In this document: one piece after another, positions 1 through 51,525 of the stretch
How the letters are laid out: the number at the start of each line of letters is the position of its first letter
Numbering within the stretch: position 1 is the first letter of the stretch
Source: Candidatus Omnitrophota bacterium
Lineage (GTDB): Bacteria; Omnitrophota; Gorgyraeia; Zapsychrales; Fredricksoniimonadaceae
Direction: 5' to 3'
NCBI GenBank assembly: GCA_015228785.1
Contig: JADGCU010000006.1
Span: forward strand, 1-51,525
DNA length: 51,525 nucleotides
The notes under the pieces: generated by a model
Seen by the model: the letters and a program-made list of their open reading frames with translations, nothing else
What the model was told of the DNA's origin: nothing
The model's database searches: none
Translations under genes and position numbers: made by a program

Positions 1-1950
1 TTTTATGAAACCAAGCGCTACAGCCATCTTTTTGATTCCATCACAAAAGGAACGATCTCCCAAGACTATCCTGAATGGGACCTCAGAGTCGTTGATCGTG
101 ACAAGCCGTATCTTCCCTACATCAACAAAAATGACTCCACTATCTTCACCCGCTTTGGTGGGGCACTCCTGACCATCATCTTCTTCATCGCAAGCGCCTT
201 TGCCATCCTTCTATTTCAGCGAAAAAGCAAACTCACCGCGTTTCACGGAAGTTACCAAATCTTAACTGGTGCGGGATACCTCATCCTAGAGACGCTATTT
301 CTACAGATCTACCAGGAACACTTCCGCTCACCAGCCATTGCGTTTGTCATTATCCTCACCACATTACTCATCACATCCGCAACCGGTGGATACACCATCA
401 GTCGCCGATTAACGCCTTCTCTTGCCCTTCTCGGAACCTTCCTCAGCCTCATCATCCATGCGGGTCTACATGCCGGAGGCCTTGATGCAATCAGTTCTCA
501 AGTACTAAAAATATTGATAATCCTTCTGACCGTCGGCATGAGTGGTTTTTTCATGGGCTATTTCCTTCCCTTTGGACTCAATGCGGCACGAACATCCGGC
601 CACACAGATAAGCATCTGGCTAATCTATTCGCCCTCAACAGTCTGGCCGGAGCAGCAACGCCCATACTCGTTCTCTTCCTCTCCTCTCATATTTCCCTGT
701 CCTTCTCCCTATGGACAGCCGCAACTCTATATGCGATAGCCTCTTTAATAGCCTACTCCTTCAATGATGATAGAAAAAATTCACCAGGATCCGTATCTCA
801 TAAACATCTCAGCGTGCTTCTTCTGTTATTCTCTATCTTCACCGTTATCGCCTCTTACAATTCCTCCAATGGATCTTTCTTCTACAAAAAGAAGCAAACC
901 GCAACAGTAAAGAAAGAAATTCTCAATAAAAGAATAGAAACAAAGACTACTCCTACTCAAATCCAACACATAGAAGACAAGCCTGCCAGAGCACTGAAAC
1001 AACCTTCCATCAACCATCCTAAATCAATTCTCCTATCACCTAACGGAAAAAGAGCCTACATCCAGAACCTCTATACCCATACGGTCAATGTAGTCGATAC
1101 CGCCTCACTTGAAATCATCAAGGTCATTCCCTTAAAAGGAAGAGCTTGTGAAGCAACAATTACCCCCGATGGACGCTGGCTATGGGTCAGTGTAGCAGCT
1201 CTGGAAGACGATAAAGGAACCTACCCTAAATACATCCCAGAACCAACCCCAGGATGGGAAACATATAATTTCCCCTCCATCGTTAACCTGATCGATACCA
1301 CACAAGACAATGGCACCGTCATTGCTGAAGTCCCTGTTGATGTCAAACCAAAGATTGTACGCCTTTCACCAAATGGAAAATTCCTCCTGGTTTCCAATTT
1401 TAATTCTGGAACAATCTCGGTTATCAATACAAAATCCCGTAAAGTCATCAAAACAATCAAGGTCGGCAGACTACCACGAGGAATTTGCTTTTCCCTTGAT
1501 GGAAAATATGCTTATATCGCTAACATGGGAAGTCGAGAGATCACCTGTATCGATATGAAGCAATTAGAAGTCATCCGCTCTCTGACCATGCCCGCCATTC
1601 CTCGTCATCTCGTTACAAGCCCTGATGGGAAATTCATTTACTATTCTGACGCGAGCAGGCAAGGGCACCTTATTAAGATTGATTCCATGACCGGGGTGGA
1701 GATCGGGCGCGCTAAAACCGGTGAAATATCACGAACCTTTGTTCTTTCATCTGATGGAAAGAAAGCTTTCGTTGGCAATTACAGTTCTGCGGATGTTACC
1801 ATCATTAATACAGCATTCATGACGCCCATTGGTCGTATCAAAACACTTCCCCAACCCATTGGGCTAGCTCTAAGTCCTGATGATAAAGAACTCTGGGTTT
1901 CCTCTTTTACGAAGAGCTCAATTTCTATCTATAATGTTAATGAGCTCTAA
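1..1950 (+). CDS. 5'-truncated multi-pass membrane protein (C-terminal part resembles membrane-type spermidine synthase-like proteins) fused to a C-terminal YVTN-type beta-propeller
   Basis: Frame 1 is open from base 1 into the 514..1950 ORF. The upstream part reads ...DRDKPY...LTGAGYLILETLFLQ...PAIAFVIILTTLL..., followed by several TM segments. The C-terminal ~320 aa has repeats of the type SPNGKRAY, SPNGKFLLVSN, SPDGKFIY, SPDDKELWV. Confidence 0.7.
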   Translation, partial: FYETKRYSHLFDSITKGTISQDYPEWDLRVVDRDKPYLPYINKNDSTIFTRFGGALLTIIFFIASAFAILLFQRKSKLTAFHGSYQILTGAGYLILETLFLQIYQEHFRSPAIAFVIILTTLLITSATGGYTISRRLTPSLALLGTFLSLIIHAGLHAGGLDAISSQVLKILIILLTVGMSGFFMGYFLPFGLNAARTSGHTDKHLANLFALNSLAGAATPILVLFLSSHISLSFSLWTAATLYAIASLIAYSFNDDRKNSPGSVSHKHLSVLLLLFSIFTVIASYNSSNGSFFYKKKQTATVKKEILNKRIETKTTPTQIQHIEDKPARALKQPSINHPKSILLSPNGKRAYIQNLYTHTVNVVDTASLEIIKVIPLKGRACEATITPDGRWLWVSVAALEDDKGTYPKYIPEPTPGWETYNFPSIVNLIDTTQDNGTVIAEVPVDVKPKIVRLSPNGKFLLVSNFNSGTISVINTKSRKVIKTIKVGRLPRGICFSLDGKYAYIANMGSREITCIDMKQLEVIRSLTMPAIPRHLVTSPDGKFIYYSDASRQGHLIKIDSMTGVEIGRAKTGEISRTFVLSSDGKKAFVGNYSSADVTIINTAFMTPIGRIKTLPQPIGLALSPDDKELWVSSFTKSSISIYNVNEL

Positions 1951-1979
1951 CCTATGTTTCATCTAAAACTCTTACCCTT

Positions 1980-3707
1980 ATGATTAGAATAAATTTAGAA
2001 GAATGTCTCTCATTTCTGAAAACAGTCTTCTTTTTCTGCGCTGTTATTGCCTTTCTAATAGGAATATTTATCTGTTTTGTTCCGGAACATAATACAGCCC
2101 GATGGTGGCTCTCATACACATCATTTTACTTTATCAGCGCTCTGTTTCTATTATGGTTAGTAACATTGCTTTCTCCCGACCCTAAAAGTCAACCATCATC
2201 ATACATCAACTTCTCTTCCCTTCTTTTTACTGGAATCGCCATTCTCCTCACAACAACCATTTTTGTAATGAATCCTCCCCGCCTCCGTCTTCATACAGAT
2301 GAAGTCTTACTATTAGGAACTTCACGAACTCTTTATACTGAGAAAACCATCCATATCCCACAAGATGCTGTTTTATCAAATAATCGACTGGAAATTATCC
2401 GCACATCTTTACCCTTTCGCCCGCTCCTGTTCTCCTTCTTAACAAACTTGGTTCACAGATGTAAAGGATACAACTTCCATAATGTTTTTATCCTCAATTT
2501 TATAGGACTATCCTTATTGCTAATTCTTGCTGGCGCTTTCATTGGTAAACACTGGGGCATTGCTGCGGGAATCGCCACTCAATTTGCCATTGTCTCTCAC
2601 CCAATCATATGGCACACAGCATCATCTGGCATCGCAGATATCTTCCACGCTCTTTTCTTCTTTATTTCAGCATTAACTCTCAGAAAACACCTTCACACCC
2701 CCTCTCCCCGATCTATAGCGCTATTGATCCTGTCGTTATGTCTTTTAGGCAATATTCGTTTTGAATCTATTATCTTTCTATTCATAACGATTCCGGCTCT
2801 TTTATTGTTTCGCAGAATATCCTGGGAACATGTCCAATCAGCCAAGCTCATAATAGTTCTAACCGCTGTCTGCTCATTGCCCTTTTTCTGGCAACGCTCT
2901 ATTTTTATTGATCTACCTCAAATTTACGGCGCGACAATAACAAACTTCAGCCTAGAATACTTTCTTAAATTCTTCCCCATATCTGTTTCGACTTTTCTCT
3001 CCCTTGATCCAAGCTTTCTCTATTATTTCACCCCGCTTTTAACACTGGGCGTCACTGCCATCATTCTCTTGATATTAAAAATTATTCTAAACATCAAAAA
3101 AACGCCTCTTTCCAAAGAAAATGAATTCTTTTTATGGCTAACCATCTGCGTCGTCCTACATCAAATCCTCATATGCTCTTTTACCGGAGGTTTTATCGGA
3201 GGCTACACACGTGCTCGTTACTTTATGATCGAAGCCATATTTCTCAGTACTCTCGCCACCATTTTCCTTTTTTCTTACTCAAAGAATTTATTTCTGCGAA
3301 TCTTTCTATCTATAACGTTTCCGCTTCTTTTTATCTTCCAACTCCATCTTGCGCCTGAACTCCAAAAAGAGGAGATTAAAGGATGCCCTCAAGCAACATA
3401 TTTCCAAGCTGTTTACAACCTGGTCCATAATCTTGAGCCCCAAAAGTCATTGCTGGTCATAGATTACCCGATAGAATACATCCTACGGGGGTGGCCTTCT
3501 ATTCATCCTAAAGTTTTTACTACCCAAACTTCTTCAATTAAAGAAGCTTGGGATACCCATGAATACAAGGCCATTTACTATATTGAAAAATCTAAAAACA
3601 ATCGTCAAAGGGCAGAATTAAAAGGGGACTGGACGGCTAAATTCCTACAAACATCCATGCTTAGTAGAAATTCATTTGTTACGCTATACACCCTGGAGCC
3701 AAAGTAG
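1980..3707 (+). CDS. Polytopic membrane protein, probable GT-C fold (ArnT/PMT-like) glycosyltransferase
   Basis: About 12 hydrophobic segments, an acidic DE pair in the first large loop (HTDE), an R-x-E motif (IRFE), an RYF motif near the last TMs and a soluble C-terminal tail. Converges on the glycan cluster. Confidence 0.55.
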   Translation: MIRINLEECLSFLKTVFFFCAVIAFLIGIFICFVPEHNTARWWLSYTSFYFISALFLLWLVTLLSPDPKSQPSSYINFSSLLFTGIAILLTTTIFVMNPPRLRLHTDEVLLLGTSRTLYTEKTIHIPQDAVLSNNRLEIIRTSLPFRPLLFSFLTNLVHRCKGYNFHNVFILNFIGLSLLLILAGAFIGKHWGIAAGIATQFAIVSHPIIWHTASSGIADIFHALFFFISALTLRKHLHTPSPRSIALLILSLCLLGNIRFESIIFLFITIPALLLFRRISWEHVQSAKLIIVLTAVCSLPFFWQRSIFIDLPQIYGATITNFSLEYFLKFFPISVSTFLSLDPSFLYYFTPLLTLGVTAIILLILKIILNIKKTPLSKENEFFLWLTICVVLHQILICSFTGGFIGGYTRARYFMIEAIFLSTLATIFLFSYSKNLFLRIFLSITFPLLFIFQLHLAPELQKEEIKGCPQATYFQAVYNLVHNLEPQKSLLVIDYPIEYILRGWPSIHPKVFTTQTSSIKEAWDTHEYKAIYYIEKSKNNRQRAELKGDWTAKFLQTSMLSRNSFVTLYTLEPK

Positions 3708-3723
3708 GGCAAAACCTACTAAT

Positions 3724-4980
3724 TTATGGATCGATCTTCCCATAATTAAACTGCACCCCTTTAAAGAAATCATAAGGGACCCGTTGAATTCTCGAGACCG
3801 CCCTACGTTTTCCCTTATTATTACCTTCAGTTAGAAAATCAACGTACCATTCCCATACAACCTCCCCGGAAATGGTTACCTCAAAAGCTCGCCCACTATC
3901 ACTATCTGCGATCAAGGTATTACCATTGGGAAGACGTTGTGCAGATCCTCGTAAATTGGAGAAGAACTCCTGCCCAGGTTTCTGACCGTATTGCCATACA
4001 ATCTTCCCAGATCTAATGTCAACAACAATGATCCTGGATGATTTCTTATTAGATCCGTTGTCAAACAGTAAGATCTGATCGCCTGTAAGAAACGTAGCAT
4101 GATGGGGATGACTGATAATATTCTCTCCCCATTGCCAAACAATTCTCTCTTGCTCTGGGGCAACGATAAAGATTCTGTCTAAATGTCTAACGGTAACAAG
4201 CCAGTCTCCCTTTTTAGCAATACCAGGGATGTCCCATTCAAGATTAACGATGTTATTGGCGTGGAAAGGATCAAACTTTGGCTTCTTGTTTTCTCCTCGA
4301 GAAGACCTCGTTAGATAATCCTTTTGATAATCATAGAATTCTCCAAGTTTCTTGTGATAGCCGAGATCTTCAGCAAAAAGATTCCTTAAAGAGATCTTCT
4401 TAAGAGTTCTCCCATCAGAAGAGACGCGAACTAAGGAATTATCCTGAACCTTGAGCATAAGATCACGAAAAGGAATGTAAATCATATTGGAAACAAGTCC
4501 AAGAAATCCGCCATCTTTTAAATAATACGCGCCATGATGAGCCGACTGCCCAGGCATATCAATGACATCAATACAATGAGAATTGACATCAACCCATTGC
4601 CAGTCAATAGTGCCCATGTGACAAGATAAGAATATTGACCCATCGGGGAAAGGCGTCACCTGTTCCCATCTTACCTTAACGCTTTGCGGATTTCTTCTGG
4701 CCCATCGATGGACAATCTTGCCATCCATATCAATTAAATTCACAAACCCATCAGGTTTCATGTCTGACGTATAAATACTATACCCAGAAAAGGCCTTATC
4801 TTTCTTATAAATTGTCGTCCCTGCTTTATTGGGTTCTTTTTCTGTCTTAACGTAATCAATATAAGGCAATGAGAGTAAGGACGCAGCAGAGTCTTCGCCG
4901 AGGTCCGAGGCAGCATAAGACGGATGTTTAAACAAGATTATGGACAATAAAACAAGCGGAAAGAACGAACGCAATAGCAT
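3724..4980 (-). CDS. Secreted arylsulfotransferase (ASST-like beta-propeller), paralog 1
   Basis: Signal peptide; motifs LIDMDGKIVHRW, DPFHANNI, HPHHA, LLFDNG, GSAQRLPNGNTLI, FEVT..GEVVWEW. The ATG at 4980 sits 1 nt after the GT43 stop; the ORF track starts at 5013. Confidence 0.8.
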   Translation of the reverse strand: MLLRSFFPLVLLSIILFKHPSYAASDLGEDSAASLLSLPYIDYVKTEKEPNKAGTTIYKKDKAFSGYSIYTSDMKPDGFVNLIDMDGKIVHRWARRNPQSVKVRWEQVTPFPDGSIFLSCHMGTIDWQWVDVNSHCIDVIDMPGQSAHHGAYYLKDGGFLGLVSNMIYIPFRDLMLKVQDNSLVRVSSDGRTLKKISLRNLFAEDLGYHKKLGEFYDYQKDYLTRSSRGENKKPKFDPFHANNIVNLEWDIPGIAKKGDWLVTVRHLDRIFIVAPEQERIVWQWGENIISHPHHATFLTGDQILLFDNGSNKKSSRIIVVDIRSGKIVWQYGQKPGQEFFSNLRGSAQRLPNGNTLIADSDSGRAFEVTISGEVVWEWYVDFLTEGNNKGKRRAVSRIQRVPYDFFKGVQFNYGKIDP

Positions 4981-4981
4981 A

Positions 4982-5755
4982 TTATCGTTTGGAATTGTAT
5001 TTCTGAAGGGCAACCTTAGGATCCTCTATAATAGCGACAGAAAATTTAAAGTATGTCTTTAAAATCACATTGACTTTGTATAGCACCTTCCTCAACGGCC
5101 ATGGGAACCAAAGATCATTATGCCACACATAACACGTATGACATTCATCACACAGGATCTCAAATTCATCTGATGACTGGATGACCTTTTCAATAAAATC
5201 TGTTTCCCCTGAAGCCTGTGACGGAGCCCAAAGCGGATTCTTGAGCGCATCCAACACATCCGCATTCACAGCATACCCTGCCTGATCGACCGGAAACTTC
5301 CTGAATGACCAATTCGCATCCCAGCCAACAATCTTCCCATCCCTGACAATCGGCCGCTCAATACCAGTCGGTCCCCGGTTCCCAACAGGAAATATAGATA
5401 TCTTCTTTGTCCTTCGAATTTCTTCAAAGAGACGAACATCATAACGATTATCATCATCTGCAATATAAACAATCCCCTTAAGATGATTATCCCGAATATA
5501 GGTTAATCCTAAATTCTTCTGGCTATTCCCAAAGTTCCGAGAATAAATATGAAAATACTTGTATGGGATACCGCTTTCTACCAAAAGACGCTCAACATCA
5601 GGATCAATATCATGCCCATCTTCAACCACAATCCACAACATATTTGACACCTTCACAAACGTCCGAACACATTCTCGAATAAACTGTTTGCGATAAGGTC
5701 GACGGACGGTACACGTAATGATCAATAATGGCTTCATAAATAAATCACGCCCCAC
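4982..5755 (-). CDS. Glycosyltransferase family 43 (beta-1,3-glucuronyltransferase / IRX9-IRX14-like)
   Basis: GT43 hallmark motifs in order: IITCT..R..R, LWIVVEDG, GIVYIADDDNRYDVRLFEEIR, SIFPVG, IERP....GKIVGW, RKFPVDQAGYAVN, GETDF, C..CYVWH. Confidence 0.85.
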   Translation of the reverse strand: MGRDLFMKPLLIITCTVRRPYRKQFIRECVRTFVKVSNMLWIVVEDGHDIDPDVERLLVESGIPYKYFHIYSRNFGNSQKNLGLTYIRDNHLKGIVYIADDDNRYDVRLFEEIRRTKKISIFPVGNRGPTGIERPIVRDGKIVGWDANWSFRKFPVDQAGYAVNADVLDALKNPLWAPSQASGETDFIEKVIQSSDEFEILCDECHTCYVWHNDLWFPWPLRKVLYKVNVILKTYFKFSVAIIEDPKVALQKYNSKR

Positions 5756-5776
5756 AAAAAGGCTACGCTCCCTTTA

Positions 5777-7042
5777 TTAAGACAAATAACCATCTCTCAT
5801 AGACTCCAGAATTCCCTGGAACCTCCACGCCCCATAACGCCCAATCGAATGGATTTCTTGATCGCGTAAATAACCAATCGCATCCTCTCTCCATGTCGAA
5901 CCAAGTCGACGCCAAGTATACGCATGATCAATCCAAGTTGGGCTTACCACTTCCACTCCGTTAATATATTGCCACGCTTTCAACTCCGCAACAATCTCTC
6001 CTGAAAGCCGCTCTAATGAACCCTTTTTAGGCCTATCTTTTGGCAGGAAGGCCTTCTCAACATAGATACTGACAAGCCTCTTCTGTTGATCTGTCTTGGG
6101 CAAGAAAGAGGCATCCACGTTACTGTAAAAACCAACCCGATGAAATCCACTGAGGCTCTTAGGAATATAAACCCAGTGGTCCTTAGGGCATTTGCTCCCT
6201 CTTTGGGCGCCAATATTCAAAACCAAAACAGAGGTATACGGATCTTCCTTCCCCAAATTACGCAAGCCACAAAGCTTGATCATCTCATCGAGAGGGATTG
6301 TTGAAATCAACTTCTTATAAGAAACCTCACTCCCATCTTGAAAAAAAACCATCTTTCTTGCTATATCAATCCGCACAGCCCTTTTGTTATACCGCACATC
6401 ACACTGCTTCTCGAGCCTTCCGATAAAATGATCTAACCCCTTCCGAGGGTAAACAAAAGTCGTATTATATCCCGATGGCAATGTCCTCCCCTTCAGTCCC
6501 CGCAGAATCTTGGATCGATCAACCGGATTCTTGAACTGGTCCTGAGTTGCTATCTTAGCCGTCAACCCCGCAGTATAGAGTGAATGAAACGGCAGAAAGA
6601 ATAATTCGCCAAGAGTTCTCCCAAAATTAGAAATCAGCCATTCCTGTAAAGTCTCAGGGGACTTCCCAAGAAGAGCCACACCAATCTCATCACGAATCCT
6701 GCGCCTGATCTCAGCTGGGAACGCATACGAATGGTTCTGTATCGGATATGGCACATAAAGATCCCGATCAGGAAAATAAACCGAGGCTTTTCGTGAATAT
6801 ACCTTGACGGGAGATAAGCCTTTTACAGCATCCAGAAGTTTTTCATCATTGCCGAATATCCAATGTCCACCGCCTTTTTCAAACCGGTAACACTGCGCGA
6901 GTCGAGTTCCATCGCCAAGCCCAATATAATAGGACGCGCAAAGTCCTCCTGGAGCAGACAACCCCTCATAAATAATTCGCCTTCTTCGGTGGCCTGCACA
7001 AAGTCCGGTAATCCCGGCTCCTAAAATGACCGTTGAGGCCAT
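5777..7042 (-). CDS. FAD-dependent oxidoreductase (protoporphyrinogen oxidase / UDP-galactopyranose mutase-like, glycan-cluster type)
   Basis: N-terminal GAGITG dinucleotide fold, PGGLCAS, GGGHWIF, LISTIPL and C-terminal SIGRYGAW. Confidence 0.75.
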   Translation of the reverse strand: MASTVILGAGITGLCAGHRRRRIIYEGLSAPGGLCASYYIGLGDGTRLAQCYRFEKGGGHWIFGNDEKLLDAVKGLSPVKVYSRKASVYFPDRDLYVPYPIQNHSYAFPAEIRRRIRDEIGVALLGKSPETLQEWLISNFGRTLGELFFLPFHSLYTAGLTAKIATQDQFKNPVDRSKILRGLKGRTLPSGYNTTFVYPRKGLDHFIGRLEKQCDVRYNKRAVRIDIARKMVFFQDGSEVSYKKLISTIPLDEMIKLCGLRNLGKEDPYTSVLVLNIGAQRGSKCPKDHWVYIPKSLSGFHRVGFYSNVDASFLPKTDQQKRLVSIYVEKAFLPKDRPKKGSLERLSGEIVAELKAWQYINGVEVVSPTWIDHAYTWRRLGSTWREDAIGYLRDQEIHSIGRYGAWRFQGILESMRDGYLS

Positions 7043-7057
7043 AACAGCACTCCCGAT

Positions 7058-8065
7058 TTAATGTGACTTCTGAGAAGAATTACCCCTCGGTTGCCTTAGA
7101 GAGAAATAAATAAGTCCCGAGATGATACCGGATAACATAACAATTTGGTCTAAGAAAGTAAAAATGATCGATCTTGTGGCAAACCATAGTCCTTTTTCTC
7201 TAAACAAAAAACCCCAAAAGCCTCCATTCAAAAGAGACCAAATAATGAGACACGCAACTAAATAAGGAAATACAGTCATCCCCAATATCTCCATAAACAT
7301 CAATAGCATGATCATAACCGAAGAACTAAGCCCCATAAGCTGCCGCAACGAAGCATGCGCAAAACCAACACCGTTCTTTCCCACTTGCCTAATGCCTCTA
7401 TAACGCAGGAATATACACGACCAATAAAAAGGCACATCAAAATCATTACGAATAAGCTTGCGCAGATCGTAATGCTTCACATGCTCTACTTCAATACTCT
7501 TATCAAGGTAAATCGTCTTGCCTTTCAACCAAAGTTGTTGTCCGAATAACGTATCCCCCCCATAGCGTATATCAGAAATATGCTCCTTCGCTATTTCACG
7601 ACGAAAGATAAAAAGTGAACCATAAAGAAACGTCACCCTTCTAGGCAACTGATTAAAGATATAATGCATGTATAAATTCTTATACTGACTAGAAAAGTTC
7701 TGAAATGGATGCTTTTTTGATAGCATCCCCGTAACAGCATCCGCCTCCGGGCATAAAGCAAAGACTGACCTGATTTTATCAAGGGTATCGGGAAAAACGA
7801 GAACATCCGCATCAAGGTTAACAATAAGCTCTCCCCTTGCCGTCGTATAACCGACTGTACGCGCCTCGTTGACCCCGCGATGACTTTCAAAAGCGATTAC
7901 CTTATCAGTAAACCGCCTCGCGACATCAACAGTGCCATCCTTACTGGCATCATCAACCACGATTAATTCAAAATCTTGATTTGTCGATCGGGAAAGGGCC
8001 TCAAGACAACGAGATAGCAATTCAGCATTATTACAAGCTGTTACAACAACGGAAATCAGGGGCAT
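7058..8065 (-). CDS. Glycosyltransferase family 2 with C-terminal TM helices
   Basis: ISVVV..N, ELIVVDDASKDGT, NLDADV (DxD) and a hydrophobic C-terminus. Confidence 0.9.
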   Translation of the reverse strand: MPLISVVVTACNNAELLSRCLEALSRSTNQDFELIVVDDASKDGTVDVARRFTDKVIAFESHRGVNEARTVGYTTARGELIVNLDADVLVFPDTLDKIRSVFALCPEADAVTGMLSKKHPFQNFSSQYKNLYMHYIFNQLPRRVTFLYGSLFIFRREIAKEHISDIRYGGDTLFGQQLWLKGKTIYLDKSIEVEHVKHYDLRKLIRNDFDVPFYWSCIFLRYRGIRQVGKNGVGFAHASLRQLMGLSSSVMIMLLMFMEILGMTVFPYLVACLIIWSLLNGGFWGFLFREKGLWFATRSIIFTFLDQIVMLSGIISGLIYFSLRQPRGNSSQKSH

Positions 8066-8245
8066 CCTAAATATTTCACTTTCAGTTTGAAGTAATCGTT
8101 ATGAACTGATCAAAAACCGCTAAAGACATTCAACGTCGTCCATAAATAATACAATATTATTACAATTCGAGCACGGAATTCTAAACTTCTTTTCGATTTT
8201 TTTTCTATAATAGCAACGATTAATATTCGCGAAAAATGTCTCTTT

Positions 8246-9535
8246 TCATACCTCTGGCTTAATTTCTCCATAATTAAACTTTACGTTCTTAAAGAAATCA
8301 TACGGGATTCGCTGCATGCGATAAATAATTCTTCGTTTTCCTTTATTCTCGCCTTGAGTATAAAATTCAGCATACCACTCCCATACAACCTCCCCTGAAC
8401 TCGTCACTTCAAAAACATGCCCGCTATTACTCTCAGCAATCAAGATATTACCATTCGGAAGCTTTTGCGCAGACCCTCGAGCATCCGTAAAGAATTCCTG
8501 GCCAGGCTTTTGGCCGTATTGCCATATAATCTCTTGGGAGATTATGTCAATAATAATCACCCTGGAAGACTGCTTGCTCACCCCATTATCAAATAGTAAA
8601 ATCCGATCATCTTTAAGAAACGAAGCATGATGAGGCATACTAATAATATTTTCTCCCCATTGCCAAATAATTTTCTCTTGCACAGGGTCAACGATAAAGA
8701 TCCTACCAAGATTCCTGATAGTAACAAGCCAGTCCCCCTTCTTGGCAATACCAGGAATATCCCACTCAAGGCTCTCAATATTGTTAGCATGAAAAGGGTC
8801 AAACATGGGAGGCTTCCCATCATTATTAACAGGGACTTTTAGCAGATGTTTCTTAAGACTTTTATAGCATTCTCTAAGTTGATTTTTATAACCACGATCA
8901 TCTATAAAAAGCTTGCTTAGCGGAATTATTTTTAATGGCCGACCTTCTGCCGAGATATGGACCAAAGAATTATCCTGAGCTTCAAGCATAAGATCACGAA
9001 AAGGAATATGTATCGTATTGGCAACAAGTCCGAGAAATCCGCCATCTTTCAGACAATACGCCGCATGATGGGCCATTTGCCCAGGCATATTATAAATAGC
9101 CAAGACATGAGAACTCGCGTCAATCCGCTTCCAATCTCCAAAATCAGGAAGCTTAGTAATTAGAAATAGGGTCCCGTCAGGAAAAGGCGTCGCGTCTTTC
9201 CACAACATTGAAAGACCACTTTGTTCATTTCTGACCCAGCTATGAACAAGCTTGCCATCCATATCAATTAAATGAACAAACCCATCCGGGCCAGATTCTG
9301 ATGAATACATACTATACCCAGAATATGCCTTGTTTTTGTTGTAAATCGTTGTCCCCACTTTATTCGGTGCTTTTTCTGTTTCCACATGCTGGATGTAAGG
9401 CAACGAACGTAAAGACTCGGCAGGGTCTTCACTAGACGTGAGTGCGCACCCAAATTGGCTACCAAACAATATGGCCGAAAGAAGGCTGAGTATCAAAACC
9501 ATAGGAACACGTAATTGAATAAGAATACTTAACAC
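8246..9535 (-). CDS. Secreted arylsulfotransferase (ASST-like), paralog 2
   Basis: Same motifs as paralog 1 (DPFHANNI, MPHHAS, LLFDNG, GSAQKLPNGNILI) and a signal peptide. The true start may be the ATG at 9502. Confidence 0.8.
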   Translation of the reverse strand: MLSILIQLRVPMVLILSLLSAILFGSQFGCALTSSEDPAESLRSLPYIQHVETEKAPNKVGTTIYNKNKAYSGYSMYSSESGPDGFVHLIDMDGKLVHSWVRNEQSGLSMLWKDATPFPDGTLFLITKLPDFGDWKRIDASSHVLAIYNMPGQMAHHAAYCLKDGGFLGLVANTIHIPFRDLMLEAQDNSLVHISAEGRPLKIIPLSKLFIDDRGYKNQLRECYKSLKKHLLKVPVNNDGKPPMFDPFHANNIESLEWDIPGIAKKGDWLVTIRNLGRIFIVDPVQEKIIWQWGENIISMPHHASFLKDDRILLFDNGVSKQSSRVIIIDIISQEIIWQYGQKPGQEFFTDARGSAQKLPNGNILIAESNSGHVFEVTSSGEVVWEWYAEFYTQGENKGKRRIIYRMQRIPYDFFKNVKFNYGEIKPEV

Positions 9536-9557
9536 GCGTATAGTATTAATCCTTTTC

Positions 9558-10817
9558 TTAGCGCTTTATAACCCCATAATTAAATTCTACGCCTTCAAAA
9601 AAGTTATAAGGAAGCCGCTCAATCCTCCCAACAACCCTACGCTTACCTTTATTCTGGCCTTGCGTGCGAAAATCAGCATACCATTCCCACACAACTTCAC
9701 CGGAATCCATCACTTCAAACGCGCGCCCTTTGTTGCTCTCGTTGATTAAGGTGTTACCATTAGGAAGTCTCTGAACACTCCCTCTTTCGGCAGTAAAGAA
9801 CTCCTGCCCGGGTTTTTGGCCGTATTGCCATACGATTTGCTTAGACCTAATATCAACAACAATGACTCGCGAAAAATGCTTACTTACGCCGTTATCAAAC
9901 AATAAAATCTTCCCCCCTTTCAAGAACGAGGCATCATGAGGATGACTAATGATGTTCTCTCCCCATTGCCAAATAATCTCCTCTTTGACAGGATCAACAA
10001 CAATAATTCTATTAAGATTTCTGACAGTAACAAGCCAGGCTCCCTTCTTTAAAACACCAGGGATATCCCATTCAAGCCTAACAATGGTATTGCTATGAAA
10101 AAAGTCAAAAATAGGCCTCTTGGCCTTGTCTTGAGATGATTTCCTTTGGTAATCCTTTAGATAATCATGCGCTTCTTTGAGCTTTTCTTGATAACCTCCA
10201 TCTTCTCTAAAGAGTTTACTTAACGAAATCATCTTCAAAATTGCGCCCTCGGAAGAAACCCAAACCAGGGAATTATCATAAGCTTTAAAGCGTAGACCTT
10301 GAGACCGAATGCGAATCGTATTAGAAGTAAGACCAAGAAATCCTCCCTCTTTCAGCCAATAGGCAGCATGATGCGCCGAATGCCTGGGTATATCATATGT
10401 AATAATACTATGAGAATTCGCATCAACAAGTTCCCAACCAACCGGCCTCTGTTCATTAGTTAAAAATATTGACCCGTCAGGAAAAGGTATCGCCTGTTTC
10501 CACCTAAGAGTGCTATCTTGTGGATTTCTTACCCATCGATGAACAAGCCTACCATCCATATCAATTAAATTAGCAAAAACATCCAAGCCCTCATATGACG
10601 TATAAATACTATACCCAGAAAACGCCTTATCTTTCTTATAAATCGTTGTTCCTGCTTTTTCTGGCGAATTTTCTATTGCTACATGTCCAAGATAAGGCAA
10701 TGAAACCAAAGACTCCGTTGGGTTTAAAATGGATTCTGAAGCGCACCAAGACGGACCGCTGAACAATATAGTCGATGACAAGACAAGCGAAATAAATAAT
10801 GATATCCGCAGGCGCAT
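9558..10817 (-). CDS. Secreted arylsulfotransferase (ASST-like), paralog 3
   Basis: DFFHSNTI, HPHDAS, LLFDNG, GSVQRLPNGNTLI and a signal peptide. ATG at 10817 chosen; the ORF track extends to a TTG at 10841. Confidence 0.8.
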   Translation of the reverse strand: MRLRISLFISLVLSSTILFSGPSWCASESILNPTESLVSLPYLGHVAIENSPEKAGTTIYKKDKAFSGYSIYTSYEGLDVFANLIDMDGRLVHRWVRNPQDSTLRWKQAIPFPDGSIFLTNEQRPVGWELVDANSHSIITYDIPRHSAHHAAYWLKEGGFLGLTSNTIRIRSQGLRFKAYDNSLVWVSSEGAILKMISLSKLFREDGGYQEKLKEAHDYLKDYQRKSSQDKAKRPIFDFFHSNTIVRLEWDIPGVLKKGAWLVTVRNLNRIIVVDPVKEEIIWQWGENIISHPHDASFLKGGKILLFDNGVSKHFSRVIVVDIRSKQIVWQYGQKPGQEFFTAERGSVQRLPNGNTLINESNKGRAFEVMDSGEVVWEWYADFRTQGQNKGKRRVVGRIERLPYNFFEGVEFNYGVIKR

Positions 10818-10974
10818 AAAGATATAAATTATTGATGACAAGTTATTAATAACCTTTAGCCTTAAATGCTGATCATCCTTAGGCTCTTACGGATTGCCCC
10901 ACTGCACCCGCCGATAAGATCGTTGATCCTCAAGAAGTCAGGAAAAAGAACCGTCCAGGTCCAAAATCTGGTTA

Positions 10975-12357
10975 TCAATCTCTTGCGCTGTATTCTCGAA
11001 ACTGGCGCGCACGATCCCCCCATATCCTAGAGGGATCCACCCCAAGGAGCTGAGAGGCGAGTTCCAACCCCTGAGAAATAGAGTGATCGATATTACAATG
11101 AAGAAACATGCCCCTACGACCAACAGAATAAATCCCTCGTACCGCGTTGATCCTAGAGTATAAACAATCAAAACGTTCTTTCCAATTAAGATCATAAAGC
11201 GGATAGGCCTTTTCTAAACAAATTGAGAACGATCGGATGACTTCAGGCGTATCTTTATAAATCCCTGTAACAAGAAGGTCTTCCAACGCGATCTGAAGAA
11301 GCTCATCATCCCGCTTCAACCACGTTGGATCACCTAGTGAACAAGGAAACTCTATCGTTAATAACACCCCTTCCAAAGACGGATTCAAATCCGGCGAAAA
11401 CTTCTGGATAAGTGAAACCCTTCCCAAACGAACCTTGCGTTCAGGAAAATAAAATGTGTCGTTCCCGAGAGAAGGAACCTGCTTAAGATGCACATAAAGA
11501 ACCCTCAGCCCTCTCCACTTCAACGATTCCGAAGCATCCTGCGGTCCAAACAAGCACTCCTGCAATGCGTCTACAGGGATCGTTGAAATAACCTGTGACG
11601 CCTCAATCTGGTTTGATTTCCCCTGGGGATCTTCGTAAACAACAGAAGAGACCTGAGAATCCTTATCAAAATTCACCTGCGTAACCCTGCATCCTTTCAA
11701 AATCCTGCCTTGGCTCTGAACTATCTCCTGCTCGAATCTTTTCGCAATCTCCCCAATGCCATGACGAGGGTAGAAGAAGTACCGGTCCATTCCCAAAACA
11801 GACTTCCTGATCGCCTTCCAATTGAACGCAAGGCTTCGCCGACGCATCCCCTCAGCCGAGATCCCGGCTGGATCCATTCCCCACAATTTCCACGCAAAAT
11901 CCTCATAAAGGTCTGTATAAATCCTTTGCCCAACGAACGCACACATAGCCTGCTTATAGGAATCTACGGGCCACTTCTGAAGCCGGATGAGATTAGCCAA
12001 ATAACTTAAACCATAAATCAAACTTTTACGAATAGAGATTGCTCGAATAAAATCAAGAATTATTACAGGGTAACGGAGGAATTTACCTTGTAAATATAAC
12101 GCCCCCCTGCGAGGTCGTTTCAGAAGTTCAATGCCCAAATCACTCCTCAAATAGCGCAGGACGCCAACATCTGTATCGGGATGTATACGATGCGACCCAA
12201 GATCAAAGGATATTCCGTCTTTCGTAAGCGTAGCCGCAAGCCCCCCCACATAGGACTCTTTTTCTAGGATCACCACAGAATAACCTTGAGCACGGGACAA
12301 TTCCCTGGCAACTGTTAGCCCCGTCAACCCTGCTCCTAAAACAACAATGTTCTTCAC
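10975..12357 (-). CDS. FAD-dependent oxidoreductase (protoporphyrinogen oxidase / UGM-like)
   Basis: GAGLTG, EK...VGGLA, FDLGSHRI, YPRHGIG, ISTIP, AYP and VGRRGMF...N.DHS. Confidence 0.8.
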   Translation of the reverse strand: MKNIVVLGAGLTGLTVARELSRAQGYSVVILEKESYVGGLAATLTKDGISFDLGSHRIHPDTDVGVLRYLRSDLGIELLKRPRRGALYLQGKFLRYPVIILDFIRAISIRKSLIYGLSYLANLIRLQKWPVDSYKQAMCAFVGQRIYTDLYEDFAWKLWGMDPAGISAEGMRRRSLAFNWKAIRKSVLGMDRYFFYPRHGIGEIAKRFEQEIVQSQGRILKGCRVTQVNFDKDSQVSSVVYEDPQGKSNQIEASQVISTIPVDALQECLFGPQDASESLKWRGLRVLYVHLKQVPSLGNDTFYFPERKVRLGRVSLIQKFSPDLNPSLEGVLLTIEFPCSLGDPTWLKRDDELLQIALEDLLVTGIYKDTPEVIRSFSICLEKAYPLYDLNWKERFDCLYSRINAVRGIYSVGRRGMFLHCNIDHSISQGLELASQLLGVDPSRIWGDRARQFREYSARD

Positions 12358-12444
12358 GCTGCACCTTCTGTTATAAATTCTTAAAACCAGTAAACAATGT
12401 TTATTTAAATGATCCTTACCGTCTTTCTTAGAGCAAGCGACACC

Positions 12445-13977
12445 CTATTTATACTGTATCCTAAACATCTTAAAACGCTCTCTCAAGTTATCCATACAAA
12501 AAACCTTAAGAGCTGTCACAATCAAAAGAATAAAATACGGGAAAATATATACCTTTTGAATACCTCGATGATCTGACAAGAATTTACGACACCGAAACCG
12601 AAGTATCCGCGTAAAGAAATAAATCGATATTTTAAAATGCATTCTTAAACATGTCATCGTAGTTTCGCGGCTCATTCTTATAAGAGGACCCGCATAATTA
12701 CTCGGAACAGCCAAAATTTCTTCCTCGCTCTTTAGAAGATCGTGCGTTCTGCAAAACTCATATAAAGAAGTCTTCGGATATGGCCGAAAAAAGAAACAAG
12801 TTCCAGAATCCGGGGCAATAGACCTATTAAACTCATAGGTAGCCCGCATTTGAGCTTCTGTTTCAAATGGCAGCCCAATCATGTTCAATGTTGTGAGCTC
12901 GATGCCCGCATCTTTTATAAGCTGACATTTCTCAAGAATAAAGTCATTGGTGGGTGATCGTCCTAAGAATTCATTACGATATGCCTCATCTCCACTCTCG
13001 ATTCCTATTTGCACGCATAAACATCCGCTCTCTTTTAACGCCGATACAATCACTGGCGTAATGCACTCAGCTCTCCCATGAAGCACATAGGGTAATCCGA
13101 TCTCTTCTTTATACTGCGAAGCAAATGAAACAAACCACGACTCCTTGACTAACAGCAAATCGTCATCAAAACCAAAAGACTGATTTTCAGGATACTTTTG
13201 CTGCAACTGCTGAAGCATTCGAATGGCATATTCAACAGGCGGCAATTTGTAATAATAGCGCGAATGCGTAGCACCCTTCAGAGCCGCGTTACAACAATAC
13301 TTACAATCATACGGGCATCCCCGACTAATCATAACCGCAAAACGATTCTTAATATTAGTCTTCCCTACAATGAGCCTTCGCTCTATTTCAGTATTAATAA
13401 CTGAACAACGATCAAAAACAGAATAGTCAGGAAATTCTAATGTAGATAAATCACTAATCGGCTCTGGGATCCTGTTCTTGATGATTGCCTTACCATCTCG
13501 CCAGAAAAATCCTGGAGTAGTAATAATATCTTTCTTCAGACTAATACGTGTTAACAGCTCATCAAGAGGAAATTCCCCCTCTCCTATACAAACACCATGA
13601 AGGGCCGTCTTTCGTAAAGTTTCTTCAGGCTCTAAAGTTGGATGCACTCCTCCAGCAATCTGTAGCACTGCCAGATCCCTTGCGAGAGCATTAGAATATT
13701 TCTGAAGAAATGTAAACTGATTTGTATTGCTTGTGAACCCAATAATAGCTGGACCTTCCTTGAGCACCTTTTTCGTAAAATCATCCACAACCTCTGGATA
13801 ACGCATATGTATAAGGGAAATATTGAACCCGTGCCGCTTAATAATCGGGACCAGACTCGCCACCCCATGATGAGCCCCCTGAATTCTCACGCCAATATCG
13901 AAATGAACAAAAATAAATTTCTTATTCTTATTAATCGCTTCAAGGACTGAAGCATTAAAATGTGCTCTATCATTCAT
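12445..13977 (-). CDS. Cobalamin-binding radical SAM protein (class B methyltransferase-like)
   Basis: B12-binding region (GGVHPTL, GEGE), SRGCPYDCKYC, DDDL, GIESGD and MIGLPFET. Confidence 0.88.
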   Translation of the reverse strand: MNDRAHFNASVLEAINKNKKFIFVHFDIGVRIQGAHHGVASLVPIIKRHGFNISLIHMRYPEVVDDFTKKVLKEGPAIIGFTSNTNQFTFLQKYSNALARDLAVLQIAGGVHPTLEPEETLRKTALHGVCIGEGEFPLDELLTRISLKKDIITTPGFFWRDGKAIIKNRIPEPISDLSTLEFPDYSVFDRCSVINTEIERRLIVGKTNIKNRFAVMISRGCPYDCKYCCNAALKGATHSRYYYKLPPVEYAIRMLQQLQQKYPENQSFGFDDDLLLVKESWFVSFASQYKEEIGLPYVLHGRAECITPVIVSALKESGCLCVQIGIESGDEAYRNEFLGRSPTNDFILEKCQLIKDAGIELTTLNMIGLPFETEAQMRATYEFNRSIAPDSGTCFFFRPYPKTSLYEFCRTHDLLKSEEEILAVPSNYAGPLIRMSRETTMTCLRMHFKISIYFFTRILRFRCRKFLSDHRGIQKVYIFPYFILLIVTALKVFCMDNLRERFKMFRIQYK

Positions 13978-14155
13978 AACCTTTGAAAACTCCTACCGAT
14001 TCACGCACCCCACAGCCATCGCAACATTCAAACCGCAATCACTATCGCGATATTGTTCCAATCCCGATCCGATCGTCCCTGATAACAATCATAAAGGCCG
14101 TCGCAAGAATTTACTCTCTCCCAAAACGCCTCTGATAAATCTTAAAAGAATCGGC

Positions 14156-15391
14156 CTATGACTTAACTTGCTTTTTCCCGTAACGTCGCCTTAGTACTGC
14201 CCAGTGAAAAATAAAATACAACACTCTCTGCCGCCAAATCTTTATTTTATTCGGAATCTTATCGGGAAAAGTGCTCGCAAGGGTGCCCGCTCTTTCATCG
14301 TAACGAAATCCGTTAATTGTTATAAACGGAATCCGTCTTATAACATCGAGCGTCTCTTCAAAATCCTCTTGAGTTTCTCCAGGAAAACCCACAATTACAT
14401 CTGTTCTAAGGGCGATATTCCGATCTTTGGATAAAACACCATTCGCAAGCGCCATGAAATTCATTTTTGTATACCGCCGATTCATCCTCTCTAGAATTCG
14501 ATCACTCCCAGATTGTAAAACGAGATGTATGGATTTGATCCTGCCAGGGATTATACATTCAAGAAATAAATCCATATGATCAACGCAATACATCGGATTC
14601 AGATTAAATAGCGTTAAGCTGAATTTTCCTCCCAAAGAAAAAATATCTCTTAACAACGCAATAAAATCCATTTCACGATCCAGTCCATAGGATGAGAGGT
14701 CATCGGCCACTAACACAAAATGATCGTAACCTTTCTCCAAAGCCGCATTAATTTCTTGAACAATATCGGCCCCGTTCCGGCTCTGGACGAGCGGCCCTTT
14801 GGCCAGCTTAGTTGAACAATAACTGCAATTATGAATACAGCCGACAGCGCACCTCACAAAATAAGTATGCGGGGAATACGCATATGTTGTATTGAGAAAG
14901 TTCTCGAACGTCATCGCAATAGGCACCCCGATCCTCTTTAAGAGCCCAGTTATATGCGTTAAAAAAGATCGCTTCAACCGCCACAACCTCACCATCGGAT
15001 GATAGAATTCCATCTTGGCCATATTACGCATCATGACCTGATCCCGTCTTTGCGGAAATTTGAATTCTTTCTCGAGAAGATGGATTTCCTGGGGAGAAAA
15101 TACGAAACAACCATATCGTTTTTGAATACTATCTTTCAAATCTTCCGGGCAACATCCACCTAACACGACCTTCACGCCAAGATCAGATGCCTCTTTAAGC
15201 CTTGTGAAAGCCTCTCGAACCCGATTCTCGCTCACATTACACATGCATATAATCACAACGGAAGCCTTGTCCATCTTATCAACAAGCGCATACCCGTTAT
15301 TGAGAAACACGCGTGCATAATCATCCGCATCCAATGACGACGGATAACACCCAGGTTCGATTTTCCGAATATACACATTTTTATTTTGCAT
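14156..15391 (-). CDS. MiaB/RimO-like methylthiotransferase-family radical SAM protein lacking a TRAM domain
   Basis: N-terminal MTTase cysteines (PGC, CMC, GGC), GCIHNCSYC, QSGSDRILERMNR, IVGFPGET.EDF. The protein ends shortly after the barrel. Confidence 0.8.
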   Translation of the reverse strand: MQNKNVYIRKIEPGCYPSSLDADDYARVFLNNGYALVDKMDKASVVIICMCNVSENRVREAFTRLKEASDLGVKVVLGGCCPEDLKDSIQKRYGCFVFSPQEIHLLEKEFKFPQRRDQVMMRNMAKMEFYHPMVRLWRLKRSFLTHITGLLKRIGVPIAMTFENFLNTTYAYSPHTYFVRCAVGCIHNCSYCSTKLAKGPLVQSRNGADIVQEINAALEKGYDHFVLVADDLSSYGLDREMDFIALLRDIFSLGGKFSLTLFNLNPMYCVDHMDLFLECIIPGRIKSIHLVLQSGSDRILERMNRRYTKMNFMALANGVLSKDRNIALRTDVIVGFPGETQEDFEETLDVIRRIPFITINGFRYDERAGTLASTFPDKIPNKIKIWRQRVLYFIFHWAVLRRRYGKKQVKS

Positions 15392-15407
15392 ACATCAACA
15401 TCCTTCA

Positions 15408-16334
15408 TCAGGGCATTGCTGCCTCGGTCCCTTTTTCTAGAAAGAAATTCAATATTCTATCCGCCTTACATATTTTTACAATGGTGCCAAAATCCAGAGG
15501 CCGCATTACCTTTTCATTTTCGTCAATATAATTTATATAGAACCCATATGCTCTCAACTGATCCAATAATAAAACGGGGTCAGATCCGACATTTTTGCAG
15601 CCCAAAGGCCAAAATTCCATAAATATCTTTACACTCGATTTGCAATTCCTCAAAAAAGAGTCCGCTCCCTCGACTACTAATGCCTCTGCGCCTTCAGTAT
15701 CAATCTTAACAATATCAATTTTTTTAGGATCCTTTATCACCTCAGCGATATAGGCATCCAAAGAAATACATTGCACATCAATATATTTTAAATTCCTGCG
15801 AAAGAACCCTTGTGAAAAAAAGGAGACATTTCTGTTAGAGAGTGAGGTAATACATAAATCATCATCATCTATAAACAATTTGCAGCTCCCATTCTTATCC
15901 GAAAGCGCCTTAGGGATCGGGACAATATTCACACTCTTATTTTCATTTATGTTCTTAACAAGATAACTAAAATTCTGTGGTTCAGGCTCAAACGCGTAAA
16001 CCATTCCATTTTCACCAACCAATCTGGATGCTATCAATGAATAATAGCCAATATTCGCACCAATATCTATTACAGTCATACCCGGGCACAGAGTCCTTTT
16101 AAATAATTCCGTCTCATAAGGCTCATAAACGCCATTAATATAAACACTGCGGCTCAGGTCATCATCCCTGAGAGGAATAAATATTCGGCTATCCTGACAC
16201 AAAACAGGCGAACCTCGCCCTGGTTTTAATATCCTGAAAATCACTCTAGCAAAAGCAACAACTCCCGGAATTCGACCGATAGAAAATTTTTGAAATATAT
16301 TGACGATGATCTTGAAGAACTCAACAATTTTCAA
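15408..16334 (-). CDS. FkbM-family SAM-dependent methyltransferase
   Basis: YEPYE, IDIGANIGYYS, VYAFEP and KIDTEGAE. Confidence 0.92.
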   Translation of the reverse strand: MKIVEFFKIIVNIFQKFSIGRIPGVVAFARVIFRILKPGRGSPVLCQDSRIFIPLRDDDLSRSVYINGVYEPYETELFKRTLCPGMTVIDIGANIGYYSLIASRLVGENGMVYAFEPEPQNFSYLVKNINENKSVNIVPIPKALSDKNGSCKLFIDDDDLCITSLSNRNVSFFSQGFFRRNLKYIDVQCISLDAYIAEVIKDPKKIDIVKIDTEGAEALVVEGADSFLRNCKSSVKIFMEFWPLGCKNVGSDPVLLLDQLRAYGFYINYIDENEKVMRPLDFGTIVKICKADRILNFFLEKGTEAAMP

Positions 16335-16344
16335 TGATAACCTT

Positions 16345-17391
16345 TCATAAAGCCGGAGGCAAGCGGTTATAAGACAATCGGAGTTTCCGAAAGAAACTTT
16401 CCCCTATTTGATTCCAGTCATAGTTCGCTTTAATAAATCGTTCTCCTGCCTCTTCTCGGCCATCACTTTGCCGTAGAACCTGTAAAATTCTATCCGCATA
16501 CTCCGCAACAGATGATGAACACTGATACGTATATTTCTTGAACCTTACAAACTCTCCGTAGTCATTGCAAACCACCTTCTTTCTCATAGCCAAATACTCT
16601 CTAACTTTCATTGAAGCTCTGAAAAGATTGACTTTCTTTAATTCATAATAGGCCAAACAAATATCTGCCTTTGCCATCTCTGCGACTATCGCCTCTTTAG
16701 ATAATGAACCAATAAATATGGCATTAACTCCGATTTCTTTTGCCAGCCGTTCAAAAAATTCTTTTTTAGGCCCGCCTCCAGCAATGATGAATGGAGCATG
16801 AATTTTATCTTGGACCAGCTTAACAGCCTTTAATATAGGAGATAGGTCCGCGGCTAAATTCAAATGAGCCATATAGAACAATGAATTCTTATCAAAAGCC
16901 TGGTTTTTATAAAAAAAGCTTCTTAAATCAACGCCTTGGTCCAATTTGTATAATTTCTCCTCATTAACACAAAGCACATTCACAATAAAATCCCTTAACA
17001 GATCATTGTGGTAAGTAATAATATCAAAGAATCGCGGCCCAATTCTCTGAAAGAACAAGATAACTTTAGAAGGAAATTCCGAGAAATATCCATGATCCAA
17101 ATCATCCACATCTACAACAATAAACTTGCGCTTTACATATTTAGCAAACAATAATGGTATCGTAATGTTCGGAAATGGCTTTACGCCTATAAAAACATCC
17201 GCATCAGATGCCAAAACATAAAAGAAATATGCAAACAATGAAAGAAAAACATCCAACATAAAGGGAAGCCCTTTTGGAAAAGGGACAACATAAACGACAT
17301 CACAGTGCTTCTTGAGAGAATCCGCCAAGTACGCAGCCCTCAACCAGCAGCCTGTATCACGCGGAAGAGCAGACAATATCATGACCTTCAT
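16345..17391 (-). CDS. Glycosyltransferase family 4 (GT-B)
   Basis: DVDD in the N-domain, GVDL..F, IAGGGP and SMKVREYLAM.K.VV. Confidence 0.8.
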   Translation of the reverse strand: MKVMILSALPRDTGCWLRAAYLADSLKKHCDVVYVVPFPKGLPFMLDVFLSLFAYFFYVLASDADVFIGVKPFPNITIPLLFAKYVKRKFIVVDVDDLDHGYFSEFPSKVILFFQRIGPRFFDIITYHNDLLRDFIVNVLCVNEEKLYKLDQGVDLRSFFYKNQAFDKNSLFYMAHLNLAADLSPILKAVKLVQDKIHAPFIIAGGGPKKEFFERLAKEIGVNAIFIGSLSKEAIVAEMAKADICLAYYELKKVNLFRASMKVREYLAMRKKVVCNDYGEFVRFKKYTYQCSSSVAEYADRILQVLRQSDGREEAGERFIKANYDWNQIGESFFRKLRLSYNRLPPAL

Positions 17392-18428
17392 AGGAACAAT
17401 CTCGGCCAGAAAGATTGGTTATACGTTAAATTCGTCATTTGAAAACACGAATGCGTACAAAAACATTCTCTCTTGCGAATATCGTCTCTTTGGTTGTTCG
17501 CATCTTTTGAATTCCATATGTTATAAAAAGATTCCTCACCCAGATTCCCGATCTTTGGCCGCAACTCACAAAAAGAAACATCCCCCTTATAATCAACAAC
17601 ACAATGAAATCGCCCAGCAAGACAAGGAAATGGCTGCGTTCTTGTCTCCAGAATCTTCATATATGCTTCATAAAGAATTACCCTCGCTTTAAATGCGATC
17701 CTCCGGTCCACAGTACTGCGAGAATGAGAATAGTCTCTCCATATCTTGAAAAGAGTTGGCTTTATTTCCTTCAATTCTTCCAGCCCCAAGAAAAGACTTT
17801 CGTGATGGCCACAGCCCCTAAGTATTTCAAAATCATGAAAATCTAATAACGGCATTCTACGTATTAATTCACTATGCAACAATTGCAAAGAATCATAATT
17901 ATGCCTAGTAAGTACCGTATTGACCCGGATACCAAGACAGGGATACGATTTCTTCAAAGGAGCTATTCGCTCATAGGTTTCTATGACTTTATCAAAACAC
18001 CGACTTCCTCGCATTTTATCGTGTATTATGCGAGGGCCATCAATGGAAAGAATAATACTCACATGTTTAATCCTCCCATATTCAAGTATTTTTCTAACAT
18101 TCGAAACAATCTGTTCCGTCAAAGTTCCATTTGTGGGAATTGAGAAAATATTGATTCTGTTGTTCAGGACAAATAACTTATAAATTTCAAATATGTCTTC
18201 CCTTAAAAATGGCTCCCCCCCAGACAAGTCTACCTCTGATAACCTCCCCAGCTGTTGCGATATATTACTGATCTGCTGAAGAGTGAGGTCAGGTGACTTA
18301 GAGAATAATTCGTTCTTAACAAAACAATGTTTACAAAATAAATTACATTTACTGGTAACAAATAAAATCAAATATCTCGGTTTTCTGTAGAAATCTTTTA
18401 GGAAAGATTCTTTAATCTTAGTCAACAT
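17388..18428 (-). CDS. Radical SAM protein with SPASM/Twitch domain
   Basis: CNLFCKHC, SGGEPFLR, PTNG, SIDG, CLAG...GDVSFCE and C-terminal CFCTHSC. The ATG at 18428 follows a GGGGAGGGGG SD. Confidence 0.88.
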   Translation of the reverse strand: MLTKIKESFLKDFYRKPRYLILFVTSKCNLFCKHCFVKNELFSKSPDLTLQQISNISQQLGRLSEVDLSGGEPFLREDIFEIYKLFVLNNRINIFSIPTNGTLTEQIVSNVRKILEYGRIKHVSIILSIDGPRIIHDKMRGSRCFDKVIETYERIAPLKKSYPCLGIRVNTVLTRHNYDSLQLLHSELIRRMPLLDFHDFEILRGCGHHESLFLGLEELKEIKPTLFKIWRDYSHSRSTVDRRIAFKARVILYEAYMKILETRTQPFPCLAGRFHCVVDYKGDVSFCELRPKIGNLGEESFYNIWNSKDANNQRDDIRKRECFCTHSCFQMTNLTYNQSFWPRLFL

Positions 18429-18548
18429 AAGAAGTCTAAATCCCCCTCCCCCGCATCTTTTCAACAAGAGTGGCCTCAAACCGGAGGGTTAATTAATTTT
18501 AGGTTCAATGCTTACATTAATTCGGCAACAATATATCTACAGCATAAA

Positions 18549-19577
18549 TCAAGCTGAGTTTTGACTGTGCCATTTCTTGAAATCTTGGACCTTAAACCAC
18601 TCTGCACCGAAATACTCAATGGCATATTGAGCATTATGATCTTCCGCTACCGGCATTCCCTTCAAAAGAAACATCTTTCTTTTTGAAGCATGGGCCTCCA
18701 AAACTGTTGAAATTCCTGGTTTCGTGATAATACTCCCACATGCTTTTAAAAGATGCGCCAGTGACCCCACGACTCCATACACCTTACAAGCCATATGATC
18801 TTTATAATTTTCTAATATCTTCTTGCGAAGCTCTTCATTTTCTCCACAAACCACATGAATTTCTAAATCCGGCACTTCGTGCAATAATGATCTTAAGATA
18901 TTCAGAATGGGCCCTTGCCCCCAGAACCCACATACAAGAAGAACTTTGTTTTTATCCCCAGGAATTCCTGCCAAGCCATAGTAATCTTTCCTTGCCGGGA
19001 GCACTATTGGCAGAAATTGTAGATTTTGTGAAAAAGGGAAATCCATCTCACTCTTTTCAATCGGTGACAAGAACCCTTCCATTTGCTCCCAAAAAATATA
19101 TTTCCACCCCAAACTTCTTCCATATTCGCCTAAAAGCCCCCAAAGATGAAACCCTAACTTTTCCTTGAACCTAAGACATGAAAACCAGAAAGCCGGTCGA
19201 TGGCTTATACAAATAACTGTCTTAATTCCACGCACTTCAAGGCAATGCCTTATCGGCGTAAGATCGCAAAGATTGAAATATTTCTCTCGAAGATACTTCC
19301 GATAATATATAAATGGAAATTTGTAAATTAAATAAAGCAACCACGGAAAGCGGCTGGATATTATTTTATACCTCTCGAGATCTTCATGGACAGACTTTTT
19401 AGCTTGAAAATCCTCAATAGCAACATGATGCGTCTCGATCTTTAGTCTCAATATTTCATAAAGAGCATCCCCCAAATAATACATCCCCCTGCCAACCTTT
19501 GTGCTGACAATCAACACAGGGCCTTCTAATCGCTCGTGCAAGTGTTCTAAGTTAAAGACTGGCTCTTTTTGCGTCAT
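18549..19577 (-). CDS. MGDG synthase / UgtP-like glycosyltransferase (GT28-like)
   Basis: STKVGRG, GFWGQG, VVCGENEEL, IITKPGIST.LEA and E..NA. Start moved to the ATG at 19577 to avoid a 260-nt overlap with the upstream gene. Confidence 0.7.
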   Translation of the reverse strand: MTQKEPVFNLEHLHERLEGPVLIVSTKVGRGMYYLGDALYEILRLKIETHHVAIEDFQAKKSVHEDLERYKIISSRFPWLLYLIYKFPFIYYRKYLREKYFNLCDLTPIRHCLEVRGIKTVICISHRPAFWFSCLRFKEKLGFHLWGLLGEYGRSLGWKYIFWEQMEGFLSPIEKSEMDFPFSQNLQFLPIVLPARKDYYGLAGIPGDKNKVLLVCGFWGQGPILNILRSLLHEVPDLEIHVVCGENEELRKKILENYKDHMACKVYGVVGSLAHLLKACGSIITKPGISTVLEAHASKRKMFLLKGMPVAEDHNAQYAIEYFGAEWFKVQDFKKWHSQNSA

Positions 19578-20736
19578 AAAGGTACAGGTTATTACATTTA
19601 CTGCATACAGAAAGCGGGGCTTTCCTAATTTTCTTTCTGAAATTCTCATATGCAGAGGAATTCCAAATAGTCGCAAGGTCACTCTTCTTAAGGCTCCCCA
19701 AAATGAGATCCGGAAATTGAATACACGGAGTAACCTCTCCCGAAGGCAATACATCAAATCGAAGCCATTGTTTATAACAAAGCCGGTTTCGAATGGGTTT
19801 AGCGGGAGCATTCATGTATGGGTAAATATCTTCGGGCTCCTGCAAATAGGATGAAATTTGAATAGGCCATTTTTCGTCTCTAATTTTGTTCAGTTGCCTA
19901 ACAAACTCTTTCTGATCAATATCAACTGGGAATTGATATCCTTCCTGAGTCCTCGAATTCATTGAAAAGAAAGCCCTCATCTCTACTTTATAGGCAGCTG
20001 CCTGCTCGTCGCTCACAAACCAACGGGGGTTCAGAAGAACCCAATCCACACCAAGTCGAACCATATCTTTACAAAAATCATACATAATAGAAACGTTCTC
20101 TGGCTGAATAGTAAACTGAACACCGACATAAGGCGACTTTCTAAAAGACTTTAACAAGTGGATATTCTTAACCACCCTTTCATAAACACCGCCCCCCCTT
20201 AACCGATCATTTATTTCCTGATTCCCATCCAAAGAAAGAAGCCAGATAAGATAATGGTTATCTTCTATTGCCTTTTGATGTTTCTCTATAAGTAAACCAT
20301 TCGTGCATATAGTCGCGAATAAACGCTTCCTCTTTAAAAGTGCTGCCAAATCAGGAAAACGCTGGTAGAGTAACGGCTCGCCACCCGTAAGAATAAAAGA
20401 AGGGCGCTGTTTAGTATGTTCCTCAATAAGATTCTTAACAATATCCCAATCCAAATCTTCACTTGCCGTCGCCGCAGGAATATCTTTACACCACCCTTTC
20501 TCTCCCCACAGCATGCACACTTTACATTTTAAATTACATTTAAATGTCAGCATCAATTTATAAACAAGCGGCAATGGCACGCAACCATCCTGATCCGGAT
20601 TTCGCTCAACCCACTGATATCTTCTGGCAAAGGAAACCTTTTTCATTAAAAGGTGGCAAACATAAAGTGGATGACTACAAATTAATCTAAAGATTATTTT
20701 TAACCTATTCCAACTCATAAAGAATGATAATGCCAT
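19552..20736 (-). CDS. Radical SAM protein with SPASM/Twitch domain
   Basis: CNLKCKVC, TGGEPLL, CTNG, SLDG, CYKQW...GEVTPC and CSKC. Confidence 0.88.
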   Translation of the reverse strand: MALSFFMSWNRLKIIFRLICSHPLYVCHLLMKKVSFARRYQWVERNPDQDGCVPLPLVYKLMLTFKCNLKCKVCMLWGEKGWCKDIPAATASEDLDWDIVKNLIEEHTKQRPSFILTGGEPLLYQRFPDLAALLKRKRLFATICTNGLLIEKHQKAIEDNHYLIWLLSLDGNQEINDRLRGGGVYERVVKNIHLLKSFRKSPYVGVQFTIQPENVSIMYDFCKDMVRLGVDWVLLNPRWFVSDEQAAAYKVEMRAFFSMNSRTQEGYQFPVDIDQKEFVRQLNKIRDEKWPIQISSYLQEPEDIYPYMNAPAKPIRNRLCYKQWLRFDVLPSGEVTPCIQFPDLILGSLKKSDLATIWNSSAYENFRKKIRKAPLSVCSKCNNLYLYDAKRASL

Positions 20737-20777
20737 ACTTATAACCTTTAATTCCTAAAATACATTTGCAAAAATGA

Positions 20778-22154
20778 CTACCATATAATAATACTACTAC
20801 CAAATATCTTTTCCGAAGAAACCTGAGAAACAACAGACTTGAACTTCCGGAAATTTTCTCCCCTTATTTTCTCAACCGACTCATGAATAATCTCAATCTT
20901 CATCTTATTACCAACAAACTCTTTGATGTTCCGAATAAGAGCCAAATCCACTACAAGCCTGTCCCCAGCGTCACACGCCACTCGAACAACTAGCTGATCG
21001 ATCTGATCTTGGACAATTTGCCCTAAAAGGATACCTGGGGTCCTGTCGAGCGCCACATACAATGCTGTAATAGCTCGCTGATCCGGAGTTATCACCACGT
21101 CTGCTATCCGTCCTTCCAAAGACGCCACGATCGGAAAAGATCGTTTACACAGACATGCCACGGGTTTTAAATGGATCTTCGCCAAATCCCCGGTGCGATA
21201 ACGAATAAGCGGCATGCTAAAATTATAAAGCGACGTGCTCACAATTTCGGTCAAGACTTCATCAGCCCCAGTGCCTGAGTTCGTCGAAAACGGCTCAAAT
21301 TCCGTAACCCCATAATCCTGATGAACATGATAGTTCCCTTCCGAACATTGTGAAATCGCAACTGTCCTTTCCATATGACCGTACGCATCAAAAACTTTGC
21401 AGGAAAAAACTCTTTCGATCAATTCCCGTTGATGCCGCAGCAACGTTTCACCTTGAGAGAAAACCGCACGCAAACAAATTCCATGCCCTTTCCGTTCATT
21501 CAAGACCAACGCCAGCATGTATAAATTCGACGGAAGCCCTTTTAAAAATAACGGTTTAAATTTCCTGAAAATATTCACATAGACATCGGCATTTCTATGC
21601 GCGATCTGAAGACTATTAAGCAACAACCGACGAATCAGTGGTTGATACCTATAGAATTCTTTTCCTCTTGTTTCGTAAGGAGTAAAAACCTGGGCCGATA
21701 ATTCAGCAAATTTATCCCCAAGCCGATAGCCAGCCCAGCCCCACGATCTCCAATAATAAACAAATTCCAAGACATTCGAAACCCTATCAACAAGAAACTT
21801 AACCTGCCCCCCGGTCGTTCCGCTCGTCGCTAATTCCATGGGATCATATTGTTTCACGTTCCTAGCTATAAGCGAAGAATAATTGATCCGCAAAAGATCT
21901 TTCGTGAGACAAGGAATCTTCTCTAAATCTTTAATGGTTTTAATATCACCAGGAACCAGACCGTTCTTATGAAACAACGTCTGATAATAGGGAACATTCT
22001 GATAGGCATGAGCGATAATGATCTGAAGCCGCTTTAATTGATATTCCTGTAATATTTCCTGAGATAACCACTGATGTCTTTCAAATTCCCGCTTCAGCTT
22101 TAAGATCGCTCCAGGATAAGCAAAATCTTTAATCTTAAAATCTAGTCCCATCAT
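20778..22154 (-). CDS. Phenylacetate-CoA ligase / CapK-like adenylate-forming enzyme
   Basis: HAYQNVPYY, TSGTTG P-loop, YGHME, MPLIRYRTGD and EGR..D. Confidence 0.88.
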   Translation of the reverse strand: MMGLDFKIKDFAYPGAILKLKREFERHQWLSQEILQEYQLKRLQIIIAHAYQNVPYYQTLFHKNGLVPGDIKTIKDLEKIPCLTKDLLRINYSSLIARNVKQYDPMELATSGTTGGQVKFLVDRVSNVLEFVYYWRSWGWAGYRLGDKFAELSAQVFTPYETRGKEFYRYQPLIRRLLLNSLQIAHRNADVYVNIFRKFKPLFLKGLPSNLYMLALVLNERKGHGICLRAVFSQGETLLRHQRELIERVFSCKVFDAYGHMERTVAISQCSEGNYHVHQDYGVTEFEPFSTNSGTGADEVLTEIVSTSLYNFSMPLIRYRTGDLAKIHLKPVACLCKRSFPIVASLEGRIADVVITPDQRAITALYVALDRTPGILLGQIVQDQIDQLVVRVACDAGDRLVVDLALIRNIKEFVGNKMKIEIIHESVEKIRGENFRKFKSVVSQVSSEKIFGSSIIIW

Positions 22155-22168
22155 TCACCTTTAAGCGA

Positions 22169-23257
22169 TTAACGACAACACAGAGGATCTTCCCTGCAGA
22201 TGGCCTGATATATATCTTTGCCCTCCTCAACGCCTACCGAGAAAGCGAGACCGCGACAACCAACACACAAATCCCCGTTTGGACATCCAGAGCATTTTCC
22301 CTGAAGATGCTTTCCAATATCCCGAACAAGCTTAAAGAAAGGGGTATCCAAAATTTCACTGATACGCATATCCTTTATATTAAAATCTCTTATCATCACA
22401 TCAGCGCAAGGCTGAACATATCCCTGACAGGTAATATAAAGGCTATAAAAATGCTGTAAGCATCCATGCCCCGGCATCGGAGAATGGACCAACCAATCGT
22501 ATCCATATTTCTCACGATCCAGTTTCAAAAGACTTTCTTTCACCGCCATAACCTTATCTTTCTCAAGCCACAAGCTATTCTTCGCTGAAAGAGCATGGTT
22601 CCGCAAAATCAGCTCTTCGAGGTTAGGATACAAATTATTATCACGACAATATTTCCAAACATCGAGGATATCCTTATAATTCTTTGCCGTAAGAACAAAA
22701 GAAGCGCCACAACGCAACTGCCCGCCCTGTGTCTTATTAAAGCCAACTGAAAAAAGATTAGCCAAGCCTTGCCTGATCTTTCGGCCAACACCCTTTTGTT
22801 GAACCAAATAATCTTGTTTAGCTTCATCCAAAGAATCCATCTTAACGAGTACAGACGCATTATGATCGTTCAAAAACTGAGCCAATGCCAAATTTAACCG
22901 GGTGGCATTGGTGATCACAACCGGAATAAGCCCATTTTTATCAATATACCGAATCAACGAACGAAAATACGGGTACAAGGTTGGCTCACCTCCCCCAATA
23001 ACAACTATCGACCTGGCTCCCAAGTCCTTCACCTGGCTGATTACTTCTTTTAATGCGCCCAAGGAAATCTCATTAGCAAGTTTTTTACCCGTAACGCCAT
23101 TACAATAACGACATCGGAGATTACAAACAGCACTGGTTTCAATTCTGGTCGCCAAAAGCCTTTTAGCACTGCCAGCCTTGCGAGCCTCAGCTAAAGAATA
23201 GTTATAACCACGCAACATGGGAGGACTTATATATTTCACCTTACTAGAACCTTTCAA
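22169..23257 (-). CDS. Radical SAM protein with full SPASM domain
   Basis: CNLRCRYC, GGGEPTL, GC...G.VQPC and C-terminal CSGC.....CVGCR...DPLC. Confidence 0.88.
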   Translation of the reverse strand: MKGSSKVKYISPPMLRGYNYSLAEARKAGSAKRLLATRIETSAVCNLRCRYCNGVTGKKLANEISLGALKEVISQVKDLGARSIVVIGGGEPTLYPYFRSLIRYIDKNGLIPVVITNATRLNLALAQFLNDHNASVLVKMDSLDEAKQDYLVQQKGVGRKIRQGLANLFSVGFNKTQGGQLRCGASFVLTAKNYKDILDVWKYCRDNNLYPNLEELILRNHALSAKNSLWLEKDKVMAVKESLLKLDREKYGYDWLVHSPMPGHGCLQHFYSLYITCQGYVQPCADVMIRDFNIKDMRISEILDTPFFKLVRDIGKHLQGKCSGCPNGDLCVGCRGLAFSVGVEEGKDIYQAICREDPLCCR

Positions 23258-23351
23258 GTCGTTTTTAATAAATAAAATTTATTAAAATATAAATATTAAA
23301 TAATAGTTATTGTAGAACGAGTACCTTCTCCAAACAACAAAATTAACGTTT

Positions 23352-23388
23352 AAAAGAAAAAGGAGGCTTTTTGGGCCTCCCTTTTTTT
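23352..23388 (-). terminator. Rho-independent terminator after the pilin gene (possibly bidirectional)
   Basis: Minus strand GGAGGC-ccaaaaa-GCCTCC followed by TTTTTCTTTT. A T-tract also lies on the other side. Confidence 0.8.
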
Positions 23389-23415
23389 ATCACATAACCT
23401 TTCAATCTTAAAACC

Positions 23416-23799
23416 TTACGGTGTCAAAACACCCCCTGTTGTCATCGTATAGGTCGTTGTCCCTGAAGTACCAGATGGTGTTGCTGTATACGTGTACCCG
23501 GTAGCCGCCATAGTACAAGCATACGTATAACCAGAAACTGTATCTCCGCACGGCTCGCTATTGAGATACGGAGGCGTCGCATTAGTCAACGCGGCAATTG
23601 TGGCTGGATAATTACCGTTATTGGTAGTGGCATACGTTTCTGATGCTGTAGAAAGTGTCCGCAATGTGCCCTTCGCGACCGCATCATTGGCAGAGATCTT
23701 AGCCCTTAAGAGATTCGGGATCGCAATAGCAGCCAATAACGCAATAATGGCCACAACGATCATGATTTCAACAAGTGTAAAACCTTTTCTTGTAGACAT
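23416..23799 (-). CDS. pilA: Type IV major pilin with class III signal peptide
   Basis: MSTRKG/FTLVEIMIVVAIIALLAAIAIP (G|F cleavage, E5), one Cys pair, an AAGGAG SD, its own promoter and its own terminator. Confidence 0.9.
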   Translation of the reverse strand: MSTRKGFTLVEIMIVVAIIALLAAIAIPNLLRAKISANDAVAKGTLRTLSTASETYATTNNGNYPATIAALTNATPPYLNSEPCGDTVSGYTYACTMAATGYTYTATPSGTSGTTTYTMTTGGVLTP

Positions 23800-24050
23800 A
23801 ACTTCTCCTTGTGTTGTTGTATGAACGACTTATAGAGGGAGCCTGAAGAGAAGTGTTGTTAAGAAGATATGATAACAGCCTGGTTCCTCAGCTATACCCA
23901 AGTCAAAGCCGTTCGGTTAATAGGACAACCTTTATCACATCCTCCTTTCTTTCGAATCTCCTCTGGCCCCGATTCAGACAGATAAGGTAACTTAAATATA
24001 TTATACCTGTCAGCCCCGCATAATCCAGAGGGCATGAGCGATACACATCT
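23800..24050 (-). other. ~250-nt structured 5' leader of the pilin transcript (candidate cis-regulatory RNA)
   Basis: Lies between a near-consensus promoter and the pilin start. Stems pair 24025-24031 with 23960-23966 and 23932-23946 with 23861-23875. Confidence 0.45.
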
Positions 24051-24056
24051 AGTTAA

Positions 24057-24085
24057 AATATAACACTTAAAACAGGCCCTGTCAA
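24057..24085 (-). promoter_or_regulatory. Sigma70-type promoter for the pilin
   Basis: TTGACA-17 nt-TATATT, with TG at the extended -10 position. Confidence 0.75.
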
Positions 24086-24091
24086 AAAAAC

Positions 24092-25147
24092 TTACTCCCC
24101 AGAACGATACAGATCCTTCTCGACAATAGACTTCTTCTTATCAAGCCGGATCATCTCACGGCGCAAACGATCTAAATCAGAACGTAAGCGCATATTACGA
24201 ACCTTAGCCTCGTTATATTTGCTCTCTAGATCTTTAGAATTCACACTTCCCTCTTGTTCCGCTTTCTTAGACAGCACCACGGTCTTCTGTCTCAAAGAAG
24301 CCATATCTTTTTGAAGAGCCTTAACGCTTGCCTCCTGAACCGCAAGGTCTGCCTCGAGATCTGACAAAAACTGTGACGTGCTTCCCTGCGCCATAAAAGG
24401 AGATAACGCCGTATCCTGGCGGGACGCGGCATCTTTTAAGCTGGCGATCTCACGCTTCAACGCCACGATCTCCTGTTTAGTGGCTTCCCTTTTTTTATTA
24501 AGCTCCTGAGAACTGGGCTGGCTCACAGCCGCAATGCTGATCTGATGCCATTCTTCCTTAGCTTTTCCCAACCGCACTGAAGCGCCCTGTATCTCCTGAA
24601 GAAGTCTGTCCCTCTCAGAACGAAAAGCCCTCATCTCAGGCCGAATCTCCGAAACCTTGGGGCCACCATTCTTAAGATCAGCCACCTCCTCTTTGAGAGT
24701 CTCCATCTTACGACGGATAGCCTCTTCGTCCCCTGCCTGGCGATCAAGATCTTGCTGGATCTGAATTTTCTCTTGCTTAACACGCTCCAATTCCTCCTGA
24801 GCCCGGGCCAGCTGATCCTCCTGGCTTCGAGACGCACTTGGCCTCTTCGCCTTCTTTTCTTCTAGACTTTTCAGCTGAGCAGCCTTTTTAACACATTCCC
24901 CTTCAATTGACGCAAGCTCAACCTTCAGCATCTTGATCTTCCCACGCAACTCTTCACTGCCGCGCACAATCTCTTTATTGTCCTCAAGAAGCTTAATAAC
25001 ACTATCCTTAAGACTTTCTAGTGTCCGATCAAGCGAACTCTCTGCGTTCTCCAAATTCCCCGTCATATCAGCAGCAAAAGCTGGCGAGATCACGCCCAGA
25101 ACAGCACAGCATACCAAAACGGTCCAAACTCTTTCTCTCATACCCAC
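24092..25147 (-). CDS. Exported long coiled-coil protein of unknown function
   Basis: Signal peptide ending PAFA-A, then heptad-rich E/K/Q/L sequence over its whole length. Directly follows pilC. Confidence 0.7.
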   Translation of the reverse strand: MGMRERVWTVLVCCAVLGVISPAFAADMTGNLENAESSLDRTLESLKDSVIKLLEDNKEIVRGSEELRGKIKMLKVELASIEGECVKKAAQLKSLEEKKAKRPSASRSQEDQLARAQEELERVKQEKIQIQQDLDRQAGDEEAIRRKMETLKEEVADLKNGGPKVSEIRPEMRAFRSERDRLLQEIQGASVRLGKAKEEWHQISIAAVSQPSSQELNKKREATKQEIVALKREIASLKDAASRQDTALSPFMAQGSTSQFLSDLEADLAVQEASVKALQKDMASLRQKTVVLSKKAEQEGSVNSKDLESKYNEAKVRNMRLRSDLDRLRREMIRLDKKKSIVEKDLYRSGE

Positions 25148-25149
25148 TC

Positions 25150-26355
25150 CTACTGAAGAACCTGCGTGATATTAATAATCGGCAAAAATAATGCCATAAC
25201 GATAAAACCAACAACAATACCCAAAAATCCTATGATCAAAGGCTCGATCATACTCGTCAATCCCTCAACAGCAGAATCAACCTGATCGTCGTAGAACTCA
25301 CCGACCTTGGAGAGCATTTTATCAAGCTGCCCTGACTGTTCCCCTACGGCGATCATCCGGGTCACCATGGTTGGAAAAATACGGCTGCGCGACAAAGGCT
25401 CCGCGATACTTTCTCCTCCCCTGACGCTCTCAATCACATCTTTAATAATACTTTCCAAAACAAGATTGCCGATCGTACGCCGCACAATATCCAAAGACTC
25501 TAAAATCGGCACCCCGCTCTGAACCAGGACCGAAAGCGTACGGCAAAAACGACTAACCGAAACTTTACAAATAAGGTCTCCAAAGATCGGGACCGCAAGC
25601 TTCCACCGATCAATCTCATAAGCCCCTTTTTCATTGCGTTTCGCTAAAACAAATAGGCCAACCAAAGCTCCCATCCCCGCAATAAAGAAAAGAAAATTCT
25701 GCTGACAGGCATCGCTAAAATTAAGCAGTATCGCGGTCATAGGAGGCAACTCCCGACCAAACGAGCCATAAATCGTTTTAAAGGTTGGGACCACCTTCAC
25801 AAGCAGAATCGTGGTCACAATAAAAGCCATCGAAACAATAACAGCCGGATAAACCATGGCCATCGTGACCTTGCGCTTCAATTTAGCCGACTTCTCCGTG
25901 TACCCTGCCAGTCGTTCCAAAATCATGGTGAGAACTCCCCCCGTCTCACCCACCCGCAGCATATTGACGAACAGATTATCAAAGACCCTCGGATGTTTAG
26001 CAAAGGCAGCTGACAGCCCACTCCCTAAACGAATATCTTCCTTGATCGCCCCCAAAACTTTCTTGAAAGAAGGATTGGCCGCCTGCTCCTGAAGCGCCTC
26101 CATGGTCTGTAAAATCGGGATCCCCGCATCAATCATGGTCGCCATCTGTCGCGTAAACAGGATAACTTCCTCAACCTTGATCGCCTTGGCCCTCTCCCCC
26201 GTGGACGACAACGATGAGCGCTGCTCCTTGATCTCAAGAATAACCAGGCGACGCTTGCGCAACTCGTCTAAGACCGTTGCCTCATCACCGGCAACGATCT
26301 TGCCTGTAATCGTGCGAGCGTTCTGATCCTTAGCTGAATACTGATATGTCGGCAC
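25150..26355 (-). CDS. pilC: Type IV pilus / T2SS inner-membrane platform protein (PilC/GspF)
   Basis: FTRQMATMIDAGIPI, GETGG.L, AMVYP, F.RTLS.L..SGVPI, GEQSGQL and IEP. Confidence 0.93.
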   Translation of the reverse strand: MPTYQYSAKDQNARTITGKIVAGDEATVLDELRKRRLVILEIKEQRSSLSSTGERAKAIKVEEVILFTRQMATMIDAGIPILQTMEALQEQAANPSFKKVLGAIKEDIRLGSGLSAAFAKHPRVFDNLFVNMLRVGETGGVLTMILERLAGYTEKSAKLKRKVTMAMVYPAVIVSMAFIVTTILLVKVVPTFKTIYGSFGRELPPMTAILLNFSDACQQNFLFFIAGMGALVGLFVLAKRNEKGAYEIDRWKLAVPIFGDLICKVSVSRFCRTLSVLVQSGVPILESLDIVRRTIGNLVLESIIKDVIESVRGGESIAEPLSRSRIFPTMVTRMIAVGEQSGQLDKMLSKVGEFYDDQVDSAVEGLTSMIEPLIIGFLGIVVGFIVMALFLPIINITQVLQ

Positions 26356-26813
26356 TAGCGCTCCTCTTCTCCGTACAGTCGTTTCAAAACAGTCTCAATC
26401 TCAGACTTCGTCGAAATAAATGTCGCGATCTGACATTTTGTTAACCTCTCAACCTCCTGACGCACATGCTCATTAAGCGGATTAAGCATGACAACGCTCA
26501 AGATATTCCCAATCCGATCAAGAGGAATAAGACGATTTTTCCAGGCAACCTGAGAAGGAATTAACGCCTTCACCTGAGGATCAATCTGATGTTGACTCAC
26601 AGAAATATACGGCAGGTGACACTGAAGAACCAACGCGGTCACAATATCTATCTCACTCACATACCCCAGACTAATCAGGATCTCACCAATATATGAACCG
26701 GAATGCGTTGTCTTCTGAGCCTCAATGGCATGATCAAGCTGGGCCAAAGTGACAAGCCTGCGCTCGATCAAGATCTCCCCTATCAACCGTCTCTCCAGCT
26801 TCGATTCCAACAT
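26355..26813 (-). CDS. Stand-alone MshEN / T2SSE N-terminal domain protein
   Basis: Tandem motifs RRLIGEILIERRLVT..QL..A...Q and YIGEILISLGYVS..DI..AL..Q, followed by a T2SSE_N-like region (LIPL..., MLNPLN). Confidence 0.8.
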   Translation of the reverse strand: MLESKLERRLIGEILIERRLVTLAQLDHAIEAQKTTHSGSYIGEILISLGYVSEIDIVTALVLQCHLPYISVSQHQIDPQVKALIPSQVAWKNRLIPLDRIGNILSVVMLNPLNEHVRQEVERLTKCQIATFISTKSEIETVLKRLYGEEER

Positions 26814-26842
26814 CTTTTGGCCCTCCGCAAAAGAATAATACT

Positions 26843-26872
26843 ATTATATTAATAATTTTTGTCTTGAGTAAA
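26843..26872 (-). promoter_or_regulatory. Possible internal promoter upstream of MshEN-pilC
   Basis: TTTACT-18 nt-TATAAT in an AT-rich intergenic gap, with a GGAGG SD downstream. Confidence 0.4.
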
Positions 26873-26883
26873 GAAAACAAAAA

Positions 26884-28593
26884 TTATGCATTCGATGAAA
26901 TACGGAAAACCTCCTCCACCGTTGTCTGGCCCTGAACCAGACGATCAAGCACATCCTCCCACAATGTCTTCATCCCCTGACGCTCACAGGCATACGTCTT
27001 AATATCATCAGAGGACCGGCCCTCAATAAGCATTTCGCGAATCGTATCATCCATGACCAGGATCTCCGTCACACCAAAACGCCCCAAATACCCACTCTGA
27101 CGGCATCGGTCGCACCCTTTACCCGCATACAATTTCGTTTTAGATCCAATCTTCCCTTCAAACTTCTTAAGAACTTGTTCGGAAACTTCAACCTCTTGTT
27201 TACAATGCGGGCAAATCTTCCGACAAAGCCTCTGCGCGCAAACAAGAATAAGACTCGACGCCACCAAAAATGGCTCAACGTTCATATCAACCAAACGTGT
27301 GACCGCACCTGCCGCATCGTTAGTATGAAGGGTTGAGAACACAAGCTGCCCGGTCAACGACGCCTTGATCGCAATATCCGCCGTCTCATTATCCCGAATC
27401 TCACCCACCATGACAACATCGGGACTCTGTCGCAAGATCGATCGCAGCGCAGAGGCAAAAGTAAGGCCAATGTCACTGCGCGCCTCGATTTGCGTCAACC
27501 CCTCCATTAAATTCTCACCCGGATCCTCGACTGTCACGATATTCTTGTCTACCCTGTTAAGCTGATTGACAATCGAGTACAAGGTCGTTGACTTCCCGCT
27601 CCCCGTCGGCCCCGTCACAAGAACCATCCCAAAAGGCTTATCGATCGCCTCCTCTAAAAGCTCAACCGATCGCTCCGAGATCCCCAAGTGGGCCAACCCT
27701 ATCGAAAGATTGGCTCTATCGAGAACGCGCATAACAACCTTGGCCCCATAATAAGTCGGAAGAATAGAGACACGAAAATCAACCTCCTTACCTGAAAGAC
27801 GCAACTTAAATCGTCCATCCTGAGGAATCTGAGTGGTCGTAATATCTATCCGTGCCATAATTTTGATACGCACAATAACAGCATTCTGGTTCCCCTTGGG
27901 GATTTGAAGCACATCCAAAAGGACACCATCAACACGATACCTCACCCGCATATCGGTTTCCCCAGGCTCCATATGAATATCTGAGGCACGCTGACGAAGC
28001 GCTTCCTTGATCACAAGATTCACCATCCGAATAATGGGCGCTTCATTGCTATTCTCGACGGCCGCGGGATCATATTTCTCCATATCGGAAAGAACCTCAA
28101 AATCCCCGACATCAATATTTTTGCTGACCTCCGCCACAGTCCCCTGATTCGGGTCACCATAAAATTTATTCAAAGCCTCATCAATCTGCGCCCCAGAACT
28201 CATCACAATATCAATGCGCTTGCCGGTAATATCACGCAAATCATCGAGGGCAAATACATTTAAGGGGTCAGCGATCGCAACCGCAATGCTTTCGGACATC
28301 ATCGACACCGGAACCATTTTATATTTCCGGGCAAGTTTTTCCGGGACAACATCCTTAAGACGTTCATCAAGTTTAAACTTTGAAAGATCTATAGAAGGAA
28401 TCCGGAGTACCCGAACCAACAAAAGCATGAAATCTTTCTCAGCAATAAGCCCCTGACGAACAAGAGCCTCGCTAAAAGGGATTCCATGAGACTGCTGAAG
28501 CCATTTAGCCCCATCAATATCCTGAGGCGTAATACCCGGAAGCTGAAGAAGCGCTTCTATAATTTTCTCTCGAATAGTCTGCATAATCTTCAA
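26884..28593 (-). CDS. pilB: PilB/GspE-family assembly ATPase (paralog 2)
   Basis: ASDIH.EP, PQDGR, GPTGSGKSTT, LRQSPDVVMVGEIRD, STLHTN and Zn-binding CPHC/CDRC. Confidence 0.9.
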   Translation of the reverse strand: MKIMQTIREKIIEALLQLPGITPQDIDGAKWLQQSHGIPFSEALVRQGLIAEKDFMLLLVRVLRIPSIDLSKFKLDERLKDVVPEKLARKYKMVPVSMMSESIAVAIADPLNVFALDDLRDITGKRIDIVMSSGAQIDEALNKFYGDPNQGTVAEVSKNIDVGDFEVLSDMEKYDPAAVENSNEAPIIRMVNLVIKEALRQRASDIHMEPGETDMRVRYRVDGVLLDVLQIPKGNQNAVIVRIKIMARIDITTTQIPQDGRFKLRLSGKEVDFRVSILPTYYGAKVVMRVLDRANLSIGLAHLGISERSVELLEEAIDKPFGMVLVTGPTGSGKSTTLYSIVNQLNRVDKNIVTVEDPGENLMEGLTQIEARSDIGLTFASALRSILRQSPDVVMVGEIRDNETADIAIKASLTGQLVFSTLHTNDAAGAVTRLVDMNVEPFLVASSLILVCAQRLCRKICPHCKQEVEVSEQVLKKFEGKIGSKTKLYAGKGCDRCRQSGYLGRFGVTEILVMDDTIREMLIEGRSSDDIKTYACERQGMKTLWEDVLDRLVQGQTTVEEVFRISSNA

Positions 28594-28616
28594 TCACTAA
28601 TTGTTATAAACAACCG

Positions 28617-30350
28617 TTATGTTTCATCCGCCGCCGTAACACGGACAACTTCTTCCAGACTCGTCAAGCCTCGTGCTGCCTTGGTCAGAGCATCCTCACG
28701 CATGGTCCTCATCCCCTCCTGCCGCCCAGCAGCCTTGATCTGAAGCTCCCCTGCGCGACCAAGAATCTTGCTCCTTACCAACGGCGTAAACATCATCACC
28801 TCATGAATCCCCACACGCCCAGCATAACCAGTCTCTAAACAATGTTTACAACCCTTCCCGCGAAAAAAATGACGATCCTTGCCTGGAAGAATCCGTTCAA
28901 TCGTGAGCTTTTTATAAAGAACTTCGGAAATAACAATTTCTTCCTTGCACTTGGGGCAAATCTTTCTCAACAGCCTCTGGGCGATCAGGCAATTAACAGA
29001 AGAACAGATCAAAAATGGCTCGATACCCATATTCACCATACGGATGATAGATCCCGCAGCCGTCGTTGTATGTAAAGAACTGAGAACCAAATGCCCGGTC
29101 AACGCCGCCTTGACCCCAATGTCGAGTGTCTCCGCATCACGAATCTCACCGATCATAATGACGTCAGGATCCTGCCGCAAGATTGAGCGCAGGGTCGCTG
29201 TAAACGTGAGCCCCACCTCATAACGAATATTAACCTGATTGATCCCTTTCATCTGATACTCAACGGGATCCTCAACCGTCACAATATTCTTTTCAGGAGA
29301 ATCAATATGCTTCAAGATCGAATAAAGGGTCGTCGTTTTTCCGCTTCCTGTTGGACCACAGGCTAGAATCATCCCGTGAGGCCGAGCCGCAGCTACCTTG
29401 ACCTGCGCCAGATTCTTCTCCTCAAAACCAAGATTATCTATATCAACGCGCTCAAGACTCTTATCGAGAACACGTAAAACGATCTTCTCGCCAAAAACAG
29501 TAGGCAGAACACTGACACGAAAATCAACGTTCTTTCCCCCATCCACAACAGAACGAAACCGGCCATCCTGCGGCAAGCGATGCTCAGAAATATCCAAATT
29601 AGAAATAACCTTAATCCGCGAAATGATCGGAAAATGAAGCACCTTCGCCATACGGTCAATCTCACGCAACACCCCATCCACGCGATAACGAATACGTAAA
29701 TGCTTTTCCATGGGTTCTATAAAGACATCGCTCGCCTTTGCAGATACGGCCTGACGGATAATCGTATTGGTCAAACGAATGATCGGCGCTTCTTGGGTGA
29801 TCTGCTCCACTTCCCGCCCATTAGGACCAGGAGGACCATCATGAATAAGTTCTGGATCTTCAGAATCCTTAATATCCTTGATATCTTTAATAATAGAGTC
29901 CAAAGACTCCTCGGACTTGGGAGCACAATACTGCTCAATCGCCTCCTGAATATCTTTCGAACGACCAATAAGGGGTGTAATCGTAAGCCCCGTCAAGGCC
30001 TTCACATTATCAATCACAAAGATATTCAAAGGATCCGCCATGGCAACAGACAAATTGTCACCCAATCGAGACACTGGAAGAATCTGATATTTCTTCAAAA
30101 TATCAACGGGAATCGCATTCACAGCCGCAGGATCAATCTTAAGACGGGAAATATTAATAATAGGAAGGTGAAGCCCCTCGCTCAAGAGAAAGGCGAGTTG
30201 TTCCTGATCGATCAGTCCCTTGTTCATCAGGATACGACCCAAGTCCTCGCCGGTCCTTCGCTGTTCCTCAAGGGCCTTCTCAAGATCTTCAGAGGTGACG
30301 ATCTTCTCTCTGAGCAGAATCTCTTTTATCCGATCTTTCAGAGTCGACAT
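28617..30350 (-). CDS. pilB: PilB/GspE-family assembly ATPase (paralog 1)
   Basis: PQDGR, GPTGSGKTTT, EDPVEY, LRQDPDVIMIGEIRD, TGHLVLSSLH and CPKC/CKHC. Confidence 0.92.
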   Translation of the reverse strand: MSTLKDRIKEILLREKIVTSEDLEKALEEQRRTGEDLGRILMNKGLIDQEQLAFLLSEGLHLPIINISRLKIDPAAVNAIPVDILKKYQILPVSRLGDNLSVAMADPLNIFVIDNVKALTGLTITPLIGRSKDIQEAIEQYCAPKSEESLDSIIKDIKDIKDSEDPELIHDGPPGPNGREVEQITQEAPIIRLTNTIIRQAVSAKASDVFIEPMEKHLRIRYRVDGVLREIDRMAKVLHFPIISRIKVISNLDISEHRLPQDGRFRSVVDGGKNVDFRVSVLPTVFGEKIVLRVLDKSLERVDIDNLGFEEKNLAQVKVAAARPHGMILACGPTGSGKTTTLYSILKHIDSPEKNIVTVEDPVEYQMKGINQVNIRYEVGLTFTATLRSILRQDPDVIMIGEIRDAETLDIGVKAALTGHLVLSSLHTTTAAGSIIRMVNMGIEPFLICSSVNCLIAQRLLRKICPKCKEEIVISEVLYKKLTIERILPGKDRHFFRGKGCKHCLETGYAGRVGIHEVMMFTPLVRSKILGRAGELQIKAAGRQEGMRTMREDALTKAARGLTSLEEVVRVTAADET

Positions 30351-30799
30351 TACGCCTGACCGTAGTATTTTTTGATCGCGGTACGGATATCCGTTATAGT
30401 GCTCACGAATGCCTGCACGGTGCAGCCTGTGATAAGCTCCACATCGTCAACCGCCTTGACATTCAGAGGATTGGCCATCGCCAGGGTTAAACTCTTACCA
30501 ATCTTATCAATAGGAACAAGGCAAAACTGCTCACAAAGATTAGCCGGAACAGTACGCACAACTTCCGGATCAATCTCATAATTTGCTAAAGGAAGGTAGG
30601 GAAATCCATACTGACAGGTGAGTGCTTGAGCAATATCTTCTTCGGTCGCAAAGGCAAGATTCACAAGGGCTTCGCCGAAAAGGACTCCCTCATGACTGCG
30701 CTGGTACTCCAAAACTTTCTCAACTTGAGCACGGCTCACAACCCCACGTTCAACAAGAAGCTCGCCAAGGTGCTTACTAGAAGCTCGTTCAATTCTCAT
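30350..30799 (-). CDS. Stand-alone MshEN / T2SSE N-terminal domain protein
   Basis: KHLGELLVERGVVS..QV...L..Q and LFGEALV.L.F......AL..Q, plus LAMANPLN. Its stop overlaps the pilB start (TAATG). Confidence 0.82.
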   Translation of the reverse strand: MRIERASSKHLGELLVERGVVSRAQVEKVLEYQRSHEGVLFGEALVNLAFATEEDIAQALTCQYGFPYLPLANYEIDPEVVRTVPANLCEQFCLVPIDKIGKSLTLAMANPLNVKAVDDVELITGCTVQAFVSTITDIRTAIKKYYGQA

Positions 30800-30833
30800 A
30801 GAAAAGATGATTTCCCTTCGTCAATTCATGAGT

Positions 30834-30862
30834 ACTTTACTTAAATTGATATTAATTGTCAA
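30834..30862 (-). promoter_or_regulatory. Sigma70-type promoter for the pilus assembly operon
   Basis: TTGACA-17 nt-TAAAGT. An ATTGAT/ATCAAT inverted repeat (30845-30850 / 30862-30867) brackets the -35 box. Confidence 0.6.
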
Positions 30863-30888
30863 TCAATAGAAGGAGTTTCCAGCCCATT

Positions 30889-31992
30889 TTAGGTGGACCG
30901 GCGCTGGGCAAGATTAAGGAGAATCCCCACCATCATGGCGAAAACCATAAAAGATGTCCGACCATAACTAATAAAAGGGAGCGTGATCCCAACAACCGGA
31001 CTTAACCCCATGGTCATACTTATATTAATGGTCACCTGAAGCACCAAAATCGTCACGATCCCCACAGCAACAAGATGGCCAAACTTATCCTTAAGCCGCG
31101 CCGCAATACGCACTCCTGTATAAATAAGGACAAAATAGCATGCCAAAAGAAAGATAGCCCCCAGAAAGCCCCACTCCTCACCAATCACAGAAAAAATAAA
31201 ATCCGTATGCCGTTCAGGAAGAAAATTGAGTTGATTCTGTGTTCCTGAAAGCCAGCCCTTGCCAATCACCTGACCGGAGCCAATCGCGATACGGGACTGA
31301 ATGATCGTATATCCTGCCCCAAAAGGGTCGATATTAGGATTCAAAAAAACCAGAAGCCGGTCCTTCTGATAAGCTCTTAAAAAATGCCAACCCACCGGGA
31401 CCATGGCCGCACACAATCCGAGGAAGCAAAGAAACGGCTTACGATCAATACCGCTCGCATACAGCATGACGATAAAAATGCCAAAAATAAGAATCGCAGT
31501 CCCCAAATCCGGCTGCTTGAAGATCAATCCAAAACTTAATAAAGTAAGAAGGAGCGGATAAAGAAGATCGCGTCCCAAGACGTAAAAAGAACTACGAATA
31601 TCAAAAGAAAGCTTGGGATTGCGCTTACTGAAATACCGGGCAAGAACAAGGATCAACGTTAACTTGGTAAGTTCCGACGGCTGAAAGGTCACGCCCGCAA
31701 CATTGAACCAACGGGTCGCGCCCAAAGCCTCGCGACCGGCGACAAGAACAAAAACAAGAAGACAAACATTAATCCCATAAATAATATACGCCATGTCATA
31801 AGAAAGCCGATAATTCACTCGACTTAACAAATACATGACAAGAATTCCAATCCCAGCACAGAGAAGCTGGTCCACAAACACCTGTTGAGTCACACGAACA
31901 TTTTCATAACTGGCGCTGTAAAGGGCAACAAGCCCACTGCCCATAATAAGGAGCACGGCTGCCCAGATCGTTCTCACATCAGGATGACGCAT
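30889..31992 (-). CDS. rodA: Rod shape-determining protein RodA (SEDS family)
   Basis: GATRW, QPSE..K, QPDLGTA, GY...QS.IAIGSG, FLPERHTDFIF.V..EE.G and LPFISYG. Confidence 0.93.
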   Translation of the reverse strand: MRHPDVRTIWAAVLLIMGSGLVALYSASYENVRVTQQVFVDQLLCAGIGILVMYLLSRVNYRLSYDMAYIIYGINVCLLVFVLVAGREALGATRWFNVAGVTFQPSELTKLTLILVLARYFSKRNPKLSFDIRSSFYVLGRDLLYPLLLTLLSFGLIFKQPDLGTAILIFGIFIVMLYASGIDRKPFLCFLGLCAAMVPVGWHFLRAYQKDRLLVFLNPNIDPFGAGYTIIQSRIAIGSGQVIGKGWLSGTQNQLNFLPERHTDFIFSVIGEEWGFLGAIFLLACYFVLIYTGVRIAARLKDKFGHLVAVGIVTILVLQVTINISMTMGLSPVVGITLPFISYGRTSFMVFAMMVGILLNLAQRRST

Positions 31993-32029
31993 AGCGTTTG
32001 TCCAAAAAAATCTTGCGAACCGCCTTCAC

Positions 32030-32272
32030 TTACTTGCCCTTCTCCCAGGGCCAAGGGCATTGATATTTACAGGCGATCTCAGGGTAAGGCGTTTTCACAC
32101 GCTTGAGACATGACGCTTTACAACGAATAACATCAAAAACAGGAACAAGAACAAACATCGCAAGAATCACGATCAAAAGCACCTTTTTCTGACGATCCGA
32201 CAACATGGGCTTCTTCTCTGCCTTACTACTGGGAGCCTCTTTTTTCCTTTTTGCGTTTCTTTCTCTACCCAT
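32030..32272 (-). CDS. Small single-TM protein with a Cys-rich C-terminus
   Basis: AAAGGA SD, basic N-terminus, one TM, then two CxxxC motifs. Confidence 0.6.
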   Translation of the reverse strand: MGRERNAKRKKEAPSSKAEKKPMLSDRQKKVLLIVILAMFVLVPVFDVIRCKASCLKRVKTPYPEIACKYQCPWPWEKGK

Positions 32273-32299
32273 TGAATTCCTTTCTTAAGCCATATCGAT

Positions 32300-33799
32300 T
32301 TATTTCTTTTCCCCGAATACATTGGCCGTAAAGATCTCAAGCGTTGTCCCGGGAGTTTTCCAGCAATCCGAAGGAAGCCCTGCTTTCTGCGAACAAAGTT
32401 CTGATAGGAATCTCCCCTTACTCCAACCTGTTTCAGTCGCTACCTGAGGGAGAAAAACGCCCCTATTAAAATGTCCGCGGCTTACGATCACACCGTGTTC
32501 TCCTAAAATAATCTCATCTGCGCTCTTAGCCACACGCGGCTTAGAAAGAACCGAAATTTCAACGTCAATATCCTTAAGCTCATCAGCTGTCACAGAATTA
32601 AACCGTGGATCTTCCGATGCGGCCGCGATCGCCATGCTCCGAATCGTCTGAAATAATGGCCCGCTTCCGAAAATGTTCCCAATACAGCCACGCAACTGCC
32701 CCTTCTTCTGAAGCGTCACAAACGCCCCTTCCTCTTCGTTCAACCGCAAATCTGCCTCCTGAACTTCCGGCGCCTTTCCCGTCTTAACAAAAGCATCGAG
32801 GGTCGATCGGGCGATCTCCAAGAGCCGCTTTTTCTGTGCCTCATTTAACGACGCAACACCTTGAACACTCTGTGTCACCGGCGTCTTTTCATTCTTATCA
32901 CGAAAAAACATGATCGAGGCGTACCCCACAACACTGGAGGTGTCTCCTGTCACATCAGCTGAGGTGGCATGCCGAAGGACCTTAGCCTGAGTATACCCGG
33001 CCATCTTGGCGTAAAGCATCGCCACAGTCACCACATGAAACCCGTCGACCTCCATCTCACCGGATTGATGACCAGCCCAAAGTTTCTCAACATCCATGGC
33101 CTCAATGGCTTGAAGCCCCCGATCATCGATCTCGCGAGCAACCTTGTCTGGATGAAAATGCGACTGATCAACACTCACATCAATAAGGACATCATCTCGC
33201 CCCTGGATCGAAGAAGCAAGCGCCTCGGCAAGAGCACGCAACACCTCTGGTTCCGGCGGGTATCCCACAATGATCGGAACAATCTTAGCATTAGGAAAAG
33301 CCTTCTGAATAAAAGGAAGTTGTGTCTCCACGGAATTCTCGGCACGGCCACCCGCACCTTCAAAGACATCACGACGGAAAGAAAACCGCTTGTCACATGA
33401 AGTAATCTTTTGCGCAAGGGCTTGATCCACCTCAATCCGCCCTAACGGCGTTACAAACGCCCCATCCGGCCAAATCGATGCCCCTTTGGAACTCACATGA
33501 TGGCTCGGCGCCAGGATCACAACAGTCGCAACCTTCCTGGCCTGCGCCGCTTTAAATCCATATGCCGCAACAGGACCTGAAAAAACAAACCCCGCATGAG
33601 GAGAAACAATAACTCCCATATCAGCCTCTGTAGGAGCATCCTTGGCATTAGCAAAGAATCCATCCAACATGACTGACAACTCACGCTTGTCCCCCGGATA
33701 CCAGCTTCCCGCGAGCGCCGCTTCTTTAATATGATCTTCAGATCTGGCAGAAAAACTTATGGCCATAAAAAACACCAAAATAAAAGCAATCTTATTCAT
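32300..33799 (-). CDS. AmmeMemoRadiSam system protein B (MEMO-like) fused to protein A (AMMECR1-like)
   Basis: AGSWYP, SPHAGF..SG, PSH, TPLG, VVGY in the N-domain; GAFVTL...GQLRGCIG, A..DPRF, EISVLS, GVFLPQVA in the C-domain. Confidence 0.88.
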   Translation of the reverse strand: MNKIAFILVFFMAISFSARSEDHIKEAALAGSWYPGDKRELSVMLDGFFANAKDAPTEADMGVIVSPHAGFVFSGPVAAYGFKAAQARKVATVVILAPSHHVSSKGASIWPDGAFVTPLGRIEVDQALAQKITSCDKRFSFRRDVFEGAGGRAENSVETQLPFIQKAFPNAKIVPIIVGYPPEPEVLRALAEALASSIQGRDDVLIDVSVDQSHFHPDKVAREIDDRGLQAIEAMDVEKLWAGHQSGEMEVDGFHVVTVAMLYAKMAGYTQAKVLRHATSADVTGDTSSVVGYASIMFFRDKNEKTPVTQSVQGVASLNEAQKKRLLEIARSTLDAFVKTGKAPEVQEADLRLNEEEGAFVTLQKKGQLRGCIGNIFGSGPLFQTIRSMAIAAASEDPRFNSVTADELKDIDVEISVLSKPRVAKSADEIILGEHGVIVSRGHFNRGVFLPQVATETGWSKGRFLSELCSQKAGLPSDCWKTPGTTLEIFTANVFGEKK

Positions 33800-34251
33800 G
33801 ATCGCGTCTTCACAAAATAATTATCCAGACTTAACCACCTAGCCTGATCAATATTCCTAAGGCAAAAAAGTGTACTCACAAGAACAGTTACATCCAGAAT
33901 AATCACCCCGCGCAAAGGAAGATGCACAAGACTCCCGAAACAACCGCAGCTATCTATGGGAAGGTTTCTTACGATCGCCTGCCCCACCATGAGAATCAGC
34001 GAACAAGAGACCCCAGCGAGCGCTATAAGCCCCACATCAAGCCATATGCCCAGGAGAATCGAGAGGCCAATGAAAAGCTCTGCCCATGGGAAAAAAACCG
34101 AGGCCAGCTGAGCCAGGGGATCAGGGAGAATCTGATAGGCTTGAATAACATAAAGAAAATTCTCTGATGGGCCCACAGCCTTCTCGCCACCCGACACAAT
34201 AAAAAGAACTCCCAAAAGTACCCGAATAAAAAGAAGAATATTACGGCGCAT
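33796..34251 (-). CDS. DoxX / MauE-family membrane protein
   Basis: R..LG..FI.SG..K, PWAEL..G and CGCFG. Start at the ATG at 34251, overlapping the dsbA stop. Confidence 0.85.
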   Translation of the reverse strand: MRRNILLFIRVLLGVLFIVSGGEKAVGPSENFLYVIQAYQILPDPLAQLASVFFPWAELFIGLSILLGIWLDVGLIALAGVSCSLILMVGQAIVRNLPIDSCGCFGSLVHLPLRGVIILDVTVLVSTLFCLRNIDQARWLSLDNYFVKTRS

Positions 34252-34870
34252 CTTTTTCCAAGATCTTCTCGATCTCCTCCTTGAAGCCCTTCCCCCCAAC
34301 GATCATCTTACCGTTCACAAAGAACGTAGGCGTTGAACTCACGCCCAAAGCATTCCCCTCCTTAATATCGTTCGTGATACGCGCCTCCATGGTCCCCCCA
34401 TTAACACAGGCCGAAAGCCTCACCCCATCAACTCCAAGCGAAACAGCCATCTCTGAAAAATATGTATCCACACTTACCATTTTCGACCAGCTTTTTTGAC
34501 TCTTGAAAAGAACATCATGGAACTGCCAAAACTTCCCCTGCTCCGCCGCGCATTCCGCATAAATAGCCGCACGACGGGCAAACGCATGCATAGGAAGAGG
34601 AAAATACTTAAGCTCAATATGAATCTTATCTGGATATTTTAGAAATTCTTCTTTAATATTCTTTGCAGCACGAGAGCATGCGGGACATTGAAAGTCTGTA
34701 TATTCCACGACCTGAATAGGCGCGCCTATTTTTCCCTTTTCACGGGGCCCCAACTGAGCCATAGGCGACTTTACAAAAGGCTTTTTAAAAAGAACTGCCT
34801 TCAATGTCAAGATCGCCCCCACACACATCAGAGCAATGAGTCCGGCAAGGACAGGTTTAGATATTTTCAC
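34241..34870 (-). CDS. DsbA-family thiol-disulfide oxidoreductase
   Basis: N-terminal anchor, EYTDFQCPAC, FPL, A.EQGKFW and GVSSTPTFFVNG. Confidence 0.9.
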   Translation of the reverse strand: MKISKPVLAGLIALMCVGAILTLKAVLFKKPFVKSPMAQLGPREKGKIGAPIQVVEYTDFQCPACSRAAKNIKEEFLKYPDKIHIELKYFPLPMHAFARRAAIYAECAAEQGKFWQFHDVLFKSQKSWSKMVSVDTYFSEMAVSLGVDGVRLSACVNGGTMEARITNDIKEGNALGVSSTPTFFVNGKMIVGGKGFKEEIEKILEKDAP

Positions 34871-34959
34871 AAAGCACCTCTTCTCTTTTTTATAAACAAC
34901 TCGTGGATATTCTATAACAAAAAAGGAAAGATGAGAAGCTGAGACTGAACGAAAAAGAA

Positions 34960-37900
34960 TTACCCAGCCGTGTCGAGCGGCTCTCCTGATATAACCCCTA
35001 AAAACTGCGGAAGATCCTCAAGCGGCTGAATACTAAAAATGACAGGAACAAATCCAGATGCTTGTCTAAACCGCTCTAACTTCACGGGATCGATATTAAA
35101 CTGGATCGCGTTCCCCGTCCCTGTGGTCTTAACATCCATGCGCTGAGCCCTAAGATCAATACCACCTGTCTTATCCCCGGCCTTCATCGCCGACTCAGCA
35201 GCGATCTTGCTAAGCAAGATACGAGCATATTCAATAGCCTTGCCTTGATCAATAAAATTCGGACTCGTCACAATTGAAACAACTTTAGCCTTTCGAGCCA
35301 GAGACGCAAAATGATCGAGTGCCCTCTCGACCGCTTGCGAAGGAAGCCCGTTCAAAACGTCAATATCGATATCAACTATATCAAAACTTTTGCCGGACAC
35401 GTCCTGCGCAGAACCAGGTTCGATCTTGTAACGCAACTCTGTTCCAGGTGCCATGCCGACAGCCTGCATGGTATCCATGTTATAAAGCCAGCGCCAAACC
35501 GCAATAAGCCCCTTCTCTACAAACGGGGTAATAAACCCCTGAATACCCAGAATATTCAACCCGTAAGCATCTGCTTCTGATAACTTGTCCGATCCAGACC
35601 CGAGAAATTGAGGAGTAGAGCGGTAACGCTGCATAATCTCGGCGTCCGCATGCGCATCAATATGGAGCAGGCTATTACCCTTGCGAGAAATCCATCCTTT
35701 CTCAACAGCAAACCACCAGAAAGGAAACGCAAAATTATGATCATCTGCGATAAACACGCGTGGGCCATCAGGAATTTCGATGAGAACTTTCTTCTTTAAA
35801 CCTGTGATTTCTTTAAGGTCCTCACCTTTTAAAGACCGGTAAGAAACAATATTAGACTCGATAACCTGATCTGCCATTTCCGCCGACCATCCCCGCACAA
35901 CAGTCCAATCATCAACACCTGTCACATCGACCGCATCTCCGGCAAGGAGCTTCAGCCCAAAGGGAACGATCTCGGCAACCGCCTTTTCATTACGCTTCGT
36001 CACCTGATTCGACCCTGCTTGACCGTCTCTGTTTCTTGCCAAGAGCCGTTGAACAGCGCTCGCCGTTTCTTTATAGTTGATCACATTGGCCTTTACGAGA
36101 CCAGGAACACCTTTCACCTCCTCATCAGACCCTCCAGGTCCAAAACCATCGCCGAAATAAACAACTTTTGTACCAAACCTTGGAAAAATCTTCTTTCCCA
36201 TAGTCTCGCCTTTATTGATAGCCAAGAACCAGGAGTTGTAATGATAAAGCTCCCCATTTTTATCGCCATCAAACGGCTTAGTATCAATAAAAGGCCCCGA
36301 TGTATCAGGCAAAACAATGCCTCGCCTCTTGGTCTCGTGCCTCAAATACTCAAGGATCTCCGGGATCCTCTGCCCATGTAACAATCTAAACCTAACAGAA
36401 ATCACTCCGTCCGACGTTAATATCTGGGGCTCCATATTTTCCTCGGGAAACTTCTGTGCGATGGATAATAAGACACTCGAAAGCCTCTCCACCGTCGCAT
36501 CACCTGAAAAAGTAACTAAATCTGTCTTCAAATAACCCGTGCTGTCAACGTCATAGGAAGCTCCGCCACCCGCGACATATAGCACAATCTTCTTCCCGCC
36601 TGTCAATCGTGACCTGATCGGCATACCCTTAGCATCTTTGCTGTTTTCCAAATGCTCTCGCAATCTCTCAAAATTCCCATTGGTCAAGATCACGATCTTC
36701 TTTTTGGCATCAAGCGCAGCCAACAATGTTTCCACCATCTCTGAAGACAAGGGTGATTTGTCATCCGCGAGTGTGCCATCATAATCAAAAACCAGCACTT
36801 CCGCATCATCAAGATCTCCCATAGCGATCTTTTTAACAAGTTGTCCGTGATCAAACAGTTGATTCTCAACACTAGCCTTATCTGTCTTCATCGCCAACTC
36901 GCGGTCTGATCCCCACATCGGTGTTACAGCAACGTTCGCTTTCTTCTGAAAAAAGACCTTGCCGCTTTTAAAAGTAAGAATATCAGAAAGAAGAACTCCC
37001 TCTTTGCCAAGAACTTCCGCTATCCCTTGAGGATCATGATCAGGAAACACTCCCTGAAGATACAAAACACCTTCTGGACGCAATCGATCTACCATCGTTC
37101 GAATAAGCTCAGGAGAAAGATCCGGGCCAAAACGCATATAAATAAAATCCAAAGATCCCTCGGGAAGGAACTTTGCTGCATTCAACGCATCAGCACGGTA
37201 GAAATCAATATCAATAGGAAAACGTCCCTGAAGATATTTCATATCTTCAATGCCCTTTTTAAAACGATTGATCCACTTTGCAGCGATATCAACAACATGA
37301 AATCTAATCTCTGGCCCTTTCGCAGATCCTATTCCTCGGCCAAATGCTTTCATCATCACTAAGAATTCTTCCTTCCAAGGATCCCCAGGTGAAAAGAGGC
37401 CAATATCTCTCGGAGAAAAAGATGGCAACGCGCTATGAACAGCCTCGATCATTTCTTTAATATCCGGCTCAGCGGTATCAGGCGTTCCTGCCCACTGATT
37501 GAACTCGCCACTATCTTCACTATCATCAGCGTGCAAAGTATACTTTTCATTCCTCACCACCTCTACCCCTAATGACTTAAGCTCATAATCAAGATAATTG
37601 ATAACCACCTCTCCATTGGCCTTCAATAGAACAAACGACATCCCTTGAGAAGAAAAGACTTTCGTAGGTGCATGAATATAAATATTCTCATCTTTCATCC
37701 CACCCTGTCGTAAATACTCCACCAGATCATTCACATCACCATTCCCAGAACCTGGAACAATCACAATACGATGGTCATCATTCACGTGAGGAAGCATGTC
37801 CTTGGGCTCTCGAGTTGAAGAAAAATGCCCAAATCGAATTCCCACCCCATCTTTATCGTAAACAATAAAAGCTACACCCGTGCTATTTAAAGAAGCTGAA

Positions 37901-39384
37901 TATGTGTCCCCCAACGCATAACCTCCCTGAACAAACCACGCAAGCTTTCCTTCCTCAACCTCTTTCATGGCAGGGAGCCAAGGATGGGGGCTTTCTTGTC
38001 GCACATAAAAACGCTCTGCCTTCTCAGTCCTCCCCGATGAAGGAAGACTCGCCGTCTCCATAACCTCCGACAACTCATAATTTGCTGTCGAGGGCTCTGC
38101 GCTAGAGCGAACAGAAAAAAGAGTCCGCCCTTGAGGCAACATGGCTAGCTCCGATGTCGTTGCGCGCGCCCGGTCAAGCTTCATCCGACATCCCCCTGAG
38201 AAATATTTCCGCGGGATCATCTCCCCCGAAACCGAATCTTGCTCCTCCTTGATCATGTTAAAAGCACCTTTCTTGAAAGCCTCAACATAACGCTTCCAAA
38301 TATCCTCAGGAGAAAGATCGCTCAACGAGCCTTCGGCTCTTCCCAGGCCCACAATCTTCTTTCTGTCGACGTACACCTGAGACAAGGCGCTATCTTTAAT
38401 TTTCCTTTTAAACCAGTCCGCCAGGATCAACGAATGATAGATCTGCCGGAGCGGCGCAAAATTTCGGCCTTCATTGACTTCTCGCTCCAAGATAGGAACC
38501 ACAACTTCACGAAGAACCTGTTTGCCAAGATCTTGAGATGAAGAAGCTCTCGCCGCCTGACACTTGACACTTAAAGAAGGATCAATAACTCCAGAGGAAT
38601 TCAAGCACTCACCGGTCTCAACCCTCGAACGTCCCGCATCTTTCTCCTGGGCCAGATAATCACTCTCCAGCATCACTTTAAGCCGACTTTCAACAACATA
38701 AGCAACCGCCGTTCCATCATGTGCCGCATGTTCTGCGTCCTGTGCTTTTTCATAAACGACCGCCTTCTCCGGAACAATCCACACCTTATTAAACGTATCT
38801 ACCGGAATATCCGTCGTGCCATATTTCTCCCGAGACTTTTGGTACACCTCAGCCCAAAACTTCTTTCCCAGATCATCTTCAGGATAAATAGCTGATGCCG
38901 TAATCTGTTTCAAGAGATAATCCTGCGCTAAAAGTTCCCGCCCCATCTGAGTTTCACCAAACTCACTGGTAATAATCCGATCTTTCTCATACGGAGAAAG
39001 GTTGACCCAAAGATCATCCTCAGGGACAGTCAATGCGGCGAGAAAATATTTTATAAGACGAGTAGATTCCACCTTAAGGTCATCAGACGTAAAACGCAAC
39101 CCGGCTGCCCTCTGACGTCCAACACCTATCTTTTCGAAATCCCCTTTATCTAGAATAAAATCAAACTTAAATGGCTCCTGAGCATTGACCTTAATCCCTG
39201 CCAGAACAGGCGGTTGATAGGCATCTGAGAAGTGAACCATCGTTCCCGGCACAGACAGGCCATTGCCCATCGCTGCTCCCAAATCAGCAGCATGAACTGG
39301 CAGACTTGTAGCTGTAAAAATAACAGCCATAAATCCACACAACGTGCGCCTCAGCGCCAGCCATAAACAACCCATCTTTAACAT
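34960..39384 (-). CDS. Large exported modular protein: conserved-type N-domain, several enzyme-like cargo domains (SAM methyltransferase-like, HAD hydrolase, UPF0489/ureohydrolase-like) and a C-terminal GGID tail
   Basis: Signal peptide ending PVHA-A; GGGGAGG SD; ADA...LPEGSLDFIY...LRPEGVL (MTase-like); FDYDGTL...LTNG...K...YFGD......D (HAD); DDHN...HIDAHAD...DIDIDV; C-terminus DKTGGIDL...GFVPVIFSIQP...LP. Confidence 0.85.
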   Translation of the reverse strand: MLKMGCLWLALRRTLCGFMAVIFTATSLPVHAADLGAAMGNGLSVPGTMVHFSDAYQPPVLAGIKVNAQEPFKFDFILDKGDFEKIGVGRQRAAGLRFTSDDLKVESTRLIKYFLAALTVPEDDLWVNLSPYEKDRIITSEFGETQMGRELLAQDYLLKQITASAIYPEDDLGKKFWAEVYQKSREKYGTTDIPVDTFNKVWIVPEKAVVYEKAQDAEHAAHDGTAVAYVVESRLKVMLESDYLAQEKDAGRSRVETGECLNSSGVIDPSLSVKCQAARASSSQDLGKQVLREVVVPILEREVNEGRNFAPLRQIYHSLILADWFKRKIKDSALSQVYVDRKKIVGLGRAEGSLSDLSPEDIWKRYVEAFKKGAFNMIKEEQDSVSGEMIPRKYFSGGCRMKLDRARATTSELAMLPQGRTLFSVRSSAEPSTANYELSEVMETASLPSSGRTEKAERFYVRQESPHPWLPAMKEVEEGKLAWFVQGGYALGDTYSASLNSTGVAFIVYDKDGVGIRFGHFSSTREPKDMLPHVNDDHRIVIVPGSGNGDVNDLVEYLRQGGMKDENIYIHAPTKVFSSQGMSFVLLKANGEVVINYLDYELKSLGVEVVRNEKYTLHADDSEDSGEFNQWAGTPDTAEPDIKEMIEAVHSALPSFSPRDIGLFSPGDPWKEEFLVMMKAFGRGIGSAKGPEIRFHVVDIAAKWINRFKKGIEDMKYLQGRFPIDIDFYRADALNAAKFLPEGSLDFIYMRFGPDLSPELIRTMVDRLRPEGVLYLQGVFPDHDPQGIAEVLGKEGVLLSDILTFKSGKVFFQKKANVAVTPMWGSDRELAMKTDKASVENQLFDHGQLVKKIAMGDLDDAEVLVFDYDGTLADDKSPLSSEMVETLLAALDAKKKIVILTNGNFERLREHLENSKDAKGMPIRSRLTGGKKIVLYVAGGGASYDVDSTGYLKTDLVTFSGDATVERLSSVLLSIAQKFPEENMEPQILTSDGVISVRFRLLHGQRIPEILEYLRHETKRRGIVLPDTSGPFIDTKPFDGDKNGELYHYNSWFLAINKGETMGKKIFPRFGTKVVYFGDGFGPGGSDEEVKGVPGLVKANVINYKETASAVQRLLARNRDGQAGSNQVTKRNEKAVAEIVPFGLKLLAGDAVDVTGVDDWTVVRGWSAEMADQVIESNIVSYRSLKGEDLKEITGLKKKVLIEIPDGPRVFIADDHNFAFPFWWFAVEKGWISRKGNSLLHIDAHADAEIMQRYRSTPQFLGSGSDKLSEADAYGLNILGIQGFITPFVEKGLIAVWRWLYNMDTMQAVGMAPGTELRYKIEPGSAQDVSGKSFDIVDIDIDVLNGLPSQAVERALDHFASLARKAKVVSIVTSPNFIDQGKAIEYARILLSKIAAESAMKAGDKTGGIDLRAQRMDVKTTGTGNAIQFNIDPVKLERFRQASGFVPVIFSIQPLEDLPQFLGVISGEPLDTAG

Positions 39385-39553
39385 GAAACACGCCTCCCCA
39401 AGCTAATAGAAGTATTTAATATAAATATAAGTGATACAAGGGGATAAGATAAAAAGGAAGGAAAGGCTTTCTTAATAGATAATATTATACATTGAAATAT
39501 TAATATAAAATGTTGGAATATATACAGTTACGAACTTATCGGATGAAGATGCG

Positions 39554-39910
39554 CTAGATATGCTTTTGTATCTTTTCTAAAAGATCCTTATGCTCGAATG
39601 GCTTTACAATATATTCTTTCACACCTTCGAGCTTAAAGATATCCTCAAGCTGTTCCTTATAGGTAAGAACAATAATAGGAACCTGTGCCAGATCCTTGAG
39701 TTTCTTGACCTCGAGAACAAAGGCATAACCATTCACATTCGGCATCACAATATCAAGAAGCACAAGATCAGGTGACATTTTCTGCATCTTTTGAAGAGCT
39801 TCGGCCCCGTCATGAGCGATGACAATTTCATAACCCTGCTTTTGTAAAAAGACCCCCAGCAATCTGACAAAACCTTTATCATCATCAGCAATCAAAATCT
39901 TTTTGGGCAC
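39554..39910 (-). CDS. Single-domain response regulator (CheY-like)
   Basis: ILIADDD, LLDIVMP, LT and IVKPF. GTG start at 39910 with a GAGGA SD. Confidence 0.9.
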   Translation of the reverse strand: MPKKILIADDDKGFVRLLGVFLQKQGYEIVIAHDGAEALQKMQKMSPDLVLLDIVMPNVNGYAFVLEVKKLKDLAQVPIIVLTYKEQLEDIFKLEGVKEYIVKPFEHKDLLEKIQKHI

Positions 39911-39930
39911 AATAAATTCCTCTGAAATAC

Positions 39931-40287
39931 TCAAATATACTTTTGAATCATCTTAAGAAGGTCTTGGTTCACAAAAGGTTTCACTATGTATTCTTTAACC
40001 CCCTCGACCTTGAAAAGATCCCGCATCTCATCCTTACAAGTCAGAACGATCACGGGTGTTTGCGCGCTTTGCTCCAATTTCTTCATATCAAAAAGAAACG
40101 CATACCCATTGATCTTGGGCATCTCCACATCCAAAAGGATCAAATCCGGCAATTCAAACTCAAGTTTCATAAGGGCCTCTTCGCCATCATGAGCAACAAT
40201 AATCTTATAGCCATGCTCTACAAGAAAAGAGCTTAATATTTTTGTCAACGTCTTATCATCATCAGCAATCAAGATTTTCTTGGACAT
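39931..40287 (-). CDS. Single-domain response regulator (CheY-like)
   Basis: ILIADDD, LLDVEMP, LT and IVKPF. Confidence 0.9.
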   Translation of the reverse strand: MSKKILIADDDKTLTKILSSFLVEHGYKIIVAHDGEEALMKLEFELPDLILLDVEMPKINGYAFLFDMKKLEQSAQTPVIVLTCKDEMRDLFKVEGVKEYIVKPFVNQDLLKMIQKYI

Positions 40288-40288
40288 A

Positions 40289-40888
40289 TTAATACCTTTG
40301 CAATGGTTTCATCGTTAACTCTGCGACGATCTTCTTGTCCCCTTTGATAAAAAACTCGATCTCATCCTTGACGTCCTGATCAGAAGAAAAATTGACGCCA
40401 TTAATTGCGGTATTAATAAAACTTTCGAAATGCGACATCTCAAGAAAAATATATCCGTTTGCCGAGAGTTCCTTAACAAAATAGCCGGCAACAAGATTTG
40501 TGATCGTGCCGCACGCATCCATCACAACAAGTTCATCATCTTCATCAATACGACCATATTCCAAAAGCCACATCAGACGCGCAATATAGTCCACGGGAAT
40601 ATAGACAATAAGCGCCCCCAGGGCCTTCCCCTGCTCCATTAACTCCCGATCTAAATGAAATGTCACACTGGAAAAAACGGTTCTGCTGCCAAATTTCTCA
40701 AGCCCATCAACACGCATACGCCGGGCAAACTGAACAATACGCCGCTCCTTGATCGCTGGCTCCGAAGAAAGATAAATATCCCCCTTCACCCTGAGCATCT
40801 TGGAGACAGAAGTCGCCAAGATCATGGACATATCATACAGATTACGATTAGCGCCTGAAAAGGCGAGCACCTTGCTAGAACTGGACAT
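40289..40888 (-). CDS. CheX/CheC-like protein
   Basis: G....YIP...IA.L...L and DACGTITNLVAG resemble the CheX DAxGExxNxxxG motif. Embedded among CheY-like genes. Confidence 0.5.
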   Translation of the reverse strand: MSSSSKVLAFSGANRNLYDMSMILATSVSKMLRVKGDIYLSSEPAIKERRIVQFARRMRVDGLEKFGSRTVFSSVTFHLDRELMEQGKALGALIVYIPVDYIARLMWLLEYGRIDEDDELVVMDACGTITNLVAGYFVKELSANGYIFLEMSHFESFINTAINGVNFSSDQDVKDEIEFFIKGDKKIVAELTMKPLQRY

Positions 40889-41255
40889 AGGGCTTCATCA
40901 CGGCCATGATCTGATCAGGTTTATACGGCTTAATAATATATGCTTTTAAGTTCGGATTCGCCGCATAGGCGGCCTGCTTACTCTCCTCAGCGGCGGAGGC
41001 CGTGATCATGATCATAGGAATATGCGCAGTCTCCGGAACTTTAACCAAGGCTGCCATAAGTTCTACTCCCGACATATTGGGCATCTGATAATCAACAAAC
41101 ATCAGGCTGATCTGCCCCATATGCTCAGCGATAATCCGCATGGCTGCCTCACCATGCTCGGCCTGAAGGATCTCATTCTTAACGCCCAGATTAATCAGCG
41201 TCTTGGACAACAACTTTCTGTCAAGAAGCGAATCATCTACGATCAGAATTTTCAT
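40875..41255 (-). CDS. Single-domain response regulator (CheY-like)
   Basis: MKILIVDDS, FVDYQMPNMSG, ITA and IIKPY. ATG at 41255 with a GAGGAG SD. Confidence 0.9.
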   Translation of the reverse strand: MKILIVDDSLLDRKLLSKTLINLGVKNEILQAEHGEAAMRIIAEHMGQISLMFVDYQMPNMSGVELMAALVKVPETAHIPMIMITASAAEESKQAAYAANPNLKAYIIKPYKPDQIMAVMKPYVQF

Positions 41256-41345
41256 CAATGTTCTCCTCGAGATTAAAACGAGAATGCTCGTAAAACCCTT
41301 ATCCTCAGCTCCAGGAACCAACGTACAGCCCAGCACATGAAAACA

Positions 41346-41570
41346 TTACTTCTCGTTCTTCTCATTCTCCATGGCATCCCCGGCCAGCGCCCCGCCCGCC
41401 GCGCCTACCGCGCCACCGATGAGCGCCCCTTCTGCCCCATGACCACTCTGATACCCAATAATGCCCCCCAACAACGCACCCACTCCGCCACCTGCCGCAG
41501 CCCCTTTTTGCGTCCCTGTACATCCAATAAGAGCAAAAGACATAAGAACAAAAACCACCATCTTCTTCAT
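41346..41570 (-). CDS. Glycine-zipper lipoprotein
   Basis: Lipobox LIGC, GAAAGGGVGALLGGIIG...GALIGGAVGAAGGALAG and an AAGGAG SD. Confidence 0.88.
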   Translation of the reverse strand: MKKMVVFVLMSFALIGCTGTQKGAAAGGGVGALLGGIIGYQSGHGAEGALIGGAVGAAGGALAGDAMENEKNEK

Positions 41571-41657
41571 ACAGTCTCCTTTGTATTATTATGCCCAAAC
41601 CCCATTAGGCCCGAGTTGCTTTTCAATTAAAGAAAGAAAATTATAGGTGTTATGGGT

Positions 41658-41666
41658 ATTATAACA
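41658..41666 (-). promoter_or_regulatory. Possible extended -10 promoter upstream of the glycine-zipper/CheY operon
   Basis: Exact TGtTATAAT on the minus strand in an intergenic gap. Confidence 0.4.
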
Positions 41667-41708
41667 ATGCGAATCGCGGGGAAAAGGGTTTTCTTAAGGT
41701 TTTTGGTT

Positions 41709-43079
41709 CTAATGAGTGGAGCGCACGACGATAAAACGCGTCTCTCCAGCCTCAAGCGTGACCTCGCCGATATCCTCAATACCAAGGCTCATGCCCTGAC
41801 TGTCCAGGTTGTCAAATTGGATACGACATGTTCCTGGATCAACAAAAATCCTGGCCACCCTGATTTGTGCAGGCAGCGCCTGCCAACTTCTAAGATCGGC
41901 CTGTTCTGAAAAGACATTATAAAGATTGCTCATGAGCCCAAAGACTTCAGCAGCAAAAGCCCCGCTCTTTTTATCAATGACCTCTTTCTGTTTACGCTCA
42001 ATCAGATACTTCATGGCTGGCCGCAAAACCGCTTTGGCCAAAACCGTGGCCTTACGCGACTCCAGATCCTTCATCGCAAGTTCCTCAATATTCATCCCCA
42101 ATTCCGTATCCGCAGAAACACGCGCTCCCCCCGCCTTATAAGCAATAACGCGTGCTGAATGAATATCATAATAACGCCGCATATATTTCGGAAAAGCAAG
42201 CTTGATAATAAATTGCCGATCAACCGGAATCGGAACAACATCGGCGACCTTAAGCGGCGAGTACCCGGCGAGCTGAAGAACAATGATCTTAGCCTTGTTT
42301 TCGTATCCTTGACTCGCGAAAGAACCTCGGGTCTCTTGCCGTAGAGCGGCCAAATCGTCATCAGAGAACTCCTCGGCAAGTCTTCCAGCCTCTTCTTTCA
42401 AGATCTGCGGCACATATTGCCCCTCGTAATAGGATGCGTAAAGACTTAACGCCTCCTTGTACCACAACAAGGCCTCTGCCTTATCTTCCGGCCTCCCCAT
42501 CGACTGATACAAGAGCCCCATAAACATCCGGGCAAACCCGTTGTCTTCATAACGCCGGCGTTTCATCTTATGGGCAAGATCCGTCACAACCTGATATTTA
42601 GAATTCAGATCCCGCGCCTCAACGAGTGATTCATTAGGATTCTTCAAAGACAGGAAATTCAATGCCTGGAAGATATTGACCAGGACATACTCATGATCAG
42701 CCCCACGATAAGGAAGCATATAATCATTAACAGCCCAGCTCAAAAACTCTTTACTCAGGGATTCGGTATAGAGCTCCTGAAAACGCTGCTTGGCCTTCTC
42801 AAGACTCCGAACACTTTCTTCGTAACGCCCAGCGTAGAATTCCACAAGCCCCCGGTCCAAATAATACAAAAGATAATTACCAGGACCGTAACTGGCCTCT
42901 TCCCGCTCAATCATATCAGCCGCAAGCTGTAATCGATTAGCCACAACAAGACTATTAACCTCAGGCTGCAAACGGGGACTTCCCGTCGTCATTACAGCAC
43001 ACGAAGAACAGACAAAAAGTACAGGGATAAAAAAAAGAAGGGAACGCCGTTGGGCGTTCCCTAAGATATCTCGCATCAT
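41709..43079 (-). CDS. COG3014-like TPR-containing lipoprotein (usual neighbour of lpoB)
   Basis: Lipobox-like SSC, LLYYLDRGL, PYRG..HE, ALN, VEAR and QADLRSWQALP. Confidence 0.75.
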   Translation of the reverse strand: MMRDILGNAQRRSLLFFIPVLFVCSSCAVMTTGSPRLQPEVNSLVVANRLQLAADMIEREEASYGPGNYLLYYLDRGLVEFYAGRYEESVRSLEKAKQRFQELYTESLSKEFLSWAVNDYMLPYRGADHEYVLVNIFQALNFLSLKNPNESLVEARDLNSKYQVVTDLAHKMKRRRYEDNGFARMFMGLLYQSMGRPEDKAEALLWYKEALSLYASYYEGQYVPQILKEEAGRLAEEFSDDDLAALRQETRGSFASQGYENKAKIIVLQLAGYSPLKVADVVPIPVDRQFIIKLAFPKYMRRYYDIHSARVIAYKAGGARVSADTELGMNIEELAMKDLESRKATVLAKAVLRPAMKYLIERKQKEVIDKKSGAFAAEVFGLMSNLYNVFSEQADLRSWQALPAQIRVARIFVDPGTCRIQFDNLDSQGMSLGIEDIGEVTLEAGETRFIVVRSTH

Positions 43080-43087
43080 GGCGCGTC

Positions 43088-43684
43088 TCACATCGAATAT
43101 TTCGGATTCTTTACAAGCTTCTTGATCTTCTTCTGGCCAAGCCATACCTTTTCATTCGTCGACAAATTCACCAGCTCCAAATTCACCTGGAACAAAATCG
43201 CATACTGTCCCTTGGTCTCATCCTTCACAGAATTAACCGTTCCCTGCAACATGAAATCAGCACCTGATTCATTGATAAGTTTAGCACGCGTCACCTCGCT
43301 CGAATTAACCTGCTGATCCATCCGCTCTTCACGAATTTCGGTGCGCGCAGACTTATCCGCCACGAACTTGACCTTGCCAGAATTCACAAGTGCCTGCTCT
43401 AAATCCTGAACAAACACATTGGAATCAATGTGCTCATGGCTTCGATTAACAACAGAACCTATGATCACAACAGGATCACGACCATTGTCCTTGTTAAACG
43501 TTCCAATCCACCCTCCCGCCGTACACTCCTTGATCATCTCCTCAGCGGCCATCCGGGCATCCGTATCGTTCCAACGACCAGAAAGGTCTACAACCTCAGC
43601 AGGTTCCTTACGGATCACCTGTGTCGCACACCCCGCAAGTCCCATCACAACAAAAATGCTCAAAAATAAAATGTACATCTTCAT
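43088..43684 (-). CDS. Penicillin-binding protein activator LpoB-like lipoprotein
   Basis: Lipobox LAGC, DLSGRWNDTD, N.S.EHID, SGKVKFV, GADFML.G and VW.....IKK. Confidence 0.8.
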   Translation of the reverse strand: MKMYILFLSIFVVMGLAGCATQVIRKEPAEVVDLSGRWNDTDARMAAEEMIKECTAGGWIGTFNKDNGRDPVVIIGSVVNRSHEHIDSNVFVQDLEQALVNSGKVKFVADKSARTEIREERMDQQVNSSEVTRAKLINESGADFMLQGTVNSVKDETKGQYAILFQVNLELVNLSTNEKVWLGQKKIKKLVKNPKYSM

Positions 43685-43702
43685 AAAATATTCACCCTTT
43701 TA

Positions 43703-44176
43703 TTATTCCGTGACAATAATGCCGCTCTTCAGGTCCGCGTTGATCTCCTCTAAAACCTTCTGAGCGTCCGCCTCATTAGAAAAAGGACCAACCCGTACGC
43801 GATAAAAAACCCCGCGTGCGCCTAAATCGCTGATCATAATATAACAATTATCATGCCCCTTTTCCTTGAGCTTTAAAATAGCAGCGTCCGCCCGAGCCTT
43901 CTCTTTAAAAGAATACACCTGAATAGCTAAAGATTCTTTAGAAACAACCTCCTTGGGAGCCACAACAACAGACTCCTGCGCCCGCATTCTCGGAGCCGGA
44001 ACCACAGCCTCTGCAGTCGTTTGAGGCGACTTAACATTATTCACCACAACATTCTGCTCAACAGGAACACGTGTCTCTTGCGGCTTTTCTTTCTTAAAAG
44101 CCAGCACAACAAAACCAACCGCAAGAATGACCAAAACCCAAATGATCCAAGATTGATTCCCCTTATCAGGCGCCAT
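43703..44176 (-). CDS. SPOR-domain membrane-anchored protein
   Basis: N-terminal TM, IQVYSF...A and FYRVRVGPF...A. GGGAGG SD before the ATG at 44176. Confidence 0.85.
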   Translation of the reverse strand: MAPDKGNQSWIIWVLVILAVGFVVLAFKKEKPQETRVPVEQNVVVNNVKSPQTTAEAVVPAPRMRAQESVVVAPKEVVSKESLAIQVYSFKEKARADAAILKLKEKGHDNCYIMISDLGARGVFYRVRVGPFSNEADAQKVLEEINADLKSGIIVTE

Positions 44177-44345
44177 GAAAATCCTCCCGCTTTTAATTAT
44201 CTTGTTGAACAAGGAACGCCGACAGTTATCCAAACGTTGACGACCTTATTATTTCCTAATGATGAACGGCGGTATTTTATCTCTTTTAATTTTGATTAAC
44301 AACAAAAATCATTTAAGACCCCAAAACAAAGTCTTCTCACCACAC

Positions 44346-45149
44346 CTATCCATGCTCTCCGACGACTTTTGGGGCCTCATATTTAGGAAGACGGCCTTTA
44401 AGGGCTCCCTCCACCAGCGCTTTAATGTCCTCACTGAAATCCTTGCCCAGCATCCACTCCAGATACCCAGGGTCTTTACGTGCGATCTCTCGCAGGCTTT
44501 CCTTCTTTGCATATTTGCCAAACATCATGTAAAGCTCGCCGTTCCACCAACGAAACTTGCGATCCGAATCGTAAAATTCCTGTCGCTCAACATAATTAAA
44601 CCGCCCCAAGACATCAATCGTATCTTCCCCAGCGCCATATTTCTGAATCTGACCCTCCATCACCTCAAGAGTCGCCTCCGTATCTGCCAAAGCCGCATGC
44701 GCCCCCTCAAGCTTCTTTCCACCACAATAAAACGCATAAGCAGCTGTGAGGTCCCTCTTTTCATTCAAATGAAAAACCTTCTGAGCATCATAGATCGAAC
44801 GCGCATTCATCGACAAAGACAACCCCGCATCACGAATTTCGCGTTCCAGAAGCGGGACATCAAATTTATCAACATTAAACCCGCCGATATCAGCATCTCG
44901 CAAAAAATCAACGATCTCCTTGGCAACCTCCTTAAAAGCAGGCGCATCCTTAACCGCTTCGTTAGAGATGCCCGTGAGCTCCACAACCACGGGCGGAATG
45001 GTCATCCCAGGGTTGATCCGCTTGGCATACACTTCGCGACCACCCGTCGGAAGAAGCTTGATCATCGCGATCTCAATGACCTTGTCCTTCTCAATCCACG
45101 TGCCGGTCGTCTCAAGGTCCAGAATGACCAGAGGCTTAGTCAATTTCAT
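44346..45149 (-). CDS. DEDDh 3'-5' exonuclease (DNA polymerase III epsilon-like)
   Basis: LDLETTG, GFN...FD.PLL, AH.ALAD..AT and a C-terminal FGKY...DPGYLEW extension. Confidence 0.9.
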   Translation of the reverse strand: MKLTKPLVILDLETTGTWIEKDKVIEIAMIKLLPTGGREVYAKRINPGMTIPPVVVELTGISNEAVKDAPAFKEVAKEIVDFLRDADIGGFNVDKFDVPLLEREIRDAGLSLSMNARSIYDAQKVFHLNEKRDLTAAYAFYCGGKKLEGAHAALADTEATLEVMEGQIQKYGAGEDTIDVLGRFNYVERQEFYDSDRKFRWWNGELYMMFGKYAKKESLREIARKDPGYLEWMLGKDFSEDIKALVEGALKGRLPKYEAPKVVGEHG

Positions 45150-45162
45150 GAATAACCTTTCT

Positions 45163-45822
45163 TTACTCTATTTCTGCTTCTAATTCCCTAAAGAGTTCCT
45201 CTGCCTTCTTGACCAGATCCGCCTTAATGAGCTTCAGCGACTCAGCATCCTTCTTAAAAGAACGAATGGCATTCAAAAGCTTGCGGACCGCGGCCGTATT
45301 ACGACGTTCGCGCTCCTCATCGGGATCGACCTTCTTGCGCTCCTTCATAAGGACCACAAGATCCTGACGCACAAGCCCCGCAGATCGCCCCTTATCAAAG
45401 ACCTGCCGGCGAAGTTCAGAATAATCTTGACGCGTGATCTCCTTCTTTCCCTTGGCAAGCCGAAGAACATGGATCGCATCCATTTCCGGTAACGCTGATG
45501 CGTCGCGTTCATCCACAAAACTATCTTGCAAATACTGCGGCTCCTGCTGCTCGACAAAACAATAGGTCTTAACAAGCTTGAGGGCCATGGATTTTTTAAA
45601 TCCCAACTCCCGTTCTGCATAATGATCAAACTTCTCATAACCCCAATACTCGTAAAGCTTGTCCCGATGAATAGCAAAAAGAGACTGAGCGAATGAAAGC
45701 CATGCTGTCTTAAAATCCTTCGCCCCCTCCTGAGCACGCTCACGCAATTCTTTACTCGTCGGATTATCAAGCTTCTTAAGCTTGCTGATCTTTTCTTCCT
45801 GATCGATCACGGACATAACCAC
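45163..45822 (-). CDS. Conserved hypothetical protein (DUF3102-like, helical)
   Basis: FK..W......L..I...KLY..WGY..F..Y...ELG.....A.KL pattern and a charged coiled-coil C-terminus. Confidence 0.55.
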   Translation of the reverse strand: MVMSVIDQEEKISKLKKLDNPTSKELRERAQEGAKDFKTAWLSFAQSLFAIHRDKLYEYWGYEKFDHYAERELGFKKSMALKLVKTYCFVEQQEPQYLQDSFVDERDASALPEMDAIHVLRLAKGKKEITRQDYSELRRQVFDKGRSAGLVRQDLVVLMKERKKVDPDEERERRNTAAVRKLLNAIRSFKKDAESLKLIKADLVKKAEELFRELEAEIE

Positions 45823-45906
45823 TCCTTCTAAAATATCTCTACGAAAAATTTAAGACATCCCCGCGCCACGACGGCCCATCAAGACAACGGGTGAACGGAA
45901 TTCTTC

Positions 45907-46809
45907 TTAAAACTGTTTGACCCGAACTCTTCCTGCCATGCGTTGAACGCCCTTCTTGCTAATCGCGCCGGGCTTGATGGAACGGGCCGCCTCAGCGCCA
46001 CATGCGGCAGCCAGACGGATCTGATCCTCAAGCCGGTCTTGTGCCATCATCCCAGCGACACACCCAGCCAATGCCGCATCGCCACAACCAACAGTATGCC
46101 CCTTGACCTTCGGCCCTCGGGCCCATAAGAACTCTTCCCCTTGGGTGATCACAAGGCCCGCTTCTCCCAATGTCAAAAGGACCATCTTCATACCACGCTT
46201 AAGAAAAGACCGCAATCCCTTTTTTACAAGCCGCTGAGAAGAAAGACGGCATTTCAAAAACGCCTCGGCTTCTTCTTGATTAGGCTTGATCAAAAAAGGC
46301 TTCGCCTTTATACCCTCCCCAAGGGCGTCTGCACTCGTATCCAGAAATGTCTGTGCCCCGGCACGCTTGGCTACGCCAATCAAGCTCCGATAAAAAGATG
46401 AAGGAACCCCTACCGGAAGACTCCCGGAGAAAATAACGATACGAGCCCCTAAAATTTGACTGGCGAAGAATTTCTTAAACCGCATCACATCTTCCCGTGC
46501 CCATACCGGACCAGACTCAAAAATACGCGTAACCATGCCGTTCCTATGAATCGTCGTCGTATTAGTCCGCGTCTTGCCTCGAAGAATAAAAAGAACAGGT
46601 GGTAGCCCTTCGTCCCTAAGCTGCCCAGAAAGCCTGCGACCGCTCGTACCCGCAATGGCGATCAAAGGCATACTGACAAGGCCCAGGGCTTTAAGTGCTC
46701 GCGACACATTGACGCCCTTCCCCCCGGGAAAAATCGTCGTTTTCCCAGAACGAACGATCCTATCAAGAGCTGGATTAAGAGTAACGGTAAGAATCCGATT
46801 CGTCTTCAT
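45907..46809 (-). CDS. 1-phosphofructokinase-family hexose kinase (PfkB)
   Basis: TVTLNPALD, GGKGVNVS, TRTN, SGSLP, IKPNQEE, TLG..G and TVGCGDA. Confidence 0.9.
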   Translation of the reverse strand: MKTNRILTVTLNPALDRIVRSGKTTIFPGGKGVNVSRALKALGLVSMPLIAIAGTSGRRLSGQLRDEGLPPVLFILRGKTRTNTTTIHRNGMVTRIFESGPVWAREDVMRFKKFFASQILGARIVIFSGSLPVGVPSSFYRSLIGVAKRAGAQTFLDTSADALGEGIKAKPFLIKPNQEEAEAFLKCRLSSQRLVKKGLRSFLKRGMKMVLLTLGEAGLVITQGEEFLWARGPKVKGHTVGCGDAALAGCVAGMMAQDRLEDQIRLAAACGAEAARSIKPGAISKKGVQRMAGRVRVKQF

Positions 46810-46830
46810 AGTCAACAATAGTCGGCCCAT

Positions 46831-46861
46831 AAAAAAATAGCCACGGGGTCACCGTGGCTAT
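46831..46861 (-). terminator. Rho-independent terminator
   Basis: Perfect 10-bp stem ATAGCCACGG/CCGTGGCTAT with a 5-nt loop, followed by a T-run on the minus strand. Confidence 0.85.
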
Positions 46862-46883
46862 CTTTGGTCATCCTGATTATTTC

Positions 46884-47372
46884 CTACTCAACCGGAATGT
46901 ACGACTTCATCGCACCCCAGGTCTTCTGGCCCACGACGCCATCTGACTTCAGGTTATGCTGTTTCTGAAATTCAATAACCGCGGCACGCGTCTTGCTGCC
47001 GATCTTCCCATCAATCTTTCCGTCATACAAACCAGCACCCTTAAGCGCCTTCTGTAAATCAACAGCCGTAACACCTGTTGCCTTAATGATAGGAGAAGCC
47101 TGTGTATTAACAGCCGAAGAACCTGTCTTAAAAGACCCGGAACCTTCATCCGACTCCTCCATGTCGACAGTCTTGCCACTCTCAATCTTTCCAGCAATCT
47201 CTTTAACCTCATATTTCAGATCAACAACTTCCTTCTCCTGTTGTTCCATACGCTGCTGCAAATCAGCGACATGATTTTGCAACTGATTAACCGGCGAAGG
47301 GGCTTGGGGCGTCGTCGCACATCCAGAAATGGCGAACGATACAAAAGCAATCATTAAAAAACGAGCAATCAC
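46884..47372 (-). CDS. Lipoprotein with coiled coil and peptidoglycan-binding (PG_binding_1) domain
   Basis: Lipobox ISGC, LQ.AL...G.Y.G.IDG.IG..T..AV..FQ....L..DGVVG..TW and an AAAGGAGG SD. Confidence 0.88.
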   Translation of the reverse strand: MIARFLMIAFVSFAISGCATTPQAPSPVNQLQNHVADLQQRMEQQEKEVVDLKYEVKEIAGKIESGKTVDMEESDEGSGSFKTGSSAVNTQASPIIKATGVTAVDLQKALKGAGLYDGKIDGKIGSKTRAAVIEFQKQHNLKSDGVVGQKTWGAMKSYIPVE

Positions 47373-47411
47373 GATGTCCTCCTTTAATTAAGTTTGATCC
47401 TGAATCTTATA

Positions 47412-48095
47412 TTACTGCGCTTCATGAACACTATCAACACTCTTTACTTCTAAAAGTCCCTTAACAACCAACGCAGGATGCGAAGGCAAAAGCGATTCGA
47501 AATCTTTTTTGGCTATCTCAAAATCATCATGAAGAGCCAACTCATATTCGAACCCGGGCTGCACAACCGGAAGCCCTCCAAACTTGACCCTCTCTTTGGT
47601 CCCGTTCACATCAAGCGTACCTAAATAATTCACCCGATCGAAAGCCATCTCAAAATCCAAAGCGACTGATTCCTCAGCAATCGTTGACCCAACGGGAATC
47701 GCAATGGCCGTGATCTCATACGAACCAACCGGGAGTTCCCAGTAAAAATATCCCGGTTCAATCACTCGTCCTTCTGCCCAAGGGACAACGCTCTGATTCG
47801 CCTTATCACCAATAATAAAGAAATACTTCTTCGCTGGATCATTCCGAGAGATAACCGTAAGACGTACATAAGCGGTCTTAAGAAGCCCCGCAAAGACCGT
47901 CTTTCCAAACCCAATCCCAACAGGAACAGAATCAATATCAAGCAACGTTTCGCTTGTCATCGAAACCTGTGCCACCTCAGGAGCACTCGCCGAGGGTGAA
48001 CGCACCTCATTCCCCTCAGGCTTCACACTACTCGAAAGAGCGGTACAGCCTGCCAGACAAATCAATAAAAGAAAGGCTGTCAGATTCCTAAACAT
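47412..48095 (-). CDS. Hypothetical lipoprotein
   Basis: Lipobox LAGC and a beta-rich body (ELPVGSYEI, VNYLGTL). Confidence 0.7.
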   Translation of the reverse strand: MFRNLTAFLLLICLAGCTALSSSVKPEGNEVRSPSASAPEVAQVSMTSETLLDIDSVPVGIGFGKTVFAGLLKTAYVRLTVISRNDPAKKYFFIIGDKANQSVVPWAEGRVIEPGYFYWELPVGSYEITAIAIPVGSTIAEESVALDFEMAFDRVNYLGTLDVNGTKERVKFGGLPVVQPGFEYELALHDDFEIAKKDFESLLPSHPALVVKGLLEVKSVDSVHEAQ

Positions 48096-48212
48096 GCTAA
48101 AAGGATCATTTATGAGATTTTAAAAACAGTGTCAGTTTAGCAAAAAGGATAGAGAACAGGTAGGAATAATTTGGAAAATAAACGGAGCAATAAAAATCCA
48201 GAAAACTATTTA

Positions 48213-51200
48213 TTACGCGCTCCCAGTCCCCATCTTGGCCTCAAGCTCAGAAAACAACGGCAAGGTAGAAGCCGGCTCAATCTTAAAGATCACAGGAACA
48301 AGACCATCGATCTTAATATTATCCAGATCCTGCTGACCAACCGGAAGAACCATGCCCTTCCCATCACGCCTGATCTGCATGTCCAAACTAGCAGCGCTAA
48401 AATCAATACCACCGGTCTTATCCATGGCTTTTTCAGACTCAATTGCCGACACCGTCATGGCCTTTTCAGAAATAAAAGGCGGTCGCACCGGCTTCACATC
48501 ACCAAATCTTTCACGCAAAGCATTAACCGCCCTGTCCTTTTGATAGATTGCGACCCATCGTTCATTTTCTGTAACCGCAGTATCTCTAAATTTCTGAAAG
48601 GTCCAAATAATCCAAGGAGCCGTTTCCTTTGTCGAGACTTCGATCAACAGTTCTCCCGACCACTTACGGGATTCAATATTGGCCCCGTGGTTCAAAAGAT
48701 TCTTACATAACGCAGGAACAGCACGTTCCTTGATAACTTCTTTAATTTCTCGATACGGGGCGCTACTGCCCCCGCTTCCCGCATTCTGGAAGGCCGAAGT
48801 ACTGATCAACTCATTTACCTTTTCCTCATCCGCCGCTACGCCCGTCATCGCCGGCTTTGGTGCCTCCTGAGCCTGCGGCCCCGCTATTGTCGTCACTCGG
48901 CTCGCTTTAATTTCCTCCACGGTCTCCCTAAACTTAGCAAGTTCTTGCCAACGGGTCATGCCCCCCAAACGAAAAGGATCCTTAAAATTCTGAACATACC
49001 AGGCCCATGCCGTCGACGCTGTGCTTTCAACAGGCCTCCCATTCCATCCAAAAGGGATATGAACTGACTTGTTTACATAAAGATATCCCTTCTTGTCGCC
49101 ATCAATACGACTTAAAGATTCCAGGCCCTTCGTCATGGATACCGCATCAGCCAGCGCCTCTTCTGCCCATGAAGGATGTGAATCTTTATAATGAAGTGAA
49201 AGCTCCAAACAAGCTGCGATGGCCCCGGCCGTCCACTCACCGCTAAAAACATCATGACTATCGGTATACCCTACCCCGAACAGTTTCCCATCCTCAGAAT
49301 ATCCAGAACGCGCTTTTGTGGTCTTCCACATACGATAAGAAGCTCCCTCCCCATACATCTCATCTAACTTCTTGGGAGAAAAAGAAACAATGCCCCATGT
49401 CTGGACATCAACCGCAAAATCACGATTTGGCCTGAATTCTTTCCCATCATACAAGCCCCCCTGATAGAGGATGCCCGCCTCTTTATCCAATCCATACTTT
49501 TTAATGTACTCTTCAATGCCATCCATCATTTTCTTATAACTAGAGTCTCCCGTAACTTCATACAACATTCTAAGGCCGGCGTAAGCGGAAAAATTATTCT
49601 CATTAGAAATATCATTTGGATTCTTCTCAAATGTCCCCTCCGGCGCATGATGGATAGCGCCTATATCATCAGTCAAAGCTTTGAACGCAGGAATAAGACT
49701 TTCGGCTAATTGAACCTCTTCACTATTACGAAGGATATTACCCCCATACTTCGCATGTGCGGTCTGAAGCGCTGCCATAATAATCCAGGCATTTTCACCC
49801 ATGATCGGTTTCCAGTCTTTCCATTCACTCTCTTCACCTGTTAAAGGATCAGCATCTTTCCATTTATCAGATACTGTGCGAAAAAATAATGCTTCACGGG
49901 GACCTAATACCTTCTTATCCTTTCCATATCTGAAATACTGCGAACCCGAAGCCCTGATGCTCCGCATCTCCCCCCATGAATCCGAGCGAAGTGTTCTAAT
50001 AAAAGTATTCGCCAAATTAAGATCTTTACGCTGAGGATCAAGAACTGAGGCGATCACACCGGCAGAACCATCATAAAAATTGAGGCTGCGATTAATCATC
50101 CGACGCTCTATCCCGTCTGGAATGGATTTCCACAAATCCAGTCTTTCTTTCAAATCTTTTGGGACCTTAAAACTACGGAGCATATTGTCTTCAAAAACAT
50201 TCCCCTTCAACCACATCATGGGATTCGCAGGTGCTTCGGCCGCTTGTAAAAAAGATGGCAGACTAAGAACCGCTAAAGCAGCGGCAGCCACTATTCCCCA
50301 ATATTTCTTGCGAACCGAGTTCAACGCCGAAGAACCTTCACTCTTCATCGCGGCCTCAGAAGTCTGCTTTAAAATCCAAGCACCTACCTCACGTACAACA
50401 TCATCAGACTCTCTCATGTAAGGCGCCACGGTGGCCATGCTCCCATGGGCACTCGCGTCATTCGTGCCATAACTGAACCGGATCATATTTAAAGGAGTAG
50501 GCGAAGAAGAAGACGGCGCCTGAAGATCCAGACCTTTCTCCTGCGTCGCCTTAGTTTTTAGCCCTTCTGACGGAAGAGGGACACTCCGCTCGATTGAGAA
50601 TGACTTTTGGGGCGGCGCCTCCCGGAATTGACCCTCTTTCGTCACCCGAACCTCGCCTGAAGATGTCCCCGAAAACACTTTGACCCAATCATCATCCTTG
50701 AGATCTGGATTCTCTTTCTTAAAATCATCCAGGACCTTCTTCATCTCCGCCCGTTGATCTTCCGGCGCAGCCGGTATGACAAGATCCCGGATCTGGGCCA
50801 ATGTATTTCCCCCGCCAACTGAAGTATACGTTGCGTTCGCATAGACCTCGCGCCCTTTCCACTCCTGACTCTTATCAGACCGCTCCTCATAAAACGGAAC
50901 CGGCTTAAGCGTATAAACCTTATGTCCCGGGACCATTTCCATGGAAAACTGGTCATCTGCGATCTTCCAGGTCGCCGGCGTTTCTGTCTCTGAAAGGAAC
51001 ACATGCGTTGCTGCAGGATTTTCTTTGACAACCTTCTCAAATTCAGACTTTAAAAGCTCTTTATCAACAGGGATTGATGTCTCATCGATCTGTTTTCGAA
51101 TGTCCGCGACCGTCGCATAACTTTGGCGCATGCTCATCATGGACGTCATCATCGGTGTCCCCTGCGGCACCTCTGAATGGATCGCCGGGGTTTCCGGAGA

Positions 51201-51525
51201 CCCGAACTCCAAGACTTGAGGAATTCTGGGACCGCCTTCCATCCCGGGCTGATTGACATATTCTTCAATAGCCTTCTGATATCGCGCCAACCTGTTGAGC
51301 CGTTGCCAATGCTGCGGATCAATGCGTACGGTCTTTAAAGTAACATCCCTGTCTAAAAGCATCTGGCCAGACGCGTCCAGGTAGTTTTTATTGTAGGGAT
51401 CATTCTTGAGCTTCTCATACTGCCAATAAAAGAACGTCTGCTTGCTTGAGACAAGCGTCTTCTTAAGATTCTCCTGAACATCTTCAGCCTGCCCCGCCTG
51501 TCTGCCGCCCTTCATATAAGTTTTG
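48213..51525 (-). CDS. 5'-truncated large modular protein with an internal signal-peptide-like segment, a six-hairpin glycosidase-like domain, a HEAT-like segment and a C-terminal GGID tail
   Basis: The frame stays open to the window edge. Contains GENAW, SNENN.SAY..L.ML...TGD, AVDVQTW, SGEWT.G and PFGW. C-terminus DKTGGIDF...GLVPVIFKIEP...LPLF matches the tail of 34960..39384. Confidence 0.8.
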   Translation of the reverse strand, partial: KTYMKGGRQAGQAEDVQENLKKTLVSSKQTFFYWQYEKLKNDPYNKNYLDASGQMLLDRDVTLKTVRIDPQHWQRLNRLARYQKAIEEYVNQPGMEGGPRIPQVLEFGSPETPAIHSEVPQGTPMMTSMMSMRQSYATVADIRKQIDETSIPVDKELLKSEFEKVVKENPAATHVFLSETETPATWKIADDQFSMEMVPGHKVYTLKPVPFYEERSDKSQEWKGREVYANATYTSVGGGNTLAQIRDLVIPAAPEDQRAEMKKVLDDFKKENPDLKDDDWVKVFSGTSSGEVRVTKEGQFREAPPQKSFSIERSVPLPSEGLKTKATQEKGLDLQAPSSSSPTPLNMIRFSYGTNDASAHGSMATVAPYMRESDDVVREVGAWILKQTSEAAMKSEGSSALNSVRKKYWGIVAAAALAVLSLPSFLQAAEAPANPMMWLKGNVFEDNMLRSFKVPKDLKERLDLWKSIPDGIERRMINRSLNFYDGSAGVIASVLDPQRKDLNLANTFIRTLRSDSWGEMRSIRASGSQYFRYGKDKKVLGPREALFFRTVSDKWKDADPLTGEESEWKDWKPIMGENAWIIMAALQTAHAKYGGNILRNSEEVQLAESLIPAFKALTDDIGAIHHAPEGTFEKNPNDISNENNFSAYAGLRMLYEVTGDSSYKKMMDGIEEYIKKYGLDKEAGILYQGGLYDGKEFRPNRDFAVDVQTWGIVSFSPKKLDEMYGEGASYRMWKTTKARSGYSEDGKLFGVGYTDSHDVFSGEWTAGAIAACLELSLHYKDSHPSWAEEALADAVSMTKGLESLSRIDGDKKGYLYVNKSVHIPFGWNGRPVESTASTAWAWYVQNFKDPFRLGGMTRWQELAKFRETVEEIKASRVTTIAGPQAQEAPKPAMTGVAADEEKVNELISTSAFQNAGSGGSSAPYREIKEVIKERAVPALCKNLLNHGANIESRKWSGELLIEVSTKETAPWIIWTFQKFRDTAVTENERWVAIYQKDRAVNALRERFGDVKPVRPPFISEKAMTVSAIESEKAMDKTGGIDFSAASLDMQIRRDGKGMVLPVGQQDLDNIKIDGLVPVIFKIEPASTLPLFSELEAKMGTGSA
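48423..48470 (-). repeat. 15-nt direct repeat (14/15 identical, 33-nt period) encoding SEKAM twice
   Basis: Plus strand catggctttttcaga at 48423-48437 and catggccttttcaga at 48456-48470. Confidence 0.75.

Follow-up and report, generated by a model that had tools for sequence, protein, structure and literature searches.

T9SS cargo proteins of Bacteroidota consist of a Sec signal peptide, a variable cargo and a conserved C-terminal domain (CTD) of about 80 aa, and Q at the mature N-terminus is typical of Bacteroidota. MARTX toxins have conserved N- and C-terminal repeat regions around an exchangeable array of effector domains, which are released by autoprocessing. Type I/RTX substrates have no N-terminal Sec signal and carry GGxGxD repeats ahead of a C-terminal signal that is not cleaved, type V autotransporters have a C-terminal beta-barrel domain of about 250-300 aa, and in sortase-type signals a short motif precedes a transmembrane helix and basic residues at the C-terminus. 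The Omnitrophota, from which the DNA analysed here comes, are widespread, ultra-small, uncultured bacteria that are thought to live off other cells. Two reports on the giant proteins of this phylum (Archaeovorins and multi-enzyme proteins) deal with proteins that are at least 10 kaa long and have many transmembrane-helix anchors (10.1101/2023.11.21.568195; 10.64898/2026.06.07.730766).

The window (the whole 51,525-nt stretch that was analysed, part of an Omnitrophota MAG) contains two genes for large proteins, P0001 and P0002, and both genes with their listed parts lie on its minus strand. P0001 (1474 aa, 34960..39384) is complete and combines in one ORF the three parts that define the family, namely a signal peptide, an N-terminal carrier half (N-half) and a C-terminal GGID tail, with two cargo modules enclosed. 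The Sec-type signal peptide, judged by eye, covers aa 1-33 (39286..39384; ...SLPVHA before AD). The N-half (38146..39294; row 1 of alignment A2) contains the motifs WVNLSPYEKDRII, FNKVWI, EREVNEGRNFAPLRQ and PRKYFSGG and has MIPRKYFSGG at its end, in agreement with the earlier note, which had described a signal peptide and an N-domain ending in IPRKYFSGG. An ELAM junction motif (aa 412-415, 38140..38151) comes immediately past the N-half. The cargo (aa 416-1396, 35197..38139) is unrelated to that of other members and is separated into its two modules by an internal ELAM junction (aa 829-832, 36889..36900); it includes a weak HAD-like stretch that scores lower than the curated cut-offs (aa 863-923, 36616..36798) and a UPF0489/peptide-arginase-like domain (aa 1210-1306, 35467..35757; PF12640, 35.9 bits where the cut-off is 27). 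An ESAM junction (aa 1397-1400, 35185..35196) stands 8 aa upstream of GGID, and the tail, or carrier C-half (aa 1401-1474, 34963..35184), reads DKTGGIDL...GFVPVIFSIQPL...FLG.

P0002 (1103 aa, 48213..51524) comprises cargo and tail; its 5' end lies past the window, so that its N-terminus with the N-half is outside view. The tail (48216..48455; row 2 of alignment A1) and the junction motifs are those of the family, with EKAM junctions at 48423-48434 and 48456-48467 and an EAAM motif at aa 390-393 (50346..50357), right behind which is an internal signal-peptide-like hydrophobic segment (50205..50297; ...RKKYWGIVAAAALAVLSLPSFLQA before AE). The sole significant BLASTP match between the two proteins is the tail (aa 1389-1461 vs 1023-1091, 37% identity, E 2e-8), all other segments giving E >= 0.25, which confirms the claim that unrelated middles are joined to like tails. 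DKTGGID is encoded by GATAAGACAGGTGGTATTGAT in P0001 (35175-35155) and by GATAAGACCGGTGGTATTGAT in P0002 (48422-48402), two sequences that are identical at 20 of 21 positions exactly as had been stated.

The two proteins are part of a large family. In the source genome, which is 82% complete, the N-domain and/or the GGID...PVI tail was found in 29 ORFs (47,899 aa, 7.1% of bases), far beyond the two first seen. Both halves are present in 17 of them, and each of the 12 one-ended ORFs is cut where a contig ends, where bases are masked, or at a frameshift or in-frame stop; in C74, which is among them, the stop is just 30 nt short of the contig end. Every seeming exception to the pairing of N-half and tail was traced to truncation, to a frameshift (C30), to masked runs (C73) or to one in-frame stop (C98). 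An iterated tail HMM detected 22 ORFs at E <= 1e-3, in each of which 0-65 aa lie between the tail and the ORF end, and a profile search detected the N-domain in 22 ORFs, N-terminal in every case. By eye, 19 of these 22 N-domain ORFs start with a Sec-type signal peptide of basic/hydrophobic/A-x-A pattern, in which A-x-A is followed by Q or A, a pattern to be expected of signal peptidase I sites, and the other three are masked or truncated. In four members a further hydrophobic helix lies directly behind a junction. The N-domain is about 320 aa long within a whole carrier of about 400 aa, and the N-halves of paralogs are 45-60% identical, with about 40 invariant columns. Members are mostly proteins of 0.4-6.7 kaa. 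The genome also has a 10,599-aa ORF, which is without the tail and contains only three E.AM motifs.

The same pattern was observed in other genomes. Related genomes have from 2 to over 60 copies each, and the N-half was found in 37 of 41 relatives, with up to at least 53 scored copies per genome. The tail is in the same frame as the N-half in 39 of 39 ORFs of the near-complete genome G011, in 2 of 2 of G035 and in 5 of 7 of G036, and 45 ORFs across 80 loci of named Omnitrophota MAGs contain both halves. In a sample of 301 genomes from the phylum, 85 have the N-half and 38 have the tail, all 38 being among the 85. The tail profile matched 6,496 cluster representatives worldwide. Among the best 149 tail-bearing representatives, the tail is at most 40 aa from the end in 148, and the N-half is present in 40 of the 51 that are at least 700 aa long. 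Matches to the carrier in the ESM Atlas were Omnitrophota clusters only, all without Pfam annotation, and the family was found in Omnitrophota only in all libraries and genomes searched. By summed open frames its share is about 6.5% in one near-complete relative and about 13% in another. In summary, the recurrence of tail and N-domain far exceeds chance, and the family is lineage-restricted and massively expanded in Omnitrophota, where it makes up about 7-13% of these small genomes. Many paralogs per genome, a tail that is always terminal and shares its ORF with the N-domain, and a restricted taxonomy had all been anticipated, and all were borne out.

The middles of the proteins vary as the earlier note had suggested, and they include metabolic-type enzymes. 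Within the source genome, only 4 of 406 pairs of middles share a BLAST match at E < 1e-5. Among 93 pairs whose N-halves are 80-98% identical, the cargo is related in a single pair. The N-halves of P0066 and P0137, for example, share 88% identity and their tails 86%, with no HSP between their cargo. Judging from these comparisons, cargo is exchanged on an almost unchanged carrier. Its length ranges from 0 to over 6,000 aa. The modules include SAM methyltransferases, radical-SAM/B12 enzymes, alpha-glucan enzymes, HAD, NUDIX, ankyrin and receiver domains, and many others match no known family. Much of this cargo is of a cytoplasmic type and would need cofactors that are unexpected outside the cell, as for radical SAM with B12, SAM methyltransferases and starch-synthase-like GT5, which counts against the export reading given below.

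Structure prediction was applied to the two ends of the carrier. The N-half and the tail, entered as separate chains (in trans), gave a predicted complex with an ipSAE of 0.78 (runs 0.73, 0.78 and 0.86) compared to 0.00 for the best of three controls, a score that does not distinguish docking in cis from docking in trans. As a benchmark, 58 of 80 solved complexes and 2 of 110 mismatched pairs attained this mark, counts that apply just roughly to the present pair because custom alignments served as its input. At least 71% of contacts are common to the runs, with a partner pLDDT of at least 59. It is possible that the predictor picked up the contact from single chains, because the ESM Atlas contains a cargo-less member, P0175, itself. 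The lowest-error contacts connect tail residues G16-I17-D18-L19 to N-half residues 95-97, 121-128, 172-175 and 282-289, and these stretches include most of the invariant columns. Thus the complex, which had been proposed as a check, is one in which the tail is predicted to pack on the invariant N-domain motifs. The structural models are no more than moderate, the AF2 pLDDT being 67.5 (N-half) and 62.5 (P0175).

Just two members proved to be cargo-less, one among 120 listed short homologues and one among six distant homologues. In the first, P0175 (438 aa), KYFSGG is followed by a 15-aa linker and GGIDL. In the second, L142 (426 aa; HYFSGGVDLRDIRL), one GG both closes the N-half and opens the tail, giving a contiguous YFSGGVDL. 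Short open frames of 402-593 aa in relatives were also considered as cargo-less forms and set aside; most reach contig ends and none has a direct junction of N-half and tail. The GGIDL-type motif, (G/A)GI/VDL/F, is kept in all six distant homologues, where it lies at the protein end in three, about 100-115 aa from the end in two and contiguous with FSGG in the cargo-less one. In these distant lineages the tail is reduced to a GGIDL strand of 15-20 aa (GGIDLxxxxIxx) as compared with about 60 aa here; the roughly 45 aa behind GGIDL are an order-specific extension that may have an additional sorting function. The identities of N-half and tail co-vary (r 0.66 over 5,674 pairs). Because of the predicted packing and the cargo-less arrangements FSGG-linker-GGIDL and YFSGGVDL, the N-half and tail look like halves of one domain, with the cargo as an insertion inside the carrier.

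Neither half resembles a characterised domain in the libraries searched, as the earlier note had expected for the tail. Pfam and NCBIfam gave nothing on the N-half stretch or on the tails of P0001 and P0002 (tail E <= 0.1), and when 19 N-halves were scanned one by one, no family appeared in more than one member. PDB sequence profiles gave 0 matches at E <= 10 for both halves, Foldseek gave 0 at E <= 1e-3 for the carrier, and the best VIA-align Z values were 4.0 and 3.3, which is noise level; the lack of a match does not prove that a fold is new. Faint structural matches to V-ATPase stalks, ESCRT-III, MakA and latherin/BPI-like proteins were rejected as noise (Z <= 4.0, Foldseek probability <= 0.15). 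The N-domain/tail family is not described in the searched text of publications that include 10.1101/2023.11.21.568195, PMC10066038, 10.64898/2026.05.20.726742 and 10.64898/2026.06.07.730766, whose supplementary protein-cluster tables could list it, and it is apparently undescribed.

The [DE]xAM motif marks module junctions and, at the tail, lies 5-12 aa upstream of GGID. E.AM occurs 105 times in the family (shuffle mean 7.1, maximum 14), and its density in the source genome is 2.19 per kaa within the family vs 0.098 per kaa in the remaining ORFs. The frequency of [DE]xAM in other genomes is 1.75-2.3 per kaa against a background of 0.21; the first residue is E in the source genome and D in others. 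An internal translation start or a Shine-Dalgarno (SD) relic was rejected on codon, base and SD counts. The E codon is GAA in 54 cases and GAG in 49, the base ahead of GAR is not G-enriched, G or C occupies position -1 at 94 of 103 sites while likely true starts have T at 43%, and SD-like tetramers were counted at 19 of 104 motif sites, compared with 116 of the 1,016 internal Met codons outside the motif and 356 of the 992 likely starts. The site may be recognised at the protein level, possibly for processing.

Taken together, P0001 and P0002 probably belong to a lineage-restricted, expanded Omnitrophota family that is built on a single split carrier of about 400 aa with swappable cargo. The carrier would come behind a Sec-type signal peptide and would be split at one site, ...PRKYFSGG / GGIDL..., by the insertion of variable cargo. 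The tail would fold back, and its invariant GGID strand, in this order together with the 45 or so aa behind it, would pack into a groove of the N-half that is lined by its invariant motifs WVNLSP, DYxLKQ, FNKVWI and LRQ. Swapping of modules on the carrier would take place within the bounds of the short [DE]xAM junction, and dozens of enzymes would receive from it one shared extracytoplasmic fate, whether the same export step, anchoring site or delivery route. We infer that the carrier is a shared export or localisation scaffold, the export being based on signal peptides recognised by eye; the common-fate step is purely what we infer, because no conserved neighbouring machinery was found.

The genes between P0001 and P0002 encode response regulators, LpoB, SPOR, an exonuclease and PfkB, and downstream of P0001 are DsbA-like, MauE/DoxX, Memo-AMMECR1 and RodA genes, followed by a double-PilB locus. 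No neighbour recurs across 80 related loci, where no cluster of flanking ORFs extends to more than 3 loci, and dedicated neighbouring machinery was rejected for the window and for these loci alike. The nearby double-PilB machine had been put forward as an export route. It lies at least 4.6 kb away, and linkage lends it no support because housekeeping genes intervene and no neighbour is recurrent.

Another reading, possible though unlikely, is that the proteins are delivered effector polyproteins, in which the carrier would translocate interchangeable enzymes into prey or host cells and the modules would be freed by cleavage at [DE]xAM, by a logic like that of MARTX. The cargo types would be at home in a foreign cytoplasm (methyltransferase, radical SAM and glycogen enzymes, besides modules to which the sources give the names NUDIX, ankyrin and CheY-like), and the junction motif is apparently a protein-level one and changes from E here to D in other genomes, as if co-evolved with a reader. 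A host-dependent or predatory lifestyle of Omnitrophota is described in the literature (PMC10066038; 10.1101/2023.11.21.568195). However, no protease, pore or injection component could be linked to the family, and there was no fold match to any translocation domain above the noise level noted for VIA-align. Tentatively, the split carrier might be the delivery vehicle of host-dependent Omnitrophota, with Sec export, transfer of cytoplasm-type enzymes into or onto partner cells, release at [DE]xAM and cassette-like capture of whole genes at one site; if true, this would be a new effector-delivery principle that uses up to about 13% of a genome.

The trans prediction bears on a head-to-tail assembly, which we consider quite unlikely and in which the tail of one molecule would complete the N-half of another, as in donor-strand exchange, to form enzyme heteropolymers or a surface coat. 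The complex prediction passed when run in trans, the interface residues are invariant so that any tail should fit any N-half, and each cell would have dozens of compatible subunits. Nevertheless, a linker of 0-15 aa in the cargo-less members makes folding in cis the simplest, the co-variation of N-half and tail fits a cis pair (though linkage alone would give it), and there is no experimental hint of polymers.

The earlier note had treated the N- and C-modules as two separate signals, with the tail comparable to a T9SS CTD. The corresponding explanation, that an outer-membrane translocon or a sortase-like enzyme recognises the tail as a C-terminal sorting signal, which is then removed, with the N-domain having a separate role, is improbable. 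It would account for the strictly C-terminal tail, for the conserved [DE]xAM as a possible cleavage site and for the order-specific extension behind GGIDL, which has no other explanation. Nonetheless, it is opposed by the extensive predicted interface on invariant N-half residues, by the contiguous halves of cargo-less forms and by the shrinkage of the tail to GGIDLxxxxIxx in distant relatives, and every tail-bearing genome of the phylum sample also has the N-half. TIGR04183 (T9SS CTD) has 0 matches in the whole source genome, and together with the absence of a Pfam or NCBIfam match on the tail this leaves the CTD comparison unsupported. PF14349 (SprA) gave 0 matches in the source genome and 0 in all 14 control genomes as well, and so speaks neither for nor against a T9SS translocon. 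Signals of the sortase, exosortase or rhombosortase type (LPXTG, PEP-CTERM, GlyGly-CTERM) were not found, as the tails end in polar residues and no tail has a 17-aa window with a mean hydropathy >= 2.0 that would indicate a C-terminal hydrophobic helix. What stands of the earlier proposal of fixed modules around variable payloads is therefore the paralogs, the terminal tail and the variable middles, while the separate signals, the CTD likeness and the PilB route do not. Membrane-anchored periplasmic enzymes, with an uncleaved N-terminal hydrophobic anchor and the carrier as a conserved stalk, are very improbable. In favour of this reading, the N-termini of distant homologues look closer to signal anchors than to cleavable peptides, and four members of the source genome have the extra helix behind a junction; against it, 19 of 22 N-termini fit signal peptidase I and a plain stalk would not require such paralog identity, invariant columns or a docking tail.

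The family has no name in the libraries searched, yet comprises thousands of sequence clusters. With one split domain and a single insertion site, hundreds of "hypothetical giant proteins" would become one testable system, which offers one carrier to localise, one interface to break and one junction motif for proteomes. The cargo list would be a catalogue of the enzymes that these organisms are proposed to deploy outside the cytoplasm, and the split carrier may account for part of the origin of the large multi-enzyme proteins of the phylum.

Compared to known systems, the family resembles T9SS cargo in its N-terminal signal peptide, tens of paralogs, variable enzymatic middle, conserved extreme C-terminus and predicted mature N-termini that often start with Q. 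In contrast to T9SS cargo, its tail has no CTD match, is paired with the N-domain and predicted to be in its fold, and occurs in another phylum. Type I secretion, RTX or LapA-like substrates are not indicated, given the Sec-type signal peptides and no RTX-type Pfam in 17 members scanned, nor are autotransporters, the C-terminal element being about 60 aa with no autotransporter Pfam in the same 17. Like MARTX, the family has conserved ends, an exchangeable central enzyme array and a short recurrent inter-module motif that is a possible processing site; unlike MARTX, it has no RTX repeats, no cysteine protease domain was found, its signal is a Sec peptide rather than a type I signal, and its ends look like a globular split domain and not repeats, with no sequence or fold relation. 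It shares with the Omnitrophota giants the phylum, common signal peptides and PF08241 methyltransferase, HAD, PF08323 starch synthase, PF04055 radical SAM, receiver and NUDIX modules, but is mostly smaller, is defined by the split carrier and is unmentioned in the accessible text on these giants. Polymorphic toxins (Rhs, CdiA, MafB) likewise combine a conserved trafficking part with variable, recombining payloads, and near-identical frames with unrelated payloads are a feature of the present family too; however, their variable part is the C-terminal tip, whereas here it would be an internal insertion between halves of one domain, the cargo is of metabolic type and no immunity-like neighbours were seen. 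In domain-insertion proteins the host fold is broken at one loop and resumed past the insert, as is predicted here, but this family would use a single site for hundreds of unrelated, often multi-domain inserts, in dozens of paralogs per genome.

Two large open reading frames on the minus strand of the window had been singled out in an earlier note because they share a C-terminal GGID tail, and both are present: P0001 (34960-39384, 1474 aa, complete) and P0002 (48213-51524, 1103 aa, with its 5′ end outside the window). As the note had it, the two proteins resemble each other significantly in one stretch only, the C-terminal ~75 aa (37% identity, E 2e-8), and the codons for DKTGGID (35155-35175 and 48402-48422) are identical at 20/21 positions. 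P0001 also begins with the expected signal-peptide-like segment, and its N-domain, the N-terminal half of the carrier, terminates in PRKYFSGG.

A tail HMM was seeded with the P0001 tail, iterated, and run at a cut-off of E <= 1e-3 on the own assembly (2.02 Mb, 123 contigs, 82% complete), in which the window is contig C96. The tail was matched in 22 ORFs, lying 0-65 aa from the ORF end in each, and two weaker tails (contigs C88 and C120) were added through a relaxed search and by eye. The N-domain profile also matched 22 ORFs and was N-terminal in every one. The combined set consists of 29 ORFs (47,899 aa, 7.1% of the bases of the genome), 17 of which hold both modules. The remaining 12, five with the N-domain only and seven with the tail only, are all interrupted: by a frameshift on C30, by one in-frame stop on C98, and otherwise by masked runs or the end of a contig. 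The HMM search proposed in the note therefore returned many paralogs with a terminal tail, and the pairing of the two halves is obligatory unless the ORF is interrupted.

The stop on C98 (2170-2172) lies between a family ORF of 3,043 aa and a further 723 aa of open frame extending past the contig end; it may reflect an error in sequencing, a pseudogene or read-through. Single in-frame TAG/TGA stops are also found within tail matches of relatives. On C74 the stop codon is 30 nt short of the contig end. Masked runs (N or X) lie inside three family genes, on C97, C6 and C73, at or near the N-domains.

By eye, 19 of the 22 N-termini have basic residues and a hydrophobic core, followed by A-x-A, then Q or A, and then LPxPGTMV; masking or truncation affects the remaining three. 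Identity of the N-domains to that of P0001 is 43-62%, with 38 invariant columns and the invariant motifs WVNLSPYEKDRII, DYxLKQ, FNKVWI, EKEVNEGxNFAxLRQ and PRKYFSGG. The tails are 17-48% identical, and their invariant residues are the GG and one later G. The variable middles predicted earlier were borne out, as a BLAST match at E < 1e-5 was found in 4/406 own-genome pairs.

Neither module matched a characterised domain in the libraries searched. Pfam and NCBIfam matches were confined to the cargo between the modules, no family was found in more than one of 19 N-domains scanned singly, and the precomputed Pfam assignments of 120 homologues contained cargo families only, the source names being "hypothetical protein" or cargo names. 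PDB sequence profiles gave no matches at E <= 10 for N-domain and tail alike. The AF2 models were of moderate quality (pLDDT 67.5 for the N-domain and 62.5 for the cargo-less member P0175); compared with solved folds, they gave no Foldseek match at E <= 1e-3 and best VIA-align Z values of 4.0 and 3.3. Matches in the ESM Atlas were to Omnitrophota clusters only, all of them without Pfam.

Scanning a single genome from each species with a degenerate pattern yielded 596 stretches, 590 of which were confirmed. The 80 loci kept comprise 63 titled Candidatus Omnitrophota/Omnitrophica and 17 third-party MAGs titled "uncultured Planctomycetales", and 45 ORFs at these loci hold both modules, each in its expected place. 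The N-domain occurs in 37 of 41 close genomes, including 24/24 from the same taxonomic family with the own genome set aside, and up to at least 53 copies per genome were scored; three genomes from within the order were negative. In the near-complete genome G011, which has 39 N-domain ORFs, a tail was listed in frame for 38 and a divergent one (iE 1.6e-4) is present in the remaining ORF; in G035 and G036 the corresponding counts are 2/2 and 5/7. From summed open frames and rounded genome sizes, the family takes up ~6.5% of G011 and ~13% of G003. Of 301 genomes sampled from the phylum, 85 were positive for the N-domain; the tail was detected in 38, each of which also has the N-domain. Every positive is labelled as same class or closer, the share of other classes among the negatives not being stated. 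A search of 1.84 billion representatives with the tail profile matched 6,496 proteins at a cut-off of E <= 1e-3, of which 3,418 remained at E <= 1e-10. Among the best 149 matches, the median distance from the end of the tail to the C-terminus is 7 aa (no more than 40 aa in 148/149), and 40 of the 51 proteins of at least 700 aa have the N-domain at the N-terminus; the other 11 look N-terminally truncated.

Cargo was scanned in 17 members, with Pfam matches above curated cut-offs in 6 and none in 11. P0001 carries UPF0489, and the other five carry a SAM methyltransferase, a 4Fe-4S/radical-SAM-like stretch, GH77 with GDE_C, a starch-synthase GT5 and a B12-binding radical SAM domain. Cargo named by the sources in other genomes includes ankyrin, NUDIX, HAD, CheY-like, epimerase and methyltransferase domains. 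This repertoire overlaps that of the Omnitrophota proteins of at least 10 kaa described in section 8 of 10.64898/2026.06.07.730766. The carriers are far more conserved than the cargo, which turns over: N-domain identity reaches 80-98% in 93 pairs drawn from 114 full members, and related cargo was found in 1/93. P0066 and P0137 are 88% identical in the N-domain and 86% in the tail, and L066 and P0118 are 86% and 89% identical, with no cargo HSP in either pair. The identities of N-domain and tail co-vary (r 0.66, 5,674 pairs).

An N-domain and tail complex, the prediction of which the earlier note had also proposed, scored 0.78 (runs 0.73, 0.78 and 0.86), and the best of three controls scored 0.00. 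The mark of 0.78 is reached by 58/80 solved complexes and 2/110 mismatched pairs, a calibration that is rough because our own alignments were used. The runs share at least 71% of contacts, with a partner pLDDT of at least 59. Predicted contacts with the N-domain span nearly the entire tail (residues 13-63), and those with the lowest error join tail G16-I17-D18-L19 to N-domain residues 95-97, 121-128, 172-175 and 282-289, which belong to the invariant motifs. As a prediction, the model only supports binding of the tail to the N-domain, and it may echo single-chain contacts, since the ESM Atlas holds a cargo-less member. In members without cargo the two halves are contiguous. The 438-aa protein P0175, found on 5 contigs, runs from KYFSGG through a 15-aa Ala/Asp/Pro linker to GGIDLTR...PVIIDIHP, and the 426-aa protein L142, from a distant family, reads HYFSGGVDLRDIRL, where a single GG both closes the N-domain and opens the tail. 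The motif (G/A)GI/VDL/F is kept in 6/6 distant homologues, three of which end 12-14 aa beyond it, so that the GGIDL strand is probably the core and the further ~45 aa an order-specific elaboration.

The complex prediction, the cargo-less members and the distant homologues agree in pointing to one fold formed by N-domain and tail. The most economical interpretation is a carrier domain of ~400 aa into which cargo is inserted at a single permissive site, FSGG^GGIDL, and we are fairly confident of it. A rival reading, that the terminal tail is an independent C-terminal signal, is unlikely in view of the pairing and the contiguity of the halves.

Family members hold 105 copies of the junction motif E-x-A-M, whereas 200 shuffles gave 7.1 on average and never more than 14, and the density of the motif is 2.19 per kaa versus 0.098 per kaa in other ORFs of at least 200 aa. 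It is located directly past FSGG, 5-12 aa ahead of GGID and between cargo modules (aa 412, 829 and 1397 in P0001). D is the prevailing acidic residue in other genomes, where [DE]xAM is found at 1.75-2.3 per kaa versus 0.21 in flanking non-family ORFs. Because both E codons are in use (54 and 49) and the sequence context is unlike that of real starts, the motif works at the protein level. A signal-peptide-like or transmembrane-like helix directly trails the motif in four own-genome members (P0002 and those on C10, C88 and C7), which hints that a captured gene once started at this M; the segment in P0002 (50205-50297, minus strand) is a textbook example in mid-ORF, directly past an EAAM junction. 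The lineage-specific E/D preference favors recognition by some partner. The motif may serve in processing, may be a scar of gene capture that selection has maintained, or may be a structural linker. A similar tetrapeptide, D-P-A-M, is found within many conserved tails (e.g. L038, L040 and L047), ~25 aa past GGID (...IDPAMLxxLQ...). A 10,599-aa ORF on C73 (27206-59002, minus strand, 5′ end open) has neither carrier nor tail and holds only 3 E.AM motifs, and is therefore another kind of giant gene.

Housekeeping genes surround both P0001 and P0002, and comparison of 80 related loci gave no recurring neighbor gene. The double-PilB machine had been suggested as an export route, a suggestion that linkage does not support: the PilB-PilB-PilC locus (25150-30799) is an ordinary type IV pilus/T2SS-like cluster, at least 4.6 kb from P0001 and not a recurrent neighbor. 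It encodes two full PilB-type ATPases (26884-28593 and 28617-30350), PilC (25150-26355) and two stand-alone MshEN-domain ORFs of ~150 aa (26355-26813 and 30350-30799), one ahead of each ATPase. Directly downstream of P0001, a DsbA-like thioredoxin gene and a MauE/DoxX membrane protein gene (33796-34870) could form a periplasmic disulfide-forming pair, and no link of these genes to the family was seen in other loci. A 499-aa Memo-like and AMMECR1 fusion protein is encoded at 32300-33799, and three receiver-only response-regulator genes and an unannotated ORF of 199 aa follow one another immediately upstream of P0001 (39554-41336). All of these genes are on the minus strand.

If the split carrier is correct, Sec export would come first and the tail would then close onto the N-half, so that each protein would be a cargo loop gripped by a single conserved knob. 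This knob is identical across dozens of paralogs and would be the part that the cell or its partner handles, whether to cross the outer membrane, to anchor the protein in envelope or coat, or to deliver it. We put such a common fate at even chances, and the statement that combines it with the split carrier is somewhat favored. Head-to-tail assembly in trans and delivered polyprotein effectors are rivals, and both are compatible with the split carrier. A mere membrane stalk is the last of the rivals.

No description of the N-domain/tail pair was found in the literature text searched, and supplementary tables might list the pair as an unnamed cluster. The features that mark membership of known systems were lacking from the family in each case that could be tested. 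T9SS cargo, polymorphic toxins and MARTX toxins are somewhat alike, in that they too combine conserved handling parts with exchangeable payloads.

Follow-up and report, generated by a model that had tools for sequence, protein, structure and literature searches.

Two large proteins are encoded on the reverse strand of the window, a 51,525-nt stretch of a Candidatus Omnitrophota contig, and short motifs ending in Ala-Met (AM) fall between their domains. A preliminary description, made from the sequence alone, offered two readings of these motifs: sites at which a protease cuts a polyprotein, or micro-homology joints at which cargo cassettes are gained and lost. Here we ask which of these readings, or which other, accounts for them.

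Results

Layout of the two proteins

Both proteins, P1 and P2, end in a C-terminal module of ~65 aa that begins GG(I/V)(D/N), termed the GGID tail, which is carried by 23 ORFs of the genome. In P1, a Sec signal is followed by a conserved head, an unknown module, a methyltransferase-like region, a HAD-like module (a weak match at aa 863-923 in the Pfam/NCBIfam scan), a UPF0489 module (aa 1210-1306 in the same scan) and the tail. The head spans ~330-390 aa after the Sec-type signal peptide, was found by jackhmmer in 22 ORFs of the genome (head alignment A2 holds 29 heads) and closes with KYFSGG in relatives; it gave no PDB fold match and has no recognisable protease fold. P2 runs from an unknown N-terminal part through an internal signal-like segment, a glycosidase-like (alpha/alpha-toroid-like) cargo and a helical region to the tail, and its head is not assessable because the contig end cuts its 5′ end. 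The model of the P1 tail (pLDDT 68.9, pTM 0.29) is mostly coil and not a confident beta-sandwich. Head- or tail-bearing proteins, hereafter the family, comprise 27 ORFs of the genome (47,471 aa, ~7% of bases); their cargo is strongly shuffled, and the cargo order of P1 is unmatched elsewhere.

34960..39384 (-): P1, 1474 aa, from the ORF list and its translation
38152..39384 (-): signal peptide and conserved head of P1 (aa 1-411; jackhmmer, Sec-type leaders)
34963..35166 (-): GGID tail of P1 (jackhmmer)
48213..51524 (-): P2, >=1103 aa, truncated on its 5′ side by the contig end
48216..48413 (-): GGID tail of P2 (jackhmmer)

The unit is E-x-A-M

Every AM site named in the preliminary description was found where it had been placed. 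There are ten in total, six in P1 (aa 38 GAAM, 414 ELAM, 472 LPAM, 831 ELAM within RELAMK, 854 KIAM and 1399 ESAM) and four in P2 (aa 392 EAAM, 892 KPAM, 1022 and 1033 EKAM). In these two proteins alone AM is not significantly frequent (6 observed and 2.9 expected in P1; 4 and 3.1 in P2). Six of the ten have a Glu at -2, and the true unit is E-x-A-M rather than AM alone, a sharper definition than the one first proposed; the other four look like chance occurrences.

38140..38151 (-): P1 motif 1, E-L-A-M, aa 412-415, head/cargo junction (AM = 38140-38145)
36889..36900 (-): P1 motif 2, E-L-A-M, aa 829-832, 31 aa upstream of the HAD-like module (AM = 36889-36894)
35185..35196 (-): P1 motif 3, E-S-A-M, aa 1397-1400, cargo/tail junction with GGID 6 residues later (AM = 35185-35190)
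50346..50357 (-): P2 motif E-A-A-M, aa 390-393 (AM = 50346-50351)
48456..48467 (-): P2 motif E-K-A-M, first copy of a doublet, aa 1020-1023
48423..48434 (-): P2 motif E-K-A-M, second copy of the doublet, aa 1031-1034, GGID 3 residues later
39268..39273 (-): GAAM of P1, non-motif, no Glu at -2
37966..37971 (-): LPAM of P1, aa 472-473, non-motif, no Glu at -2
36820..36825 (-): KIAM of P1, non-motif, no Glu at -2
48846..48851 (-): KPAM of P2, non-motif, no Glu at -2, not conserved in P2 homologues

The idea of an inter-domain AM motif thus holds for the six E-x-A-M sites and fails for KPAM and LPAM. Three sites do share the coding GCGATGAAG, the SEKAM pair is a 14/15-nt repeat whose copies read TCTGAAAA[G/A]GCCATG, and part of the domain boundaries lack a motif, all as described before. 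In the low-confidence tail model, the ESAM of P1 sits where the final helix of the UPF0489 module comes to an end, and not in a long disordered loop.

The motif is enriched across the family

E.AM occurs 104 times in the 27 family ORFs against 6.9 expected, in 25 of them at least once; the rest of the genome holds 54 (59.7 expected) and a 10,599-aa non-family ORF 3 (1.6 expected). When all three-residue patterns were scanned without bias, E.AM ranked first (p=1.7e-55), the runner-up reaching 3e-9. AM itself is likewise enriched in tail proteins: the 23 tail-bearing ORFs (34,850 aa) have 145 AM where 75.8 are expected, compared with 1114 and 1124 in non-tail ORFs of at least 200 aa (583,026 aa). 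The same tail-bearing ORFs contain 79 E.AM (5.3 expected), and Glu stands at -2 in 77 of 142 AM sites. A tail profile, from whose building the motif was excluded, matched 6157 representative proteins at E<=0.001; among 43 long representatives from outside this genome, [DE].AM was seen 132 times (11 expected), including 91 beyond the tail zone (9.9 expected). Motifs often come in doublets, 22 of 179 spacings being <=20 aa. Pro is in excess at both x and -4, and Lys, Ala and Thr are frequent after the Met.

The motif lies in linkers, and the peptide is what is conserved

Of the 22 head-bearing ORFs, 17 have E.AM no more than ~50 aa from where the head stops (read from a table), and a second count of motifs at this position gave 28 of 42. 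The motif lies upstream of GGID in 11 of 22. Its distance to GGID ranges from 1 to 21 residues. Pfam domain stretches of this genome contain no E.AM, and 6,493 Pfam-covered residues held 1 motif where 13-16 were expected. Of the ends of cargo homology blocks, 20% lie <=5 aa from a motif (2.8% at random), only 4 of 76 motifs lie inside such a block against 36% at random, and the flanks of the motif are linker-like (p ~3e-9). E-x-A-M therefore occupies the flexible linkers that join head, cargo units and tail, and modules appear to have been swapped at these junctions.

Codon usage bears on whether a DNA joint or a protein motif is conserved. The Glu of the motif is encoded by GAA 42 times and by GAG 36 times, and the codon for x is unconstrained, so that the motif fixes only ~8 nucleotides, its wobble and x positions being variable. 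GCG and GCC make up 72 of 79 Ala codons, a bias that largely mirrors the 75% seen genome-wide before ATG. One-mutation neighbours of the motif are not enriched (135/110.5, 15/35.9 and 39/40.6 observed/expected). Selection acts on the motif peptide, not on the DNA.

The code is uniform within a genome and differs among relatives

In related genomes the junction motif is spelled D.AM, DAAE, DH.MAE or TNAAVL. Observed and expected counts are 69 and 3.7 for D.AM in G003, 27 and 1.5 for D.AM in G011, 14 and 2.3 for N.AV in G030, and 5 and 0.01 for DH.MA in G019; in G001, of the same genus, they are 13 and 2.6 for D.AE and 7 and 0.17 for DAAE. The general form starts with an acidic or amide residue, followed by one free position, Ala, and then Met, Glu, Gln or Val. 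The pattern RSE.R is absent from the family ORFs of this genome and from its 10.6-kaa ORF, and turns up no more than once in any of the relatives sampled. The suggestion that each released cargo would gain an N-terminal Met accordingly fits here only, sister lineages having Glu, Gln or Val at that position. The family samples of G008, G025 and G029 yielded no clear motif and that of G016 only a weak one; either the family functions there without a motif or the code has drifted beyond detection.

Of 20 heads from this genome placed in the head tree, 13 are nearest to a head from another genome. The code is uniform within a genome and different among related genomes, and because it tracks the genome rather than the paralogue, it suggests a single trans-acting reader. 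A consistent difference between the E.AM genome and D.AM genomes is seen at only four head columns, none of them an obvious charge partner.

Export signals follow some motifs

Internal twin-arginine (Tat) and Sec-type signals lie hundreds of residues within family ORFs rather than at the N-terminus. They frequently begin straight behind a motif, as at Met393 of P2 and the matching site of its homologues.

50229..50348 (-): internal signal-peptide-like segment of P2, beginning at motif Met393, with a basic n-region, a hydrophobic core and LQA-AEA

The n-region of this segment reads R-K-K and not R-R, so that P2 is Sec-like here and lacks the twin-arginine feature; four homologues (P0155, P0156, P0157 and P0158) have twin-arginine signals at the aligned site. 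At the Met393 junction, homologues read DEAM, DRAM or DAAM, with in addition NAAM ~20 aa upstream. Across the family, half of the internal twin-arginine-like segments (10 of 20) have a motif <=24 aa upstream, where 4% would at random (p=1.5e-9). Only a minority of motifs are followed by an export signal, 5 of 217 when hydrophobicity is judged strictly. TatC is present in 30 of 31 genomes, in 2 copies in this one. The N-terminal leaders of the family are Sec-type, and a Tat signal far inside such a chain would therefore be sensible only if the chain were cut.

The co-occurring protease envisaged in the preliminary description did not appear in any of the places searched. None is encoded by the genes beside P1 and P2, and Pfam scans found no peptidase cargo in 21 family ORFs, P1 among them. 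Among the few protease families tried, the C39 peptidase profile does not track the family, and neither does the S26 profile, which is single-copy in nearly all genomes.

Discussion

What may read the motif

E-x-A-M is best explained as this genome's form of a lineage-specific junction motif of Omnitrophota head-cargo-GGID-tail proteins. We put about even chances on its being a putative protease site that cuts a polyprotein: junction position, linker flanks, selection on the peptide, a genome-wide code and the export signals are consistent with this part of the earlier proposal, and the protease searches above yielded no candidate. One trans-acting endopeptidase would recognise E-x-A-M and cut the precursor, polyprotein-style, so that the head, the tail and each cargo enzyme come free. 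Subsite P1 of the cleavage site would probably be Ala, with the cut directly before or after the fourth residue. Where a cargo has its own Tat or Sec signal after the motif, cutting would expose that signal at a new N-terminus for separate export. Against this reading stand the samples with little or no motif, the domain boundaries that lack one, the small share of motifs with an export signal behind them and the helix-end placement of ESAM in the low-confidence model; it also names no site at which a head exported by Sec would encounter cutting in the cytoplasm.

The motif may instead be a docking site that is bound and left uncut. Its reader could be a chaperone, a secretion adaptor or even the head or tail of the family itself, and binding might, for instance, maintain export competence in a long multi-module chain. 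The position in linkers, the sharp selection and the genome-wide code suit such a trans-acting reader equally well, the close doublets would fit avidity, and the protease searches came back empty; however, docking explains neither the Tat and Sec signals directly after motifs nor a Tat signal kept within a Sec-led chain, and the few head-column differences between E.AM and D.AM genomes offer no obvious charge partner. We consider it unlikely, if clearly the strongest rival. A structural role as helix cap or hinge at the start or end of a module, with no reader at all, is improbable. The tail does contain D-P-A-M as a structural element where a strand turns into a helix, the P1 model places ESAM at the close of a helix, and Pro is in excess at x and -4, but a cap is hardly expected to be E.AM at 104 sites here and D.AM, DAAE or TNAAVL in relatives whose paralogues interleave in the tree, nor would its distance to GGID be expected to vary as it does.

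No better placed is the possibility that the Met is a start codon, either of internal translation or as a relic of whole genes fused with start and signal peptide. Several motifs lead straight into a full signal peptide, the arrangement of a genuine N-terminus, the residues frequent after Met are Lys, Ala and Thr, and GAR occupies -9 to -7, the purine-rich zone of true starts. Yet the homologous junctions in G001 (DAAE) and G030 (TNAAVL) hold no start codon, the Val of the latter being encoded by GTT 8, GTC 4, GTA 1 and GTG 1 times. Moreover, GAG is not preferred for Glu, positions -3 to -1 are GCS whereas 45% of true starts carry T at -1, and a relic would neither retain Glu and Ala nor be without one-mutation neighbours. 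The data do not support internal start codons. The micro-homology joints of the preliminary description we regard as very unlikely. Homology blocks of paralogues do stop at the motif, cargo is highly shuffled with a P1 order found only there, and the SEKAM doublet is a near-perfect repeat; as a cause of motif conservation, however, joints are disfavoured by the free Glu, wobble and x positions that leave so few nucleotides fixed, by an Ala codon bias that is largely the genome's usual one ahead of ATG, and by the lack of any excess of the one-mutation variants that neutral decay predicts. Chance or amino-acid composition would fit the unremarkable AM counts of P1 and P2 taken alone, but is refuted at the family level by a 15-fold enrichment, the unbiased scan and an unenriched remainder of the genome, and we give it next to no weight.

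With the protease reading extended to the family, a cellular polyprotein system in Omnitrophota becomes conceivable, to which we give somewhat less than even chances: dozens of genes per genome would encode head-cargo-tail precursors with cut sites spelled in four to six residues, the spelling being rewritten in every lineage along with the protease, and the released modules would be sorted singly, some via their own Tat or Sec signals.

Relation to known systems

Cleavage sites in the linkers of MARTX toxins are Leu-specific. In these Vibrio toxins, swappable effector modules between conserved N- and C-terminal regions are freed by cuts in the inter-module linkers (partial texts of PMC4453568, PMC5218395, PMC11296635). 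The Omnitrophota family likewise has conserved ends bracketing swappable modules in a large secreted protein, although its cutting is predicted. A cysteine protease domain and RTX-type repeats are part of the MARTX chain itself, whereas neither Peptidase_C80 nor RTX-type repeats gave a Pfam match in P1 and P2 (E<=0.1) or in 20 further family ORFs (E<=1e-4). The Omnitrophota family also differs in its unrelated head and tail domains, Sec-type leader, cytoplasm-type enzyme cargo and lineage-variable four-residue site.

Viral polyproteins of the picorna-, poty- and coronavirus type have short junction sites with variable flanks, whose spelling co-evolves with one protease, and some of their products begin with internal signal sequences. 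The short, sharp junction motif and variable flanks of the Omnitrophota family resemble these; unlike them, it resides in a cellular genome, in ~27 such genes, with no in-chain protease among the family ORFs scanned, and its cutting is predicted only. Gingipain precursors are cut between domains. More generally, T9SS cargo combines a Sec leader, variable cargo and a removable conserved C-terminal domain, a layout that the Omnitrophota family resembles, its tail removal being predicted, and cleavage by PorU is sequence-independent (partial text of PMC4804311), whereas a strict motif precedes the tail here. Pfam and NCBIfam scans found no match to Por_Secre_tail or TIGR04183 in P1 or P2.

That Omnitrophota encode giant and multi-enzyme proteins is an acknowledged puzzle. 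In the available text of two reports (10.1101/2023.11.21.568195; 10.64898/2026.06.07.730766), multi-enzyme giant proteins of this phylum combine methyltransferase, HATPase, HAD, radical SAM, receiver and starch synthase domains, and their authors suspect post-translational cleavage; West-Roberts et al. (10.1101/2023.11.21.568195) state in the text available that whether and where giant proteins are cut is unknown, and that missing cleavage points blocked their approach. Phylum and kinds of cargo are the same as here, but those proteins have at least 10,000 aa, and no cleavage points are given in the available text. The words 'cleavage', 'linker' and 'motif' are absent from that of the 2026 preprint (10.64898/2026.06.07.730766), and neither available text describes the head/tail family or its motif.

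The junction code supplies exact candidate cut points, such as residues 412-415, 829-832 and 1397-1400 of P1, and a rule for dividing these proteins when they are to be annotated or their structures predicted, and its switch from genome to genome gives a handle on the reader through co-variation. If the predicted cutting is true, the family, with ~7% of this genome and no fewer than 6157 representative clusters in public data, would give bacteria an equivalent of the viral polyproteins.

A conserved head and tail enclose diverse cargo

The genome under study (G000; 2.02 Mb in 123 contigs, the window being one entire 51.5-kb contig) encodes two large proteins here:
34960-39384, minus strand: P1, 1474 aa
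48213-51524, minus strand: P2, truncated at the contig end

P1 and P2 have in common a C-terminal tail of ~65 residues that opens with GGID. Iterative searching of six-frame ORFs found this tail in 23 ORFs of G000, every time at the C-terminus, and a conserved head of ~330-390 residues, following a Sec-type leader, in 22. The 27 family ORFs of at least 500 aa make up 7.0% of G000 bases, and related genomes are likewise multi-copy (G003, for example, has 62 tail-profile matches). A profile search was required to see this breadth: a word-index search with the tail sequence matched only 2 proteins, while the tail profile matched 6157 representative proteins at E≤0.001. Since the profile begins at GGID, it is without any AM. 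In a tree of 71 heads, for which other genomes were partially sampled, 13 of 20 G000 paralogues were nearest to a head from another genome and the biggest clade exclusive to G000 had three members; judged from this tree, the paralogues appear to be old.

Other Omnitrophota proteins contain homologues of the P2 cargo at 40-63% identity, one with the source label Candidatus Omnitrophica. No protein sharing the cargo of P1 was found, which left orthologue comparison feasible for P2 alone; of 31 related genomes compared with P1, 28 matched the head alone. Across several contigs, the cargo of the G000 family includes radical SAM with B12-binding, PP2C, CofD, GH77 with glycogen-debranching, starch synthase, HATPase, receiver and cNMP-binding domains. 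These enzymes are normally cytoplasmic, yet are placed after a Sec leader. An invariant G-G flanks the cargo on each side, at the head end KYFSGG (window ~38200, P1 aa 394-398) and at the tail start (35166); double-glycine sites are the cutting sites of C39 peptidases. At two loci (G000:C98:2173-12200 and C30:3485-6297) a tail-only ORF lies directly 3′ of a long, tail-less family ORF rich in E-x-A-M, and these pairs look like single genes split by frameshift or assembly error.

E-x-A-M is enriched in the family and marks junctions

All ten AM dipeptides of P1 and P2 were found where the preliminary description had placed them. Three AM sites indeed have the identical coding GCGATGAAG, and the two SEKAM copies of P2 form a direct repeat with 14 of 15 bases identical. 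The claim of a recurring AM motif was upheld, in a sharper form. P1 and P2 by themselves show a weak excess (6 observed for 2.9 expected, and 4 for 3.1), and only six of the ten are E-x-A-M, the exceptions being GAAM, LPAM, KIAM and KPAM, of which the KPAM of P2 is not conserved in P2 homologues. Family-wide, the excess is clear: AM occurs 145 times in the 23 tail-bearing ORFs against 75.8 expected, compared with 1114 against 1124 in other G000 ORFs. This excess is due to a single context, a Glu two residues ahead of the Ala (77 of 142 AM sites). E-x-A-M was found 79 times in the tail-bearing ORFs (5.3 expected) and 104 times in the 27 head- or tail-bearing ORFs of at least 500 aa (6.9 expected), as against 54 (59.7 expected) in the remaining G000 ORFs of at least 200 aa. 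The control patterns E.AL, E.AI, E.GM, E.SM, D.AM and Q.AM (the point standing for any residue) were at or near expectation, and E.AV was slightly elevated (29 against 15.8). An unbiased scan of every three-residue pattern in five shapes ranked E.AM top at p=1.7e-55, the runner-up being at 3e-9. The single 10,599-codon ORF of G000 (C73:27206-59002), which has neither head nor tail, is not enriched (3 against 1.6 expected), and a four-residue scan found no punctuation of its own; RSE.R is absent both there and from the G000 family ORFs, and each relative sampled had one copy at most.

The motif is absent from the head body, but 17 of the 22 head-bearing ORFs have one no more than about 50 residues from where the head ends, as read from the table; among 42 heads drawn from other genomes and from databases, 28 have [DE].AM in the interval -30 to +70 relative to that end. 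At the other end, E.AM lies at most 25 residues ahead of the tail GG in 11 of 22 ORFs (12 of 23 by eye). Inside Pfam domains we counted 0 motifs in 2,958 residues of G000, 0 in 1,378 of G003 and 1 in 2,315 of the database representatives, a total of 1 where 13-16 would be expected (P about 3e-5). For many motifs a domain edge is 3-31 residues away, and one receiver domain is flanked by motifs at 17 and 20 residues. Of the ends of cargo homology blocks (only 35 blocks, because the cargo is very diverse), 20% had a motif no more than 5 residues away, compared with 2.8% under random placement, and 4 of 76 motifs fell within such blocks compared with 36% at random. The 12 residues on either side of a motif have a linker-type fraction of 0.656 against 0.591 at random positions (p about 3e-9), alike in G000 and in the outside set. 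Together, these data confirm that the motif is real and marks junctions. As the preliminary description had remarked, not every boundary has one: some multi-domain cargo stretches of ~2,000 residues are without any, so the motif delimits units rather than domains. Close doublets like that of P2 are frequent (22 of 179 spacings do not exceed 20 residues).

One tail subtype (e.g. G000:C98:11457-11651 and C4:4117-4311) carries a D-P-A-M of its own at a strand-to-helix turn, and does so even in G000, with its Glu-type linkers. This D-P-A-M looks like a structural feature separate from the junction motif, and it raises raw D.AM counts in tail-rich sets.

The motif is kept as peptide and is spelled differently between genomes

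The alternative first offered for the AM sites, micro-homology joints at which cargo is exchanged, was not borne out by the coding DNA. Both Glu codons are used (GAA 42 times, GAG 36), and the codon for x is unconstrained. GCG and GCC account for the Ala codon at 72 of 79 sites; 75% of all Ala codons preceding Met in G000 are of these two kinds, so most of this bias is ordinary codon-pair bias ahead of ATG rather than a DNA signal. One-mutation variants, which would be expected as decay products of a DNA joint, show no excess (observed/expected 135/110.5, 15/35.9 and 39/40.6 at positions 4, 3 and 1, respectively). With free codons and no such excess, the three residues are kept by selection on the protein. 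The DNA-joint reading is disfavoured, and so is chance. Also disfavoured is the motif Met as a start codon: genuine starts of G000 genes are A/G-rich at -12 to -7 with T at -1 in 45%, while upstream of the motif Met there is G-C-(G/C) at -3 to -1 with no preference for GAG. More tellingly, relatives such as G001 and G030 have junction motifs in equivalent positions that hold no start codon. No support was found for a Shine-Dalgarno sequence or an internal start.

Family ORFs from ten related genomes, leaving out very large ORFs such as the 39,654-codon ORF of G003, showed other spellings.

Junction motifs in relatives of G000 (observed/expected counts)
G003, same family, 45,637 aa: D.AM 69/3.7, N.AM 20/3.2, E.AM 3/4.6
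G011, same family, 13,177 aa: D.AM 27/1.5
G001, same genus, 6,085 aa: AM not in excess; D.AE 13/2.6, DAAE 7/0.17
G030, same order: N.AV 14/2.3, mainly T-N-A-A-V-L; Val codons GTT 8, GTC 4, GTA 1, GTG 1
G019: D-H-x-M-A 5/0.01
G016: D.AM weak, 6/1.55

Three further genomes (G008, G025 and G029) gave no clear pattern in samples within the range 4,658-7,960 aa. The variants occupy equivalent positions, 3′ of KYFSGG and 5′ of GGID, and the 136 outside tails with sufficient upstream sequence mostly have Asp, with D.AM in 45 and E.AM in 3. Thus ~100 sites on anciently diverged paralogues are spelled uniformly within a genome and differently between genomes, as expected if one co-evolving factor reads all sites. 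A purely structural role would be hard to reconcile with this pattern. Ribosomal skipping of the 2A type was set aside by inference, because a signal read by the ribosome should keep its spelling among close relatives.

Search for a trans-acting reader

No peptidase gene was found adjoining P1 or P2, whose neighbours encode among other products a DsbA-like protein, a MauE/DoxX protein, a Memo-AMMECR1 fusion, RodA, two PilB-like ATPases, receiver domains, LpoB and SPOR. The DsbA-like thioredoxin-fold protein and the MauE/DoxX membrane protein lie directly 3′ of P1 (window 33796-34870) and are a possible disulfide-handling pair; at 28617-30799 there is a complete PilB/T2SSE-type ATPase with an MshEN domain, preceded by a 149-aa MshEN-only ORF. 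No peptidase domain was found as cargo in 21 family ORFs, P1 among them. The co-occurring protease that a cleavage model would call for was thus not seen in either place, and two peptidases encoded elsewhere do not fit. C39 peptidases, proposed in the literature for Omnitrophota giants, were found in 25 of 31 genomes within ORFs that range from 137 to 85,816 codons, most of them >1,000; they are also present in all three genomes that lack a head match and were not found in G000 (82% complete), and C39 was rejected as the reader. The S26 signal peptidase is single-copy in most genomes, and family-bearing genomes have no additional paralogue to serve as reader. In three genomes the sole S26 gene lies ~1.5-2.5 kb from a family gene:
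G000:C7:3250-3771
G011:C3:59652-60245
G005:C99:27921-28439
This proximity could be chance, family genes being numerous, or shared synteny. The head itself was also considered as a protease; its AlphaFold model (pLDDT 67.7) had no Foldseek PDB match at E≤0.001, with a best VIA-align Z of 3.8. Only 4 head columns differed with the spelling of the motif, none of them telling.

Export signals follow some of the motifs

Family N-terminal leaders are Sec-type, most ending Y-A-Q; they are very regular (e.g. window 39290-39384), with (S/G)-Y-A-Q followed by S or T. Ala would precede the probable signal-peptidase cut and Gln would follow it, which recalls the junction-motif core x-A-(M/Q/E).

Additional export signals lie deep in the chains. 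After Met393 of P2 come a basic stretch, a hydrophobic core and LQA-AEA. In three homologues the aligned junction has D-x-A-M and then a twin-arginine signal within a few residues; in a fourth the twin-arginine signal follows D-F-A-A, and a fifth has N-A-A-M ~20 residues upstream. In one P2 homologue (P0156), D-x-A-M and an R-R signal open each of three modules in series. A simple pattern applied to 136 family proteins (222,923 aa) gave 20 internal twin-arginine-like segments, of which several are doubtful; [DEN].AM lies at most 24 residues upstream in 10 of the 20, compared with 4% of random positions (p=1.5e-9). In three more G000 ORFs a Sec-like hydrophobic segment begins at the motif Met. 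TatC was found in 30 of 31 genomes searched, with two copies in G000, one of which (C17:12837-13460) is ~4 kb from a family ORF. In two relatives tatC is directly 3′ of the GGID tail of a family gene, on the same strand:
G003: tatC C2:349224-349832; family tail C2:348727-348906
G001: tatC C155:7568-8179; family tail C155:8562-8723
The arrangement could reflect conservation of the locus and not a functional link.

Autoproteolysis has been suspected for Omnitrophota giant genes, the cleavage points being stated as unknown in 10.1101/2023.11.21.568195. Multi-enzyme giants with cargo of the same kinds are described in 10.64898/2026.06.07.730766, in whose text a word search did not find 'cleavage', 'linker' or 'motif'. 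Supplements aside, literature searches turned up nothing relevant on the tail string, Omnitrophota polyproteins or internal signal peptides of bacterial polyproteins.

The main rival explanation is that E-x-A-M is a docking site, bound without being cut. A Tat signal hundreds of residues into a chain with a Sec leader would function only once it had become N-terminal, and the fact that it is conserved among diverged homologues points to a function; by this reasoning, the internal Tat signals would be the strongest argument for cutting. On these results E-x-A-M is best explained, with confidence about evenly balanced between acceptance and doubt, as a processing site in a polyprotein.
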